Shown here: in pieces, positions 1 to 52,376 of the stretch
Position numbering within the stretch: the first letter of the stretch is position 1
Layout: each line of letters begins with the position of its first letter
Assembly: GCA_008632985.1 (NCBI GenBank)
Contig: QPGO01000012.1
Span: forward strand, 806,001 to 858,376
DNA: 52,376 nucleotides
DNA from: Psammoneis japonica
Lineage: Eukaryota
Direction: 5' to 3'
The notes under the pieces: model-generated
What the model saw: the letters and a program-made list of their open reading frames with translations, nothing else
What the model was told of the DNA's origin: nothing
Databases searched by the model: none
Translations under genes and position numbers: made by a program

Positions 1-1
1 C

Positions 2-280
2 GCCGAAGACCGTCACCAACAGAATGAAGATAATCGCTTAGAAGGACCAGAGCAGCGCCAACCGAGGAACGAGGACCTTCCAGACTCAACCACCGGAGAA
101 GGGGGGCGCCAACTGTATAATGACATCTGCGTATGCTTTGAGCCAATTAGACAAGAAATGGATGGCATTGTAATATTTATTTGCGGCCACGCAATGCACA
201 ACGCTTGTCACCAGGGACACATTGCGAACACTTTGGACCACGGAAACTACAAGTGCCCATGGTGTCGCCGAGATCTTTAA
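2..280 (+). CDS. 3' end of a RING(-H2)-finger protein (5' part outside window)
   Basis: My translation of frame 2 gives ...NDICVCFEP...ICGHAMHNACH...YKCPWCRRDL*, i.e. RING-H2-like CGHxxHxxC ... CPxCR, with stop TAA at 278-280. TA content is normal. Confidence 0.7.
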   Translation, partial: AEDRHQQNEDNRLEGPEQRQPRNEDLPDSTTGEGGRQLYNDICVCFEPIRQEMDGIVIFICGHAMHNACHQGHIANTLDHGNYKCPWCRRDL

Positions 281-1195
281 ATTCACGACGGCAACGCAAC
301 TACTTGACAAAACCACTGCCGCTCTGTAGTGGCTGTCTTTCTTAGTAGTACATGTGTCCTTTCCCACTCGGCGCCTGTTGATCGCGGCTCTCCAAGAACA
401 ACATTGGCGTTTATTTCATATTAGAACTAGGTATTTGCACGACTACGGTAGGAGTTTAGATTTGAAAAGTTTGTCTATAGAGTGCAGGATTGGTGCAGGG
501 CACTGATTGATAACCTTGCATGATTGAGATTCTGTTGAACGGCGTCCTTGTTAAATGAACGAAGGGGAAATTCCTTCTTCAGAAGCGACACCATAATGCG
601 CTTCGTGCCCGACAACGCCCACAAGTGATGGGCAAAAGCAGAGCAGAGATTGTTTGCGGTATTTATCTAACGGACCTCCCAGGTTGGGAGATGGGCAGTT
701 ACTGCTTCATGCACACCCCCATTCAAGGGAAGTCTTGCACATCGATTTTTTCACAGTCCGTCTTGTAGCTTGATTCCTCCACTAATTTATTGTGTGCAGG
801 GTGTGGACATCATCATGAACAAAGTGCAAAATGATCTCAGATGCTGCTGGCATGCTGTGCTTGAAAAAAATGTGACACAAACTTTGAAAATTGTTTTGAC
901 AGCTGGTTGACCATAAATGAAAAGCTTCAGAAAAATGGGAAAAGTTGTCCATGCATGTTTCACCTGGTGCTGGAGCAAAGCAGGTCTCTCCCATGCCATT
1001 GCCCTGTCATGTTGTGGGGTGTGTGATGCTGCAGCATGTGACAGCCTCAGATGCAGGTGCTGCACTGAAAAAGAGTGACTCAAATTTTTGACCTTCTTTT
1101 ACAATTGATGGATGGATGGTGAACGAAACTTCAGAAAATTTGAAAATTGCCCTGCACATGTTGTCTGGTGCTGGAACAAGTCTTGGGTGGCAGCA

Positions 1196-1565
1196 GATGC
1201 ATTCTAGCCCCAGTTGGGAGCTCACAGTGCTGATGTGTGACAGAACATTTTTTGATCATGCATCACACATGCAGCACATGCACATTTGTGTGTGTGCTCT
1301 TCTGCAAAATTGTCTCTCCACATCCCCTGCTTTCAATCTTGTGAAGCCAAAGACTTTTTATCACAGCCTTTGCAAGAACAAAAATGTGCCAGCTGTGCTC
1401 TTAAATGTCTGAAAAATGCAGCCACACAAACAAGAAATGATGCTGCACTTCAAGTGTGGGTGAGTTTGTGCACTTGTTCCCAAATTGCTTCTTTTTCTGT
1501 TGGCGATCATTGACATGATGCACTCATTGCCAAACAACTTTGCTGTGGAGCTTGCACACAGAATT
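1196..1565 (+). mobile_element. Degenerate MITE of the GACGCGTTCCAG-TIR family, running into the assembly gap
   Basis: Starts GATGCATTCTAGCCCCAGTTGGGAGCTCACAGTGCTGATGTGTGACA, a decayed version of the 8967 copy start. Ends GGAGCTTGCACACAGAATT like the subterminal part of the 8967 copy. Confidence 0.7.
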
Positions 1566-1815
1566 NNNNNNNNNNNNNNNNNNNNNNNNNNNNNNNNNNN
1601 NNNNNNNNNNNNNNNNNNNNNNNNNNNNNNNNNNNNNNNNNNNNNNNNNNNNNNNNNNNNNNNNNNNNNNNNNNNNNNNNNNNNNNNNNNNNNNNNNNNN
1701 NNNNNNNNNNNNNNNNNNNNNNNNNNNNNNNNNNNNNNNNNNNNNNNNNNNNNNNNNNNNNNNNNNNNNNNNNNNNNNNNNNNNNNNNNNNNNNNNNNNN
1801 NNNNNNNNNNNNNNN
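1566..1815. other. Assembly gap (250 N)
   Basis: Run of N. Confidence 1.
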
Positions 1816-1816
1816 C

Positions 1817-1915
1817 ATCTCCTGCACACAAAAGTTTTCAGAGCATTGCTGGAGTTTGTGTGACTTCTGTCAGTGCAAAATTGGCATCTAGAGCTGCTCA
1901 AACAGTCAATTTAAA
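1817..1915 (+). repeat. Dispersed repeat, second copy at ~10405-10515
   Basis: CACAAAAGTTTTCAGAGCAT...CTGTCAGTG(C/T)AAAATTGGCATCT...AGAGCTGCTCAAAC(A/G)GTCAATT occurs at both places, each just downstream of a MITE copy. Confidence 0.8.
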
Positions 1916-1919
1916 ACCC

Positions 1920-2700
1920 ACAGTCTGGATTTGCTCTGAAACACTGGCCTGTGTTGGCAACTCTGTTGGCGGGCCTGCTTGTTGCCTCCATTGCCAGAAG
2001 AAACTGCAGCCGTTGCAGCAGCAATCACCACAACAACAATGGCCACAACTCTCACAATGAGAATGACTCACCATTGATGGCCCTTCTTCAATGTGGCCTG
2101 GTCATTGCTGTCCTTGAGAGCACTGCTGCTCTGCCACTTCCATGGGAGCAACTTTTGTCAAGGAGACTGGAGCATCTGTTTGTTGGCAAAGACACCTGTT
2201 GTCTTTGTGCAAACACTCCCTTTCTTCATCTCTCACTTCTTGAGCAGGACAGGCTTCAGGTGCAAACAAGGTGCTTTCATCATGAGAAGCATTTGTTGGG
2301 GGAGCTTGGATGTGATGAGAGCAACATTGTTTTCACTGCCTTGTCCAGCTCACACAACTTGACCTTGTCAATTCACTGCAAAGGCACCAGGCCAGGCAGG
2401 ATCCATTGGTGATTTGGCATTTCTTGCACAAGCAAGTGATGGGGTGAAAGGATCAGCAGAGCCTCCCCTTTCCAAATCTGAATCAAGGTCAAACTGTTTG
2501 ACTTGATCTTCTTTGTCCCCTTGCTGATGGCATTTGCTGATGGCATTTGTGATGATGCTGTTGCTTTTCTTGATGATGACAATGAGGCATTCAAATGTTT
2601 CAGTCTCTTGCCTTTCCACTTCCTTGGATTTCTTCTTTCTTGGATTTGAACAAATCACAGAAATGCAAATCCCTTGCCTGTTGCACATGTCATGCTCAAC
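1920..2700 (-). pseudogene. Decayed gene for a single-pass membrane protein (PGAFAV motif, TM helix, P/T-rich stalk)
   Basis: Minus-strand fragments read DPAWPGAFAVN, VILIVRVVAIVVVVIAAATAAVSSG and PPTELPTQA, with stops and frameshifts. The region is TA- and CG-depleted. Confidence 0.35.
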
Positions 2701-3269
2701 TGAGATTCTGTTTGGGGTCCCTCTTGTTGGATTGATTCTTCATGATTTTTGTGCTCGACATCAAGGCTGTGTCTTTTTGTGAAACATGAGAAGTGAAAAG
2801 GTTTGCAGAATGACAGAGTCACGAGTCACAAATTCAATGGCTCATTGTTGCTCTTGTGTGCTCAAATGTGCAGTCAAATGAGATCAAACAAGAGCATGAA
2901 AAGTGAGTCCCAAACTGCCAAACACGACCAGCCATTGCACACACACAATCTCAATGAAAACTTCAGTTCTGTCCATTTTTTATGGAAGTCATCAGAGCAC
3001 AGACAATGTGTGGACAAAAGCTTCAGCTCTGAATGACAGGAAAAGAGAAGGACCAACAAAGCAGCAGATGTTGAGAGGGCATTGAGTTCTGTGTGGAACA
3101 AGACAATGCTTGCATCAGCCAGCCAAGGGCACCCCAGTTTTTCTGGCACTTCTCAGGTTTGGACTCTGACCCTCACACTCTCCAAACAGGGCCCCATGAT
3201 GCACAGGAACTTGGTGACCATGTTTGCTGCAACTTCTGATGAGGAGGCCACAAAGACCTTTTTTCTCCT

Positions 3270-3894
3270 GCAACCAAACAACCTGAGCCCTCTTGAGCTT
3301 GTGTGCTTTTCAAAGTGGTTGTGGGGGTTGGAGAACACCAGGAGAGAATGGGGTGGGGGCAGACAGATCAAGCAGGTCAGCACCTTTGGCCCACAGCTGG
3401 GGGGTGCAGACCTCACACCTGCAGCTGTCTGTGAGCACTGCTCCCCCCCTTTGCACAGAGGCTGCCAAACAACTTTGTTGTGGAGCTTGCACACAAATTC
3501 CATGGGCCCAATGTTGTGCAGATTCCCACCTGGGGCTGGAACACAGCGGCGGGGGGGGGGGGGGGGGGGGGGGGGCAGAAAAGAAACATGATCCCAAGGG
3601 TGACACCACAAAAGAAGTGCGGCACACTCAAGCACACAACAACCCACATGGTGCATGGGGCTGGTGCAACCAAACAATCTGAGCCCTCTTGAGCTTGTGT
3701 GCTTTTCAAAGTGGTTGTGGGGGTTCAAGAAGGACACCAGGTGAGAATGGGGTGGGCAGATGGATCAAACAGGTCAGCCAGCCAACACAAGGGGTGCAGC
3801 CTTCAGCCCAGTGCAGACCTCACACCTGCAGCTGTCTGTGAGCACTGCTTCCCCTTTGCACAGAGGCTGCCAAGCAACTTTGTTGTGGAGCTTG
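3270..3894 (+). repeat. Two ~220-bp direct repeats (~3270-3490, ~3667-3894). The first ends in a decayed MITE right end (~3547) followed by a poly-G run
   Basis: CAACCAAACAA(C/T)CTGAGCCCTCTTGAGCTTGTGTGCTTTTCAAAGTGG... occurs twice. GGGCCCAATG...GATTCCCACCTGGGGCTGGAACAC matches the MITE terminus. Confidence 0.75.
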
Positions 3895-4267
3895 TGCACT
3901 GTGCTTGAAGAACGAGTGTAAACGAAAGTAGAACGAAGTTCAAAAGGTGAAAATTGTGAGAGTTGTTTCTGCGCAATCATTTTGGATTTCTCCGAACGGG
4001 TTCTCAACAGCCTAAACCCTTTGTGCTGCTCCTACAGACAAAAGGCCTTTCGGAGAATATGATCGTGACAACAGATTGTCCGGATACGATTGACATTGAC
4101 ACGTAAGATGTCAACATCATCGTACGATCGCATTTGCGATTCTCGACATCCGATCAACTCTGTGTGATTGATCTGTCCTTCGTACGAACCCACGATTGAC
4201 GTACGATTGGAATATAAATTTATTTAAGATATACATATATATAACGTACATAACAACGCATATTGCA
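3895..4267 (-). repeat. 3' LTR of gypsy #1
   Basis: Direct repeat of 9392-9770; retains many TA sites that are TG/CA in the other LTR. Confidence 0.9.
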
Positions 4268-4293
4268 TTCGCCTCCCTAATTGCACATTAGAG

Positions 4294-7200
4294 TCAGTCG
4301 TTAAACGGTATTATCCGACATATATTGACAGTGTCAATGACGTTACCGCGTTTGATCTGTACTGTGCCATTAGTATGTACCGTTGTTATTACATACGGTC
4401 CAATATAGGGCTGTTCTAATTTCTGCGAATCTTTTTCGAGTAGTATTTTCTCTCCTACTCTGTACGTATAAGGAGTACGTCGAGCATTCTCTCGAGCGTT
4501 ATTTTTATTTATGATTTCTTGTTTTCGCTGCTGGATTAATTTCCTGTCTGCGACATGTTGGACGTTAAAAATCATGTCCCTGTTGAAGACCAATTGTCCA
4601 GGTGTAGCTTGCGTAGTAGTATGATACGTAGAACGTACAGCAAAAGCTACTGCTGATAATATTCCAGCGAAGGGATCCTCAGTATGCAGACGTGTATGTT
4701 GCAAATCAAGCGTACGAATCATATTTCCGAGTTTGATGTACGCGCGTTCAATAATTGCGTTTGCTTGTGGATTTCCTGCAGTTATGGGCTTGACTTTAAT
4801 GCCACAATCCTCTTGCACCATGTCTTTAAATTGGTGTCCGATGAACTCACTTCCACGGTCATGTGTAATTAACGATGGCCAAGGATGTCTACTTAACCAT
4901 GTTCATTCTAACAATCCGGCTGCAGTTGTGGATTCCTCATTTGGGATTTTCACAACTTCAAACCATCCGGTTGCCGGATCAACCATTGTTGAACATTTCA
5001 GGACCAGGGGTTCTTTCTCTCCCTCACGATGCATCTTGCATGGCCCAATGAGATCCACACACAGTCGTTCCCATGGTGCTGATTCTGCACACTTGGGGGG
5101 CAAATGTCCACATTTCTTGTGTTTCTTTTTGAATTTCTGGCATGTCTCACATCTCGACACGCATTTTCGTGTGTCTTCACGCAAGGTGGACCACCACAAG
5201 TGTTGTGAGATTGTCTCTTCTGTTCGATTTATGCCAGGGTGAAGAAGGCATGCATGGCACCAATCTGTCACTGCTTTTTGCAATGTCTCAGGGATGACGA
5301 TTTTTTCCTTGTGACGTGTGAGCAACCTGTCTCGCTCGCCTCCACGAAAAGTCTTCGCATGACATGTCTCATTTGACAATTTGGAGAGAATGTCTTCATC
5401 CCGCTTTTGTTCACAATCAAGAACTTTACAATTTAATGGAAAGACATTGTCACAGGACTTTGGTGGGACCTTCTCAGCCAACTCTTCTGTGCTGAGGGTT
5501 TCCACAGGTTCCATTTTCTTCACAGTGAGTCGGCTGATCGCAGGGTGAAGAAGGTGCGCATGACACCAATCCATCACTGCTTTTTGCAACGTCTCAGGGA
5601 CGACAATTTTTTCCTTGTGACGTGTGAGCAACCGGTCTCGCTCGCCTCCACCAAAAGTCTTCGCATGACATGTCTCATCTGACAATTTGGAGAGAATGTC
5701 TTTGTCCCGCTTTTGTTCACAATCAAGAACTTTACAATTTAACGGAAAGACATTGTCGCAGGACTTTGGTGGGACCTTCTCAGCCAACTCTTCTGTGCTG
5801 AGGGTTTCCACAGGTTCTGTTTTCTTCACAGTGAGTCAGCTGATCGCATCTGCAACAACATTCGCCTTGCCCTCAAGGCACATTGTTTCGGGACTGCACT
5901 CTTCTGTTGTTGGACGCCAATGCATGACTCTGTCCGTTGTGAAATTTTTGTGTGTGAGATTTTTGTGATCCGCACATGTGTTCATCTGTTGGCCAAACAG
6001 CACATTTCGGAACTCCTTTGATGTCTCCACTGTGGACAACAGCTCTTTTTCTGTTGTGGCACAACGCGTCTGCGCTCCATTCAGCTCACGGCTGTAGAAG
6101 GCAATTGGTTGGTTCTTCTGCGTAACAACTGCCCCCAATTGAGAATTAATTGCGTCAGCGTGCATCTCAAAGGGCACATTGAAATTCGGGTGTGATGACA
6201 GTGTGTCCTTTGAGATTGTGCGCTTCACATTTTCGAAGGCTTTTTGTTCTGTTTTGGTCCATTGCCACTTTACTTGTGTTGAAGCAAGTTTGGCTAAAGG
6301 AGCTAAAACATGAGATCGTCGAGGCCACATGTCTCGACAGTGGTTGATCATGCCGACAAAGCATCGCAATTCCTCACAAGTTTTGGGAGTTGCGATCGCG
6401 TGAATCGCTTCTGCCTTTTTTGGAATTGGACCAATGCCATTGCAAGTGACATGGAAGCCTGGATGGTCCACTTCGGGTTTAGCGAAAAAAGACTTTTCGG
6501 CATTGACCTTCAATCCGGCTTGTTCCAGGCACAAAAACACCATCTCAAGCTTCTTGAGGTGGTCTTGAAAATCACCTTTTGCAAGGCACAATGTGCAGTC
6601 AATGTGAGTTCTGACGAACTCCAGACCTGCCATGAGCTCACTCATGTGCTCTTGGAAAATGTCTGGAGCTCCACAGATTCCCACAGGGAGTCTACAGTGC
6701 TCATGCTTGCCCCAAGGCATGACAATCGCGCACAAATGATGTGCATGCGGTGTTGGTTCGACATGACAGCATCCCATGTTTAAATCTAGGGACGTTGCAT
6801 GCATGAAACCTTCAAGTTTCTGCAGCACATCCTGAATGTTGGGCAGAGGAAACGGCGTGCATGTTGGCCTCTTACCCAGCTCACAAAAGTTGGATGGAAA
6901 CCGAACTCGACCATTTTTCTTGGGTTGAATGAAGGTTGGAGCGGCCCATTCAGAGCAATCCATTTTTCTTGAGACTTTTAACTTGCATGGTCTTTCAACC
7001 TCTTTACGAGCAGTCGCCTCCAAGGCTTGTGGTGCGGGAAATGGTTTGGCATGATGCGGACTCACGCCTGATTTCAACTTTAAATCCACTGGCTTCCCGG
7101 TCCATTTGCCTGGAGAACCATCGAAAAGGTTTTCAAATCTTTTTAAAAGGAAGTTCAGCTGCTTCTGCTCTTCAGGAGTTAGATGAGTGGCTGCTGCTGT

Positions 7201-7704
7201 CACATTGTTGAGGTTTGCGGCATGACAGTCTGAGTCAAGGATCCGATTGACCCTGTCATTAAGACCAATCACTGCATGAGATTCCTCAATGTGATCGGCA
7301 ATCAACTTAAAAACATCGGCATCGAAGTGTGCATCAACATTCTTCACAGGAGTGGTTGCATCTTCCCATTTGATCTCTTCATTTGAGAAGTCTGACATCA
7401 TCCCAAGACTTGACATTAAGTCACATCCCATGATCATGTCACAACGACTCGAAGAAGAAGAGGAGTCATCAACATGTGCTGTTGTTTCAATCATCTCATG
7501 TTTGTCAAATTCGGGTGAGGAGAATTGGATTTTACATTGACTGTCAGTCGTAAAGAACCCTCCTTTGGTTTCCCAGAGTTTGGTGGTGGATGCTTTGGTT
7601 CTGAGTTTCCGCGTGAATTTGCGCAAAATTGTGGTTGACGATGTTCCGCCATCGAGGAGAACGTGCAGAGGCTTGTTTTTCGCTTTACCTGGAGAGGCAC
7701 TCAT
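4294..7704 (-). pseudogene. gypsy #1 pol (protease, RT, RNase H, integrase), with premature stops
   Basis: LLDGGTS (PR); WAAPTF, LDLNMGCCH, THIDC (RT, from YYH/YIDD); AFYSRELNGAQTRCATTEKELL, DHKNL (RH); HPG..CETC, CVDLIGP, NPQANAIIER, GPY (IN). Confidence 0.92.
5235..5846 (-). repeat. In-frame 306-bp tandem duplication in pol (RH-IN junction)
   Basis: 5235-5540 is repeated at 5541-5846. The peptide EPVETLSTEELAEK...LLHP occurs twice in ORF 4903..5829. Confidence 0.9.
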
Positions 7705-7800
7705 GTGAGCGACGACAACTGGACTAGTGTGAGTTGTCTTGGCCCTTTTTCCGGGCTTCCCAACATCCAGCAGTGCGCAAGACTCCTCTTGCGGTGCAAG

Positions 7801-8960
7801 TCATTCCTCAGAATCGCTGCGCGTCAATTTTTCAAACTGACAATTCTCCTCGTCAAGGGTGTCAGAGTCACAATCTTTGCTCTTGTGCTTTTTGTCGTTG
7901 TTTGAAGAACTCGCTTTGAGCAATTTTTGAACTGCTTGGACTGCCACAGCATTCAACTCTTCTTTGCGAGAGGCGTCATCATCATCGCGACGAGACCACG
8001 TGCGGTTGCCATTTGAACGGTGCCGTTTTGGGTCGGGATCACAGTTCCCATGGCGTTCTTTTGCAAGTCTTTTAATCGACCAGCACTTGTCCGCATTGTG
8101 AGTGGATTTTTTGCACAGAATGCACCACTTGTCGGACTGAGATTTTTCGGTGCCATGTTGGTGACCATTTTTGGAACCACGTTGGGAACCACTCTTGGCT
8201 TTCGATCCAGCACTGCTGCTGGGATCAGCCTTGGCATGAATGCCATCGAATGCATCCTCAGCGACCTCTGGGTGCTCCAAAAACTCAACCAACTCGTCAC
8301 AGGCATGTTTCAAAATTTCGAAACCCTGGACGGTCGACTGGCGCTGCCACTTTCGAGGTGCAAGATTGAAGAGGACATCCTTGAGCTTGTCCTCCTCGAT
8401 CTTCTGATCCTTCCCAAAGGGAGGACAGAACTTGAGGTCTTCGTTGACTTCCTGGACCCAAGCAGCAATCTCGCGTACTTTCATGGACTCGGGCTTCTTG
8501 AGATTGCGACGCAAACAACGTTTCTGAACCGAAAGTGCGTTCTTGGGAAACACATGTTTCGTGAGGTGCTGCAGGCATTTCTCGAAGCTTCCTTCCATGG
8601 ATTTGTCTTCAATGTTTGCCGCTGCATTCTCAAAAGCACGTGGAGCGTCTCCTTGTGACAACATGCGCATGAGACAGAACTTGTCGGCTTGCTCACTGAT
8701 GTTCTGGCCCACTGGAAGTTGATCGCAGCTCTTTAAAAATTCGATGCACTTGGGAACGCCCTGTTTCTTGCAGTGCTCGATGTCAATCGTGCAGGTCCAA
8801 CTGTCCTTCTTCTCCGGATGAAAACACTGCTCCATCTTGAGACACTGGCTCGGTTTGAGGCTCTTTGGCTCAGAGTTTGATTCCAAGGGTTGAGGGACGA
8901 TTCTTTCCTGCCTCAACGAAGTCTTGGCCTTGTTTGCCTGAGGTGAAAGCTTTATCTTGA
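7801..8960 (-). pseudogene. gypsy #1 gag
   Basis: ORF upstream of pol with VFPKNALSVQKRCLRR and WCILCKKSTHNADKC knuckle-like motif; homologous to gag of gypsy #2. Confidence 0.8.
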
Positions 8961-8966
8961 ACCAGT

Positions 8967-9362
8967 GACGCGTTCCAGCCCTGGGTGGGAGCTCGCAGTG
9001 CTGACGTGTGACACAAATGATTTTTGTCATCCGTCGCATGTTTTGCACGTACATTTCTACGTGTGACATTTAAAAAAAATTGTCCAGACTTGCTGTTTTG
9101 CGAAGCCCCAGACGTTTTGCATGACGCATTTATAGAAACAACAATGCGCCAGTTACATTCTTCAATGTCTGAAGAATGTAACTGGCCAAGTAAAAATCGA
9201 TGCACTTCAATCATGTGCGAGTTTGTGCATTCGCAAAATTGCCTCATTTTCTGTTGGCGAACATTGACATTCTAACCACCGCACAATTTTGCTGCGGAGC
9301 TTGCACGCAGAATTCTGCGGGCCCAATGTCACACGGATTCCCACCCACGTCTGGAACGCGTC
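8967..9362 (+). mobile_element. MITE, TIR GACGCGTTCCAG, 4-bp TSD CAGT, inserted in the gypsy #1 leader
   Basis: Perfect 12-bp TIRs with CAGT on both sides. Confidence 0.92.
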
Positions 9363-9391
9363 CAGTTGCCTTCTGTGGTGTGTGTGCACAA

Positions 9392-9770
9392 TGCACTGTG
9401 CTCGAAGAACGAGTGCAAATGAAAGTGGAACGAAGTTCAAAAGGTGAAAATCATGAGAATCATTTCTGCGCAATCACATTGGATTTCTCCGAACGGGTTC
9501 TCAACAGCCAAAACCCTCTGCACTGCTCCTGCAGACAAAAGGCCTTTCGGAGAATGTGATCATGACAACAGATTGTGCAGATGCGATTGACATTGACACG
9601 TGAGATGTCAACATCATCGTGCGATCGCATTTGCGATTCTCGACATCCGATCAACTCTGTGTGATTGATCTGTCCTTCGCACGAACCCACGATTGACGTG
9701 CGATTGGAGCACAAATTTATTTAATGTGTGGGTGTGCACATGTGCAATGCACACAACAACACACACTGCA
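9392..9770 (-). repeat. 5' LTR of gypsy #1
   Basis: Direct repeat of 3895-4267, followed by TSD CTTG. Confidence 0.9.
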
Positions 9771-9862
9771 CTTGCATGGCTGATGTGGCCTGCGCTCTCA
9801 CTTGCAAAAAGTTGTTGTGGCAGAGGGAGGAGGTGGTCAAGGCAAAGGGCAAAACAAGGCCT

Positions 9863-10258
9863 GACGCGTTCCAGCCCTGGGTGGGAGCTCGCAGCACTGA
9901 CGTGTGACACAAAAAATTTTTGTCATCCGTCGCATGTTTCGTGCGTACATTTCTGCGTGTAACATTTCAAAAAAATTGTCCAGACTCGCTGTTTTGCGAA
10001 GCCCCAGACGTTTCACATGACAAATTCACAGAAACAATGATGCGCCAGTTGCATTCTTCAATGTCTGAAGAATGCACCCAGCCAAGTGACAAATGATGTT
10101 CTTCAATCATGGACGAGTTTGTGCGTTCGCAAAATTGCCTCATTTTCTGTTGGCGAACATTGACATTTTAATTGCCTGACAATTTGAGTGCGGAGCTCGC
10201 ACGCAGAATTCTACGGGCCCAATGTCACACGGATTCCCACCTGCGTCTGGAACGCGTC
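9863..10258 (+). mobile_element. MITE, same subfamily as 8967-9362, TSD GCCT
   Basis: Perfect TIRs, GCCT duplicated, interior colinear with the 8967 copy. Confidence 0.92.
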
Positions 10259-10841
10259 GCCTTCTTTGGGAGTGGGGGCACATGCCACAGCATGTTGCAA
10301 TCTGCCCCAATTTCATTGGAGCGTTGTCACGGTGTGGGGAGGCAGGCAAACACGTGCCCCATCTCCCCCCAGCCAGAGCAGCAGAGAGCTTCTGCTGCTG
10401 GCCTCCTCCTGTGTGCACAAAAGTTTTCAGAGCATGGCTCTGGAGTTTGGCTGTGTGGCATCTGTCAGTGTAAAATTGGCATCTGCTAGAGCTGCTCAAA
10501 CGGTCAATTATTTAAGCCACCGGTTCATGCCGAGAACCAGAAGCAACGGTCGAAACCCACGTTCTGGATTTGAGCTGAAACACGGAGCTCGAAGACATGG
10601 CTTCTTTCGGTTCATTCGTTCGTTCGTTCGTTCCGAGACACAATTCACGGTCCTTACGTCAGCCGTCGAGCAAAAAATAAAAAATCACATGCGTAGAAAT
10701 CTACGCAAATTGAATACCGGAAATTGTGGTGGCGCGCCATTTTTTTGGCCCGCGTCCCACCCACAAAAATCACTCGCAACACACTCATAAACTCAACACA
10801 GCAACATCTACGCAAACAATAACTACGAAATCAAAACCACC

Positions 10842-11219
10842 ATGAGAAGCCCCTCCAGCGAAAAAGACACCTCGACTGCACCATCATCGCCAGAAAACAA
10901 CGTCCCTGGCATTCAGGACGTTCATCAAGTCCGCAAGCTTCAAGAGGACGAAAGCTCGGACGACGAGAGCTATCAAGACGAATGCGAAGAGGATATTGAG
11001 GATGATGACGGCGAGTATGAAGTTGAAGAGCAGGAGCCAGAAGCTAGTGACGACGAGGCTGCCAATGTGATTCATGAGCTTGTCGAGCTCTTTGTTCAAA
11101 AGAACGGTCGTGCACCCAACCAAGAAGAAGTGATGCAGTGGATTGATGTCTTCAAGAGTCTCAGTGTTGAAGGAGCTTCGCAGCCGGAAGGTGCAGCTCC
11201 GAAGGTGGCCTCCGAATAG
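10842..11219 (+). CDS. Small acidic protein (125 aa), unknown function
   Basis: ATG in ACCACCATG context; D/E-rich tract then helical ELVELFVQKNGRAPNQEEVMQW; Tyr codons intact. Confidence 0.75.
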   Translation: MRSPSSEKDTSTAPSSPENNVPGIQDVHQVRKLQEDESSDDESYQDECEEDIEDDDGEYEVEEQEPEASDDEAANVIHELVELFVQKNGRAPNQEEVMQWIDVFKSLSVEGASQPEGAAPKVASE

Positions 11220-11675
11220 GCACTCATAAGTTGAAGTGGAAGTGACTGTTTAATGGTGTAGTTCATTGCTTTTAAGAGTAGTAGTAAGAAACATTCGACG
11301 GCTCTTTTTTCTCCCTCGTATGTAGGCGTACCGGTAAGGAAATGTCAAGCTATGTCCTTGTGTCGTCTTAGCCGTGTACCTCGATTCGTGTACACGCAGA
11401 AAAAAAATCTCTTCCTGTAGCTGCTTTCTCAATTCTGTTCTTACTTGAACCGCAATCAAGTAGTAATAGCTTCATAAGTAATGTTCTTCTAGAATAGCTA
11501 GCAAATTAAAATGAAAGGCAATAATAAGCTGAGAGCCATAGCGATAGCTCCCCTTGTTTCTTCCATAGCCGCATGTAAATATCTCTAAATTGATGCCTTG
11601 CATACGCATCTCATTCACGGTGATTGAGCAAGTGTGCAAGGATCCTTCACGACGCGTCGTCGCTTTCGCGACCCG

Positions 11676-13352
11676 TCATACATTTCGCATAACGTTGTCA
11701 CCCACGCCATTCGCGTCAAATTCTTCGCTCTCGTTGGGATTCTCACCGATATCCTGCAATTGCCGTTGCGACGGTGTTCGACGCCTCGTTGAATCGCTGG
11801 CTCGCCTACGGTTTAGGGCGTCCACGTATTCTTCCTTGACACTATCGTTGGAAAGATTCGTTCCACCGTGATAACTGATATCCAATCCCACCAACTCCTC
11901 CAACGAATCGGACCTAAACCATCCCTTGTAATTGAGCCAAACGAAAAAGGGAAACATAATTGCTGTGACCCAACCCACAATAAAGAGAATTCCACACGCT
12001 TGACAGGCAAGCAGCCTCGCGTCGGCGTTTCCCCGCCCCCACGAATAGAACCAACCGACGTGATCATCTCGTTCATAGGCCGCCAGCATGCGTGACGGTG
12101 ATGCAAAGAAACCCACCGCCAGGACGCCCCATGCGCCATTGGCCAAGTGTACGGGTATCGCATCGACCGCATCATCAATGCGCTTCTTGATGAGCATGTG
12201 GGACGTTGCCAGATACAAGAGACCGCCGAGTCCACCAATCACCACGGCCGCCCACGGCTCTACAACACCACAACCGGCAGTAATGGCAACAAGGCCACTG
12301 AGTGCCCCATTCATGGCCTTGAGCAAGTCAAAATGAGCCTCACCGTAAATTCGTTCCTTGATGATGAGATTGACCATGAGGGCTGTCACACAGCCCGATG
12401 CGGCCGATAGCGTTGTGGCGGTGCCAGCCACGGCGGCAACCTCTCCTTGATTGACAGTGGGACTCAGAGTGAGCGCCGAGCCAGAGTTGAAACCGTACCA
12501 ACCAAACCACAAAATGAAGGTACCCAACATCTGTGCGAATTACGAGAAACGAACGGAACTATGTGTAAGGACATTGAAGCTACACAAATCACAAGAAAAA
12601 AATCAAGAGAGAATACTTACTTGAAGAGCTGTAGAATGCCCTCGAATGGGCTTTGGCTTGGGCAGTGGGTTTCCACGATTGTCATAGAACCGTCCCTTTC
12701 TCGGACCCAACACAATCGTTGCAAAGATTGCTGCAATACCTCCGGTAATGTGAACCACACCGGAACCGGCAAAATCAATCATGCCGCTATCAAAAAGCAA
12801 GTTCACATTGGACGCACTCAGGAATCCATTGTGACTCCAAATGGAGTGTGCCACAACGGGATAGACAAATCCAGTCATGAGGACAGAGTAACAGAGGTAT
12901 GCTACCATTTGACATCGTTCCGCCAGCGTACCAGCCACAATGGTAGCAGACGTCGCTGCAAAGGCAAATTGAAAGACCCAAAAGGCTAAATTGTCAATTC
13001 CGTGCATGAAAAAGTTTTCATGACCGATAAACGTCGTCTTTGTGGAATCCTCTTGTCCGCCAAACGCAAAGGCATATCCGACAGAAAAGAATCCCAGCGC
13101 AGCTCCACAGGCATCGAGCAAGTTCTTCATCATTGTGTTTTGTACATTCTTGACTCGGACACTACCCGCACAAAGCATAGCAAAACCAGCTTGCATGAAA
13201 AACACAAGAGCTGCCGAGAGAATAAAGAACCATTGAGTATTGTTGTAGGTTTCAGTCGTAAAGGATGATTCGAGTGTCGTGGCTATGCATTCCAACACAG
13301 CCTCGCTCCCCAGAGAACCAACTTGGCTCTGGCAGTCTTCAAACACAGACAT
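11676..13352 (-). CDS. AMT: Ammonium transporter, AMT1 family; exons 13352-12621 and 12530-11676 (~528 aa)
   Basis: Motifs FFMQAGFAMLCAG, FQFAFAAT, DFAGSGVVH, LWFGWYGFN, IDDAVDAIPVH. Phase-0 90-bp intron GTAAGT...CAG at 12620-12531. Confidence 0.95.
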
Positions 13353-13372
13353 GTTTATTGCTTTTGTTGTTG

Positions 13373-13482
13373 AACAGAGTTGATACTACAGTACGCAAAT
13401 TCCAATCACTGGTGCTCTCTCGCCTCAATAGAGTCGATACTACAGTACGCAAATTCCAATCACAGTTTTGCTCTTTCGCCTC
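13373..13482. repeat. ~54-bp tandem duplication immediately upstream of the AMT start codon
   Basis: AA(C/T)AGAGT(T/C)GATACTACAGTACGCAAATTCCAATCAC...CGCCTC at 13373 and 13427. Confidence 0.85.
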
Positions 13483-14050
13483 CTTGCTTGCACTGACAAA
13501 CTGAATCATTGAAATGGCATGCGCGAACGGTTGTTCGTGAAAATGCAGGAGGGTCATAATTCATGACGACATCGTGGAGAAATCATGACCACAAATTTTG
13601 ATTCGTTATGTATGCAACCTTGCCGCATATTCCGCGATCATTGATTTTTATTCATAAATAAATAAAATTTTATTGAAGAAAGGTAATAAATAAAAAATGA
13701 CGGAGACAGAAATAACAATGTTCCAATAATGTCTTGGTACAACTTCATACAAAAATAGGTCGTAGAAACTCAATTTATTTCCGTTGACATTTTCAGCGAT
13801 CGCCGAAGAATCTTGTGTAGCTAGAAGTACAAGTAGTAGAATTTGTACTGAAAGAGTCTGTCAATCAGTGCGTTTGGGGGTTTTCGGACGTGTGGCGGCG
13901 CATCCAATTCCAAATTTTGGAATCACATGCGGTAGAAGCGTTGCCTTTCTGACACTTCATCACCTTTGGCAAAGCACCACAGCGGCCAAAGCAACAGCTT
14001 CCATTAGAAGGAACTCTGTGCCGATGAACCCATGCAGAGTTTGAGCTCCT

Positions 14051-15142
14051 TTGCTTTTTGACGTCTTTTTTTCTCGAGATCTGTTTCCCGCCAGCACTTT
14101 CTCAAATTTCTCCTTGTTCCAAAAAATGCAAGAGCCTTTTTTTCGCTTCAGCCTCAAGCTGCCACCTCCACGTCAAGTGCCATTCCTGTCATCAGGACAA
14201 GAAAAGGTGGATGCCGAAACAACGTGGAATGATTTCTTGGGGATTCTGGGTTCTCTTGTGCAAGCGGTCAAGCGAAAAGACAAGATTGCTCGATGCTCTT
14301 CATCTGCAGCACTGATTGTCGTGCTTGTGCTGAGCATTGTGTTTGCGGTGCAGACTTCAGCAAGGCACGATCATTTTGCATTGATGAGCATGATTGGGTG
14401 TGCCATTGCGCCCCTCGTTGCAGTCCACCTGATTGCTCTAGCAAGTGCCAAGGTCAAGTTGGCCCACTTGGAGCAATTTGAACAGTTTTGTGCAAACCAC
14501 CAATCCATGTTTCCCACTTACCACTTGGAATGCCGACTGCTGGGGATTGTTCAACAAAAGAGTCGTGCCGGCTGTCACTTGTGCTTTGTTCCACGTGACG
14601 ACAATGCGGGTCAATCTGTGACCATTCCTGGCACCGACCCGCAGCAAAATGGGCACTTTCATGTTCCAATTGCCAAGGAGCGACTCATGTGCTTTGGTCC
14701 ATGCCATGGATTTACACATCTGGTTTCGGACAACAATTGCTGCTTGCCAGCCAGTTTGGAATCTATGAGTGTTCACGATTGGAATGCTTTTTGGCTGAAA
14801 ATGGACAAGAATGAAAAAGACAACACCAACAACGGGGACAAGCACAATGTCACGAGTGCCTTGTTTTGGTCAAGCCTCCTTGTGACTTGGTTGTGGCAAT
14901 GGGACAGTTTGGTCCTTGACATTGTGATCTTTTCCACCATGGCTGCAAGTGCTTTGGCCATGTGCCACCGCAGAAATGAATCGGCAGTGCTTGCAACGGA
15001 ACGGCCCAACATTGTGGAGGGGTGTTTTGAAATTTTCAAATCCCAGAGAGTTTACATGGAGTGCTGCCAAGTGACAACGTCTCATGCCCATTTTGGTGGA
15101 TTGGGACACAAGCACCTTTGCTTTTGTCGAATGCGTGTTTGA
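14051..15142 (+). pseudogene. TA-depleted membrane-protein gene (two pairs of TM helices), probably inactivated
   Basis: 363-aa ORF with hydrophobic hairpins, only 2 Tyr and many Cys/His (RAGCHLCFVP, HKHLCFCR). No transposon motif recognised; start uncertain. Confidence 0.5.
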
Positions 15143-15878
15143 AGGGTTCATACCTTTGATGCCTGCTGCAGTGTCGGAGGAAGAGTGCACGGTTCTATAG
15201 AGAGACTGCCCGCCCGTAGCCACCGGCATGCTATTGTAGTGTGCTGCACCACAAGAAAGAAGCTCAGAAGATGAGAACGACTGTCTTACTGCGCATGGTC
15301 ATGGTCATGATTTGCATTCGCTTGATTGTGAGTAATGTGCGGTTTTGTAGCATAGAAAGTGAAATGCAGCAGCGACTTCGTAAACACATGTTACATTTTA
15401 AATCAACAAGTCAGTGTGTCTTGTTATACAGCTCGCATGTGTGTACTCGTTAGTTTTCAGCAATGAGTAGATGAAATGTGCCTGCACGAACAAGTGGCGC
15501 TGCCTTGACCATCTGACGTTTGGCCAACGTGAGCAGGTAGGAACCCTGTTAGAACCTCAAAACCCACTGGTCAAAAAGGAACGTTGCCGAAGAATCGGAA
15601 TGATGCTCTGTGCGAGGTCAAAAATCGAAATTGCCACAAGATTGGACGAGACGGAGCGGGCGCTCGTTAAGCTTGTTCTGAATATTGTAATCCTCCTTGT
15701 CGTGACTAGGCTGATGTCTCCCTTTGATGCCTACGATGATACTCATTCAAGAACCATTTTGTTAATACGCTGCACACACACCGTATTATGCAGCATTTCT
15801 TATAGCACTCATTCGGCCCTAGAAGTCTCTGCTATCTCTGGCCGTGTACCACGATTTCCTCTCCCTTATGTCACATAA

Positions 15879-17657
15879 TCAATGCGTTGCACCACTGGTC
15901 GACTCAACGGCCTTTCGCTTTCTGCTACGCGGTTGGCTTGGTTTTCCAATTCGTTTCTGATATCGCTGCGTAAAGAGCGTCGCCTGATGCTTTTGCAAAT
16001 ATCGAACCAAATCGTGAAGCTTACTCAAGATTGGCCGGACTTCTTTTCGACTTGACAACACCAACATCTCCATGAGCTGCGGCAATTGAACCAAAAGACG
16101 CAACAAGAATTCACACCCGTACACTTGACAAGGACGAAGCGGTTCGATCTCCTTCGATGCCGTGTTGGCTATAGCTTCCGTGCTACTTTTTGTAGCATCA
16201 GTGTCCTCCTTTAAAGCAGCATTGTACACGGGCGCCGCCTCCTTCTGTGCCATATCTTTAGAAGCTACATTGTCCGCGGGAGCCGACTCCTTTGCCCAAT
16301 CGTTTGAAGCGTCATTGTACTGGGTGGGAGCCAATGAGGCGGGATCAGCCTCATTCGCAGACTCGCCCCCACCAGCAGCAGTGGCAGCTCCTTGAACAGA
16401 TGATGCCGCTGCAAAATAATCAAAATCATGTTGTTGCTCTTTCTCTTGGGAATACAAGAGACGAAAGGCTAAAGCTTGATCAAACAAGAGACATATTCCG
16501 TCCACCATGTCGGTCCATTCCGTTATTTTGGCTTGGGTTTCGTCACAAGTCTCGTTTTGCATAGCCGTCTGTTTCTCTGACGAGTCTTGGGTTTGCTTCG
16601 AGACTTTTTGCACGGCAACCCGCTTTTCGGTAGAGGCGATGGTTTGAGCCGCGTCTTTTTGCGGCGCTGTCGTTTTCTCTGAGGAGTCTTGGGTTTGCGC
16701 CGAGTCTTGCGGGACCTTTGCACTCTTCTGTTTGTAATTGGAGAGTTTGACTTTTAGATATTCTTGCAAGGCTTGATAGACGGACATCTCGGCTGGTAAT
16801 TTGTGCACCATGTTGCATTGTGTAACGATTTCCCATTCTTCCACCATTATTTTCTTGAGAGCAAAAGGCAAGACGATATTGTACTCGTGATTGCTATTGT
16901 TGCGCGACGTTAGCTGAGATGATCGGTACAATTCCTTTTCCCGAGCAAAATTGACTTTTTGCTGCCTTGTTTCTTGAGTTGAATCTACCGTGCCATCTTC
17001 GTTTTTCTTGGAAAGTTCTTGCATGCGCTTTTTGAATTCCAACATGACTTTTTGCTTGTCTCGTGTCTTTTTCTTGGCCTGTTTGATTTCGTACTCGAGC
17101 TGTTGTGCGAGCCGTGTTGTTTCCTCTGTAATTTCAAACAACGAGTCTTGATCCACCCAGCGATCCCACTTGACATTCCATCCCAAGTAATGCACAAAAT
17201 AATGCCAAGTTGGAGTAGGTTCTTGAACAACGTTCGTAACAGGTTCGCCGGGAAGAATCTTGATTTGCTTTGGAGGAGCTGTGCCATACAATTTTCTACG
17301 AATCACAGCCTTGTACAGGATTCCTGAGCCTGACTCATCACGTGCATAGACTCGAGCAAGGGGTGCGTCGAACTTTGGCGGTGGAATCGCGTCTTGTTGT
17401 TGCTCCTGTTCTGAGGCATTGTTCTCTTCGTCACGATTTGGTGCTTGGGTGGGCTGCTCTTGTTGTTTATCTTCGTTGAGCAGCGTACTCCCATCATCGC
17501 CATTGCCCGGTATACGCTCGTCTGTATCCATAGCTACAGATTGATGTCCGATATGCTGAGCCTGTCGGGAGACACCGCTGCTCATTGCCGCTTCACTCGC
17601 CATGGTGTTAAAAGATATTTGCAGACAAATCTCAGAAAAATATGTGGGAGAAATCAT
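15879..17657 (-). CDS. MRG15/EAF3-family chromatin protein (chromo-barrel + MRG domain); start may be ATG at 17603
   Basis: HYFVHYLGWNVKWDRWV (chromo-barrel); LPFALKKIMVEEWE, LLFDQALAFRLLY..E..Q, VYGCEFLLRLLVQLP (MRG domain). Confidence 0.9.
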   Translation of the reverse strand: MISPTYFSEICLQISFNTMASEAAMSSGVSRQAQHIGHQSVAMDTDERIPGNGDDGSTLLNEDKQQEQPTQAPNRDEENNASEQEQQQDAIPPPKFDAPLARVYARDESGSGILYKAVIRRKLYGTAPPKQIKILPGEPVTNVVQEPTPTWHYFVHYLGWNVKWDRWVDQDSLFEITEETTRLAQQLEYEIKQAKKKTRDKQKVMLEFKKRMQELSKKNEDGTVDSTQETRQQKVNFAREKELYRSSQLTSRNNSNHEYNIVLPFALKKIMVEEWEIVTQCNMVHKLPAEMSVYQALQEYLKVKLSNYKQKSAKVPQDSAQTQDSSEKTTAPQKDAAQTIASTEKRVAVQKVSKQTQDSSEKQTAMQNETCDETQAKITEWTDMVDGICLLFDQALAFRLLYSQEKEQQHDFDYFAAASSVQGAATAAGGGESANEADPASLAPTQYNDASNDWAKESAPADNVASKDMAQKEAAPVYNAALKEDTDATKSSTEAIANTASKEIEPLRPCQVYGCEFLLRLLVQLPQLMEMLVLSSRKEVRPILSKLHDLVRYLQKHQATLFTQRYQKRIGKPSQPRSRKRKAVESTSGATH

Positions 17658-18348
17658 AGGGGGAGCTGCGGCGCGCCCCCCCGCGCCCCAAACTGCTGGC
17701 CGCGTGTTGGCTCTTCATCTCATTTCTCCTCCTCTCTACTCTAGAGAGAGTATGATAGAGCACGGTAGCTAGAGTAGAGAGAGAGTCTAGGGCCTAGATC
17801 TTAGGGGTGGTCGGTTGCTACTTTTTTTAGCTCGAATTCGGCCGAATGGCTTGTGTTTTGCATTGTTTTTCCTGAATTTCACCGTGCTTCACCGTGGTGA
17901 AAACAACAAACCATGTGAGTCTGTGACGGAGGTGGCCCGTCTGCCAACTCTCATTTGTTTTGTGTTTGTCACGTGTCAAAGATTGCACACACATGAAAAG
18001 TTGGTAGACGGCAAACTGTGTTTTTGAGAAATGTTGATGATTGTCATCATCGTCGTGCTTTGATCGTGGTGTTGATGGTTCTCATTTTCGTGCGCGACTG
18101 CTCGGGTGTGACTGCGAATGATTGTTGTTGAGAAAGTGGACATCATGTGGTTGATGCAGTCACGTGAATGAGGGGTGGTTGTTGTGTGCAGTTTTCGCGC
18201 ACTGTGCACATGAGATCCGAGTTGATTCTGGCGCCGTTGTCAGCATGTTGCTGGGTTTTTGTTGTCTTCCAGGCGTGGTGTCGGTGGTCTCTGTGAGCAG
18301 CAGGTTGGCAATCGTTCCGCATGAGTGGTCTGGCCCAAGTGGGGTCAC

Positions 18349-19580
18349 TCAGTGTTTGCAAAGGGATGGGCCAGCTCCATCCTCCCATTGAGGACGTCTT
18401 GAGCTGATCTGGGAAAAAGGGATGTGTGATCCCCTGAGGCAACAGTGAGTTGCCCGCACCAAAGTGATGCTCATTCTCACGTTGACACAGCCGCACACCT
18501 CTGAATGTGGCTTTTGCCATTTCTCAGCCAGTTTTGCAGAGATTCTGCATGGCACTGCTTTGGCTTCCTTGCCAAACAGTCCATTGCATGATGCGACAAA
18601 GGGAGCAAAGTGGCGGCATTGCTCAAGGCAGGGCTTGAGGCACTTGTGCTTTTTCTCTCGTTCGTGTTGTTCCAGAACTTCTTCCGGTGTCTTGGACAGG
18701 TGCGACTTCGCATCCATGTCCAGAATGCAAACATCCATGATGGTGTCTGTCCTTTTGTCCCAAAATCCTTTGGATGAAAGATCTCCGCGATCGCCATCCT
18801 TGGACAAGTTGGAGTTTGTGTTGCCTTGGGAGTTGTTGGAGGAGCCCTGGGCTTCCTGAGATGTGACCAACAGGGTTAATGAGGGGTTCATCGCGCACGC
18901 AGGAGGGCTTGAAGGCCGCTCCAATTAGGTCACCAAGGTCATCACGCACATCGTCGTGTCGTGAGATGACTGGGCCGCCCTTTTTGCACTGTGGGGCATG
19001 GGCGATGGAGAATTTGCAGGCACATCCATTGCAGTGCTCCAGGAGGTTGGGGGGGGGTGCAGCCATGTTGCAGATGGAGCGCACAACGGAATTCTAGACA
19101 AGAGAGTTCCGTGCCATTTGTGATTGATGGGCACACCAACAGGCATGCTCCAGCACTGGTGCTGCACTTGACAGCTCTGGCTTTGAGGTTGGTTAGAGTC
19201 CTGAGGATCATCTTGAGTTTCTCCTCGTGCATCTTGGCTTTCCCATTGGCTGCTTCTTCTTTCACTTCATGCATGGTGTCCTTGTGGACTGCTGAAGAGA
19301 AATCTGAGTGGCCGTGGAGTGAGTCTGTCACGTGAGAGCACGTGAGAGCACTTGCTTCACAGTTTTGGGATGCAGACTCTGTTGGATGAGGGATGGATGG
19401 TCCTGCAAATTTGATTGGGAGGGCAGACAGGGCCAGTCTCAGATCGTCGTCAGCCAAGGTCTTGCCAATTGGTGCTGGAAGAATTGGCGCTGGATCACAC
19501 TCTCCACTTCTGCAAAGGATTCGCCGCAGTCCTTTGCTGCACATTGGACACATTGCCACTGGTGTTGCAGGGACTTTTGA
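18349..19580 (-). mobile_element. 3' part of a CRE-like non-LTR retrotransposon (zinc knuckle + restriction-like endonuclease), decayed
   Basis: CNGCACKFSIAHAPQCKKGGPVISRHDDVRD; DRGDL...GFW...DV...EREKKHKC...HFAPFVAS...G; preceded by LSALPIKFAGPSI (RT thumb-like). Confidence 0.8.
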
Positions 19581-19689
19581 AGACTAGCGCAGGCGGTCTG
19601 CGGGTGGTCGTGTGCGTCCGTCTCTCCGACGAAGCCTCTTGCATTCAAAAACAAACACTGCAAAAAACTTGTTCAAATGCAATGGCAAT

Positions 19690-20264
19690 TTTAGGGTGAA
19701 CGCGGGGATGACCCCCCTCAGACTGTTGGGAGCACACATTGAGGCTGGATTGTTGTTTTGCACTGTTTTTTTAAATGGCTCATGATTTTCGAATTTCCCC
19801 GCACTTCGCCCATGTCATTTTGCGATGCCTCTGAGCACCCCCAAACACATGTGAGTGTGTCCAGCCCCCCATCAGAGCCATCAGACCTTTGCAGCATGTG
19901 AGCTGCACTTGTCAACCTTCAAACACCAATCATCTGCTTTGGTGCAGTTGTTGCATTCGATCAAGCGCCATTTTTTGCCAAAATCAGATTGCTCACAGCA
20001 GACAAGCCATGACTTTCCAGGAAATGTTGATGATTGGCATTTGACCGGCTGCAGACATGTCTGCACAGTTGTCAAGCTGCAAATCATGCATGGTCGCAAC
20101 CGTCTCATGTGCATTCTGTGTTGTCTTGCAAACAGACAAAGTTCGACCTCCTGTCGCTGAATTTTTGTTTGGCGAACGTGCGCATCGTTGGTGCAAGAAA
20201 TCTGGGTTGTTTTTAAATGTTTACGAGCTCTAAATAAAATCAACCGCAAAATGATGATCCATCC
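19690..20264. mobile_element. Remnant related to the 30632-31131 element; right end GATCCATCC followed by TTAA
   Basis: 19790-19855 resembles the reverse complement of ~31030-31095; terminus GATCCATCC|TTAA at 20256-20268. Left end not found. Confidence 0.45.
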
Positions 20265-22204
20265 TTAAAATGCACACTGACACATCCGCTGAATGCAGGC
20301 GGTGCAGCCCTCTGTTGGCTGGCAAAAAAATGCCCCTTTTCACATGAAACAAGCGGTCCCAACAACTTGCAATGCCCTTTTCGAATGTTGCAAGACAAAT
20401 GGTTTCAAATGTGATGGTGTGGGCACATGCAGAAATGTCTTGTGCATGCACCCATGCATTCGAAACTGAGGACGGACCAAGTTGTTGATCGCCAAATTGT
20501 TCCGTAAGATGAGAGCTCTGTTTTCTGATGAGTGATTCATCAATGTGCTCTCATGTGTGTAGAAACAATGCAAATTAATCTTCTCATGTACAAAAGGGCT
20601 CTTTGATGCAACTCTCAATGGGCTGAATGAAACATGCGTTGACTGACAAGTTTGAGAAGGCCTGAGAAGACGTGAAGTTCAGCCCATGCAATGGCATCAT
20701 CTTTGCACCCTTTTTCATTGTTTTGCCGGCATGAATGACTGACACACTTGCGTCATTCGACACAATGGAGGAAATGCACATGGAGGTGGAGCAGAAATGC
20801 TCCTTGGCAGCAAATTTTGAGTGAGTTGAGGCTCAGTTGTTGTTGCTGACAGATGCAGTCTTCTTGTGCCATGCTGCAGCCAGCAACAAGCATTTTCATT
20901 GTTGTGACAGATGACACAGACTGTGTCAAATGCTGTGGTCCTTGTCATGACATTCAAATTTCCATGGGGTTGAAAAAAACAGGCCGTCTTGGTTGCTGAA
21001 AGCCATGGCCATCTTGGCTCTGCTGGTTGGTTCAAATTTATGTTTTAACTCACATTTGACAAATGTCTTTGATGTTGAATGAAGCACAAAACATTTGTTT
21101 TTTGTGCAAAAAGGGGCACGCACATGCCACCCAAGTCTGGAACAAGTCCTGGCCAACCAATGGAGATGAAAGGGCCACAATGTTTTGGCTGCAAGATGAA
21201 AGGACTGTCTTGGTCACAACTGGCACCAAACAAGTGCAGGATGTTTTCCTTTCATCTGAGGAAATCTGGGGCAGTGAGAAAAGCCCCATGACCCAAAACC
21301 CCGCTCATGCTCACATCTTGATTTCTCCCCTCATTGGCTGGTTGAATGAAGGAAACAATGAAACTTTCCTCTTTTGTTTTGTTGCACAATGTGCGCCAGA
21401 TTTGCCACACCAACTTGAGCTTTTGTGGGCTTCTTTGGAGCAGATGGTGTGCTTGAAGAGACCACCATGGAAGCACATCTTTTTGCCCTTGAGAAAGTGC
21501 CCCCCAATGGTGTCTGCCTCACTCGTTGAGCACAGTGCACAAAAAAAGGTGTTTCAGCAGCCACAGGCTCTGGACAAATCAACAGCCAGATGGGAGGATC
21601 ATGACAGTTGCAACCACACATTGAAACATCAATCAATTTTTCCTTGTCTCATTTCCTTGTCTTTCCTTGTCCAAGGAAATTCAGAGTGAAAACAAGGAAT
21701 TCCCTGTGATCAAAAACCCCAAAATGATGCATTGATTTCACACACAAAATGACTCCATCTGTGGTGTCGCTGTCAAATTTGCACTGTAAAACTGTTTGCA
21801 TTTCCACTTGCCATCACAGAAATGGACTTGTTGTCACAAGATTCTGCACAAGTTCCAGTTCATTTGCCACACAGTTTATGAAGAGCCACCCCCCACGCAG
21901 CTGGACGATTGCCCAGTGTGGGCAAGACAAAGGTGTGAGCGCCACAGGCTCAGACATGCAAGTGCCACAGTCCAGCACAAAAATTCCACGTGGAAGCAAG
22001 GGATGTTGCCCATCCGTCATCAGCGAAGTGTCCATTTTGGAATTGTTGCTCCATTGTTCTGCACTGTGCACACAAGACTGGCCACATAAAAAGGTGCTAA
22101 CGCGTGCTCTCGAGCTCTCAAAATTTGTTTCGAGAAAATGGCACTTGCAACATTTTTGAGTGACATGACACAATGCAAGTGCACACACAAAACATCACAT
22201 GAAG

Positions 22205-22596
22205 GACGCGTTCCAGCCCTAGGTGGGACTCCTTGTGACATTGGGCCCGTAGAATTCTACGTGCGAGCTCCGTAGTACGAGAATTTAATTAATGGACACA
22301 TTTGTCATCAACATCAAATAAACGCCCAAGTTTGTGGTACAATTATGCCTCTTACCACTCGACGTTTTTGCAACTTCGCCTGCCCTACGCGATTCTTAGG
22401 ACATTATAGAATCGCGCTGTAACAAAAAATGTCAAAAGTTGTTGGACGGATCGCTCAATAAGTGTGTACCGTAAAATGACACAAAATATCGAAAAAATCA
22501 CGTAGAAATCTACGTGCGCGACATACGACGAGACTCAAAAAACTATCGATGTCACAGTTCAGTAGTACGAGGTCCCACCTAGACCTGGAACGCGTC
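22205..22596 (+). mobile_element. MITE (second subfamily), TIR GACGCGTTCCAG, TSD GAAG, largely unmutated
   Basis: Perfect TIRs, GAAG duplicated; reverse complement of 29624-30013. Confidence 0.93.
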
Positions 22597-22639
22597 GAAG
22601 TTCATGTGCACATGAGGATTGCCATCAATTTTTATTTGC

Positions 22640-24805
22640 ATCCCTCTCCGAAAGAATTGCACTGGCTTTGGCGGTTTTCTTTTTCTTGTTTCGCGCCATC
22701 TGCTCAGCGCTCTCTGCCCGCTTGTTCTTCCGCTTCTCTCTCTTGCTTTTTGCAAAATGCGGTTGAGGATGTCGTCTCCAGGATGAGGGCACATCTCGTC
22801 TTGGTCTGCCTCATCAAGAAGTGGCTGATGCTTGGCACAAAGCTCGACCTTCTTTACATCCTTGACACCTGGAGGTGTCAAGGCACGTGGTTGTGATGTT
22901 TGCAACTTCTGTTTTCGTTGCTCGCTCGATTCTGTCTTCCACTTCTTGAGATCCTCGCTGACTTCAGGCTCGCCGTCAGCTGCCTTCATTGTTGCTGCCG
23001 CAGGTTCCGAAGAATCTGTCACTTCAAAGCAGCAGCACTTCGTAACTGCACTGTGCTTCTTGCGGTGTTGGTCAAAGTGCGCTCCACACCCCACAAAATC
23101 CTCCTCCGTCGCTTCAATGACCTGAACGCATTCGGAGGTGTCCAAAGCTGTCAAGAGTTTGCAGAACGTGCCAATGTTCTTGTCATGGCAAGTTTGCTTG
23201 AGGCTGTTGAAGAGCCTGTCACAGGCATTCTTGGTGTGCCCTTTTGTCAAAAAAATGATGCTCACTTCTTTGAAATGTCCTTGTTCCACCAGGCATGAAG
23301 CAAGTCTCACCAATGCCATGTTGTTTTTTTTTTGCCCGATGCAGTTGTCAAAAATCAATGCGAGCTTTCTGCCTGGACCCTTGCTGACATCCAACAATCC
23401 ACCATCATGCAAGTGCTTCATCACAAGGGAAGCAACATTGTCACCTCCCTTTTGTCCAGCACCCTCATGGCAGACGCGCGCATGCAAAAAATCCTTGAAC
23501 TCATCTTCCGTCACCATCGCAACTTTTTTCCCTGCATGATCGGCAACCCCAAACATGTTGATCGTCAAAGGAGAGAAGCAGCACGTCTCCCCTGGCTGAT
23601 CCGCCCCAAAGTGTGGAAGCCCGCCATTTTGACAATGGCCACCAATCCTCACGCAAGTTTGCTTGCCGTGTGCCTTGTCGGCTTTTGCGTGTTCTGTCGC
23701 TTCCAAAACATGCTGTTGCACGAGCGTCCGTTGCTTTCGAGCCCACTTGACGTACTTTGCAGCATGCAATGTTTCATTTTCCTGTTCTTTGATCTCTTTC
23801 ATTCTCACCTCTGCATCTGCTCCATCTTCTTCACCATCATCGCTTTCCTCCTCCTCGTCATCGTCGCTCTCACCCCCATCTTTTCTTTCATCGCTTTCAT
23901 CCTGAAGCTGTTTGCCAACTTGTGGCATTTGTCGCAGATGTCACGAGTGGGCCTTCTCATGACCATTTCAGGACAGCTCTTTTTCCAGAACTTGCAAAAT
24001 TGTGCCCAGGAGCACATTGGTTGCTGCTCTTCTCCTTCAACTGGTTCCGCCTTGAGAAACTTTCCTTTGTGGTTCGATTTGAGGGTCCAACCATTTTCTT
24101 GTCCGTGTCGTTTGTGTGATCCACGCTTTTTCACGTTGGGAGGCAAGTCATGTGTGTCTTCATCACTCAAGCCAAAACCTGTCTCTTCTCTAACCAGTCT
24201 CGTTGCACGTGGTTCAGAAAGTTCCTTTATGTCGTCAAAATGTGCGTGAAGCGCTGCATGCATTTTGGGTGCAAGCGTCTTGTTCGCGTTCTGCCCAGTC
24301 TTCCCTTTGAGACCGTGTTTCGGAAAGACGTTGCTCTTTGCACTTGACTTCGCAGTTCTCCAGAACTTTCTCCCTTTGCCTGGCAATGCAAGGAGGGCAC
24401 TGCAGCAGACCAGATGATCATCCGGCAGCATCCCCTCCTCCTCCTCGTCATCGTCAGCGTCAGTTTTCAACAGCGGCAAAACAAAGCAGCGACAATCACC
24501 CTTGCATGCATGCTTCTGAACAAAAGCAGAGTGTTTGATCCAGGATGTAAAAGCAGCACGCGTTTCTGTGCATCCCAGTCTTTCAAAGTGCACAAGGCAG
24601 TTGCTCAGCATTTTCACGACGGAGCTGTCGTTGTTCTCCAACATTGCTCTTGGCTTCTGCAGACACTGACATTTCGCAGGTTTGCAGTCACTTGGATGCA
24701 GTGTTCATGGAAAATGGGAGACTCTGTGGGGTTGGAAAGCCAATCGTAGAACTTTTCTGCAGCCTCATTGTCCTTGACGTCTTTGGTTGGTTTCGGCCGC
24801 GCCAT
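22640..24805 (-). pseudogene. Sola1-like DDD transposase, frameshifted
   Basis: QNGGLPHFGADQPGETCCFSPL..FGV, LIFDNCIGQKKNN, FLTKGHTKNACDRLF, DICDKC, spread over ORFs 24614..24805, 23805..24644 and 22579..23928. Element termini not found. Confidence 0.8.
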
Positions 24806-25162
24806 TTTTTTGTGACTCTTTTACTTTGCTCTTGTTGCCACCACCAAGAGTTTTTCAAATTCGAACCCTGTTTTAAGCACTTCACAGTTTGCACAACATC
24901 ACACACACTCAACAACCACATGTCATTGTGTGACTTGCGCACGTGACTTTCTTGGCATGTCATTTCGCGCAACATCTCAACGGTCAAAACACTCACAGTG
25001 AACCATTCAAGCCGTTAATTTAGTTTGTGGATGACAAAATGTCATGGAAGCATTGCCAGCTGTTGACACATGCATCGCTCAAAAGCTGAGATCAAGAGCT
25101 TTCGTTCGGCATCCATGCCTCAAAATCGACCACACGAGCCATTTTGAGCTCCGTCAGCACCT

Positions 25163-26167
25163 TTGTGTTGCGAAGGGCAGGACACAAAAACCACCGAGAC
25201 GCAGGATCGGATGATGCCTCTTGACGTTGTTGCAGGGCTTGCAGCCCTTGACGCTGGTCTCAGATCCATTGATGAAGCCTCAAAAACGGCACAAGGCTTG
25301 TCACAATGGCTCGAAGAGAACAGAAACAGCAACCCCGGAAGATTTTACTGCCGAGCAAAGGATTGCTTGAAAGAACGCGGTGTCCTTGGTGTGGAGGCCG
25401 CCCTCCAAACACCCTTGAGTGGTGAAGCCCCCCAAAGCGCGAAATCCCCCAATGTTTGGAAATTGATTGATCTTTTCGGTGAGAATGATCAAGGTGACGC
25501 GTGCCCCTCTGGTGTCGTCCATGTGTTGTGCGACAAGAGTGGGAATGGAAAAAGTCATGCCGGGTGGGCTCTGTTGCAGGAATGTTTCGACCTTGGCAAC
25601 AACGTAACCAGGGAATCATGTTTTCAGGAGATGCGATGAAAAAAAACTTGCCAGAAGCATTGTGTTCAGAGCTTGGAGGATCGTTGGTCAATGGGTGGGT
25701 CGACCTGTTGCTCCATGCAATGGACCAACAACCGCGGGCCACATCATTTCCTTCCATTTTGATTTTGGACGGCTTCAATTCAGCGGGAGAAAATGAAGTC
25801 AATGTCGAGTTTATCAGGGCATTGCATGAACGCATGCAGGCACAAAAGAGTGCATTTGTTGTGGTTCTTGCTCAAGACAAAACGATTGCTCAGGAACTCT
25901 TCAATGCCAATGGTGGGGCAAGAATCGTCCCTCTTCCGGGTTCGATGGAAGGGACAACAGATCAACCGAGTTGGAAAGAAGAAAAGTGGACAGTTGAGGA
26001 ACTCGTTGAACTCATTCACTGCAAAGAGCCAGGGGCACACACGGATGATCAAATGCGAGAGTTTGTTTCTCCCAACATGACACCCAGATGTAAATGAGAA
26101 GCTGTCGGGAAAGCGAACCCGCAAGAAACCCGACAGTCCTCGAAAGAAGCGGGCAACTGCAAACTAG
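25163..26167 (+). pseudogene. P-loop NTPase pseudogene
   Basis: VHVLCDKSGNGKSH (Walker A-like) and SILILDGFN (Walker B-like) lie in different frames; basic C-terminus; TA-depleted. Confidence 0.6.
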
Positions 26168-26971
26168 AAACAAGGTTTGACATCAAATTGCTCTACGACG
26201 CGTTCTTTCATGAAGGCTGTGCATGTGTTTTTGTTGTTTGCATGGCCATTGCTTCGTGGTGGTGGGTGTTGTGCCCAGACACTCAGTCAGACAAGTTCAC
26301 TAAAAACAACTGCTGACAAAAGAGAAAGAAATCGATGAGCGCATCGGATCCATCCCAATGCTCATTCATGCCAGTCGACGCCAACCATCAATGTCTGCAG
26401 CCGATTGGCCTCATCTCTAGTGGGATGGAATTGCTTCCGTCAAAAGGACATGGCAGAACACACAGGCCAAAACACAGGCCAGACCCATGTCTCATCAAAC
26501 TGTGTGAATCCAACAAAGCAACGGAGAAAGACAAAGAAGACTGCGATGACAGTCTGGATGGCCTTGACAATGATCCAGACCATGAAGAGGGCAATGACGA
26601 TGACAAGGAGTGAGGATGAGTGAAGTGCCATTGCAGACCAGTTGTTGTTGGAAGTCAGGCAATGCAGTTGGCCATCTGTTGAAATGAATCTTTTGAGTTG
26701 GGAGTTGGGCCAGCGCACAATGGAATTGGGGGGAATTGGGGGGAAACAGGGGGAAACAGAAGTCAGGCTGGCGTGTCCATCCCCTCGAGGGCTGGAGATG
26801 CTGATGCAGAAGATGGGGGTGTCCATCGTTTGGCTTGGGCAACAAACCACCCCGAGGGGCTCTGGGTTTTTCGACCTGAGAGCGGCTCTGGGATTTTTTA
26901 AAAAAGTCCATTTCTGCCAGTCTGGCTTGCAAATGCAGAGCAAAACTGACAAAATTGTGATGACCAAATGA

Positions 26972-28250
26972 GCCAGCCTCACTCTTGCAAACATTTCTGA
27001 GATCGAAACTGGCTCAAAATGGAAGCACAAAAATGCCAGCCTCACTCTGAGTTGTTTTTGTAAGACCAATGCTGGCAAAAATGTGCAAACCTTTGCCCCA
27101 GCCTGGCTCTTGCAAAAAATGTCAAGAGTGACTCTGGGTCATCAGGACCACAAAATTCTCCCAGCCCACAGCTGGTGAAACAATCCAAGAGCCACACTGG
27201 GAAATTGGAGACGATCCAATTCCCAGCCCATCTCTCATGAATGTTTGTGAGAGCCACAGACGACGTGTTCCAGCCGCACGTGAACCAAATCGTGCACAAA
27301 AACGACATTTGCGCGATTTTTGCGCGGTCCCTAACTTACGATCGAACTTTCACCACCAAAAGTATAGATTTACACAAATATAAATGTTTTGCAACACTAA
27401 CAAGACTCGTGTGAGTGTTGCAATATCATTGTTATTGTGCTATATATGTTTTTCATTGCGTTAAAAGATTCGTAACACAACGGATGATTTTCGGCGAAAA
27501 TATTGCCGTTATTTGGATGTTACCTAAACACATCTTTCTACGATGCTATTTGGTAGGTTTTCTACCTACAAAGAAATCTCAGTATAAATCTACTGACGTA
27601 CAATCAGTATTGAGTCTACTGAGGAAGTTTATGATACATATCCCATGAGGACTTGAATACCCCACAAAAAACTGTTTAAATGTTCACACTCTAGACGCCT
27701 ATAAAAGCCAATCCGCTTAAGTATTTTATATGAAAATGCTCCATACACTAAAAGATACATAATTTATATTCAAAATCAATAGGAATCTTTCGAAAATGAC
27801 CCGTGACGTAAAAAGCATAAAATAATTATGGACGCCTGTAGAATCTACACGTTTTTGTACTGAAACTGATATGTTCACACAATTTGTGCAAAAATAGACT
27901 TGACTGTTGTCGGGTCAGGCGCATTTTTGCAAATGTTGTATTGAAGAAAAATACGCCTGATCAGAACAGTCAAGTCCATTTTTCGCAAAGTTAAAATTCA
28001 CTAAGGACAGACAAACAGACTTTTCAATAATTATCTTGGTGCTGTTCTACACATTTCTACGTAAATGACTCTACAGCGCGAAAGATTGCCATTGGATTGT
28101 CGTTTTGTGCGTCACCTGGGACTGGAACACGTCAGACTGGGACATTCAGTGAGCGCGAAAATCCCAGCCTCACTCTCAGTCAAATTTGTGAGAGCCAGTC
28201 TGGGAACCCAATGATCCAGCCCAGCTCTTGTTTGTTTTGCCAAGAGCCAG
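26972..28250. repeat. Array of ~42-bp palindromic units with ~20-bp variable spacers (period 62-63 bp), interrupted by 27262-28133
   Basis: Units at 26972, 27035, 27097, 27160, 27222 and 28163, consensus SCCAG-N5-CTCTYR-N10-YRAGAG-N5-CTGGS. Confidence 0.75.
27262..28133. mobile_element. 872-bp non-autonomous TIR element (GACGTGTTCCAG), TSD AGAC, AT-rich, TA intact
   Basis: Perfect 12-bp TIRs one base different from the MITE TIR; AGAC duplicated. Confidence 0.9.
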
Positions 28251-29623
28251 GGCGGCTGAGTTTGTGTGTCAGTTCGGAGTGTGCATTGACTGTCATGCCT
28301 GAGATCCTCTCAAAGAGGTGGAGCACAGGCTTGGTGGCCACGAAAAATGCACTTGGAGCCACTGCTTGGGCCGGGGTTTGCAATTTGTGCACCCCATCCA
28401 AACGGAAGACTCAGAAGAAGGCCCCGTGGCTCAAGCTCCCTGCTGTGAAGGGACGCTTCTACTCAGACCAAATGTTTTTGAAGGTGAAGTTGACGCACGG
28501 CAAGACTGGAGGCAGTGTTTTTACTGACGGCAGAGGCTGCGATCAGCTCCATCCTTGGAAAAGGAAGCAGGACCATCCTGATGCCATCATGTCGTTCACA
28601 CATGATGTTGGTGTGCCTCAATCCCTGGTGTCTGATGGTGCACCCCAAATGACTGACGGTCACACCAAAGACATTTTTGCAAGGAATGCAGGATGCACCA
28701 GGAGGTGACTGTGCCTTGCAGCCCTTGGCAGAATCTAGCTGAGTCCTCCATCCATGAGATTGGGAGGAGAGTCTGAATGACTCTACACTGGACAGGTGCA
28801 CCACAACGTCTTTGGTCCCATGCTGTGACCTGGGTGTTTGCTGTTTGATGTTCAGTTGCCAGCAACATGTCGGACATGGAGGGACAAGTCCTGGAGGAGG
28901 AGATCACGGGTTCAATGCCCAACATGTCTGCTCTCTCTCTCTTTTCAATTGGCATCAACCTGCACATTGCCACATGCCTGTGGCGGATTTTACATGCAAG
29001 AAGAAGCACATCGGACGCTGGATTGGCATTGCAGAGAATTGCACAGACGAAATGGCTTTTGTCATTTTGCCTGAATCTGGCATGCCCATCATTTGGAAGG
29101 ATGCATGGGGAACACCCGAGGATGACCTCAAGACTCCAGCCATTGAAGCGGCTCTTGTTGAAGTGGACCAGGCCCTTGTTGAGAGGCCAGGCGACCCAAA
29201 AGGGGATGCTGAGACGAATTTCCCAGCAACTCTGGATGATTTGTTGGGCAATGACTTAGACGACCCAGTGGAGCCGGTGGAACTGGGCTCTGCTCAGGAC
29301 GAAGCAGCCGATTGTGCCCCGGAGGGGTTGGATGAATGTCTTGCCGCTGACGTCATGCTGCCACGAGGCAGAAAATTGACTCATGCCAGGGTTGTTGCTT
29401 GCAAACGTGACAGTGATGGTGTTCCTGTGGGTGAAAGGAGCAACAATCCTGTTCTCAACACTGGAGTCATGTGTGACGTGGAATTTCCGGGTGGATCCAC
29501 TGCATTGCACACCACCAGCGTCGTCGATGAGAACCTGTTCTCACGGATTGACTCTGAAGAAGGCAACGCCCATCAGATCATGAAGGAGATTGTCAATCAC
29601 CAAAGCAATGCCCACGCTGTCAA

Positions 29624-30013
29624 GACGCGTTCCAGGTCTAGGTGGGACCTCGCACTGCTGAACTGTGACATCGACAGTTTTTTGAATCACGTCGTATGTC
29701 GCGCACGTGGATTTCTACGTGATTTTTTTGACATTTTGTGTCATTTTACGGCACACTCATTGAGCGATCCGTCCAACAACTTTTGACATTTTTTGTTACA
29801 GCGCGATTCTACAATGTCTTAAGAATCGCGCAGGGCAGGTGCATTTGCAAAAACGTCGAGTGGTGAGAGGCACAATTGCACCACAAACTTGGCCGTTTGT
29901 TTGATGTTAAAGACAAATGTGTCCATTGATTAAATTCTCGTACTGCGGAGCTCGCACGTAGAATTCTACGGGCCCAATGTCACACGGAGTCCCACCTGGG
30001 GCTGGAACGCGTC
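29624..30013 (-). mobile_element. MITE (second subfamily) inserted in the copia, TSD TCAA
   Basis: Perfect TIRs, TCAA duplicated; inverted copy of 22205-22596. Confidence 0.93.
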
Positions 30014-30631
30014 TCAAGGCTGATGATGGGCTCATGACATCTGATGCTGGAAGGCGAGTCACCAGGATGACCACCGCTGGTTGGCCCCTGCAAGTCAAGT
30101 GGAAGGATGGCTCCACGTCATGGGTTCCTCTCAAGGATTTGAAGGAATCCAATCCAGTTGAGGTTGCTGAATGTGCTGCAGCAAATGAGATTTCCAGCAA
30201 ACCAGCTTTCAATTGGTGGGTCTGAGACGTCTTGCGTTGAAGGGCCAGAATCTTGAAAAAGGTCAAGTCGAGTCACTGGAAACGTGTGCACAAGTTCAGA
30301 ATTGAGCCACCCAAGTCTGTCAAGGAAGCTCCAGAAATGGATGACAGAATGGGGACTGACTTTTGGTTCAAAGCTGTTGAAAAGGAAATGAGGAACGTCG
30401 TGCCTGTGTTCAAGTTCCGAGACAATGACACTGCACCAGTCGGGTGCAAGCATCATGTTGATTGTCATGTGGTTTTTGACATCAAGAGCACTCTCCAATG
30501 TAAAGTGAGATTCGTGGCCGGAGGCCATCAAACTGACCCACCCAAGGAATCAACTCATTCCAGCATGGTTTCGCGTGATGGCATGCGTGTTGCTTTCACT
30601 GTCACTGCCATCAATGACCTGGAGGTCTTGA

Positions 30632-31131
30632 GGATGGATCTGCATGCTGCAGTCTGTTTTTTGGAAGTTCGCATTTTTTGTTAAAGTGCCCCAGACACAT
30701 TGCAGCAAATGCTCATGCGTTTGCAAAAAATGTTTTCAGAGACAGGTCAAACTTTGTCCATTCGCGAGACATCATGGAATGCTCAAATGACACACATGGC
30801 CATGCAGGACTTTTACCTTGTCGACTGCAGATGTGTCCACAGCTGGTCAAATGCCACTTGTCGGCATTTCCCGGAAAGTTGCGGCGAATCTCCCATGAGA
30901 AGCCCAATTTCAGTGAAAATCAGCGGTTTTTCCAACCTGACAACAGGGCATTGGCCGACAAGTGGCATTTGAAGTGATGAATGTGAAGCTCTCACAGGCA
31001 TTTGACAGCCCTTGTGAGGGTTTGACGAGTGGACAAGTGTTTGGGGGTGTTCCGAGACAGGTCAAAATGACGCGGTGAAGTGTGGGAAATGCGAGCCATT
31101 TTAAATTAGACCACAGCACGTAGATCCATCC
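30632..31131. mobile_element. 500-bp non-autonomous TIR element (GG...CC ends, TSD TTGA), Kolobok-like
   Basis: 24-bp imperfect TIRs GGATGGATCTGCATGCTGCAGTCT / AGACCACAGCACGTAGATCCATCC. Removing it restores copia RT NDLEVL-SADAQN. Confidence 0.85.
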
Positions 31132-32937
31132 TTGAGTGCTGATGCTCAGAACACTCATCTGAATGCTCACACTGAGGAGAAGTGTTGTGCTGCTGCTGGA
31201 CTGGAGTTTGGCAAGCAGCGTCAAGGCAGGCCTGTCATTGTGGTCCGTGCTTTGTGTGGTCTCAAATTGTCAGGTGCACAACTCAGAGAGAACACATGGC
31301 TGCTGCTTTGTGTGACGCTGGTTTTGAGTCATGCAAGGCTGATCCTGATGTTTGGATGCAACCTGCAGTGAAGCCGGATGGCTTCAAGCATTGGGAATGC
31401 GCCCCAGTGCATGTGGACAATTTGTTGTGCATTTCACATGATCCCCAAAAGGTCATGGATTTCTTCATGGCATCCAGGCACATGCTCAAAGACAGAAGTG
31501 TCTGCGAGCCGGAAGAGCATCTGGGTGCCAAAATCAGGAAGTGCCAACTGTCTGACTCAGATGGCAAGACACATTGGGATGTGTCCTCTGACTTGCACGT
31601 CAAAAGGGTGCCAGCTGATGTAGAATGAGAGCTGGGTGGCGAGACTGACAGGCATCTGCCGATGCATGTGTTGACTCCCTCAAGCTCTGGATGCAGGCCC
31701 GAACTGGATGGCTCACCTGAGTTGAATGCCAAGATGGCAAACTGCCACCAGTGCCTTGTCAGTTTTCCTTGCTGGGTGCCTGAACTTGGGCGGATTGACA
31801 TTTTTGTTGCCGTCTCCATGATGTCCTCCCACCTGGCAGCACCGCGAGTTGGACACCTGGACAAGGTGCTCCACATCTTTGCATGCTTGAAGGCACACTC
31901 AAGGTCTTTGCTCATGTTCGATGACACTGAGCCTGCCTTTGACAAGAGTTGCTTTGTCAAGTGCAACAGGGAAGAAAGCTGCTCTGGCGTGGCTGAACCT
32001 TTGCCGCCAAACATGCCAGAGGAACGTGGGAATGGTGTCACTGCCACTTGTTTTGTGGGTGCTGATCATGCCAGATGCCATGTGATGCACAGATCCCACA
32101 CTGGGATTCTGATCTTTGTCCAATGAGCACCCATTTTGTGCTGCTCCAAATGGCAGAATGCTGTAGAGTCCTCTGCATTTGGGTTGGAGTTCATCGCGAT
32201 GAGAACTGCAGTGGAGCAGATCGAAGCCTTGCGTTGCAAGCTTCGGATGCCAGGAATCCCCATGGATGGGGCCACTGATGTCTTCTTTTAAAACAAAGCT
32301 GTCTTCAAGAACTCAACAAAACCAGAGTCTGTGTTGAAGAAGAAACACAATGCAATTGCGTGCCACAGGACTCGTGAGGCACAAGTGGCTGGAACAGCCT
32401 GCATTGCATGGGAGGACAGCCAAACGAATCTGGCAGATGTCCTGACCAAACTGTTGCCTGGACCAAAGCTCTGGGAGTTGACTGGCCACACAATGTGGTG
32501 GCTGCAATGGAGGTGGCAGGTAAAATGCCTGAGTCCCAGAGGCCACTGGATGCAACGCTGGCAATTGCGATGTCGCTGTGTTGATCCCAGAAGGGGACAA
32601 CTGAGCCAATGGGTTCACCACTTGAGGCAGTTTTGTCCCTTCCCCAAAACTCACTGTTTGACCCTGGAACAGGGCAGCATCAGGTTGCATTTGTCTTTTG
32701 TCTCAATCCAACTCTAGCCAAGCTGTTGCCAGTTTGAGGGGACTGAGCAAATGCTGACACACTGTCCTGGAATCAGGCAGTTGTTTTACGGTTGTTTGGT
32801 GGTTTGGCAATGACCCACTGTTGCTCATTCAGTGGGCCCATTTCACCAGTTAACCCTCACAATTCTAGAACCTGTTGATGCTGTTCAACACATTGTCTTG
32901 TCTGTCACCAATTCTTGGCTGTCATGGCAGGATTTAC

Positions 32938-34425
32938 TCAGTGGATCGCAACACCACAGATGCCGCATTTGTGTCCCGTTTTCTTGCCGCACACCTGACA
33001 GATGATCATGTTCCATGTGTGCTTGAAGATTGACTGAGCGTGACATGTGCACACACTCAAGTCACCACAAAGATGCGCCTTGTGGTCTGGATCACTTGCT
33101 TTTGGAGGTTTCTTTGCTTCGAGGAACTGACACATTGAGAGATCAGGTGCCGGTGGTCCCTTGCATCATCGCCATTTTTTGGGAGGTGGCATTGGTTCTG
33201 GGGCCTTGTCGGGCGAGCCGTCATTGGAACTTCCAGACATTTTTTTGTGTTGTTCAGAATTTTGCTGCGTTGCCACTCTCATGAAGGAGTTGCCAGGGCA
33301 ATGATGGTGCTTCGGATCGCAACGGAGCATCTGCGCATTCAGTTTCTCACAAAACGTGCAAAAATCAACTGGTTTTGACACATGCCAGGTGGGGTCGAGG
33401 TCTCCTTTGGCAACTTCCAAGCACATGTTGCAGGCGATGACACATGCCAGAGCTTTTGCATGGTTCATTGGCAAATGCCAATGCTCCCAGCTGTGGCAGA
33501 AAATGTGCACATTTTTTGTCATGTGGTCCATGCGGTCCACACCCCAACGCGATCCAAGTTGAGTCTTGTGGGCTTCGTTCATCTCAATCGCCCATGCTTG
33601 CTTGTGTTTTCCAATGCCGCGCTGTTTGCCTTGCATGCAAAGTTGGATGCTGTTCCACATGTTGACAGTGGAAATGTTGCACAAGGAAGTGAACTGGAAC
33701 AGCAAGTGGACTTTCGTGTGCTTGGCGTTGCCTCCTTTGGCCGGGATGGTCTTCACAGCCACAACAGGCTCAATGAAACGGGCACCCTTGGTGACTTGGT
33801 TGATGACTGTCTTTCTGTGGTGTGGAGAAACTTCTTCTTGACACCCTTGGGGAGCTGGTCATGTTGGCAAGTGCGCGTCATTGAATTTCCATGCTCACCC
33901 ATCCAGCCCATGATCTGGTCACCCAAAAAGAAGTTGTCCCACGTTTGATGCGGTTTTTGCAGAAAAATCTTCTTCACAGGTGTGTCTTCAGGGGCTGCTG
34001 GTTGTCCGATCACCATTTTGTCCAACTGTCCCATCAGCACTCAGACCTCAAGCAGCCCAGTTTGCGTCCACCCGCCTGGCTTTGGGCGCAGCTTGTGAGA
34101 GGTTGAATTTGATTGGTGTCTGTCACAATGATGATTTGACTGCCCTTGGTGATTCCAGGCTTTCTTGCAATGCAACCCATGAGTCCGCTGAAAGCTTTGC
34201 CGCAGCCGCCATGTCCTCAAGTTGTTTGTCGCCACAAACATCCAAAGCAGCGAGTTTCGTCATCACGCTCACGTTGTGGACAATCATCTTGTGAATGCAG
34301 CCACACTTGTGTGCCGGGTTGCAGTCATCCTCATCTTTCTTTGGGGACTTTTCATTGTCATTGAGCTTGTGGACACGTTTGATCTGCAACCAGCGGTGAT
34401 GGCTGATGGGTGACTCAACAGTGCA
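32938..34425 (-). pseudogene. piggyBac-like transposase, C-terminal two-thirds, decayed
   Basis: RWLQIKRVHKLNDN...CNPAHKC, TWDNFF, TCQHDQLP, GVDRMDHM...W.HW, and Cys-rich C-terminus CQVCGKKTGHKCGIC. Confidence 0.72.
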
Positions 34426-34949
34426 CACTGACCGCAAGTTGTGCACCATCAATGCCAGCCTGCAGGTGAGACCCGGAGCCCATGTTGGCATCTCAACAAT
34501 CGTTGGTCCGTTGGGCTGCTTCCAGACCTCGATCCTGGGATCGGCCCTGCTCGGCCAGCGGGCCCTTGTCAGATGACCGAGTCCTGGCCTCCCCGTCAAA
34601 GTGTCACAAGTTGTGAGGAAGAAGCTGTGATTGCGACGCTCGACATCGGGCAGCTCCACGTGCAGTGCAAGGTTTGAGATGAGGTTGTGACCCGGCGGCT
34701 TGATGCCACACACTCGTGCCTGCCGGAGACATGCTCAAGCTCACGATCTGGGCTGCTGGACTGGACAATGTCCATGCAATCTGCATTGATTGGGTTGCTC
34801 GGTGATGGTCGCCATCACAGGCGGACTTGACCAGGATGACAGAGATCTCCAAGTGGCACGGGAGCGTGGCACCCCATGGTCTGCGGCTGTTGATCAGTCA
34901 TCAGCACGCTTTGCAAATGGTCAGACAGAGAGTGTGTCACCCTCTGACC

Positions 34950-35690
34950 CTCCCCCTCAGTCCTCCGGGTCAAAGTGTCACCCGCACTGCTCCAGCTTGC
35001 GGGCGCAGGCCGTGGCCATGATCTCACGTGCCCAAGGTGTGTGGATGCCACAGCAGTCGTGGTCGCGGTCGCGCCGCGACTGGGTGGGGTTGCGGCACAG
35101 CAGGGGGCGGGGCTTGTCCACGCCAACCTTGTGCAAGGCCTTGCCCAGGCCCTGCTGCATGGCTTCGAAGTGGATGACATGATTGGCCCCGGCCATCCAG
35201 TTGACCGGCACCATGGGCTTGTGCCCGAGGGCTCGGCAGAGCGCTCGGGGCACAGCGACGGACCACGACCCACTTGAAGTCGGGTGCGCTGAAGTCGTCG
35301 CTGATGCTGGGCAGGTGATGGATGAGGCATTGCAAGGCTGAGCCAGGTCACAGGGATTGCACACGCCCACCACCACCACCAGCCCATCCCGCTCCTTGGG
35401 CATCACAAGGCTGAGATTGTGCCGGCCTTGCAACTGCGGGCGTGTTCAGTCAGCACCAGGTCGCAGGGATTGCACACACCCACCACCACCAGTGGCCCAC
35501 CCCATTCCTTGGGCATCACCAGGCCGGAGGCCAGGAACTGCTTCAGCATCTGGTGCTTCTGGTGCAGGATGATGTTGCCTTGCATGTCACATGTGCGGTC
35601 CTCTGGCAGCTTGATGCCACCGAAGTCCTCACAGAAGAGCGTGCCCAGCAAGGTGGAGCTGACGTGGGGGGGGGGCTGCAGGAAGGGCGG
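34950..35690 (-). pseudogene. GC-rich sulfotransferase-like gene fragment (Sulfotransfer_2-like), with internal ~70-bp duplication
   Basis: VVVGVCNPCDL (cf. VRNPYD), VIHFEAM, HDCCGIHTPWAREIMATACARKLEQCG (cf. Y..Y......V...Y..D...FGY). ~35343-35412 is repeated at ~35456-35525. Confidence 0.55.
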
Positions 35691-35794
35691 GCCAATTGGT
35701 GGCCAGCAGCTCACACGCGAAGTTCAAGCTCCAGCAGAAGGGTGGCAGCATCAATGGCATGAAGATGAAATGCAGCAAGCACAGGTTCAGTGAA

Positions 35795-35985
35795 ATGACA
35801 GAATTTTCAAATTTTCACAAACAAACAGGCGCCGCGCTGCTGGTGAGCTTGATTGTCTTGCTCTTGCCTGCCATGGTTGGGTCAGCCTCAATGGATGTCA
35901 CTGCCACTGATGTGAAGGTGGCAGCCAATGCCAAAGACAGGCAAATGGCTTTCAATGATGCCGATGCCAAATTGTTTGAAGGTTG
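35795..35985 (+). pseudogene. pilX: Fragment of bacterial type IV pilus assembly protein PilX N-terminus
   Basis: MTEFSNFHKQTGAALLVSLIVLLLPAMVGSASMDVTATDVKVAANAKDRQMAFNDADAKL matches the PilX_N pattern QxGxALxVSL...G.S.M......K.A.N..DR..AF..AE..L. Confidence 0.7.
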
Positions 35986-36049
35986 TGAAGATGTCAGCGT
36001 TGCCAACAAGTGCCGGATGTTGTGCACTTGGGAGATCTTGCAAGCTTTC

Positions 36050-36950
36050 TGTGGGCACAATGTCACAATTTGTCTCACCTGTGGCTGGGACACACAAAGA
36101 ACCCATCACCAGTGGTCCCCTGCTTGGCCTCTCCAGACAGCACGAACCCAATGGACTCTTGTCTCCACACCTTGCACCCGCCACACTCAACCCCTTGACG
36201 TGCACGGCAACCACCTTTTCTCTTGCAAGTTCCACAAAACACCAACACCCAATGCAATCTGAGATGCCCTGCATGCCACAATCTAACCCATCTGCCCCAT
36301 CGTTGACATCACCTGCTCACCTGGCACCACCACTTGCAAGCTCCAACACCTCATCCCCAGCACAGCCAAGTGCCCAGCCAAAGTCTTCATCTCCCTCAAA
36401 AAGACTCGCATGGCCAGTTGCTCATGCAAAGCCTTCAGGACGGCCGCCATCAACATTGTGCTCTCTGGGCCAATTTCTGCTCCCTCGTGCACTTCAAAAA
36501 CATCTTCCCATGCACTGCAGGCAGCTGAAATCTCCAAATCTCATGACTCCGACACTGCATCCTCCAATGGTTCCTTCACCGGTGAGCACACAATTGACAC
36601 CCTCAACAACTCAACATCCTTCTCATCCCCTTTGGCATTGACCACCTTGGCTGCCTTGGCCCCTTTGCCCATTGTCTTCTTCTCAATGCACCCGCACCCC
36701 AACTCTCCCATGGAGATCCACCACTGCAATTCCCCGCTGCACAACTGCCACTCAACAACTCTGCACCTGGTGAGCCCTCCCTCCGCCGTGCACCTCCCAA
36801 TGGCTCGGCTCCTCTTGTCACACCTCTGCACCCTCCCAATGGGCCCTCAAATCCCTTGGCTTCAACATTCTCACACACCTTTCCAACCACTGTCATTGCT
36901 CACTTGACAAACTGCATTGCTTGCACGCAGGCTCGGACACCTTTTTTTGC
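36050..36950 (+). mobile_element. 3' fragment of a second RLE-type non-LTR retrotransposon
   Basis: LDVHGNHLFSCKFHKT..NAI*DALHATI (zinc knuckle/HNxIRD) and LIPFGIDHLGCLGPFAH (RLE end); heavily decayed. Confidence 0.55.
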
Positions 36951-39212
36951 GAACCCACCTCCCCCCGTGTGCTTCTTCTGCTGCCATTGTCACCTCTTGA
37001 CACCATGCTTTGCTGCACAAGCAATGTCTTTGTGAAGGAAGAATGACTCCAACACATCACCATTGAAATGACCAACATGCAGAGGCCTCACAGAATTTAG
37101 AAGAAGAAGAAAAAAGAGCCAAGGGACGGACAGGCATGATCATCAAAAAGAAGGTTTTGTGTTAAAAAGAAGCCAGAAACAACAAAAAAGAAGATGACAA
37201 AAAAGGAAACTACAAATTTGTTGCACCAATGCTTGAACCTGTCCACAGCTTGCCAATGTTCCGTTCATTCGTTCTCTCGTCCTGCACTTCCTGAAACACC
37301 ATGGTTGACCTTGACTCAAGGGAGGCTCTCAACGAACGACTTGCGGATCTCATTGGATTTGAAGATGGTGTTGATGATGTTTTGGATCATTTGATTTCAA
37401 TTGATGCAGAATCAGTGCATGCGCTGACACTGCGACATTTTAGACTCGACACTCTCATTGTTCTCACCACCAAGGAAACCTGATGATTTCCATTTTCTGA
37501 CCCTTGGCCTGGCTTTCACTTCCAAGGATTTAATTGATTGCATGTCTCAGTTGTTGGGCTAAGAAACGGATGCTCTGCGGTCATTTGTGAAAGACGTTTG
37601 CAGGTTTAAATGGGGGGAGACTGTTGTTCTGTTGAAAAAGACTCCCAAACACAGAGCAGGAAAATTTTCAACCACACCTGTTGGAAATCGAGGATTTTGT
37701 TGTGCGGACGACGGCCAGACGGTCGGCTGTCAAAACAAAAGATGCGGCTTATGTTGTGCCGAAGAACATCAGTGTGTGGCACAGAAAAGGTGTGGAAGTG
37801 CACTTCTCACTCTTTGTGGCAACACTCAACTGTTGGCACACTGCATTTGTGTGACTTGTGCTGCAGACAGGAGTCTCCGGGGCTGCATTGTCCAACAGCT
37901 GCCACAAAGAGAAGGCTGGGAAGTCAAGTGGAATCCAAGACTGGCTGGTGTGAGCATTTGTGGCATTCAAGCTTGCTGAACTGACAAGAAGCATTTTGAT
38001 TTTGTTGCTCTGGTTGAAGGAGTGACTGGAAAAGAGCCGTTGCTCTGGCCGAAGGAGTGACAGAACAAGTTGACTTCTCCTTTAGAAAGACGGCACTTTG
38101 GTCTTGAAGGAGCGAACAGGTCAGAATGGAAGAAGACAAGCCTGGACAGATTGAGCTGAAGGAGTGCAAGTGCACTGTTGCAACTTGTGCCACCAAGGCC
38201 AATGAGCATGAAGAAACTGCTGAGAAGGTTGCTCAGCATGTGGGAACAAAGTGTGGTTCTGCAGTGCAGAAATTGGTGACACATTTGGAGGAAACAGCAT
38301 TTTCTGAGCCCAAATGTCCCAAGAATGGTGATGAAGGAGAGAAAGCAATCTGGGTCAAGAAGTGTCACAGGTGCATGAAGAATGAATCAGCGTGCTTGGA
38401 GAACAAGTCCAAGGTGTTTGTCGTCTTGATTGAGGGCTGTGACAAGGCCATGTTGAACAGAGTTGAAAGCTTGGAAACTGCAAGGACATGGAAAAGAAGT
38501 CTGATGTTGTCAAGCTTTTGGCTTCTGTCAAGGAAAAAAACCCAATCCCAATTTAAAGTGCCGTTGCACCTTTGCCCAGCAACACCGGCGCCAGCTGACC
38601 CACACCTCCAGCACACTTGACTTGCAAGTGCGGCAGAAGTGGACGCGATTAGCCTGAAACGGCGCCTCCCGGAGGAGACGCCCGACGGAAATGACTGGCA
38701 ATGGTGCGTGTGCCACGACGCGCCAGTTTCCTGGCTTCCTTCAAACTTTCTTTTAATCGGGGACGAACCACAGTGATCCAATTCTGAATTCGAACCGTTG
38801 TGAACGTCTTGTGTGCCCTGTGTGTGTGCCAGGCGCTGAAAAAGAAGATGTGTCACGACTTTGTCGTTGTGAAAATTGTGAGCTAGTTTAGAGCAGAGAA
38901 AATGGGATCGTGCGAATGGGGAATCTTGCCAAATCCCTGTTCGTTCACATTTGGATCGCACCAAATCGATCGTGCGTTCACATTGTGGATCGTGCGAATC
39001 AAGCCATCACGCGCCATGCACGAGTGATGTCATCGTGTGGAATCACGCTGCCATCGTGGGCCAGACGACGGGCCAGTGTGCTTCACACGGATGCTCTCTT
39101 AGCATCCTTCTGGAGTTGCCTGAGACCCAGAGCCACGCCCTCCTGTGGTCGTGCTTCCCAGGTGCGTGTTAACAATGCCACGTTGCCACGCACAAGAGGC
39201 TTGTGCACGGTC

Positions 39213-42200
39213 TCACCGTGTTGTCCAGTGGCGAGGCATGCTGCACACTCCCCCATGATCAGGGCCATTAAGTGACAGAATGTCTTGCTGGTGACAGGGT
39301 GCAATCTGCTGCAGATCACACGCATCTGTCAGCGCTCCGTTCTGGATGCGCAACGTGCCGTTGTCATGTGCACGGACAACTCTGGCGGGTCCTGCATGGC
39401 TGTCAGAACCGCATTTAGAGGATTGTTCCTGTTTGACAAGTGCCAATTGCCCTGCGGCATGTTGATGCTCCTTGCGTTTCTGATTTTTACGCTTGTTGTT
39501 TAAGTGGATGAGCTTCTGCTTTCTGGTTTCCATGTGCTTCCACTTGGCACGATGGGCAACAGACAAAACCGCATCGCGTCCGAAGACCAATTGCGTGGGA
39601 CTTGCACGCGTGGTCGTGTGTGCTGCAGCTCTAATGGCAAAGGCCACTGCGGAGAGGATGCCACTCCATGGGTCATCTTCGTCCAGTTCCACATCCTGCA
39701 CTGAAAAGGAACACACCATGTTGCCAAGTGTCTGGTGCACACGCTCCACTGTGGCATTTGCCTGTGGATTCCGTTTGCTTGTGGGTTTCTTCAAAATCCC
39801 ACAGTCATTTTTAATCATCTGGCTAAATTCTGCCATGAATTCTGTCCCACGGTCACAAACCACCTGGGTTGGCCACGGACATCTGCACAGCCACGTTTGT
39901 TCCACGACGTTTGCTGCGACGTCTGCGCGTTTCGCAGACACTTCTTTAATCTCGAACCACCCGGTTGCTGGGTCAATCATTGTGACTGCCCATGATTGCA
40001 AGGTGTCCTTTCCGCGTCTTTGAATTTTATGTGGCCCTGTCATGTCCATGCACAGAGTTTCCCATGGAATTGTCTCTGCGACCTTTTCTGGCAGCTTCCC
40101 ATGACGCTGCGTTCGGCGTTTTGTCTTCTGGCATCGATCGCACTTGACGCACGTAGAATGCACCGTAGACCTCACACTGGGCCAATGGAAGTGCTGGGCA
40201 ACAGATGTTTCCGCAAGTGTCTCACCTGGATGACACAGTGTCTCGTGGTGCCATTCAGTTAGCGGAACCTGCAATGACTGTGGCACTGCGATTTTGTCCT
40301 CATGACAGATTAACTGTCGTGATGACCCTCCCCCACGACACGCGCGAATGGAGTGGTCGGACGAGTCCTCAGCTCTTGAGAGCAGGCGCTTGTCCTTTTG
40401 TTGTGCTTTTTGAATGTGCTTGAAGCTAATGGGCAGAGACAGCTCATCTTGAGCGTCTGCATTAAAGGCTTCATGCAAAGGACGACTCGATGGAGTGTCT
40501 TTTACATCCGGATTGGCCTCGGAAGGCAAGCTGGGTGCTGGTCGAAGGCGACTAAGAGCGTCAGCGACCAGGTTGTGGGTGCCCTCAACATGGCGTAATT
40601 CGGGACCGCATTCTTCGCATGTCAACCGCCAGCGCATAACGCGCTCGGTGTTGAATGCTTTGTGCGTAAGATTTTTATGATCAGCACACATGATCACACG
40701 ATGACCAAGGAGAATCGTTCGAAATTCTTTCAACGTCTCCACAATGGCGAGCAATTCTCTCTCCGTTGTTGCACAATTTAATTGCGCACTGTCAAGCTTT
40801 CTGCTGTAAAAGGCGACAGGTTCATTGTCTTGGGATGTGACTGCTCCCAATTGATGTTTAGAGGCATCGGCATGCATCTCAAAGGGTTCATTAAAATCAG
40901 GATGTGACAACAAAACATCATCCGACATTGCTCGTTCAACGGTTTCGAACGCCTCGTCTTCAACGGACGTCCACTCCCACTTGACAGTCTCGCTTGCGAG
41001 TCGTGTTGGCGGAGCCAAGACTTCAGAACGTCCAATCCACGTGTCGCGGCAGCAGTTCACCATGCCAACAAATGAACGCAGGTCGCGTTCATTGGTTGGG
41101 GTCGCGATTCGCTCAATGGCGTCGACTTTATCAGGTGTTGGTCGCACTCCGTCTCTGTTGACCAGATAACCCAAGCACTCTAATTGGGTTTGACAGAAGT
41201 GAGATTTAGTTGCGTTGACTTTTAGTCCTGCTTTCTGGACCCTCAATGAAGCTTCTTCAAGTTTGTTGAGGTGATCTTCACAGGTGCCTTTCGTCACGAC
41301 GAGAAGGTCATCTAAGTGCATTCGAACGAACGACAGATCTTCAAATGAGCCTGACATGCGTTCTTGGAAAATGTCTGGCGAATTGCATGATCCCATGGGC
41401 AATGCCTGCATCTCATGCTTGCCCCACGGGAAGATGAGCGTGCAGAGCTTCTTGCTGTCAGTGTCCAATCGGATGTGACAACAGCCCATGTTTAAATCCA
41501 GCGACGCAGCCCACACAAAGCCTTCGAGCTTGAGCAGCATGTCTTGGATGTGAGGAATCGGATGAGGCAATCGCTTGATCCGTTTGTTCAGCTCTCTGAA
41601 ATTGTTGACAAAGCACACCGTTAAATCTTTCTTCGGTGTGATGAATGATGGAGCTGCCCATTGGGATCGGTTGACGCGTTTGAGAACACCGATGCGCACT
41701 GGGCGCTCTACTTCCTCACGCAGCGTAGCTTCGTGCGCACGAGGCACTTCACACGGACGAGCGTGGCATGGTTCCACACCCTCCTTGAGTTGGATGTGGC
41801 AGGGTTCTCCCTTCCATTCTCCCAATGTCCCATCAAGTGAGGACTCATGGCGCTTCAACAGTGCCAAAAGGTCGTTTTGTTGAACTGCAGAAAGTCCTGT
41901 TGCCCCTCGCGTCATGTCCTCGAGGCAGGCCGGCGCGTGCTTGGTGTCCAAAATGCGCGAAATCCGGTCGGTTTCCGAAGACAAGGCTTCTGGATCTTGA
42001 AGATAGAAGGAGGTTTCCACCGCAGCATCTACGTGCCTCATTGGTGCTTCTCCATTGACCAATGGCCACTCTGTCATCTGTTTAGAGAAGACAATGTCAA
42101 TGCCTTGTGTCTCCAGAATGTCACGTCCAACAATCACATCGCACTTGCCCAACTTTCCGTTGTGTGCGTGGACGGTGTGCTCAAGTTCTGCAGTTTCGGA

Positions 42201-42506
42201 TAATTCTGGTAACCAAAATTTAACGGCACAGTCGTCAGACGCACCAAACGAGCCTGCTGCCGCAGTCCAGTTTGTCTCAGCCGTTGAATGGCTTCGCAGA
42301 CGTTTGCAGCATCGACTGTCGAGTGGAGCACTGCTGGCGCCACTGTCCAGCAGTGCCTTGGCAGTTTGAGTCTTGCCCTTGCCATGTTTGGCATTCACAG
42401 CTGTGGACAAGATTGGAGTGAGATGAGTCTTTTTAACTCGTTTGCGGGATTGGCCTGCAACACGTGTACGATGGTAATTCAGTTGTTCATTTGCACATTC
42501 ATCCAA
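39213..42506 (-). pseudogene. gypsy #2 pol (PR-RT-RH-IN), open frame but with many missense changes
   Basis: LLDSGAS; WAAPSF, LDLNMGCCH, MHLDD; HADAS, AFYSRKL, DHKNL; HPG..CDRC, CMDMTGP, DRGTEF, NPQANATVERVH. The catalytic YxDD is changed to HLDD. Confidence 0.92.
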
Positions 42507-42542
42507 TGCATTAAAACCACCTGCATCGTGTCGGCCCCCTTC

Positions 42543-43618
42543 TCAGGCGTCCGAATCTTCGGAATCACTTAAGTTGAGGTCGCGGAAGTGATTGAGCTCC
42601 TCCTCGCGGGCCTTGCGCTTTTTCTGAGCGTTGGCAAAGTGCTCCTCGACCTTCGATCCGATGAGAGTGTTAATGTCTTCCTCATTCCGAGGTTTTGCAC
42701 CAGGCTTGCCGCCTCTGTCATTGGAATGTCCAGTCTTGACACGTTTCACGTGGTGCTTGAGCTGACGGCAATCTTCCGCATCATGTCCACAGTTGGTCCC
42801 GTGCAGCACACACGACTTCTGGGTGTTCCGCTGGGTCGTGATCAATGACTCAGGATTGTCCATTCTACGTCCCGCTTACGTGGAACCTTGGCATGTTGGT
42901 CCTGGTTACCTTCGGTGAGCTCGACCTGCTCGATGCGCTCGCAGAACTGTACAAATTCGGTGATGGCATGCGCCAACGGGTCAAAATTCTGTAGCGTCAT
43001 GAACTTCTGCCATGCGTTCGGCACACCGCACTCGAACACATCGCACAGTTCGTCATTGGGTGATGGTGCCGGTGTTTCTCCATCCTCCGTCACGGGTGGA
43101 AACTGAGAGATGCAGCCGTTAATTTCAACAGCCCTCGCGACGCAGTCACGAGTGGAAACCTCTGCGGGCTTGCGCGTGAAGCGCCGCAGATGACGCTTCC
43201 GCAGCAGCACCGCCCCATTTGGGAAGATGCTTTCCTTTAGCTTCGCGATGCATGCTGCGCACGCAGCATTGGTTTGGGATGCCTGCTTGTCAGCGGCATT
43301 GCCAAATGACGTCAGAGCATCGCCCTGCAGCAAGTCAAGCATGAGGGCAAATTTCGCTGGCCCGTTCGTGATGTTTTGTCCTTCGTGCACGCGATCCACG
43401 TTGCGCAGAAAGATTGGGAGTGTCTCGCATGTAGCCGCAGAAAGGTGCGGGATGCCCATCTCGTGCGTTGGACCATCCGGATCAGTGGGGTTGTTGCGCA
43501 GCTTGAACGTCTGGCACTCGCCCTGCTGCAGCTCTTTCTTCTCCGGCCATGCGAACGGAGTCGGCGGCTCAACCCGCTTCTTCATGGTCGTTTTGAGATT
43601 TGTCGGTCCTGCCAACAT
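42543..43618 (-). pseudogene. gypsy #2 gag (one frameshift near 42850)
   Basis: ORFs 42842..43618 and 42543..42863; IFPNGAVLLRKRHLRR, CVLHGTNCGHDAEDC; homologous to gypsy #1 gag. Confidence 0.82.
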
Positions 43619-46600
43619 TTCGTAGTTTCGTTTCTGTGGATTTCGTCACCTCGCACAACATGCGGGAGCAATGTCACTGTGCCCTGTGTGTGCACTGGGC
43701 GCTGAAAAAGAAGATGTGTTGCGACTTTGTCGTTGTGAAAATTGTGAGCTAGTTTAGAGTAGAGAAAATGGGATCGTGCGAATGGGGAATCTTGCCAAAT
43801 CCCTGTTCGTTCGCATTTGGATCGCATTAAATCGATCGTGCGTTCGCATTGTGGATCGTGCGAATCAAGCCATCACGCGCCATGCACGAGTGATGTCATC
43901 GTGTGGAATCACGCTGCCATTGTGGGCCAGACGACGGGCTAGTGTGCTTCACACGGATGCTCTCTTGGCATCCTTCTGGAATTGCCTGAGACCTAGAGCC
44001 ACGCCCTCCTGTGGTCGTGCTTCCCAGGTGCGTGTTGACAACACTGCGTTGCCACGCACAAGAGGCTTGTGCACGGTCTCGCCGTGTTGTCCAGCAGCAA
44101 GGCATGCTGCATGTGTTCTTCCACTGAATCAAGAAGGGCTGCTCGATCTTTTGCAAGGCACTCTTGTCGTTTGTCACACATTGCAGTCAGTTCTGCTTCT
44201 GCCATTCGCCGTTGGGATGACTTGCGTGAATCCGCATCGTGGCCGTGCACGAGTGCATTGTGTTCCTCCCACAGTTCCCACCATTGTCTCCAGATGAATG
44301 ACCCGATCTGCACCGTCCAATCTGGTGGATGCTTGTCTTCAGCTTTGTGTTGGCGAAGGACACCCGAGTCCCGCAAATGTCCCGACTGAATCAGGTTCCA
44401 CAAAGTTGAACAGCGGCCACCAAAAATCTGTCTCCAACCAACATCTGATTGCGCACGCCACAGCTCCCGACAGCGGTGATCGACATCATCCGTGCAAATG
44501 ATCTCTTCGTCAAACCAGGCTTGAAGAGAATTGATGAGGAAGTCTCGTAGAGTTGGCATTGCATCGATGCAGTCGCAACATTTCCGAAGGCCTTGTAGAA
44601 ACTTCCGGCGCCATGCTTCGTTTTCTGGACATCGAAGGATGTGATCCCTGTCTTCCATGGGATGCTCACACTCAAGGCAGTGATGAGGGCGAACCAGATT
44701 GTACCGGTGTGCCATCTTGTTGGCAGGAAGGAGATCGTGTGCGAGTTTCACCGTGCCAACGTGTTGCTTGGAATGACGCTTGATCAAAACTGCGTGGGCG
44801 TCCCAGTTCACGAGGTCAACAACCTCTCGTCGCCATTGATTGCGCTCGACTGTGTGCTCCAACAGCTGGGGAGCAGCAGCTGCATTTCGAAGCTGTTGCT
44901 TGTAACCAGAGGTCAAGGCACCGTCTGCAAGTGACAAGTAAGAATGGCAGTGAGGAAACGGGAGAACACGTGATGTGTCCCAATCACAGCGACCTTGATG
45001 GGCGCCAGCAAGTCGATCCGCTCTGATGTTCACTCTTGCATTTGGGGGAAGTGAGCTGGCAGGAGCATGCTTGTCTTGATGCCCCTTTGCCCACTTGATC
45101 GACACATTTTCCGGATCTTGCAATTGTTGAAACACACGCAACATCTCGTTGATGACGTCCCAATCCGAGGACAGCGCATTGGCTCCGTGGTGTCGTAAAT
45201 AAAAATCACGTGAATCGTGAGAAGAGTCTTCAGGATTTGGAGCGGGAAGGGTGAGAGTGAGCTTCTTGAGACAGGACACAAGCGACTTGTTGTCACAATG
45301 AATGTCCAATGTCTTGTTCAATCTGGAATGGCAACATTCAACACATCGGTGGATGAAACGAAGAATGGAAAGAACACCGCAAGCCTCTGCACGGTGCGAC
45401 GATGGTTTGTGCCCGAAAACTGGTCCTGCACAATCTACGAGGGGAACCCCTTGGAGTGTGATCGACCACCCAAAGGCAGCGCCTTCATTGACAGATCCAT
45501 CACTTCCTGCGACAAGTGTAGAAGAGTCGAAGCATTGAACCAAGAGAAGGGGGGAAACATGGAAATCTAGTTCCGCAAACAGCTGAGATTCCCATTGAGG
45601 GAGTGTTTGCAGCATGTCTTGAAAAGAATCTGGAGCACTTGGTGCGATTGCAGGGGCCACCGTCGTTCTTGGGATGCTGAATTGCCATCTTCCATCTTCT
45701 GTCGCAGTGACGTCTGCTGGGTGTGATTCATCGGTTGGCGCTGGCACCACCTCGATCTCTCCAATGGATGCCGCTCTCGTTCCGTCAACCAAGAAGATCT
45801 CAAACCCTAACGGGCCCTTGACGCACAGGCAATTTTCTGAGGAAGAATGATGAGCTGACGCCTGCATGCGCATCTGCGACGGAGGAACTGGCCAGTCTCC
45901 CAGCGGTTCTTTTAAACGAATTGTGGAGGCATGGCATGGGGTTTTGCAGAATTTCTTCCACACTGACCAGGCCCGAGCATTCGGCTTGTGTTGTTCAATG
46001 TTGTTCAATGCACTCACACTGCTCCGAATTGAGGGGTCACCATTTGCCTTGGTTTCGTCCAAATGTGTGCCATCCGCTGGGGTCATGTCGGAGACTGCAA
46101 GCACACGAAGGAATGATTGGCAACAATTGATCCATCGGATTTCTCTGTGACTGAACTGTTGTGATCGAAGTGCAACATCCACAACAAATTGGTCATTGTC
46201 ACGTTGAAGGGGCAGAATGCCATTGTGTGTCAGATGGACTTTGCCCTTGATTCCATGCAGAAACGAGCAAACTGAAGCAAACCAACATGATTCAAGGTGT
46301 GGCAACGGAGTGTCAACGTCCCACAAGAAGCTGTCACCTGTGCCCAAGTTCAGCTGCATCCATGCGATTGCAACATGAAACAGTTTGTGAGGTTGGTCCT
46401 CTCCGAGATGCAGATTCTCGACTCCCCGGGAATGTTTCAGCAATTGCTGCAATTGGGCCACACCCTGCTCTACATCAAGGGATCTAAAACCTCCTCCACC
46501 TGGCACTTGGGGGCCACACAGAACAAGTCGTTTGGTGTTGCGGTTGCACCCACATTTGGCAAATGTCACTCTCATCGCCTTCTGCTGAACTTTCTGGAGC

Positions 46601-49600
46601 TCTTTGTCCTGAAAAATAGAATTCGGTGACACATGCGTCATCGAGGAAAGGCAACAGGCATGACAATGCCGCCAGGTTTCCGTCCGATCAAAAGGGCACG
46701 AGCGAAGAAAAAGGGCAGCAGTGTCGCTTTTCTGTTGCAACTTCTGGAGCTGGGTCTTCTGGGCACCAATGGGGGCAATGTAGCACCCGAGGGTCTCATG
46801 TGGAGTGCACGCAGACAGTTGCGTGCTCGAATGAGAAGCAGACCTGTCGGCAGAAAAAATTTCTACATCAATGTCGTCGTGATGTGGACAGAGAAAGGGC
46901 TCACCGTGTTCCGTGAAATCCCATTCAATGGCATGAAAGGAACACTTTGGAAGTTCTAATTCATGTCCTGCCGCGTCGAGCAGATCGCACCATAGTTGGT
47001 TATCTTGTTTCAAGGCATGGGACAATTCGAACGCTGTTGGTTGGGGGCCAGTCCTAAACTCGTTGACCTGTTTGGAAGTGTCATCGACGTAGCCTCTGTT
47101 GCATGCTCTGATGAAGAACTTCCCATCTGGAGTCTCGAAAAAGGACCCGATCGCATTGGCGTCAAAAATGTCAAACAAACGACTGCACAGGGCACTCCAG
47201 CACCAAGGAGAGTTGCCGCTCCCTTGTCCTGTTCCGTAAAGAGGGTGCTGAGAAGAGTGTGAGTAACTGCGCTGCGCAAGACCCAGCAGTGTGCGAAGCC
47301 AGTGTCGAGCATGGTGCAGAGTTGACATGTTCACTTCCACCACGGATGAAGACATGCCGTCACTTCGTGAACACAATCCCACAACAGACGGAATGTTCCG
47401 ATCGCAGCAGGAGGTGCAGTCGTCGTCGCTGGTCAGCAACGTCTTGCGGGACGCTCGGGTTATTTCCAACATCAAATTTTCCAAGAACACTGGCGTTTGA
47501 GCTGACAGGAAAGACCGACAACCACAGATTCCCGGATCACACGTGCGATGGTTCTCCACATGCTGAGCTAGCTCTCGCCATTTGACGCTTGTAATGATTT
47601 GAAAGTCTGCCTCGCAGATGTGTGTCACACGCAATCTGTGCATTTTGTTGTTCCCAGGTTCTTTAAAGATCACAACGTTGACGACATCCTTCCATCGGTC
47701 ATGAGAATGACCCCATTTCAGAGCGCAGTTGATCAAGTGAAGGCAAATCTTGAAGAGAGTCTGTTGGATCTGGTCGAGAGATTCTTTCCGGGAGGATGGA
47801 TTCCCCTCTTTGTCAGTGTCCTTGGCAAAGGAGTGGGGGGCGTGCAATGCCTTCCAGTGGCCCAAGTGCAACCCTGACTTGACAGACGTTGAAGTCGATT
47901 CAGACCATGACTTTAATTTCGAGAGAAGAGATTCTGCTGACAAAAAGTGTGGACCACTTCAAGCTGCCATGGCATGGAGAGGGCATTGTTGTTGGGCAGG
48001 CAAGGGGACAAGGAAAACCTGTTGGCTTGCTGCAAAAGATTCGTGGGCTTGGTTGAGGTTGTGGAGAGGTCTTGTGGTGGGATTGCACCCATGGGATCAG
48101 CTGAGAGAAGAATCCAAAGTGTGCCTCTGAGTCCAACAAGGCCATTGAGATTGAAAAGGACAAGTTTTCAGGAGCCATGTTTTTGGATGGAGCTTGCAAA
48201 AGGAAGTTTGGATGCGTTCTTGATGGACTGCAAACTGATCATGCATTGGGGAACAAGAAGCACCCTAAGAAGGTTGAAGATGCTTTGGAGTTTCTGACTT
48301 TGCATTGGGAGCAGAGAGCCAAAGGAAAGAAGAAAGACTTGAAGTGTTCCAAGGACAACGAGGACCAAGAACTGGGGTTGTCATTTGTGGAAGTGGAGCA
48401 TGGATTGAAGTGCTGGAAATGCAGAAAGTGCGGACATGAAAAGGCAGATTGTCCACCTGCAGCAAAGAAGGATGAGGAAGTGAACATTTTCCAAGTCTGC
48501 GGATGGGCAGGCCAAACTTTTGCATGCCCAAGAATCAAGTTGTGAATTGCAATTGCTTGTGCAAAGGAGTGTGTTGGAAATCAAGGATTTTGTTGTGCAG
48601 ATGATGGTCAGAAGGGCGGCTGTTGAACCAAAAGATGTGGCTTGTGTTGTGCCGAAGTGCACCAGTGTGTGGCACAGAAAAGGTGTGGAAATGAAGCTTC
48701 TCACTCTTTGTGGTGACACTCAACTGTTGGCACACTGCATTTGTGACTCATGCCACAGACAGGAGTCTCAGGGGCTGCATTGTCCAACAACACCTTCTGT
48801 TGGGGGAACAGGTGATGCAGAACCCACGGCACAAAAGACAACGTCAAAGATGAATCACAAAAAAGCAACTCCAGAGACAAAACCAAAACCAACACCTGCA
48901 AGAAATGGTGTTTACAAGAACAAGAATGGGTCCAACAAACTGTGACTGAAAACAAAGCAGATGAGCGGGAACATGCAGAAGGAAATGGCGTTGCCAAAAA
49001 GGCTTTGTCAAATGTCGATGCACAACCGGAGCCAGTGCAAAAAGATGCACCACCTCCTCGAGGCAAAGCAAGAATTGTTTGCGGGTGTTTTGGAACAAAG
49101 CACACAAGTTCAATGAATTGCTTGTGCTGTGGTTGCATGTCATGCGAGTGCGAAAGCTGCAGCTGTTGTCTGTTTTGTGGTTTCCTGGTGCAGCAATTTA
49201 AACCAGAGTGTGCAAGGCACTGCCTGTCAATGCAAAGATGAAGCGCATGAATGGGTTTTGCTCACTCCCTGGTTCTCTGTCTTTGTGCCCAAATGGATGC
49301 TGCAATGATGCACAAGGAGAGGTCATCGAAATTTGACCAAGACTTTGCCAGCCAAACGACAACATTGGATGGCCAGGCTGGCTGCTTTTCCAAGTCAAAG
49401 TCTGCATGGTGTTGAGGAGCAACGCATTAAAGACCTGCCTCCATCAGCGTGGCAATCAATCTTTAGATGCAGCTTTCTGAGTGATTTGTCGTGTGCCCTT
49501 GCTCATTGTTTGAACAAACAGCACAGCTTGCTCGGTCAGCGGACCGCTCTGCTTCCATTGCATGCAGCCAGTCGTCCCGTGCCGCCAACCGCCTTGTTCT

Positions 49601-49809
49601 GTGAAAGCTGTTTCAATCATTAACATATATTAGTAGTTGAGTACATGTTAAAACGTCACGTTCAATCGTCAATATGGCGATGCACATACGTGGAGTGTTG
49701 TTCCACGTACAGTCCTGTGTATGTTTCTACGTGAGTTTGGAATTTTGACTTTTGAGTTTCCACCGCCATTTTTTGATTTTTGTGTGATTGCATTGTTCCA
49801 AGGAACACC

Positions 49810-51075
49810 ATGATACGGCACCCGGTCTTTCTCTTGTTGCTTCTTTTGCAAGTCACTAATGCGTTTGTTCAACTCTCGCATATACGAGTATCAACAAGAA
49901 AGTCTGCTAGGATCTTCCAAGCAGCAACCGTGCAAGACGAAACGGTCGAGTCACCTGCATCCGTTGTGTTTTATGACGACGTAATTGACGAGTCTCTCCC
50001 CGACGGTGTGGTTTGTGCTCGTGGTGTTTGTGTCTTGCCCGAAGAATATGATGAGAGCACTGAAAACAGGGACGGCAGTCTTTTTGACAAGATGCTCAAT
50101 TCGTACATTGGTCCTCGAGCCCTCTTGGCCGGAGCGTCCGTTTTGTATGGAACCAACTTTCCACTCGGAGCCATCATGAATGACTCGCTTCCTCCGTCGG
50201 CAGCGACAAGCGCACGCATGGTCATGGCAGCCTTGGCTTTATCGCCTTTTTTATTTCGGTTAAATCCAAAGCTCTCTGCATCGGCACTGCTGTGTGGGTG
50301 TTTTACGGCACTGGGATACATTACCCAATCACTAGCGCTCGTCGATACCAGTCCAGCGACGGTTGCCTTTTTGGGAGCTGCCACAGTGATTGTCTGTCCG
50401 ACACTGGAAGCCTTGGTCAATAAGAAACCCATGGGACTTTCGGATGCACCACAAACGTGGTTGGCGGCCATGTTGTGTCTTGTTGGAGTTGGTATTTTGG
50501 AACTGTACGATCCAACCGGAGCTGCCGATCCTCTGTCCCAAGTGGGAGCGGGCGATGTTTTGTCGATTCTTCAGGCGGTTGGATTTGGGACTTCCTTTTT
50601 CCTAACCGAACGCATGATGCGAGGTGAGCCGGATCAAGCATTGCCCATCACAGCCGTGCAAGTGTCGACTACTGCGTTCCTTTGCATGATTTGGTGTCTA
50701 TCCGATGGCTGGATTGGTACGGCTGGTTCGGAATCGTTTGCCTTGCCCAACTTGTTCTTTTCGGCTCCCGCCATGACGGCCTTTGCCGTAGCGTGGACAG
50801 GCGTCGTCACGACGGCCATGAATCGGTTTGGTGAAACGCTTGCGCTGGGAAAAATGTCATCGGCCGAAGCGTCCGTCATTTTGGCAACCGAACCGCTGTG
50901 GGCGGCGCTCTTTGCAGCGCTTTTGCTTCAAGAAAGCTTTGGAATCAATGATTATGTTGGTGGGTTCTTGATTGTTTTGGCTTGTCTTGCCAACACGTTG
51001 GATCCGAAGCAAGTAAAGGGTATCTTGTCGAAAGAGAATAAGGATGAGACGATGAACACAGAAGGAGCTAGGTGA
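49810..51075 (+). CDS. EamA/DMT-superfamily transporter with probable bipartite plastid-targeting presequence
   Basis: MIRHPVFLLLLLLQVTNA-F (signal peptide + ASAF-type motif); ~10 TM helices; LYGTNF, GYITQSLAL..T, SAEASVILATEPLWAA. Confidence 0.9.
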   Translation: MIRHPVFLLLLLLQVTNAFVQLSHIRVSTRKSARIFQAATVQDETVESPASVVFYDDVIDESLPDGVVCARGVCVLPEEYDESTENRDGSLFDKMLNSYIGPRALLAGASVLYGTNFPLGAIMNDSLPPSAATSARMVMAALALSPFLFRLNPKLSASALLCGCFTALGYITQSLALVDTSPATVAFLGAATVIVCPTLEALVNKKPMGLSDAPQTWLAAMLCLVGVGILELYDPTGAADPLSQVGAGDVLSILQAVGFGTSFFLTERMMRGEPDQALPITAVQVSTTAFLCMIWCLSDGWIGTAGSESFALPNLFFSAPAMTAFAVAWTGVVTTAMNRFGETLALGKMSSAEASVILATEPLWAALFAALLLQESFGINDYVGGFLIVLACLANTLDPKQVKGILSKENKDETMNTEGAR

Positions 51076-51557
51076 GCAAATAGTTTGGAGAGGTAATGAC
51101 TGTGTATCACGGAACTATGATAATATTGGAAAACACAACCAATCCATCCATTGGCTATCGGGTGGATGCTAAGATGCTAGCTAAAGAAAAAAATGCAGGT
51201 ACACACAAAGCGAAACAGAAGTATTCTGCATGCCAGCTCATTAATAGGTGTTCACGAATGCACTAGCTGTCGCAAAGACCACCAGTCGTTCAACAGTGCC
51301 TCATTGATTGACGACGCCAAACCTGGAACCCCACAGAGCCAAGAACGAAGGCAACGTTACGGCCGTTTCTCGAATCATCATTTCCTCGAAGGGTCGATGT
51401 TGAGTCGTGCGTTTCCCGCGACCTCGTGAACAAATTAATTGCGCCGCGACTTCCTTCTTGACACGACTGAACTTTCAAACCTCGCGTTTTTGCCTCTTGC
51501 CACAAACAATCGAAACGGCGGTACCACAATAATTCAAACAATCTAAACACATTGGAA

Positions 51558-52103
51558 ATGCGCACTTTGATCTACGTTGCATTGGTCGAGGCATGTGTCT
51601 TGCTATATTCGCAAGCCTGCCTACCTCCATCCTCCAGTTGCAACGTGACATTTTATGCTGCTGCTGTGGGTAAAAACGACAACACGACGGCTTGCCATGA
51701 TCCGAAAGACGCGCAACTAGGCAAAGAAACACTCGAGATCCATTCGCTCATCTGTGGAATACCTGAGAACCACTCAATAGGAGCCTCCTATGAATGCTGC
51801 ATCAATTCCTCGAAACTGACAGATTATTATGGATTGAAGAACTTGTCCGTCCCCGAGAATGCATCACGTGCTCACTTGGACTGCGAGATTCTCACTGGCT
51901 GTGATGAATCTGACGTAATACACAATGGAGTAAGGTTTATTTGGCCGGAAGTGGTACTATCAATATTTATTGTTGCTGCTCTTGTCTTCTGCTATTACTG
52001 GATGAAGAAGCAAAACAAGGAACACATCAGGTTGCGACAAGAGCAAGCCAGGCATGCAACCGCTGAAATCTACCGACAAGCGTCAGAAGACGACATTATC
52101 TAG
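51558..52103 (+). CDS. Small type-I membrane protein (signal peptide, Cys-rich N-glycosylated ectodomain, one TM)
   Basis: MRTLIYVALVEACVLLYSQA; several NxS/T sites; TM VVLSIFIVAALVFCYYW followed by KK. Confidence 0.65.
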   Translation: MRTLIYVALVEACVLLYSQACLPPSSSCNVTFYAAAVGKNDNTTACHDPKDAQLGKETLEIHSLICGIPENHSIGASYECCINSSKLTDYYGLKNLSVPENASRAHLDCEILTGCDESDVIHNGVRFIWPEVVLSIFIVAALVFCYYWMKKQNKEHIRLRQEQARHATAEIYRQASEDDII

Positions 52104-52376
52104 AGACAGTATACTTGCTAATCTTCAACTATAATTTCATTTCCGCAGTTTGTTGCATCAAACTTTGATTTTCGTGGAGCGTGGTTCTCAGTCTGTCGTG
52201 GTCCATTGTGCCGAAGAGAGCGCTGCACAACACTGGCAACCCGAATTGCGCAAATAATGTGGAAATGCTTTCCGACGCAAGTGAATTGATTACAGTAATG
52301 TCGATGACATTGTGGTGTGCATGACGCGATCCGCCATGGTGGTGGATGGTGGATGGTTGATGGCAGATGGAGTCGT

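Follow-up and report, generated by a model that had tools for sequence, protein, structure and literature searches.

The locus raises the question of why TA dinucleotides are nearly absent from most of a 52,376-nt stretch of DNA (the window), whether a real mutational process was responsible, in which direction it ran and what kind of agent could have driven it. The reading that we favour, with a probability of about 0.8, is a real TpA to TpG/CpA hypermutation of mobile-element DNA, after its insertion, in a diatom-like nuclear genome.

Distribution of TA depletion and element content

Eight TA-poor blocks were delimited with 500-bp bins and a two-state segmentation (Table 1). They comprise 39.7 kb, or 76% of the window, and contain 234 TA against 2430 expected (observed/expected ratio 0.10; 0.04-0.12 in single blocks), while the 12 kb outside them contain 569 against 915 (0.62). 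TG and CA are raised in the TA-poor blocks (ratios of 1.35-2.0), and 33001-36000 has no TA at all. Block boundaries in the window are sharp (100 bp or less) and host genes are spared, with TA ratios of 0.57 over the ammonium transporter region (10401-13900) and 0.58 over the MRG/chromodomain gene region (15101-17900). The normal TA of intact genes claimed by an earlier, sequence-only reading was thus recovered (0.52-0.58). The boundaries of its four TA-poor intervals agree with ours within about 100 bp, but the interval 17830-49620 is not uniform, as it includes three TA-normal or half-depleted islands, each coinciding with one discrete TIR element (MITE-like copies A and B and the 872-bp element). 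A gap of 250 N is located at 1566-1815, within block 801-3900.

Table 1. Features of the window, with TA and CG given as counts or as observed/expected ratios
Feature	Position	Strand	Remarks
TA-poor block	801-3900		Oldest-looking; MITE-like copy E inside; TA 8/179 = 0.04, CG 10/149 = 0.07, TG 1.98, CA 2.00
MITE-like copy E	about 1190-1565		TA 3, CG 1
Ty3/gypsy element 1	3895-9724	-	LTRs 3895-4227 and 9392-9724; Pfam RVT_1, RT_RNaseH, Integrase_H2C2
Motif RHPWP	4876-4890
TA-poor block	4901-9000
Motif GCCH	6763-6774
MITE-like copy C	8966-9390		Nested inside gypsy element 1
TA-poor block	9201-10400
MITE-like copy D	9862-10282	+	TA 4, CG 26; TA-poor, CpG kept
Ammonium transporter gene	11676-13385	-	Pfam Ammonium_transp, two exons; intact control, ordinary TA
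TA-poor block	13901-15100		Between two intact genes; TA 7/80 = 0.09
MRG/chromodomain gene	15879-17714	-	Pfam MRG and MSL3 chromo-like; intact control, ordinary TA
TA-poor block (repeats)	17901-22200		TA 23/287 = 0.08, CG 0.46
MITE-like copy A	22205-22596	-	25-nt TIR; TA 27, CG 29; unmutated island
DUF7869 ORF	22579-23940	-	Pfam DUF7869, E = 3.5e-15
TA-poor block	22601-27300		With DUF7869 ORF; TA 22/304 = 0.07
872-bp TIR element	27262-28133		Related to MITE-like family; 22-nt TIR (GACGTGTTCCAG...); normal TA within TA-poor DNA (68/84 = 0.81 over 27301-28100)
TA-poor block	28101-29600		TA 6/84 = 0.07
MITE-like copy B	29623-30014	+	About half converted; TA 12 vs 27 in copy A
TA-poor block	30001-49600		Largest; TA 128/1146 = 0.11; holds copia-like RT motifs, gypsy element 2 and 1321-aa frame
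Copia-like RT motifs	31249-31421	+	Motif match
Motif ALCGLK	31249-31266
Motif HVDN	31410-31421
Ty3/gypsy element 2	38812-44111	-	LTRs 38812-39245 and 43678-44111, identity 94%
Motif RCPWP	39870-39884
Motif HLDD	41307-41318
Motif GCCH	41475-41486
1321-aa open frame	43996-47958	-	RT/RNase H-like in Atlas only
EamA transporter gene	49777-51075		Ordinary TA

Gypsy element 1 contains a single reading frame (4294-9069) with three internal TGA stops, and is a mosaic, TA-poor over 4901-9724 and almost TA-normal over 3895-4900; its LTRs are 91.6% identical and have TA counts of 14 and 2. The pol frame of gypsy element 2 (39216-42542) is open over 1109 aa and matches Pfam RVT_1, RNase H, Integrase_H2C2 and rve. 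Bacillariophyta was the commonest phylum among the Atlas matches of the 1321-aa frame. The host is called diatom-like on the basis of a small number of best matches that carried a name. All the peptide motifs named in the sequence-only reading were located in the window. Its list of affected elements held for two Ty3/gypsy elements, one DUF7869 ORF, the MITE-like TIR family (five copies), the 872-bp TIR element and the copia-like RT motifs, but a LINE and an intron-containing pseudogene were not confirmed. Among 85 further ORFs in the window, 83 had no Pfam match at E<=0.001 and the other two matched F-box and PilX_N, both of which look unrelated; block 13901-15100 gave neither a Pfam match nor a convincing Atlas match. 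Summed contig depth over 17901-22200 is 600-5000, compared with about 58 for a single copy. In the ammonium transporter gene, an X2 contig links 12530 to 12621.

Direction, timing and sequence context of the changes

Since pairwise differences by themselves are symmetric, TG/CA could be the ancestral state, with ordinary or RIP-like C to T changes having made TA in the TA-rich copies. Against this polarity, the TA-poor copies have Cys or His in place of catalytic and other conserved Tyr. In gypsy pol, conserved Tyr was kept at 0/10 columns (4 Cys, 5 His, 1 Met), compared with 154/182 for other conserved residues (Fisher p = 3e-8). Comparison of gypsy element 2 with its 30 closest relatives gave 2/26 (13 Cys, 11 His) and 420/493, respectively, and the TA-poor part of gypsy element 1 kept 0/12, with a Tyr content of 0.1% vs 3.0%. 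One TA to TG/CA change explains 61/97 and 42/118 of the replaced conserved residues; a RIP-like reversal accounts for only 1/97 and 0/118, and four non-overlapping mock dinucleotide models, AA and GA models included, for 0-3. TA is normal (0.55-1.26) in each of the 80 related gypsy loci from metagenomes. Copies A and B of the MITE-like family show 26 mismatches, 16 of them TA versus TG/CA, with TA in copy A in 15 of the 16. Moreover, TA, TG and CA co-occur in five alignment columns of this family, and columns carrying all three states require a TA ancestor. The proposed direction was therefore borne out by the replacement of conserved Tyr by Cys or His, the TA-normal outgroup loci and the replacement models. 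These comparisons indicate that TA is the ancestral state, and the reverse polarity can be practically discounted.

Deamination of 5mC at CpG also yields TG and CA and occurs in the same blocks, but it starts from another dinucleotide and is separable from TA loss: CG ratios range from 0.07 to 0.83 across blocks, yet no block has a TA ratio above 0.12. MITE-like copies B-D keep 24-28 CG despite their TA loss, and metagenome gypsy loci with CG ratios of 0.00-0.19 have TA ratios of 0.72-0.78. CpG loss accounts for 8/97 and 9/118 replacements, being present but secondary. These counts and the CG kept in copies B-D led us to reject it as the source of the TG/CA excess, and mark it as a process apart from TA loss.

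Between the two LTRs of gypsy element 2 (434 sites), 25 sites differ, which correspond to six TG-versus-CA double differences (12 sites), six of TA versus TG/CA, five of CpG type and two others; those of gypsy element 1 have three TG-versus-CA discordant sites. Because the LTRs of one element carry TG and CA at the same sites, the changes postdate integration. TIR-element copies retain 27, 12, 9, 4 and 3 TA. Polarised events were strand-symmetric (TG 23, CA 19), and no strand clustering was detected, the variance of the TG-CA z-score being 1.0-1.3 in 100-500-bp bins. LTR discordance, strand symmetry and TA loss in TIR copies agree with the claim of a DNA-level action on both strands of retro- and TIR elements alike. 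A maximum-likelihood fit to an LTR pair gave about 19 ancestral TA per LTR, a proportion of 0.74 converted per LTR and 1.35 hits per TA, compared with an ordinary change rate of about 0.003 per site and lineage. This suggests that TA conversion in this pair ran roughly 100 to 1000 times faster than ordinary substitution, an order of magnitude only, since the background consists of two differences.

TA survival depended on the tetramer, from TTAA (0.58), CTAA (0.36), CTAG (0.25), GTAA (0.25) and CTAC (0.11) down to ATAA (0.08), GTAC (0.04), ATAG (0.02), ATAC (0) and ATAT (0). Split by the base that follows A, polarised hits were 8/16 for T, 11/28 for C, 3/17 for G and 4/19 for A, and the base 5' of T had no effect on hit frequency. 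TAY (equivalent to RTA) appears to be preferred and TTAA to be the most resistant context, the 3' pyrimidine versus purine difference resting on 26 events (p = 0.03).

Relation to known hypermutation systems

RIP in ascomycete fungi changes C to T, mainly at CpA, and hence makes TpA and stop codons. Both RIP and the process described here consist of heavy dinucleotide-specific transitions that inactivate mobile elements in place and skew dinucleotide content, but the latter destroys TpA and cannot make stops. RIP-type C to T change was rejected, given the opposite direction and the frames open over 1109 and 1321 aa. ADAR and APOBEC3 also produce deaminase-type hypermutation of selfish elements, A to G with a 5' U preference in the case of ADAR. 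They act on RNA or pre-integration cDNA in a strand-coherent manner, whereas the changes found here are post-integration, involve both strands and TIR elements too, and show a 3' pyrimidine preference. The distinction from RIP, 5mC decay and ADAR/APOBEC editing drawn in the sequence-only reading was upheld by the opposite direction, the CG kept in copies B-D and the post-integration action on both strands.

The process had also been presented as undescribed, which did not hold, because its signature matches the TpA to TpG/CpA hypermutation arising de novo in mutation-accumulation lines of Bigelowiella natans. According to the preprint (Mettrop et al., 2026; bioRxiv 10.64898/2026.01.13.699255), to which all our statements on this alga refer, integrated giant-virus (NCLDV) and virophage DNA undergoes TpA-specific hypermutation. 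In the viral regions of the lines, 230 of 231 mutations were A to G or T to C, all on TpA; they appeared in culture, in some lines only, at a rate orders of magnitude above background. TpA-poor, CpA+TpG-rich clusters in that genome are enriched for RT and DDE domains, and 27 of 51 1-kb windows here satisfy both thresholds of the preprint. In both cases the changes are only A:T to G:C, only at TpA, yield TpG and CpA, and occupy stretches of foreign or mobile DNA with sharp limits. The Bigelowiella case concerns a rhizarian host and viral DNA, whereas here retrotransposons and TIR elements of a diatom-like stramenopile are involved; the TA ratio of its NCLDV region is 0.45, compared with 0.04-0.12 here, near saturation; and its events were caught de novo, while the process here is known from standing sequence alone. 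The shared signature indicates that both are the same kind of process.

That single 2026 preprint on one rhizarian alga is the sole earlier description, and a literature search for TpA hypermutation in diatoms found no report. The process is not peculiar to one species or to viral insertions, and a second lineage can now be used for phylogenetic profiling toward the enzyme. What the window adds to that description is the TAY preference with the resistance of TTAA, LTR-based proof that the changes came after insertion, hits that do not cluster by strand, and TA loss that is separable from CpG decay. The mechanism is thereby constrained to TAY preference, independent strand choice, post-integration action, independence of CpG decay and absence of nonsense codons.

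Candidate agents and targeting

The sequence shows a process in which the T:A pair of a TpA step in chromosomal duplex DNA becomes C:G, the outcome (TpG or CpA) being set by the strand attacked, which is chosen independently at each site. It appears to be fastest at 5'-TAY and slowest at TTAA, and runs on until TA is nearly exhausted. As the only products are G and C, no stop codons can be created, so that elements keep open reading frames and are killed by missense (Tyr to Cys/His, Ile to Thr/Val/Met, Thr to Ala, Leu to Ser/Pro, Val to Ala). The chemistry is inferred: our leading idea, at slightly less than even odds, is that adenine is enzymatically deaminated to hypoxanthine and then copied as if it were G. 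The enzyme would single out the TpA step, which is self-complementary, within silenced DNA. The tRNA adenosine deaminases TadA and ADAT2/3, along with engineered adenine base editors, offer a parallel: the natural target, A34, comes directly after the invariant U33, and U-A-C is the sequence edited by bacterial TadA, which fits a T-A-Y motif. We know of no natural TadA/ADAT member that deaminates adenine in chromosomal duplex DNA at such a scale. TadA/ADAT is also the candidate family proposed for Bigelowiella (Mettrop et al., 2026). A broader and tentative proposal, which we hold to be possible rather than probable, is that diatoms and chlorarachniophytes share an old genome defence, possibly across stramenopiles, alveolates and rhizarians, whose effector would be a natural adenine deaminase acting on duplex DNA at 5'-TAY in silenced mobile or viral DNA, erasing TpA and causing missense without stops. 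If so, it would be the first natural double-stranded-DNA adenine editor, and a TpA-specific one would be of interest to base-editing research.

An attack on thymine would leave the same trace, since A to G at TAY is indistinguishable from T to C at RTA on the opposite strand of the duplex. A TET/JBP-like oxygenase or other T-modifying enzyme could turn the T of 5'-RTA into 5-hydroxymethyl- or 5-formyl-uracil, which mispairs with G and so yields T to C, and a T that precedes A is the favoured site both of hydroxymethyluracil in dinoflagellates and of base J in trypanosomes. However, no such enzyme or base is to our knowledge known in diatoms, and we consider this chemistry unlikely, though deserving some weight. 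The Bigelowiella authors favour adenine deamination, likewise without proof (Mettrop et al., 2026). Error-prone repair synthesis would require a polymerase, for example eta-like with its A to G bias at WA motifs, to be repeatedly recruited to silenced DNA. In immunoglobulin hypermutation, polymerase eta does turn A to G at WA motifs and favours TA over AA, but AA is unaffected here: a mock AA to AG/CT model explains 3/97 and 3/118 replacements vs 61 and 42 for TA, and the AAA/TTT frequency ratio is 0.89. With only two non-TA, non-CpG differences between the LTRs of gypsy element 2, and without the strand clustering expected from patch synthesis, this route is quite improbable.

ADAR-like A-to-I hyperediting of element RNA, fixed through reverse transcription, would account for A to G with a 5' U preference (also cited by Mettrop et al., 2026), but it was rejected: TG and CA stand at the same sites in the two LTRs of one element (six discordant sites in element 2, three in element 1), TIR elements without reverse transcriptase are also mutated, the 3' preference is for a pyrimidine and not for G, and both strands are hit without clustering, leaving this route scarcely credible. 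A sequencing or assembly artefact, such as heterochromatic TpA steps whose modified base is systematically miscalled, has in its favour that the sole read-level check comes from the Logan contigs of a single sample, possibly the one behind the assembly and thus not independent. Within that scope the substitutions are present in read-derived contigs: contigs of even depth (55-68) reproduced the gene regions and one TA-poor block, differing at 0-4 positions per 1.5-3.7 kb, and X1 contigs matched that block (13849-15422) with four differences. Furthermore, four Tyr-free gypsy pol proteins (Cys+His 8-9.6%) from four different public sources were found among the best 150 database relatives, and the Bigelowiella changes were detected with Illumina reads (Mettrop et al., 2026), making an artefact very improbable, and hypermutation in the genome itself the preferred reading.

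The targeting of repeats, as opposed to the hypermutation, was not supported. Summed contig depth for the family of copy A is about 65000 vs about 58 for a single copy (>1000x), yet copy A keeps a TA ratio of 0.90, while TA-poor 13849-15422 has single-copy depth (68); with regard to a duplication trigger, hypermutated copies may have diverged beyond recognition. The Bigelowiella target is reported to be single copy (Mettrop et al., 2026). TIR copies left intact despite their high copy number, and the mosaic state of gypsy element 1, leave targeting without an explanation. TIR families of very high abundance have young copies with their TA intact, and the activity is probably episodic or age-dependent, from which the untouched state of these copies inside TA-poor DNA would follow; it could even be extinct. 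For genome annotation there is a pitfall, as elements that are dead and free of TA still carry very long open frames and are called as genes.

Extent and content of the TA-poor DNA

The TpA hypermutation feature is real and striking. The ratio of TA observed to that expected from base composition is 0.24 over the window, and TG and CA each stand at 1.5. Two-state segmentation delimited eight TA-poor blocks with sharp edges (<=100 bp), 39.7 kb in all, which contain 234 TA against 2430 expected (0.04-0.12 per block), compared with 569 against 915 expected (0.62) in the remaining 12 kb. Bins 33001-36000 contain none. The long interval 17830-49620, listed as TA-poor in the sequence-only reading, is so overall, but it is not uniform, since three TA-normal or half-depleted islands lie inside it.

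Positions of the features discussed, in window coordinates
Feature	Position (strand)	Remark
TA-poor block	801-3900	no Pfam-based identity
TA-poor block	4901-9000	
TA-poor block	9201-10400	
TA-poor block	13901-15100	no Pfam-based identity
TA-poor block	17901-22200	no Pfam-based identity
TA-poor block	22601-27300	
TA-poor block	28101-29600	
TA-poor block	30001-49600	no Pfam-based identity for most of 30001-38800
Island, MITE-like copy A	22205-22596	discrete element with terminal inverted repeats (TIRs); 27 TA, 29 CG
Island	27262-28133	discrete element with TIRs
Island, MITE-like copy B	29623-30014	discrete element with TIRs; 12 TA, 28 CG
MITE-like copy C	8966-9390	9 TA, 24 CG
MITE-like copy D	9862-10282	4 TA, 26 CG
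MITE-like copy E	~1190-1565	3 TA, 1 CG
Assembly gap	1566-1815	250 N
Ty3/gypsy element 1	3895-9724 (-)	LTRs 3895-4227 and 9392-9724
Element 1 reading frame	4294-9069 (-)	
Tandem duplication	5235-5848	308 bp, 94% identical, integrase part of element 1
Ammonium transporter intron	12531-12620 (-)	90 bp, GT..AG
PilX_N match	35663-36259 (+)	E = 4.5e-7, 30 bits
Ty3/gypsy element 2	38812-44111 (-)	LTRs 38812-39245 and 43678-44111
Element 2 pol frame	39216-42542 (-)	1109 aa without stop
Open frame	43996-47958 (-)	1321 aa, no significant Pfam match

Genes for an ammonium transporter, an MRG/chromodomain protein and an EamA transporter map to TA-normal DNA. The TA-poor DNA contains the two Ty3/gypsy elements and a DUF7869 ORF, and most of its other sequence lacks Pfam identity. 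Every peptide motif reported earlier with Cys or His for tyrosine was found at its implied place, but neither the LINE nor the intron-containing pseudogene could be confirmed, as 83 of 85 further ORFs, mostly in the TA-poor blocks, had no Pfam match at E<=0.001. Region 14045-15139 gave weak matches to unnamed Atlas clusters and nothing else. The Atlas neighbours of the 1321-aa frame are RT/RNase H clusters, with Bacillariophyta as the commonest phylum, and this frame is possibly a second retroelement class, poorly recognised by Pfam models after tyrosine loss. The PilX_N match lies in an ORF of a TA-free stretch of 59-66% GC, and is probably spurious, arising from composition where the absence of stops has left a frame open. 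The assembly gap interrupts copy E within the oldest TA- and CG-free block. The window proteins have no near-identical database entry (top matches 38% for MRG and 68% for the transporter); the few named best matches include the diatoms Cyclostephanos and Seminavis, and truncated names resemble Attheya and Dactyliosolen. We take these matches to point to a diatom or a near relative of diatoms, and away from Bigelowiella.

Logan contigs of two sequencing runs were compared with the window. The DNA run X1 contains 88% of the sampled words from 9000-18500, and its contigs match 10259-13865, 13849-15422 and 15426-17834 with 1, 4 and 0 differences, so that the TA-poor sequence is reproduced in a run that may be the assembly source, which makes this consistency and not independent proof. 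At position 14439, a residual TA in the block of single-copy depth, the X1 contig reads CA; this is one of the four differences, and may reflect a TA->CA change between alleles or strains. Among differences to other contigs, 25 of the 40 best-supported fall in the TA/CG versus TG/CA classes. A contig of the other run, X2, skips the ammonium transporter intron, and this run, which is not recorded as RNA, therefore behaves like one. It matched the genes, and otherwise only a few short mismatched pieces of TA-poor DNA, which has no bearing on silencing either way.

Direction and timing of the changes

The proposed direction, from TA to TG or CA, was borne out by the coding regions. When the element 2 pol frame was aligned to 19 full-length homologues, none of 10 conserved tyrosine columns was kept (4 Cys, 5 His, 1 Met), versus 154/182 other conserved columns (Fisher p = 3e-8), and tyrosine content was 0.4% versus 2.5-4.6% in the homologues. 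Relative to its 30 closest relatives (54-60% identity), tyrosine was kept in 2/26 conserved columns, with 13 Cys and 11 His in its place, versus 420/493 for the remaining conserved residues. The other frequent replacements (Thr->Ala 10, Ile->Val 6, Ile->Thr 5, Leu->Ser 5, Val->Ala 5 and Leu->Pro 3) are those expected from TA loss in each codon phase. Of the 97 conserved residues replaced in element 2, 61 are explained by a single TA->TG/CA change, 8 by CpG loss and 1 by a RIP-like reversal; the corresponding figures for the 118 in element 1 are 42, 9 and 0. Three mock dinucleotide models that do not overlap with TA account for 0-3 replacements in these elements, and an AT->GT/AC mock, which shares ATA/TAT with the TA model, for 19 in element 2 and 16 in element 1.

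Outgroup gypsy loci, retrieved from metagenomes with a narrow RT alignment, showed TA observed/expected of 0.55-1.26 in all 80 cases, which contradicts a natively TA-free element family. Selection against TA could not have replaced catalytic tyrosines in dead elements. In five of these loci (L040, L035, L019, L050 and L074) the CpG ratio is 0.00-0.19 yet TA stands at 0.72-0.78, and CpG decay without TA loss thus occurs in other organisms. Tyrosine content was 2.9-4.9% among the 119 near relatives listed of 865 matches, with no tyrosine-poor protein among them.

The MITE-like family (~390 bp, 25-nt TIRs) has no coding capacity, and its depleted copies indicate that elements without reverse transcriptase are also targets. 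Five columns of the five-copy alignment carry TA, TG and CA together, for which TA is the only ancestor that works by single steps. Copies A and B differ at 26 positions, 16 of them TA versus TG/CA, with TA in copy A for 15 of the 16. The TA and CG counts across the five copies (table) show that TA loss is separable from CpG loss, and extreme CpG loss is limited to 801-3900 (CG observed/expected 0.07).

The LTRs of one retroelement are identical at integration. Those of element 2 are now identical at 409/434 positions, and their 25 differences comprise six dinucleotides (12 sites) with TG in one LTR and CA in the other, six of TA versus TG or CA, five CpG-type and two others. Opposite products at one site in initially identical LTRs imply that, once the element had integrated, the two strands were hit independently; biased gene conversion cannot leave one LTR with TG and the other with CA at the same site. 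A simple fit gives ~19 ancestral TA per LTR, 74% converted in each, or 1.35 hits per TA. With ordinary change at ~0.003 per site per lineage, the TpA rate is a few hundred-fold higher, an order of magnitude only, as it rests on two background differences. The 308-bp tandem duplication in element 1 shows 19 differences, including 4 TG-versus-CA doubles and 7 of CpG type.

Strand, sequence context and coding effect

Both strands are hit. The 42 polarisable events divide into 23 TG and 19 CA, and Cys and His replacements of tyrosine are balanced. With bins of 100-500 bp, the variance of z for the TG-CA imbalance is 1.0-1.3, which is no over-dispersion and lies below the value for gene blocks; hits on the two strands are therefore independent and not processive single-strand runs.

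Tetramer frequency in TA-poor relative to TA-normal DNA was highest for TTAA (0.58), CTAA/TTAG (0.36), CTAG (0.25) and GTAA/TTAC (0.25), followed by CTAC/GTAG (0.11), ATAA/TTAT (0.08) and GTAC (0.04), and lowest for ATAG/CTAT (0.02), ATAC/GTAT (0) and ATAT (0); by arithmetic, these values fit an additive effect of one flank. Product trinucleotide enrichment, confounded by both CpG decay and composition, was unable to separate the 5' from the 3' flank, and it was replaced by polarised events from the two least-saturated pairs. The 26 hits were distributed by the base 3' of the mutated A as T 8/16, C 11/28, G 3/17 and A 4/19 (pyrimidine versus purine, p = 0.03), and the base 5' of the T had no effect in the same events (5/16, 9/28, 6/17, 6/19). 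The motif is 5'-TAY.

As the only products are G and C, under the genetic code TAA, TAG and new TGA cannot arise. With both strands counted, the TA-poor DNA has 347 TAA and TAG over 39.4 kb, versus 473 over 12 kb of TA-normal DNA; the dead elements retain open frames of 1109 and 1321 aa, and each of the three stops inside the element 1 frame is a TGA.

Targeting, mechanism and related systems

A simple trigger by repetition, as implied by the earlier description of the process as repeat-targeted, is not supported by the data here. The TIR family and the gypsy LTRs have hundreds to over a thousand times the depth of single-copy DNA. The bin of copy A has a summed contig depth of ~65000, versus ~58 for single-copy DNA, yet this copy keeps a TA observed/expected of 0.90, and the TA-poor region 13849-15422 is a single X1 contig at depth 68. 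The 872-bp TIR element amid TA-poor DNA has its TA intact. Element 1 combines strongly and weakly mutated parts in a mosaic, its one reading frame switching from TA-free to TA-normal near 4900, in the integrase region. Upstream of this point conserved tyrosine is kept in 0/12 columns and tyrosine makes up 0.1% of residues, whereas TA is nearly normal over the last 203 codons and the 3' LTR (3.0% tyrosine; LTR TA 14 versus 2). Taken together, the observations fit a process that is episodic or depends on age, in which old copies would have recombined with young ones.

The process was correctly held distinct from RIP, which runs in the opposite direction, from 5mC/CpG decay, since CpG loss is separable, and from ADAR/APOBEC editing, since hits follow integration. 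It also differs from a polymerase-eta-like WA signature, as AA is unaffected. The sequence shows the direction and site of the changes, their context, their timing after integration and their occurrence on either strand, and that CpG loss is a separate matter. As the mechanism, we tentatively favour enzymatic adenine deamination at TpA of duplex DNA, with a probability of about 0.4-0.5, in which the adenine of the self-complementary TpA step would be deaminated. The target of tRNA adenosine deaminases is U33-A34 (bacterial U-A-C), which would fit T-A-Y. The main rival, modification of the thymine instead of the adenine, draws on the motif reading equally well as RTA with T as the target, and we regard it as rather unlikely.

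The suggestion that the system was undescribed did not hold, since the same signature appears in a 2026 preprint on Bigelowiella natans (bioRxiv 10.64898/2026.01.13.699255). It reports two integrated viral regions with a mutation rate ~1000x that of the remaining genome, in some lines only; of 231 mutations there, 230 are A->G or T->C, and every one lies on TpA. It also reports 124 genomic clusters that are poor in TpA, rich in CpA+TpG and enriched for RT and DDE domains, and proposes an ADAT2-like deaminase as a candidate. The preprint makes no mention of diatoms or of context beyond TpA. Both of its thresholds are passed by 27 of 51 1-kb windows here, indicating that a process of this kind has acted in a second, distant lineage; relative to the Bigelowiella regions described there, our window is far nearer saturation and the targets are transposons. 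The feature is thus a recently described kind of process, with new mechanistic constraints. No diatom report of this signature was found in the literature covered, most subscription journals lying outside the search.

Among the 150 best representative relatives of the gypsy pol, four gypsy pol proteins (P0235, P0290, P0307 and P0325, from ENA, NCBI, JGI and Logan sources) have 0% tyrosine and 8-9.6% Cys+His, carrying for example GCCH for GYYH and ACIDD/ACLDD for AYIDD. They look like hypermutated elements called as genes elsewhere, and they offer a lead to the same signature elsewhere in public data.

Follow-up and report, generated by a model that had tools for sequence, protein, structure and literature searches.

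To our knowledge, context-specific hypermutation of mobile DNA as a defence is well established only in fungi, as RIP, and in animals, where RNA or cDNA intermediates are involved. RIP causes C:G to T:A changes at CpA, which creates TpA and AT-rich repeats. ADAR, which prefers a 3′ G, and APOBEC act on RNA or reverse-transcription intermediates and mark retroelements only, before integration. A preference of ADAR for a 5′ U is noted in the Discussion of a preprint on Bigelowiella natans (Mettrop et al., bioRxiv 10.64898/2026.01.13.699255). This 2026 preprint is the one earlier publication of TpA hypermutation, and it concerns an unrelated alga, a chlorarachniophyte (Rhizaria). Mutations in B. 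natans mutation-accumulation lines were almost exclusively TpA to TpG or CpA, arose de novo and occurred at a TpA rate about 1000-fold above background. The proven targets given there are two insertions, one of a giant virus and one of a virophage, transposons are suggested as targets only via Pfam enrichment, and the reported genome-wide total was 124 clusters, each made up of three or more 1-kb windows. Adenine deamination is proposed there as the cause, though this is unproven, and the main text of the preprint has no mention of 'trinucleotide', 'context' or MITE.

The stretch of DNA analysed here, 52,376 bp in full and referred to as the window, resembles the B. natans case in that the changes are almost only A>G and T>C, are confined to TpA and affect either strand. 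In both, foreign or silent DNA is affected while the remaining genome (here, the remainder of one window) stays ordinary, TpA depletion together with an excess of CpA and TpG makes up the footprint in the long term, and the action is uneven, sparing some lines there and some copies here. The host differs, as the relatives of the EamA gene in this window that carry a name are all diatoms. MITEs, a gypsy element and most intergenic DNA are affected rather than viral insertions, and 78% of 52 kb is erased, compared with 124 clusters across the genome of B. natans. Because the named protein relatives are all diatoms, this appears to be a second lineage with TpA hypermutation, with transposons as its targets.

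TA-poor DNA accounted for 40,676 of the 52,376 bp (78% of the window) and was made up of LTR retrotransposons, other repeats and unannotated intergenic DNA. The observed/expected ratio (o/e) of TpA was 0.05–0.12 in all but two small TA-poor segments, with CA/TG at about 1.5–1.9, and the repeat compartment overall had values of 0.10 and about 1.6, respectively. CpG o/e was also lower in the erased DNA, at 0.58 versus 1.07. Three TA-rich islands were found inside the erased DNA, and two of them are whole TIR elements (MITE copy A and the element at 27262-28133, described below). The compartment boundaries were sharp at 100-bp resolution and matched the ends of elements. TpA o/e was 0.42–0.53 in host exons and 0.62–0.99 in the intron and the non-coding gene flanks. 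The extreme of the erased compartment and the spared genes are as follows.

33001..36000: a 3-kb stretch without any TpA
11676..13352, minus strand: ammonium transporter gene with two exons and one GT-AG intron; spared, TpA o/e 0.47–0.73 with the intron included
15879..17657, minus strand: MRG/chromodomain protein gene; spared, TpA o/e 0.49, flanks 0.67–0.99
49780..51075, plus strand: EamA transporter gene; spared

Seven of the 120 relatives listed for the EamA ORF carried an organism name, all of them diatoms with 62–76% identity, and the best match of the MRG ORF was not above 47% identity. Within this one window, the loss of TpA is confined to non-genic and mobile DNA, and the genes and their flanks are spared.

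Copies A and B are members of a non-autonomous TIR transposon (MITE) family that is 390 bp long, non-coding and very abundant and generates 4-bp target-site duplications (TSDs). They were examined together with three related elements in the window.

22205..22596, minus strand: MITE copy A, 392 bp, 27 TA, TpA o/e 0.90
22201..22204, repeated at 22597-22600: TSD of copy A, CTTC on the strand of the element
29624..30013, plus strand: MITE copy B, 390 bp, 12 TA
29620..29623, repeated at 30014-30017: TSD of copy B, TCAA
8967..9362, plus strand: copy C of a related MITE subfamily, 396 bp, 9 TA, TSD CAGT
9863..10258, plus strand: copy D of a related MITE subfamily, 396 bp, 4 TA, TSD GCCT
27262..28133, plus strand: non-autonomous element of 872 bp with related TIRs (GACGTGTTCCAG), 68 TA, TSD AGAC

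Each of the five elements was flanked by a 4-bp TSD (CTTC, TCAA, CAGT, GCCT and AGAC), and the exact 12-nt terminus GACGYGTTCCAG was present at both ends of all five. When the terminal 25 bases of one end were compared manually with those of the other, 23 matched in copy A and 22 in copy B, and the terminal stem of copy A folds with z = -7.9. A single homologous dinucleotide in the TIRs was variously TA, TG or CA when all ten ends of these elements were compared. Copy A forms a TA-normal island surrounded by TA-erased DNA, and the 872-bp element is a second unmutated island. No transposase was found within the window, where a SINE test likewise returned no Rfam match at the gathering score and no tRNA, and a search elsewhere for further copies of the MITE found none.

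The end-to-end alignment of the reverse complement of copy A with copy B revealed 26 substitutions and a single indel of 2 bp, the loss of one TA. Fifteen substitutions (T>C in 8 and A>G in 7 when read in the orientation of the element) were at positions that are TA in A and CA or TG in B, and 11 TA were common to both copies. An earlier reading, made from the sequence only, had estimated that about 16 TA sites were changed, a figure that resolves into these 15 substitutions and the one deleted TA. Its estimate of about one change in the other direction was accurate (one TG in A that is TA in B), and all five of its sequence examples were found as written. The remaining differences were two CG in A that are TG in B, two other transitions and six transversions. 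TA bases make up 54 of the 392 positions of copy A and include 15 of the 26 substitutions (binomial P = 2e-7), so the TA changes are far above proportional to TA frequency, in agreement with that reading. The direction was also strongly skewed, with 15/27 TA changed versus 1/47 CA/TG (Fisher P = 1e-7), and the T>C and A>G changes were not arranged in strand runs (8 runs observed, 8.5 expected).

Relative to the state of the family, copy B has 15 TA changed to CA or TG and one TA deleted, while copy A shows one such loss relative to B. The two copies show similar ordinary divergence and very different TA loss, although the counts are small and some differences may have been inherited. Copy A has six departures from the family majority outside TA and is not a pristine 'before' state, as the sequence-only reading had it, but copy B retains its role as the TA-depleted 'after' state. 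The ordinary substitutions (at most three non-TA departures in B) do not show B to be the older copy, and insertion age, to which that reading had proposed to relate TA loss, is therefore not supported as the controlling variable.

Contigs of a public run (X1) with at least 80% likeness to copy A were aligned to it, a threshold that favours TA-rich copies, and 2458 pieces were recovered. The summed depth was ~4e4–5e5 inside the element compared with ~70 in the unique flank, which is not a copy number but corresponds to roughly a thousand or more copies of the family. Of the 28 variants listed, 15 altered a TA of copy A by T>C or A>G, with shares of 0.10–0.78, and the variant was in the minority in 13 of these 15. 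Seven of the 15 TA sites that differ between A and B were among those listed; TA was the majority at five of them and the state of B at two, 22488 (0.61) and 22545 (0.78). At least three of the other eight sites must have under 5% variant, because only five further variants are T>C or A>G. Hence, no fewer than 8 of the 15 sites have TA as the family majority, with up to five hidden. At the readable sites the majority is TA, with two exceptions, which does not speak for a TA-poor ancestral state. In two instances (22290/22291 and 22487/22488) a single TA had been hit by both T>C and A>G. Three sites that are CA or TG in both A and B were TA in 30–43% of the family and could be read as gains of TA. 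Run X1 is possibly the same data as the assembly of the window and its sequencing platform is not on record, and for this reason it does not independently prove that modified bases were not systematically misread.

A Ty3/gypsy element and a third pair of repeats provided further comparisons.

38812..39245, minus strand: 3′ LTR of the Ty3/gypsy element, paired with 43678-44111
43678..44111, minus strand: 5′ LTR of the same element, paired with 38812-39245
39213..42506, minus strand: gypsy pol ORF (RT, RNase H and integrase) with 0.4% Tyr, 4.7% His and 3.6% Cys
3894..4272, plus strand: third repeat, TA-rich copy, 23 TA
9391..9775, plus strand: third repeat, TA-erased copy, 2 TA

The differences between the LTRs were six CA-versus-TG doubles, six TA versus CA or TG, five CG versus CA or TG and two other transitions, with no transversions, and former TA sites hold 18 of the 25 differing bases. 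The doubles require an ancestor that was either TA or CG. As the LTRs still share 27 CpG, with five differing, but only two TA, CpG decay cannot explain them. About 75% of the TA in each LTR has been lost versus two ordinary substitutions in 434 bp, which would imply a ratio of the TA rate to the ordinary rate in the order of 10^2 or more. In the pol ORF, the RT motif is HLDD in place of YLDD (VYLDD of Ty3 aligns to MHLDD), and among about 28 tyrosines of the Ty3 polyprotein, counted by eye, 12 have His or Cys at the aligned position and one has Tyr. The Tyr content was 0–0.6% in nine transposon-like or unannotated TA-poor ORFs versus 1.6–3.2% in four host-gene ORFs. In the third repeat pair, TA was replaced by CA or TG at 20 sites and the reverse was found at none. 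The family majority, the LTR doubles, the replacement of Tyr by His or Cys and the third repeat pair all give the same direction, namely that TA was lost.

The divergence at TA sites between the two LTRs of a single element can only have come about after integration. This, together with the TIRs and TSDs of the MITEs and the lack of a tRNA or Rfam match in the window, bears out the earlier proposal that the action was on DNA and not on RNA. ADAR or RT-mediated editing, which also leaves deaminase-type clusters of transitions in mobile elements, was rejected on the same grounds, as a TIR/TSD element is affected and the LTRs diverged after integration. RIP is similar in that it also hits repeated or mobile DNA with transitions in a specific sequence context, acts on DNA, destroys coding capacity and marks whole genome compartments with a dinucleotide footprint. 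However, TpA is destroyed here and the DNA becomes GC-richer, and fungal RIP was rejected because a TpA o/e of 0.10 in repeats is in the opposite direction. The deamination of 5-methylcytosine at CpG is likewise a dinucleotide-specific decay of silent DNA giving TG or CA, and is also present here (CpG o/e of 0.58 in erased DNA and 2/26 of the A/B differences), but it starts from CG rather than TA and is much weaker.

The spectrum, the direction of TA loss, the action on DNA after insertion and the large differences between copies are all evident in these comparisons. They are most probably the product of a DNA-level hypermutation of TA to CA or TG that hit copy B, was nearly escaped by copy A and erased most of the window while sparing the genes. 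Two sequences alone leave polarity open, and it might be argued that a RIP-like C>T change at CpA made the TA in copy A and that B is nearer the original. The state of B is the family majority at 22488 and 22545, and copies C and D carry the letter of B at some alignable sites. However, C and D are themselves TA-depleted and, in converging on a B-like state, are poor outgroups. As TA is the majority or near-fixed at at least 8/15 sites, the repeats and transposons have little TpA (o/e 0.10) and abundant CA/TG (about 1.6), which is the opposite of a RIP product, and the LTR doubles and the Tyr to His or Cys replacements point the other way, this reading is largely refuted and we consider it very improbable. 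If instead there were no targeting, TpA would be hypermutable genome-wide, selection would keep TA in genes, and A and B would differ in insertion age. The most depleted DNA is old and unconstrained, and the lower CpG o/e in erased DNA (0.58 vs 1.07) is expected if that DNA is simply older. This is nonetheless unlikely, as the intron and non-coding gene flanks (0.62–0.99) keep more TA than the exons (0.42–0.53), sharp boundaries coincide with the ends of elements, and copy B lost more TA than A despite fewer non-TA departures (at most 3 versus 6, small counts that may in part be inherited).

Thymine-modifying enzymes exist in other protists, and oxidation of T at TpA to 5-hydroxymethyluracil, followed by misrepair or mispairing, would give the same spectrum with the same targeting; TA is self-complementary, so T>C on one strand is A>G on the other. 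This appears quite unlikely, given that the sole published proposal is adenine deamination, itself unproven (bioRxiv 10.64898/2026.01.13.699255). Sequence cannot separate thymine chemistry from adenine deamination. An artefact, in which a modified base at TpA in silent DNA is misread and the CA or TG of the assembly is really TA, would suit the changes lying in the silent part of the DNA, which would be expected to carry modifications, and the platform of neither the assembly nor run X1 is on record. Against this, the k-mer contigs of X1 contain 68% of the sampled words from 21001-31000, one X1 contig spans 22121-22231 with zero differences, all three of TA, CA and TG are present at one site among the family contigs, and different copies and the two LTRs hold different, stable states. 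The mutations in B. natans were also called de novo, from Illumina reads (bioRxiv 10.64898/2026.01.13.699255), and an artefact seems extremely improbable.

In the hypermutation that we favour, 5′-TA-3′ would be converted to CA or TG by A:T to G:C transitions on either strand. The agent would be enzymatic, the simplest candidate being a polynucleotide adenine deaminase that forms inosine at 5′-TA, and it may be directed to mobile or silenced DNA. The predicted outcome is irreversible inactivation, with Tyr codons becoming His or Cys and TA within the TIRs changed, and the process would be a functional mirror image of fungal RIP. No deaminase or other responsible enzyme was seen in this one window. 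We suggest, tentatively, that TpA-directed DNA editing is a genome defence common to distant algae that acts here element by element and in episodes. Such a defence would span diatoms and chlorarachniophytes, and perhaps much of the SAR group, and would have wiped TpA from most transposon DNA, erased TAA and TAG stops and turned Tyr into His or Cys. If the pattern is genome-wide, the TpA process is not confined to one species or to viruses and would shape the composition of diatom genomes. TA-free DNA lacks TAA and TAG stops and therefore gives long spurious ORFs, and transposon proteins that lose their tyrosines become hard to detect in annotation.

The MITE family also represents a large natural set of before and after substrates with which the sequence preference of the enzyme could be defined, and a preference for 5′-TAY-3′ is suggested by the variants in the family, which affect 13/28 possible TAY targets versus 2/26 TAR (P = 0.002). 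The comparison of A with B alone was not significant (TAY 10/28 vs TAR 5/26, P = 0.23). The TA that remain in erased DNA were enriched for TTAA (3.6x) and CTAA (2.7x), and ATAT was missing from them (0/246 versus 48/557). TAT was the most depleted, yet TGT was not enriched in erased DNA, which does not agree with the proposed 3′ preference, although this comparison is confounded by base composition. The 3′ preference in the window was T>C>G>=A.

Copy A of the element (22205-22596, minus strand) and copy B (29624-30013, plus strand) matched end to end when the reverse complement of the former (392 bp) was aligned with the latter (390 bp). They differed by 26 substitutions and one 2-bp indel, the loss of a TA.

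Substitutions between copy A and copy B
TA in A, CA or TG in B: 15 (8 T>C, 7 A>G)
TG in A, TA in B: 1
CG in A, TG in B: 2
Other transitions: 2
Transversions: 6

Copy A contains 27 TA and copy B 12, with 11 common to both. Fifteen of the 26 substitutions fell on TA bases, which make up 54 of the 392 positions of copy A (P = 2e-7), and the exchange was asymmetric (15/27 TA changed versus 1/47 CA/TG; P = 1e-7). Along the element, T>C alternated with A>G without clustering by strand (8 runs observed versus 8.5 expected). The sequence-only reading had reported that numerous TA sites in copy A are TG or CA in copy B; the pairwise alignment and substitution table confirmed this, and its examples were all found as written.

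The first 25 bases of the inverted repeats at the element ends agreed at 23 positions in copy A and 22 in copy B, and both copies were flanked by 4-bp target site duplications (TSDs), an uncommon length (CTTC around copy A, TCAA around copy B). The terminus GACGYGTTCCAG was common to five non-autonomous elements in the window, each with its own 4-bp TSD, namely copies A and B and the following:

8967-9362: element C, 396 bp, related subfamily, TSD CAGT
9863-10258: element D, 396 bp, related subfamily, TSD GCCT
27262-28133: 872-bp element, TSD AGAC

No transposase or autonomous partner for these elements was found within the window, and there was no tRNA or Rfam match anywhere in it. On folding, the terminal stem formed as expected. 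The contigs of a public sequencing run (X1), which contains 68% of sampled words from 21001-31000, included 2458 pieces that place on copy A. Their summed depth was approximately 4e4-5e5 within copy A versus approximately 70 in the unique flank, a measure that is not a copy number and was read only as a thousand or more family copies. Of two other runs, X2 gave no pieces on copy A and X3 gave 13 small pieces. The inverted repeats and TSDs, the lack of a tRNA or Rfam match and the thousand or more copies therefore identify the element as a high-copy MITE. MITEs have no RNA intermediate. Two metagenome scans using MITE patterns tolerant of TA change returned 0 matches each, and a 16-mer scan of viral contigs returned 5 matches; by our own estimate, chance matches to a 16-mer can be expected to occur at the size of the collection.

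Two sequences cannot give the polarity of a change, and four independent lines of evidence were therefore used. Elements C and D were tried as outgroups and set aside, as their own depletion of TA left the signal mixed. Within the family, 15 of the 28 variant rows listed inside the element from the X1 contigs put C for T or G for A in a TA of copy A, with shares of 0.10-0.78, and the variant was the minority state in 13 of the 15. Seven of the 15 TA sites that differ between A and B were among the rows listed; the family majority was TA at five and the letter of copy B at two, 22488 (0.61) and 22545 (0.78). The other eight lay outside the rows listed. At most five of them can be accounted for by the five further T>C or A>G rows, which leaves at least three with less than 5% variant. 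At two TA dinucleotides (22290/22291 and 22487/22488) both the T and the A varied among copies, as expected if TA was the starting state. The opposite direction was seen in three variant rows, where TA was present in 30-43% of the family and CA/TG in both A and B. When all five elements were compared at both ends (ten ends), one dinucleotide of the terminal inverted repeats (TIRs) was TA, TG or CA.

The second and third lines came from a gypsy element:

38812-44111: gypsy element
38812-39245 and 43678-44111: its LTRs
39213-42506: pol ORF with reverse transcriptase (RT), RNase H and integrase domains

The two LTRs of one element are identical at integration, and this pair now differs at 25 bases.

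Differences between the gypsy LTRs
Adjacent CA-versus-TG doubles: 6
TA versus CA/TG: 6
CG versus CA/TG: 5
Other transitions: 2
Transversions: 0

A CA-versus-TG double requires a TA or a CG ancestor, and since 27 CpG but only 2 TA are still common to both LTRs, the ancestor was TA, lost independently in each LTR. In an alignment of the pol product to the Ty3 polyprotein (7q5b), approximately 28 Ty3 tyrosines could be traced by eye, and by manual count 12 stood opposite His or Cys, 1 opposite Tyr, 5 opposite Phe and 10 opposite other residues; the VYLDD of the Ty3 RT motif stood opposite MHLDD. Tyrosine made up 0-0.6% of nine transposon-like or unannotated TA-poor ORFs versus 1.6-3.2% of four host-gene ORFs, and His and Cys were raised in the TA-poor ORFs. 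Conversion of the Tyr codons TAY to CAY or TGY is exactly the change predicted from TA loss. Finally, a third repeat pair (3894-4272 and 9391-9775) showed 20 sites changed from TA to CA/TG and none in reverse, with 23 TA in the former versus 2 in the latter. Taken together, the family variants, the LTRs, the polymerase tyrosines and the third repeat pair show copy B to be the derived, TA-lost copy, in support of the sequence-only reading.

The A/B pair is one instance of a TA-poor state found throughout the window, in which TpA has an observed/expected ratio (o/e) of 0.24 and CA and TG 1.5. In a two-state segmentation the TA-poor (erased) state covered 40 676 of 52 376 bp, and all but two small segments of it had TpA o/e of 0.05-0.12 and CA/TG of approximately 1.5-1.9. 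There was no TpA in 33001-36000 and one in 36001-37000. The former region has a GC content of 0.50-0.60 and CpG o/e of approximately 0.5, and no transposon-type Pfam domain was found in the ORFs tested from it. The TA-normal parts were host genes, encoding an ammonium transporter (family membership confirmed in a protein atlas), an MRG chromodomain protein and an EamA transporter, and three islands:

Copy A, with bounds that agree with those of the island to within 100-bp bins
27262-28133: the 872-bp element
4001-4900: 900 bp inside erased DNA, TpA o/e 0.95, CpG 1.38, GC 0.41

The left part of the last island (from 3894) has its erased paralogue at 9391-9775. In the host genes, TpA o/e was 0.42-0.53 for exons and 0.62-0.99 for the non-coding flanks and one intron; as the non-coding parts are richer in TA than the exons, the retention of TA in these genes is not due to coding selection. 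GC-biased gene conversion was rejected, as erased DNA shows no shortage of AA, AT or TT (o/e 1.27, 0.88 and 1.22). CpG o/e was 0.58 in erased versus 1.07 in TA-normal DNA, falling to 0.08-0.13 in 1001-4000, a decay far weaker than that of TA. The low CpG fits silent DNA and suggests cytosine methylation of the erased compartment. An assembly gap of 250 N lies at 1566-1815. Tandem duplications are present within erased DNA at 3269-3489/3665-3894 and 5235-5542/5541-5848, and the latter pair, in a gypsy-type integrase region, has 4 CA-versus-TG doubles and 7 CG versus CA/TG differences.

If both directions of TA loss are assumed to be equally likely, approximately 12 TA sites were lost in both gypsy LTRs and 6 in a single LTR, while 2 survived in both. 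Each LTR thus lost approximately 75% of its TA, whereas the 434-bp pair shows 2 ordinary substitutions, which would put the ratio of the rates in the order of 10^2 or more. Copy A is not pristine, as at six non-TA sites the family majority is carried by B rather than A, and the letter of A accounts for 0.15% of depth at 22307, 0.6% at 22325 and 0.2% at 22399. Copy B has at most three private non-TA changes versus the six of A, so ordinary divergence does not make B older. By substitution B has lost 15 TA, and only one such loss sets A apart from B. This may be a sign of episodic or copy-specific action; few changes were counted, and some of the differences were perhaps inherited from different source copies.

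The TA that remain in erased DNA were enriched in the contexts TTAA (3.6-fold), CTAA/TTAG (2.7-fold) and CTAG (2.2-fold), while ATAC/GTAT (0.07-fold) and ATAT (0/246 versus 48/557) were nearly gone. The ten contexts could be approximated by multiplying effects of the base that follows the A on each strand, in the order T > C > G >= A.

Survival of TA in erased DNA relative to unmutated islands, by base 3' of TA
TAT: 0.016
TAC: 0.058
TAG: 0.126
TAA: 0.149

Among the family variants, 13 of 28 TAY targets had changed versus 2 of 26 TAR (P = 0.002), a count that up to five further variant rows could shift. The A/B changes showed the same trend (10/28 TAY versus 5/26 TAR), which was not significant (P = 0.23). 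Gain of TGN, the expected product, did not follow the pattern of loss, in a comparison confounded by composition. A preference for 5'-TAY-3' is best regarded as a lead.

The changes are A:T>G:C transitions at TpA on either strand; they occur in integrated DNA, are restricted to mobile or non-genic DNA and affect copies unevenly. They are probably made by an enzyme, and in the simplest candidate scheme adenine would be deaminated to inosine at 5'-TA and read as G at the next replication. The process would be directed to mobile or silenced DNA and would permanently disable elements, both by Tyr>His/Cys changes and by alteration of the TIRs, for example from CCTAGG to CCTGGG in the right end of copy B. 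Chemistry on thymine, a less likely alternative to adenine deamination, would leave the same footprint. An origin in a dinoflagellate with 5-hydroxymethyluracil was dropped on the identity of the relatives: among the 120 listed for the EamA ORF, all seven with an organism name were diatoms (Helicotheca, Eucampia, Chaetoceros, Rhizosolenia, Thalassiosira, Cyclotella and Detonula; 62-76% identity), four of the names being completed from partial labels and three taxids checked. The MRG ORF had no match above 47%. Misreading of a modified base during sequencing is unlikely, though neither the assembly nor run X1 has its platform on record.

An adenine deaminase, ADAT2-like, has also been proposed, without proof, for Bigelowiella natans, where the preprint text places 231 of 302 new single-nucleotide mutations of mutation-accumulation lines in giant-virus and virophage insertions (Mettrop et al., bioRxiv 10.64898/2026.01.13.699255). 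All but one of the 231 were A>G or T>C, all on TpA according to the authors, and the rate in insertions was approximately 1000 times baseline in only some lines (10.64898/2026.01.13.699255). The terms 'trinucleotide', 'context' and MITE did not occur in a search of its main text. Here the organism is a different one, with diatom relatives, the substrates are transposons and the density is much greater. No description of TpA hypermutation in diatoms was found in the available text of open-access papers and bioRxiv, including a term search of 10.1101/2025.10.24.684338. The data thus support the presence of TpA hypermutation, for which the one description found was the 2026 preprint, in a second, ecologically major lineage.

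Neither TAA nor TAG stops can occur in DNA free of TA, hence the 166 stop-to-stop ORFs of at least 100 aa on both strands of the window, many overlapping, and such stretches would mislead gene callers. The ORF at 43993-47943 (minus strand, 1316 aa) has no Pfam match, 0.6% Tyr and 5.9% His. When 40 further ORFs were searched against Pfam, only PilX_N and a sub-threshold TMEM208 matched. The PilX_N match, to a bacterial pilin N-terminus, was above the Pfam cut-off (E = 4.5e-7, 30.2 bits) in an ORF at 35663-36262 (plus strand) in the TA-free stretch. It may reflect a remnant of foreign DNA or, alternatively, a spurious match to hydrophobic segments that arise when CA/TG-rich sequence is translated. 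An ORF at 22579-23928 (minus strand, 449 aa) overlaps the end of copy A by 18 bp and contains a DUF7869 domain (E = 3.4e-15). Its low content of Tyr (0.2%) and TA (3.7 per kb) suggests a further mobile-element gene affected by hypermutation.

What the first reader, a model, noticed from the sequence alone, without database searches (positions are those of the whole stretch)
38814..44111. LTR pair of gypsy #2 shows reciprocal TG versus CA at the same sites, so mutation was post-insertion and on both strands
LTRs are identical at insertion. These differ as GTGTGCCAGG/GTGCACTGGG (ancestor GTGTACTAGG), GTGTCACGAC/GTGTTGCGAC (GTGTTACGAC), CAATGCCACG/CAACACTGCG (CAATACTACG) and CCAGTGGC/CCAGCAGC (CCAGTAGC). 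There are also one-sided cases (GAGCAG/GAGTAG, CCCAG/CCTAG, TTAGC/TTGGC). A TG/CA pair could also derive from ancestral CG, but the one-sided TA sites and the Tyr codons favour TA. LTR-divergence dating would be badly inflated here.
Basis: seen in the sequence. Interest (0 to 1): 0.8.

Follow-up and report, generated by a model that had tools for sequence, protein, structure and literature searches.

The report
TpA-targeted hypermutation of diatom transposons
The two end-repeats of a dead jumping gene in a diatom differ almost only where an original TA became TG in one copy and CA in the other, which shows a mutation process aimed at TA sites in foreign DNA that spares the host's own genes.

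Summary
The LTRs at 38812-39245 and 43678-44111 (434 nt) differ at 25 positions. All are transitions, 23 lie in YpR dinucleotides, and 6 sites are reciprocal TG/CA. Chance gives about 0.3 such sites, and 0 of 20,000 simulations reach 6.

- In the element's Pol, 20 of 22 conserved Tyr codons are now Cys or His, while 27 of 32 conserved Arg are kept.
- 44 of 67 polarisable changes are TA>TG (24) or TA>CA (20). Only 7 are CG-type.
- An LTR site-class model favours TA over CG origin by 10.4 lnL units.
- Other genomic copies still read TA at 13 printed sites.

Host genes in the window keep TpA (obs/exp 0.42-0.51), and the host AMT keeps 9 of 9 conserved Tyr. Repeat DNA falls to 0.00-0.2. Host proteins place the organism among diatoms.

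A TpA-only A:T>G:C hypermutation of integrated foreign DNA was described in a 2026 preprint for the chlorarachniophyte Bigelowiella natans. My searches found no report for diatoms or for LTR pairs.

Limits: the family consensus at the six LTR sites could not be read directly, and the enzyme is unknown. Raw LTR divergence (5.8%) overstates age; without TpA sites it is 1.6%.

The parts
38812..39245 (-). LTR (the 3' LTR in the element's own orientation), 434 nt, with TG...CA termini
   Evidence: TpA obs/exp is 0.18, TG 1.70 and CA 1.54.
43678..44111 (-). LTR (the 5' LTR in the element's own orientation), 434 nt
   Evidence: TpA obs/exp is 0.26.
38827..38831 (.). Two adjacent reciprocal sites (TG/CA at 38827-8 and CA/TG at 38830-1; partners at 43693-7). 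The outcomes are on opposite strands only 3 nt apart within one copy.
38854..38855 (.). Reciprocal site CA/TG (partner 43720-1), directly next to a CpG that is intact in both copies
39176..39180 (.). Two adjacent reciprocal sites (TG/CA and CA/TG; partners 44042-6), next to an intact CpG
39229..39230 (.). Reciprocal site TG/CA (partner 44095-6)
39213..42542 (-). Pol reading frame (1109 codons from stop to stop) with RT, RNase H and integrase domains. It is heavily mutated: 80 of 434 conserved columns are changed, the YIDD box reads HLDD, and LDLNMGYY reads LDLNMGCC.
   Evidence: Pfam; polarisation; motifs
42842..43645 (-). Upstream frame of 267 codons (the gag position) with no Pfam match
37679..48789 (-). 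Older, more decayed element in which gypsy #2 appears to be nested. Its repeat pair is 37679-37897 / 48572-48789 (87.7% identical), and it carries a 1321-codon frame at 43993-47958 (-).
   Evidence: There is only a weak RNase H hit, E 0.021.
3895..9724 (-). Gypsy #1, which shows the same signature. Its LTR pair is 3895-4227 / 9392-9724. In the RT part conserved Tyr is kept at 1 of 17 columns (8 to Cys, 6 to His).
22205..30013 (.). Element with 392-nt inverted terminal repeats that encodes a DUF7869 protein. It is the least decayed pair: 16 one-sided TA differences against 2 one-sided CG differences.
11676..13385 (-). Host ammonium-transporter gene, used as the unmutated contrast. TpA obs/exp is 0.51, CpG is 0.97, and conserved Tyr is kept at 9 of 9 columns.
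15879..17714 (-). Host MRG/Eaf3-like gene (contrast). TpA obs/exp is 0.50 and CpG is 1.01.
49777..51075 (+). Host EamA-type transporter gene (contrast). TpA obs/exp is 0.42 and CpG is 1.03.

Best explanation
Gypsy #2 is a dead Ty3/gypsy copy in a diatom genome. After it inserted, its chromosomal DNA went through a mutation process that converts TpA to TpG or CpA. That is an A:T>G:C transition on one strand or the other of this palindromic dinucleotide, with each site hit independently. About three quarters of the TpA in each LTR, and about nine tenths of the conserved Tyr codons in pol, have been converted. Where both LTRs were hit on opposite strands the pair now reads TG against CA.

The process is aimed at transposon and other foreign-looking DNA and spares the neighbouring host genes. 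A slower, ordinary CpG>TpG/CpA decay runs alongside it, so old repeats end up almost purely TG/CA at YpR positions. It is the same kind of process as the TpA-only hypermutation measured in mutation-accumulation lines of Bigelowiella natans.

Shown here: the direction, the dinucleotide specificity, the use of both strands, the timing after insertion, and the contrast between repeats and host genes.

Inferred: that a targeted enzyme causes it. The leading candidate is a DNA adenine deaminase (A>I, read as G), as the preprint proposes. A thymine modification that mispairs with G would give the same pattern. That heterochromatin or small RNAs guide it is also inferred.
For: LTR pair: 25 differences, all transitions, 23 of them in YpR dinucleotides, with 6 reciprocal sites. 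Chance gives a mean of 0.28-0.76 reciprocal sites, and 0 of 20,000 simulations reach 6.

Direction:
- At 434 Pol columns conserved in at least 85% of 120 homologues, 80 are changed. By class these are TA>TG 24, TA>CA 20, CG>TG 2, CG>CA 5, other transitions 6, transversions 10, multi-step 10 and ambiguous 3.
- Tyr is kept at 2 of 22 columns and Arg at 27 of 32.
- None of the 120 homologues has more than 2 Tyr>Cys/His.

Strands: 24 against 20, and a runs test gives z = -1.17, so the outcomes are not clustered by strand.

LTR model: TA origin fits with N = 19.3 ancestral TpA and p = 0.74 (deviance 0.70 and 0.22). CG origin fails (deviance 19.2), with -lnL 9.74 against 20.11.

Four repeat pairs: 16 reciprocal sites observed, 16.7 expected from TA and 0.46 from CG.

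Other genomic copies:
- 552 of 592 variant places are transitions.
- At 13 printed places others still read TA, with shares of 0.10-0.96.
- Where at least 97% of others differ from the window they carry the residue conserved in homologues: Leu850, Asp314, Arg1078, Arg944, Ala200, Phe236.

Targeting:
- Host genes have TpA obs/exp 0.42-0.51 and CpG about 1.0.
- 38 of 53 1-kb bins have TpA below 0.3, and some reach 0.00.
- The host AMT keeps 9 of 9 conserved Tyr, with 1 TA-type change among 16.

Family control: 78 related elements from metagenomes have TpA obs/exp 0.56-1.18, median 0.75.

Generalisation: gypsy #1 has 33 TA-type against 7 CG-type changes in its RT part.

Precedent: bioRxiv 10.64898/2026.01.13.699255, of which I read the abstract, Results and Discussion.
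Against: - The family consensus at the six LTR sites was not read. No genome is held, and none of the 40 printed rows out of 593 lies in an LTR. The TA ancestry of those six sites is therefore inferred from models and from the coding region.
- At three adjacent pairs inside the element, 98-99% of the other copies' depth reads CA where the window reads TG. That is not the TA/TG/CA mixture that independent decay would predict.
- At codons 313/314 the progenitor must have had TG, because the Asp is conserved in 119 of 120 homologues. That site therefore went TG>TA>CA.
- The per-pair budgets fit only in sum. The TIR pair has 0 observed against 2.9 expected, gypsy #1 has 3 against 7.6, and gypsy #2 has 6 against 2.25 by the simple estimator.
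- The model assumes equal rates among CpGs.
- The metagenome control was retrieved with peptide patterns that contain Tyr, so hypermutated relatives would have been missed.
- Run X1 may be the very sample the assembly came from, so it is not independent proof against an assembly artefact.
- No enzyme, DNA modification or de novo rate was observed here.
Confidence: 0.8

Rival explanations
1. The reciprocal TG/CA sites descend from methylated CpG. 5mC deamination on the top strand in one LTR gave TG, and on the bottom strand in the other gave CA.
For: CpG decay does occur in this copy. At 7 printed places in the element the window has TG or CA where at least 97% of the other copies' depth reads CG. 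There are 5 one-sided CG differences in the LTR pair. Old repeats have CpG obs/exp of 0.08-0.13.
Against: 27 CpG are intact in both LTRs and only 5 are one-sided, which gives q = 0.08 and 0.12 expected reciprocal sites against 6 observed. The model deviance is 19.2. Three reciprocal sites directly abut intact CpGs. In Pol there are 7 CG-type changes against 44 TA-type, and 27 of 32 conserved Arg are kept.
Confidence: 0.04
2. The sites were TG (or CA) at insertion and swapped through a short-lived TpA. An ordinary G>A or C>T created a TpA, and the fast TpA process then resolved it to the other form. On this reading TA was not the state at insertion.
For: One certain case exists. At codons 313/314 the family majority has T|GAT, with Asp conserved in 119 of 120 homologues, and the window has C|AAT. 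Two further adjacent pairs have others at 98-99% CA.
Against: None of the 53 retained conserved Trp, Cys, His, Gln or Met codons, which contain TG or CA, shows a swap or an unresolved TA. The one changed codon of these kinds, Trp>Leu, is not a swap either. Only 2 non-YpR substitutions occur in 434 nt, so by my arithmetic about 0.2 such swaps are expected in the pair. A normal LTR of this size should have started with about 19-25 TpA, given a median obs/exp of 0.75 in relatives. Only 2 survive in both copies, so about 5-8 TA-derived reciprocal sites are expected anyway.
Confidence: 0.1
3. Assembly or base-calling artefact: modified bases in repeats were misread, so the TpA loss is not in the DNA.
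For: The sequencing technology of the assembly and of run X1 is not on record. The window differs from X1 at 38171, 38186 and 44477/8 in single-copy DNA.
Against: X1's k-mer contigs hold 67% of the sampled 31-mers of 36000-45999. One 580-nt contig matches 38002-38581 with 2 differences. The same data read TA in other copies of the family and in host genes of the same window. The two LTRs have near-identical local context yet opposite outcomes.
Confidence: 0.03
4. Editing before integration: ADAR-type A>I editing of the element's RNA, or deamination of cDNA during reverse transcription.
For: ADAR prefers a 5' U. This is stated in the preprint's Discussion and I also recall it. The family is a retroelement.
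Against: Both LTRs are copied from one template, so RNA editing cannot make them differ (established mechanism of LTR synthesis). Both strands are hit equally, 24 against 20. Each LTR carries changes on both strands. A TIR element, a tandem repeat and low-copy remnants show the same pattern.
Confidence: 0.02
5. A non-enzymatic bias such as GC-biased gene conversion, or selection against TpA/UpA.
For: Gypsy #2 has a GC fraction of 0.53, against 0.34-0.52 in 78 relatives.
Against: The change is confined to TpA and is not found at all A:T pairs. Only 5 other A:T>G:C changes were seen against 44 at TpA. The CpG changes run the opposite way, from GC to AT. Conserved Tyr codons of a dead element are destroyed, which selection on function would not do.
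Confidence: 0.01

Closest known systems
TpA-specific hypermutation of integrated viral DNA in Bigelowiella natans (Mettrop et al., bioRxiv 10.64898/2026.01.13.699255; I read the abstract, Results and Discussion and ran a term search; the supplements are closed)
   Same: Almost exclusively A>G and T>C changes, only at TpA, giving TpG or CpA depending on the strand. It is confined to foreign DNA, and TpA-poor, CpA+TpG-rich 1-kb windows form clusters. The preprint also reports that low-TpA CDS are enriched in reverse-transcriptase and DDE domains.
   Different: The host here is a diatom (stramenopile), not a chlorarachniophyte (rhizarian). The targets here are multi-copy LTR retrotransposons and a TIR element, not a single-copy giant-virus insert and a virophage. 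The decay here is near saturation (TpA obs/exp 0.00-0.2, against Rho 0.45 for their NCLDV region). It is accompanied by CpG decay. Here it is read from LTR pairs and codon polarisation and not measured de novo. The preprint text has no occurrence of LTR, retrotransposon, diatom or stramenopile.
Repeat-induced point mutation (RIP) of fungi
   Same: Transition-only hypermutation that disables repeated or foreign DNA, leaves host genes alone, has a dinucleotide preference and skews dinucleotide indices.
   Different: RIP is C:G>T:A, mostly CpA>TpA, so it creates TpA and lowers GC. Here the direction is the reverse: TpA is destroyed and GC rises. No strand-coordinated runs are seen (runs z = -1.17). 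The RIP features given here are from abstracts in the listing and from my own knowledge.
Deamination decay of methylated CpG in transposons
   Same: A palindromic YpR dinucleotide decays to TpG/CpA on either strand. This decay is present here as a slower companion process.
   Different: The chemistry is C>T, not A>G or T>C. From one search's p = 0.74 and q = 0.08, the per-site rate here is about 16 times lower than that of the TpA process (my arithmetic). Five of the 78 related metagenome elements show strong CpG loss (0.04-0.13) with normal TpA.
ADAR hyperediting and APOBEC editing of retroelements
   Same: Enzymatic deamination as a restriction on retroelements. ADAR prefers a 5' U, which would match a TpA motif.
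   Different: Those enzymes act on RNA or on cDNA before integration and on one strand. Here fixed chromosomal copies are changed on both strands after insertion.

Membership tests
Ty3/gypsy LTR retrotransposon | Direct long terminal repeats flanking the internal region | tested here: met
   434-nt pair, 94.2% identical
Ty3/gypsy LTR retrotransposon | Pol domain order RT - RNase H - integrase | tested here: met
   RVT_1 at 312-459, RT_RNaseH_2 at 524-617, Integrase_H2C2 at 753-810 and rve at 826-926
Ty3/gypsy LTR retrotransposon | LTR termini TG...CA and a short target-site duplication | tested here: inconclusive
   The TG...CA termini are present. The 5 nt outside the two ends (TCTTG and TGTGT) do not match. 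One contig joint, 38809>44112, has 5 shared letters but only 20 nt on its shorter side.
TpA-specific hypermutation of foreign DNA (Bigelowiella type) | The changes are A:T>G:C transitions | tested here: met
   44 TA>TG/CA plus 5 other A:T>G:C, against 8 G:C>A:T transitions and 10 transversions, among 67 single-step polarised changes
TpA-specific hypermutation of foreign DNA (Bigelowiella type) | Restricted to TpA, giving TpG or CpA depending on the strand | tested here: met
   44 of 49 A:T>G:C changes are at TpA, split 24 TG and 20 CA. TpA obs/exp is 0.23 in the element.
TpA-specific hypermutation of foreign DNA (Bigelowiella type) | Local: foreign DNA is affected and host genes are not | tested here: met
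   Host genes 0.42-0.51 against repeats 0.00-0.2. The host AMT keeps 9 of 9 conserved Tyr.
TpA-specific hypermutation of foreign DNA (Bigelowiella type) | De novo rate about 1000 times the background, measured in mutation-accumulation lines, and active in only some lines | not testable with these tools
   No lines or raw reads were available. The only indirect signs are the rate ratios from the LTR classes and the window-versus-run differences at 44477/8.
Fungal RIP | C:G>T:A transitions that create TpA and lower GC | tested here: not met
   TpA is depleted and not enriched, and the direction is reversed
ADAR-type RNA editing of retroelements | Acts on the RNA before integration, so both LTRs inherit the same change, on one strand only | tested here: not met
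   The LTRs differ reciprocally and both strands are hit
Methylated-CpG decay | CpG>TpG/CpA with loss of CpG | tested here: met
   It is present as a secondary process: q = 0.08 in the LTRs, 7 element places where at least 97% of other copies read CG, and old repeats with CpG at 0.08-0.13. Methylation itself was not tested.

The most novel reading that the evidence does not exclude
Diatoms have a dedicated, locus-targeted DNA-editing defence that converts TpA to TpG/CpA in transposons and other foreign DNA. It would be a mirror image of fungal RIP and homologous to the process just seen in the rhizarian Bigelowiella, and therefore old within the SAR supergroup. On this reading it works alongside CpG methylation, so that both palindromic YpR dinucleotides of silenced DNA decay to TG/CA. 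The chemistry would be deamination of adenine in DNA, possibly of a modified adenine, by analogy with 5mC. This would be a new class of eukaryotic genome defence, and it would make transposon ages based on LTR divergence unreliable in these lineages.
Probability: 0.4. Interest if true: 0.9.

Novelty: new member of a known kind. Interest (0 to 1): 0.78.

Why it matters
A mutation process aimed at TpA in foreign DNA has so far been reported once, in a 2026 preprint on one chlorarachniophyte, where it acted on integrated viruses. Finding the same signature at near saturation in LTR retrotransposons and a TIR element of a diatom has several consequences:
- It extends the process to a second major lineage and to ordinary transposons.
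- It offers an abundant natural read-out, through LTR pairs and conserved Tyr codons, for surveying other genomes.
- It suggests the mechanism is widespread in marine protists.
- LTR-divergence dating is inflated here by about 3.6 to 12 times.
- Stop-free spurious ORFs abound, because TAA and TAG are erased.
- Homology searches that rely on Tyr-containing motifs will miss such copies.

Tried and rejected
- A metagenome scan with the window's own Pol found no relative. A second scan with an alignment of 20 homologues gave 78 loci at 48-66% identity and none from this family, so there is no LTR outgroup.
- Read laying printed 40 of 593 variant rows, none of them inside an LTR. Only the internal region and the flanks could be cross-checked.
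- No RNA holder is listed for the region.
- The protein atlas on the AMT fragment gave only broad eukaryote taxa.
- Target-site duplication: the 5 nt outside the two LTR ends do not match. The contig joint 38809>44112 (side 20, 5 shared letters) is too weak to call an empty allele.
- timed out on alignment and was repeated with 60 homologues per set.
- Pfam at E up to 1 on the 1321-codon frame gave only a weak RNase H match.
- Literature searches found the Bigelowiella preprint and nothing on TpA hypermutation in diatoms. Subscription journals and the preprint's supplements, which are closed, were not searched.
- Rejected readings: RIP (wrong direction), gBGC or selection, pre-integration editing, and CpG origin of the reciprocal sites.

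Full report
**1. The observation**

The window holds a direct repeat pair at 38812-39245 and 43678-44111. It is 434 nt long, 94.2% identical and has no gaps. The repeats begin with TG and end with CA.

Between them, on the minus strand, lies a 1109-codon frame with reverse transcriptase, RNase H and integrase domains in the Ty3/gypsy order.

The two LTRs differ at 25 positions. All are transitions, and 23 lie in YpR dinucleotides. The classes are six reciprocal CA/TG sites (12 substitutions), four CA/TA, two TA/TG, four CA/CG and one CG/TG.

Random placement of 25 transitions gives a mean of 0.28 reciprocal sites. Placement restricted to YpR bases gives 0.76. In 20,000 simulations of each kind none reaches six.

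**2. It is not peculiar to this pair**

Over the whole window TpA obs/exp is 0.24, TG 1.50, CA 1.51 and CpG 0.68.

In 1-kb bins the window splits into two kinds of DNA:
- The three recognisable host genes (ammonium transporter, MRG/Eaf3-like protein, EamA transporter) have TpA 0.42-0.51 and CpG about 1.0.
- 38 of 53 bins have TpA below 0.3, some at 0.00. In these TG and CA rise to 1.5-2.0, and in the most extreme stretches CpG is also only 0.08-0.13.

Six of the seven repeat pairs in the window show the same concentration of differences in YpR dinucleotides, all six with reciprocal CA/TG sites. The TIR pair has none, and its 16 one-sided TA differences outnumber its 2 one-sided CG differences.

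Because TAA and TAG have been erased (493 and 349 occurrences on both strands, against 2275 TGA), long open frames occur in many frames.

**3. Direction: the coding region as outgroup**

A search with the element's Pol returned 120 homologues at about 53-62% identity, all unnamed metagenome or assembly proteins.

At 434 columns where at least 85% of them agree, the window copy differs at 80. Of 22 conserved Tyr columns, 11 are now Cys (TGY), 9 are His (CAY) and 2 are kept. Of 32 conserved Arg columns, 27 are kept and 3 are Cys or Gln.

The implied single-base changes, classified by context, are:

| Class | Count |
|---|---|
| TA>TG | 24 |
| TA>CA | 20 |
| CG>TG | 2 |
| CG>CA | 5 |
| Other transitions | 6 |
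| Transversions | 10 |
| Multi-step | 10 |
| Ambiguous | 3 |

The two strands are hit about equally, and the outcomes are not clustered along the element (runs z = -1.17).

The RT motifs read LDLNMGCC for LDLNMGYY and HLDD for YIDD, so the copy is dead. The frame stays open only because this kind of change never creates a stop.

None of the 120 homologues has more than 2 Tyr>Cys/His.

Controls:
- The host ammonium transporter, compared with 60 of its 120 homologues, keeps 9 of 9 conserved Tyr. It has one TA-type change among 16 replacements at 245 conserved columns.
- Gypsy #1, compared with 60 of the 120 Pol homologues, keeps 1 of 17 conserved Tyr in its RT part (8 Cys, 6 His). It has 33 TA-type against 7 CG-type changes.

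**4. Direction: other genomic copies**

One coded run (X1, Logan contigs) holds 67% of the sampled words of 36000-45999. When it is laid on 38000-45000, the summed word depth over the element is 10,000-44,000, against 74-135 in the left flank. The tool warns that this figure is not a copy number. In total 6756 contig pieces aligned.

Of 592 places where X1 contigs read another letter, 552 are transitions. Only 40 of 593 rows were printed, and I analysed 39 of them:
- At 13 places the window has TG or CA where other copies read TA, with shares of 0.10 to 0.96.
- At 7 places in the element, and 2 in the single-copy flank, the window has TG or CA where at least 97% of the depth reads CG. Ordinary CpG decay has therefore hit this copy too.

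Where the majority differs from the window inside pol, the majority encodes the residue conserved in the distant homologues: Leu850, Asp314, Arg1078, Arg944, Ala200 and Phe236. This validates the polarisation.

**5. The LTR sites themselves**

No outgroup LTR could be obtained, and no printed row lies in an LTR. The ancestry of the six reciprocal sites therefore rests on inference.

*(a) Sink argument.* In the oldest repeats both TpA and CpG are nearly gone and TG/CA is in excess. TG/CA is therefore the derived state, and the ancestor of a reciprocal site is TA or CG.

*(b) Site-class model.* The model assumes a per-copy mutation probability and a random strand.
- With TA origin the classes (2 intact, 6 one-sided, 6 reciprocal) fit N = 19.3 and p = 0.74, with deviance 0.70. 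The CG classes (27, 5, 0) fit q = 0.08, with deviance 0.22.
- With CG origin the CG classes (27, 5, 6) give deviance 19.2.
- The lnL difference is 10.4.

*(c) Starting number.* N of about 19 is what a 434-nt LTR with the family's normal TpA content would carry. The 78 related elements have a median obs/exp of 0.75.

*(d) Budget over four pairs.* Over the four pairs where it can be estimated, TA origin predicts 16.7 reciprocal sites, CG origin predicts 0.46, and 16 are observed. The individual pairs scatter: 0 against 2.9, 6 against 2.25, 3 against 7.6 and 7 against 4.0.

*(e) Neighbouring CpGs.* Three reciprocal sites abut CpGs that are intact in both copies.

**6. A complication**

At three adjacent pairs in the element the window reads TG while 98-99% of the other copies' depth reads CA.
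- At codon 850 the majority has TTG (Leu) and the window TCA (Ser). This fits an ancestral TTA that changed silently in the active lineage and to Ser in this copy.
- At codons 313/314 the majority has T|GAT, with Asp conserved in 119 of 120 homologues, and the window has C|AAT. This site went TG>TA>CA.

Swaps through a transient TpA therefore exist. They look rare. None of the 53 retained conserved Trp, Cys, His, Gln or Met codons is swapped or stuck at TA. With only 2 non-YpR substitutions in the LTR pair, I expect about 0.2 such swaps there (my arithmetic). I keep this path as a minor rival for the six sites.

**7. Further features**

From p = 0.74 and q = 0.08, TpA decays about 16 times faster than CpG in this element (my arithmetic).

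Surviving TpA in the repeat bins (249 sites) were compared with 20,888 TpA in the 78 related elements:

| Context | Ratio to baseline |
|---|---|
| ATAT | 0.05 |
| ATAC/GTAT | 0.07 |
| GTAC | 0.43 |
| TTAA | 2.76 |
| CTAG | 1.56 |
| CTAA/TTAG | 1.40 |

So RTAY contexts are strongly under-represented and YTAR contexts are over-represented. This suggests a flanking-base preference.

In low-copy DNA the window and run X1 differ reciprocally at 44477/8, TG against CA. This is what two alleles or strains that resolved one TpA independently would look like. It is a single observation.

**8. Organism**

The named relatives of the ammonium transporter, at 51-67% identity with the best unnamed hit at 74%, are all diatoms: Odontella, Helicotheca, Nitzschia, Cylindrotheca, Trieres, Seminavis, Epithemia, Mayamaea and Amphora. 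The few named relatives of the MRG protein are diatoms as well: Cyclostephanos, Attheya and Seminavis. No hit near 100% appears, so the organism is not one whose proteome is in that collection under a name.

**9. What is known**

A bioRxiv preprint (10.64898/2026.01.13.699255) reports the closest precedent. I read the abstract, Results and Discussion; the supplements are closed. Its main findings are:
- In mutation-accumulation lines of Bigelowiella natans, an integrated giant-virus region and a virophage region mutate about 1000 times faster than the rest of the genome.
- Low-TpA CDS are enriched in reverse-transcriptase and DDE domains.
- The authors found 124 clusters of TpA-poor, CpA+TpG-rich windows.
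- They propose an ADAT2-like DNA adenine deaminase.

The preprint's text contains no occurrence of LTR, retrotransposon, diatom or stramenopile. Seven full-text searches found no report of this process in diatoms. For all papers other than the preprint I saw only the listings.

The present case is therefore a second lineage and a new class of targets for a kind of process that has just been described. It is the reverse of fungal RIP, which makes TpA.

**10. Mechanism**

Shown: the direction, the TpA specificity, the use of both strands, the timing after insertion, the sparing of host genes, and the co-occurrence with CpG decay.

Inferred: that an enzyme targeted to silenced or foreign chromatin deaminates adenine in DNA, or modifies thymine so that it pairs with G. 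Nothing in the window bears on the enzyme.

Rivals that I consider unlikely are a CpG origin of the reciprocal sites, pre-integration editing, an assembly artefact, and gBGC or selection. The reasons are given under Rival explanations.

**11. Verdict**

The dating warning is correct: 5.8% raw divergence, against 1.6% without TpA-derived changes and 0.46% without CpG as well.

Noticed in passing
window 43993-47958 (-), with the repeat pair 37679-37897 / 48572-48789: A 1321-codon open frame with no Pfam family except a weak RNase H match (E 0.021). It is bracketed by an 87.7%-identical direct repeat pair 10.9 kb apart. It looks like an older, more decayed LTR element into which gypsy #2 inserted (TpA obs/exp 0.13).
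   Followed up: partly
window 22205-30013: An element with 392-nt inverted terminal repeats (92.9% identical) that encodes a DUF7869 protein (22579-23940, -). Its repeats are the least decayed pair: 11 TpA intact, 16 one-sided TA differences against 2 one-sided CG differences, and no reciprocal site.
   Followed up: partly
whole window: Long open frames occur in many frames and on both strands (33 of at least 200 codons). This is because TAA (493) and TAG (349) are far rarer than TGA (2275). Most are probably by-products of TpA loss and not genes.
   Followed up: partly
window 14001-15000: A sharply bounded 1-kb TpA-poor island (obs/exp 0.08) between the host AMT and MRG genes. It holds a 365-codon frame (14045-15142, +) with no significant Pfam match.
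   Followed up: no
window 33001-36000: Three consecutive 1-kb bins with TpA obs/exp of 0.00 and a GC fraction up to 0.60. Their origin is unknown.
   Followed up: no
window 2001-4000, 21001-22000, 48001-49000: Stretches where CpG (0.08-0.22) as well as TpA (0.01-0.05) are almost gone and TG/CA reach 1.6-1.9. This is the apparent end state of both decays.
   Followed up: partly
window 38171, 38186, 44477-44478: In low-copy DNA the window differs from the only contig of run X1 that covers each place. It reads TG against CG twice and TG against CA once. These are possible allelic or strain differences made by the same two processes.
   Followed up: no
window 38809 / 44112: One X1 contig joins 38809 to 44112, skipping 5302 nt, with 5 letters shared by both sides but only 20 nt on the shorter side. 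It is a weak hint of an allele without the insertion.
   Followed up: no
repeat bins of the window: Surviving TpA are mostly in YTAR contexts (TTAA 2.76 times the baseline, CTAG 1.56). RTAY contexts are nearly gone (ATAT 0.05, ATAC/GTAT 0.07), which suggests a flanking-base preference.
   Followed up: partly
pol codons 46, 61, 236 (window 42406, 42361, 41837): Three T>C changes unique to the window copy in TpC or TpT context on the coding strand. All other copies read the conserved residue, so some A:T>G:C change also occurs outside TpA.
   Followed up: no
window 1566-1815: An assembly gap of 250 N.
   Followed up: no
L060, L077, L031, L012, L064: Five related metagenome elements with strong CpG loss (obs/exp 0.04-0.13) but normal TpA (0.62-0.73). 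This is classical methylation decay without the TpA process.
   Followed up: no
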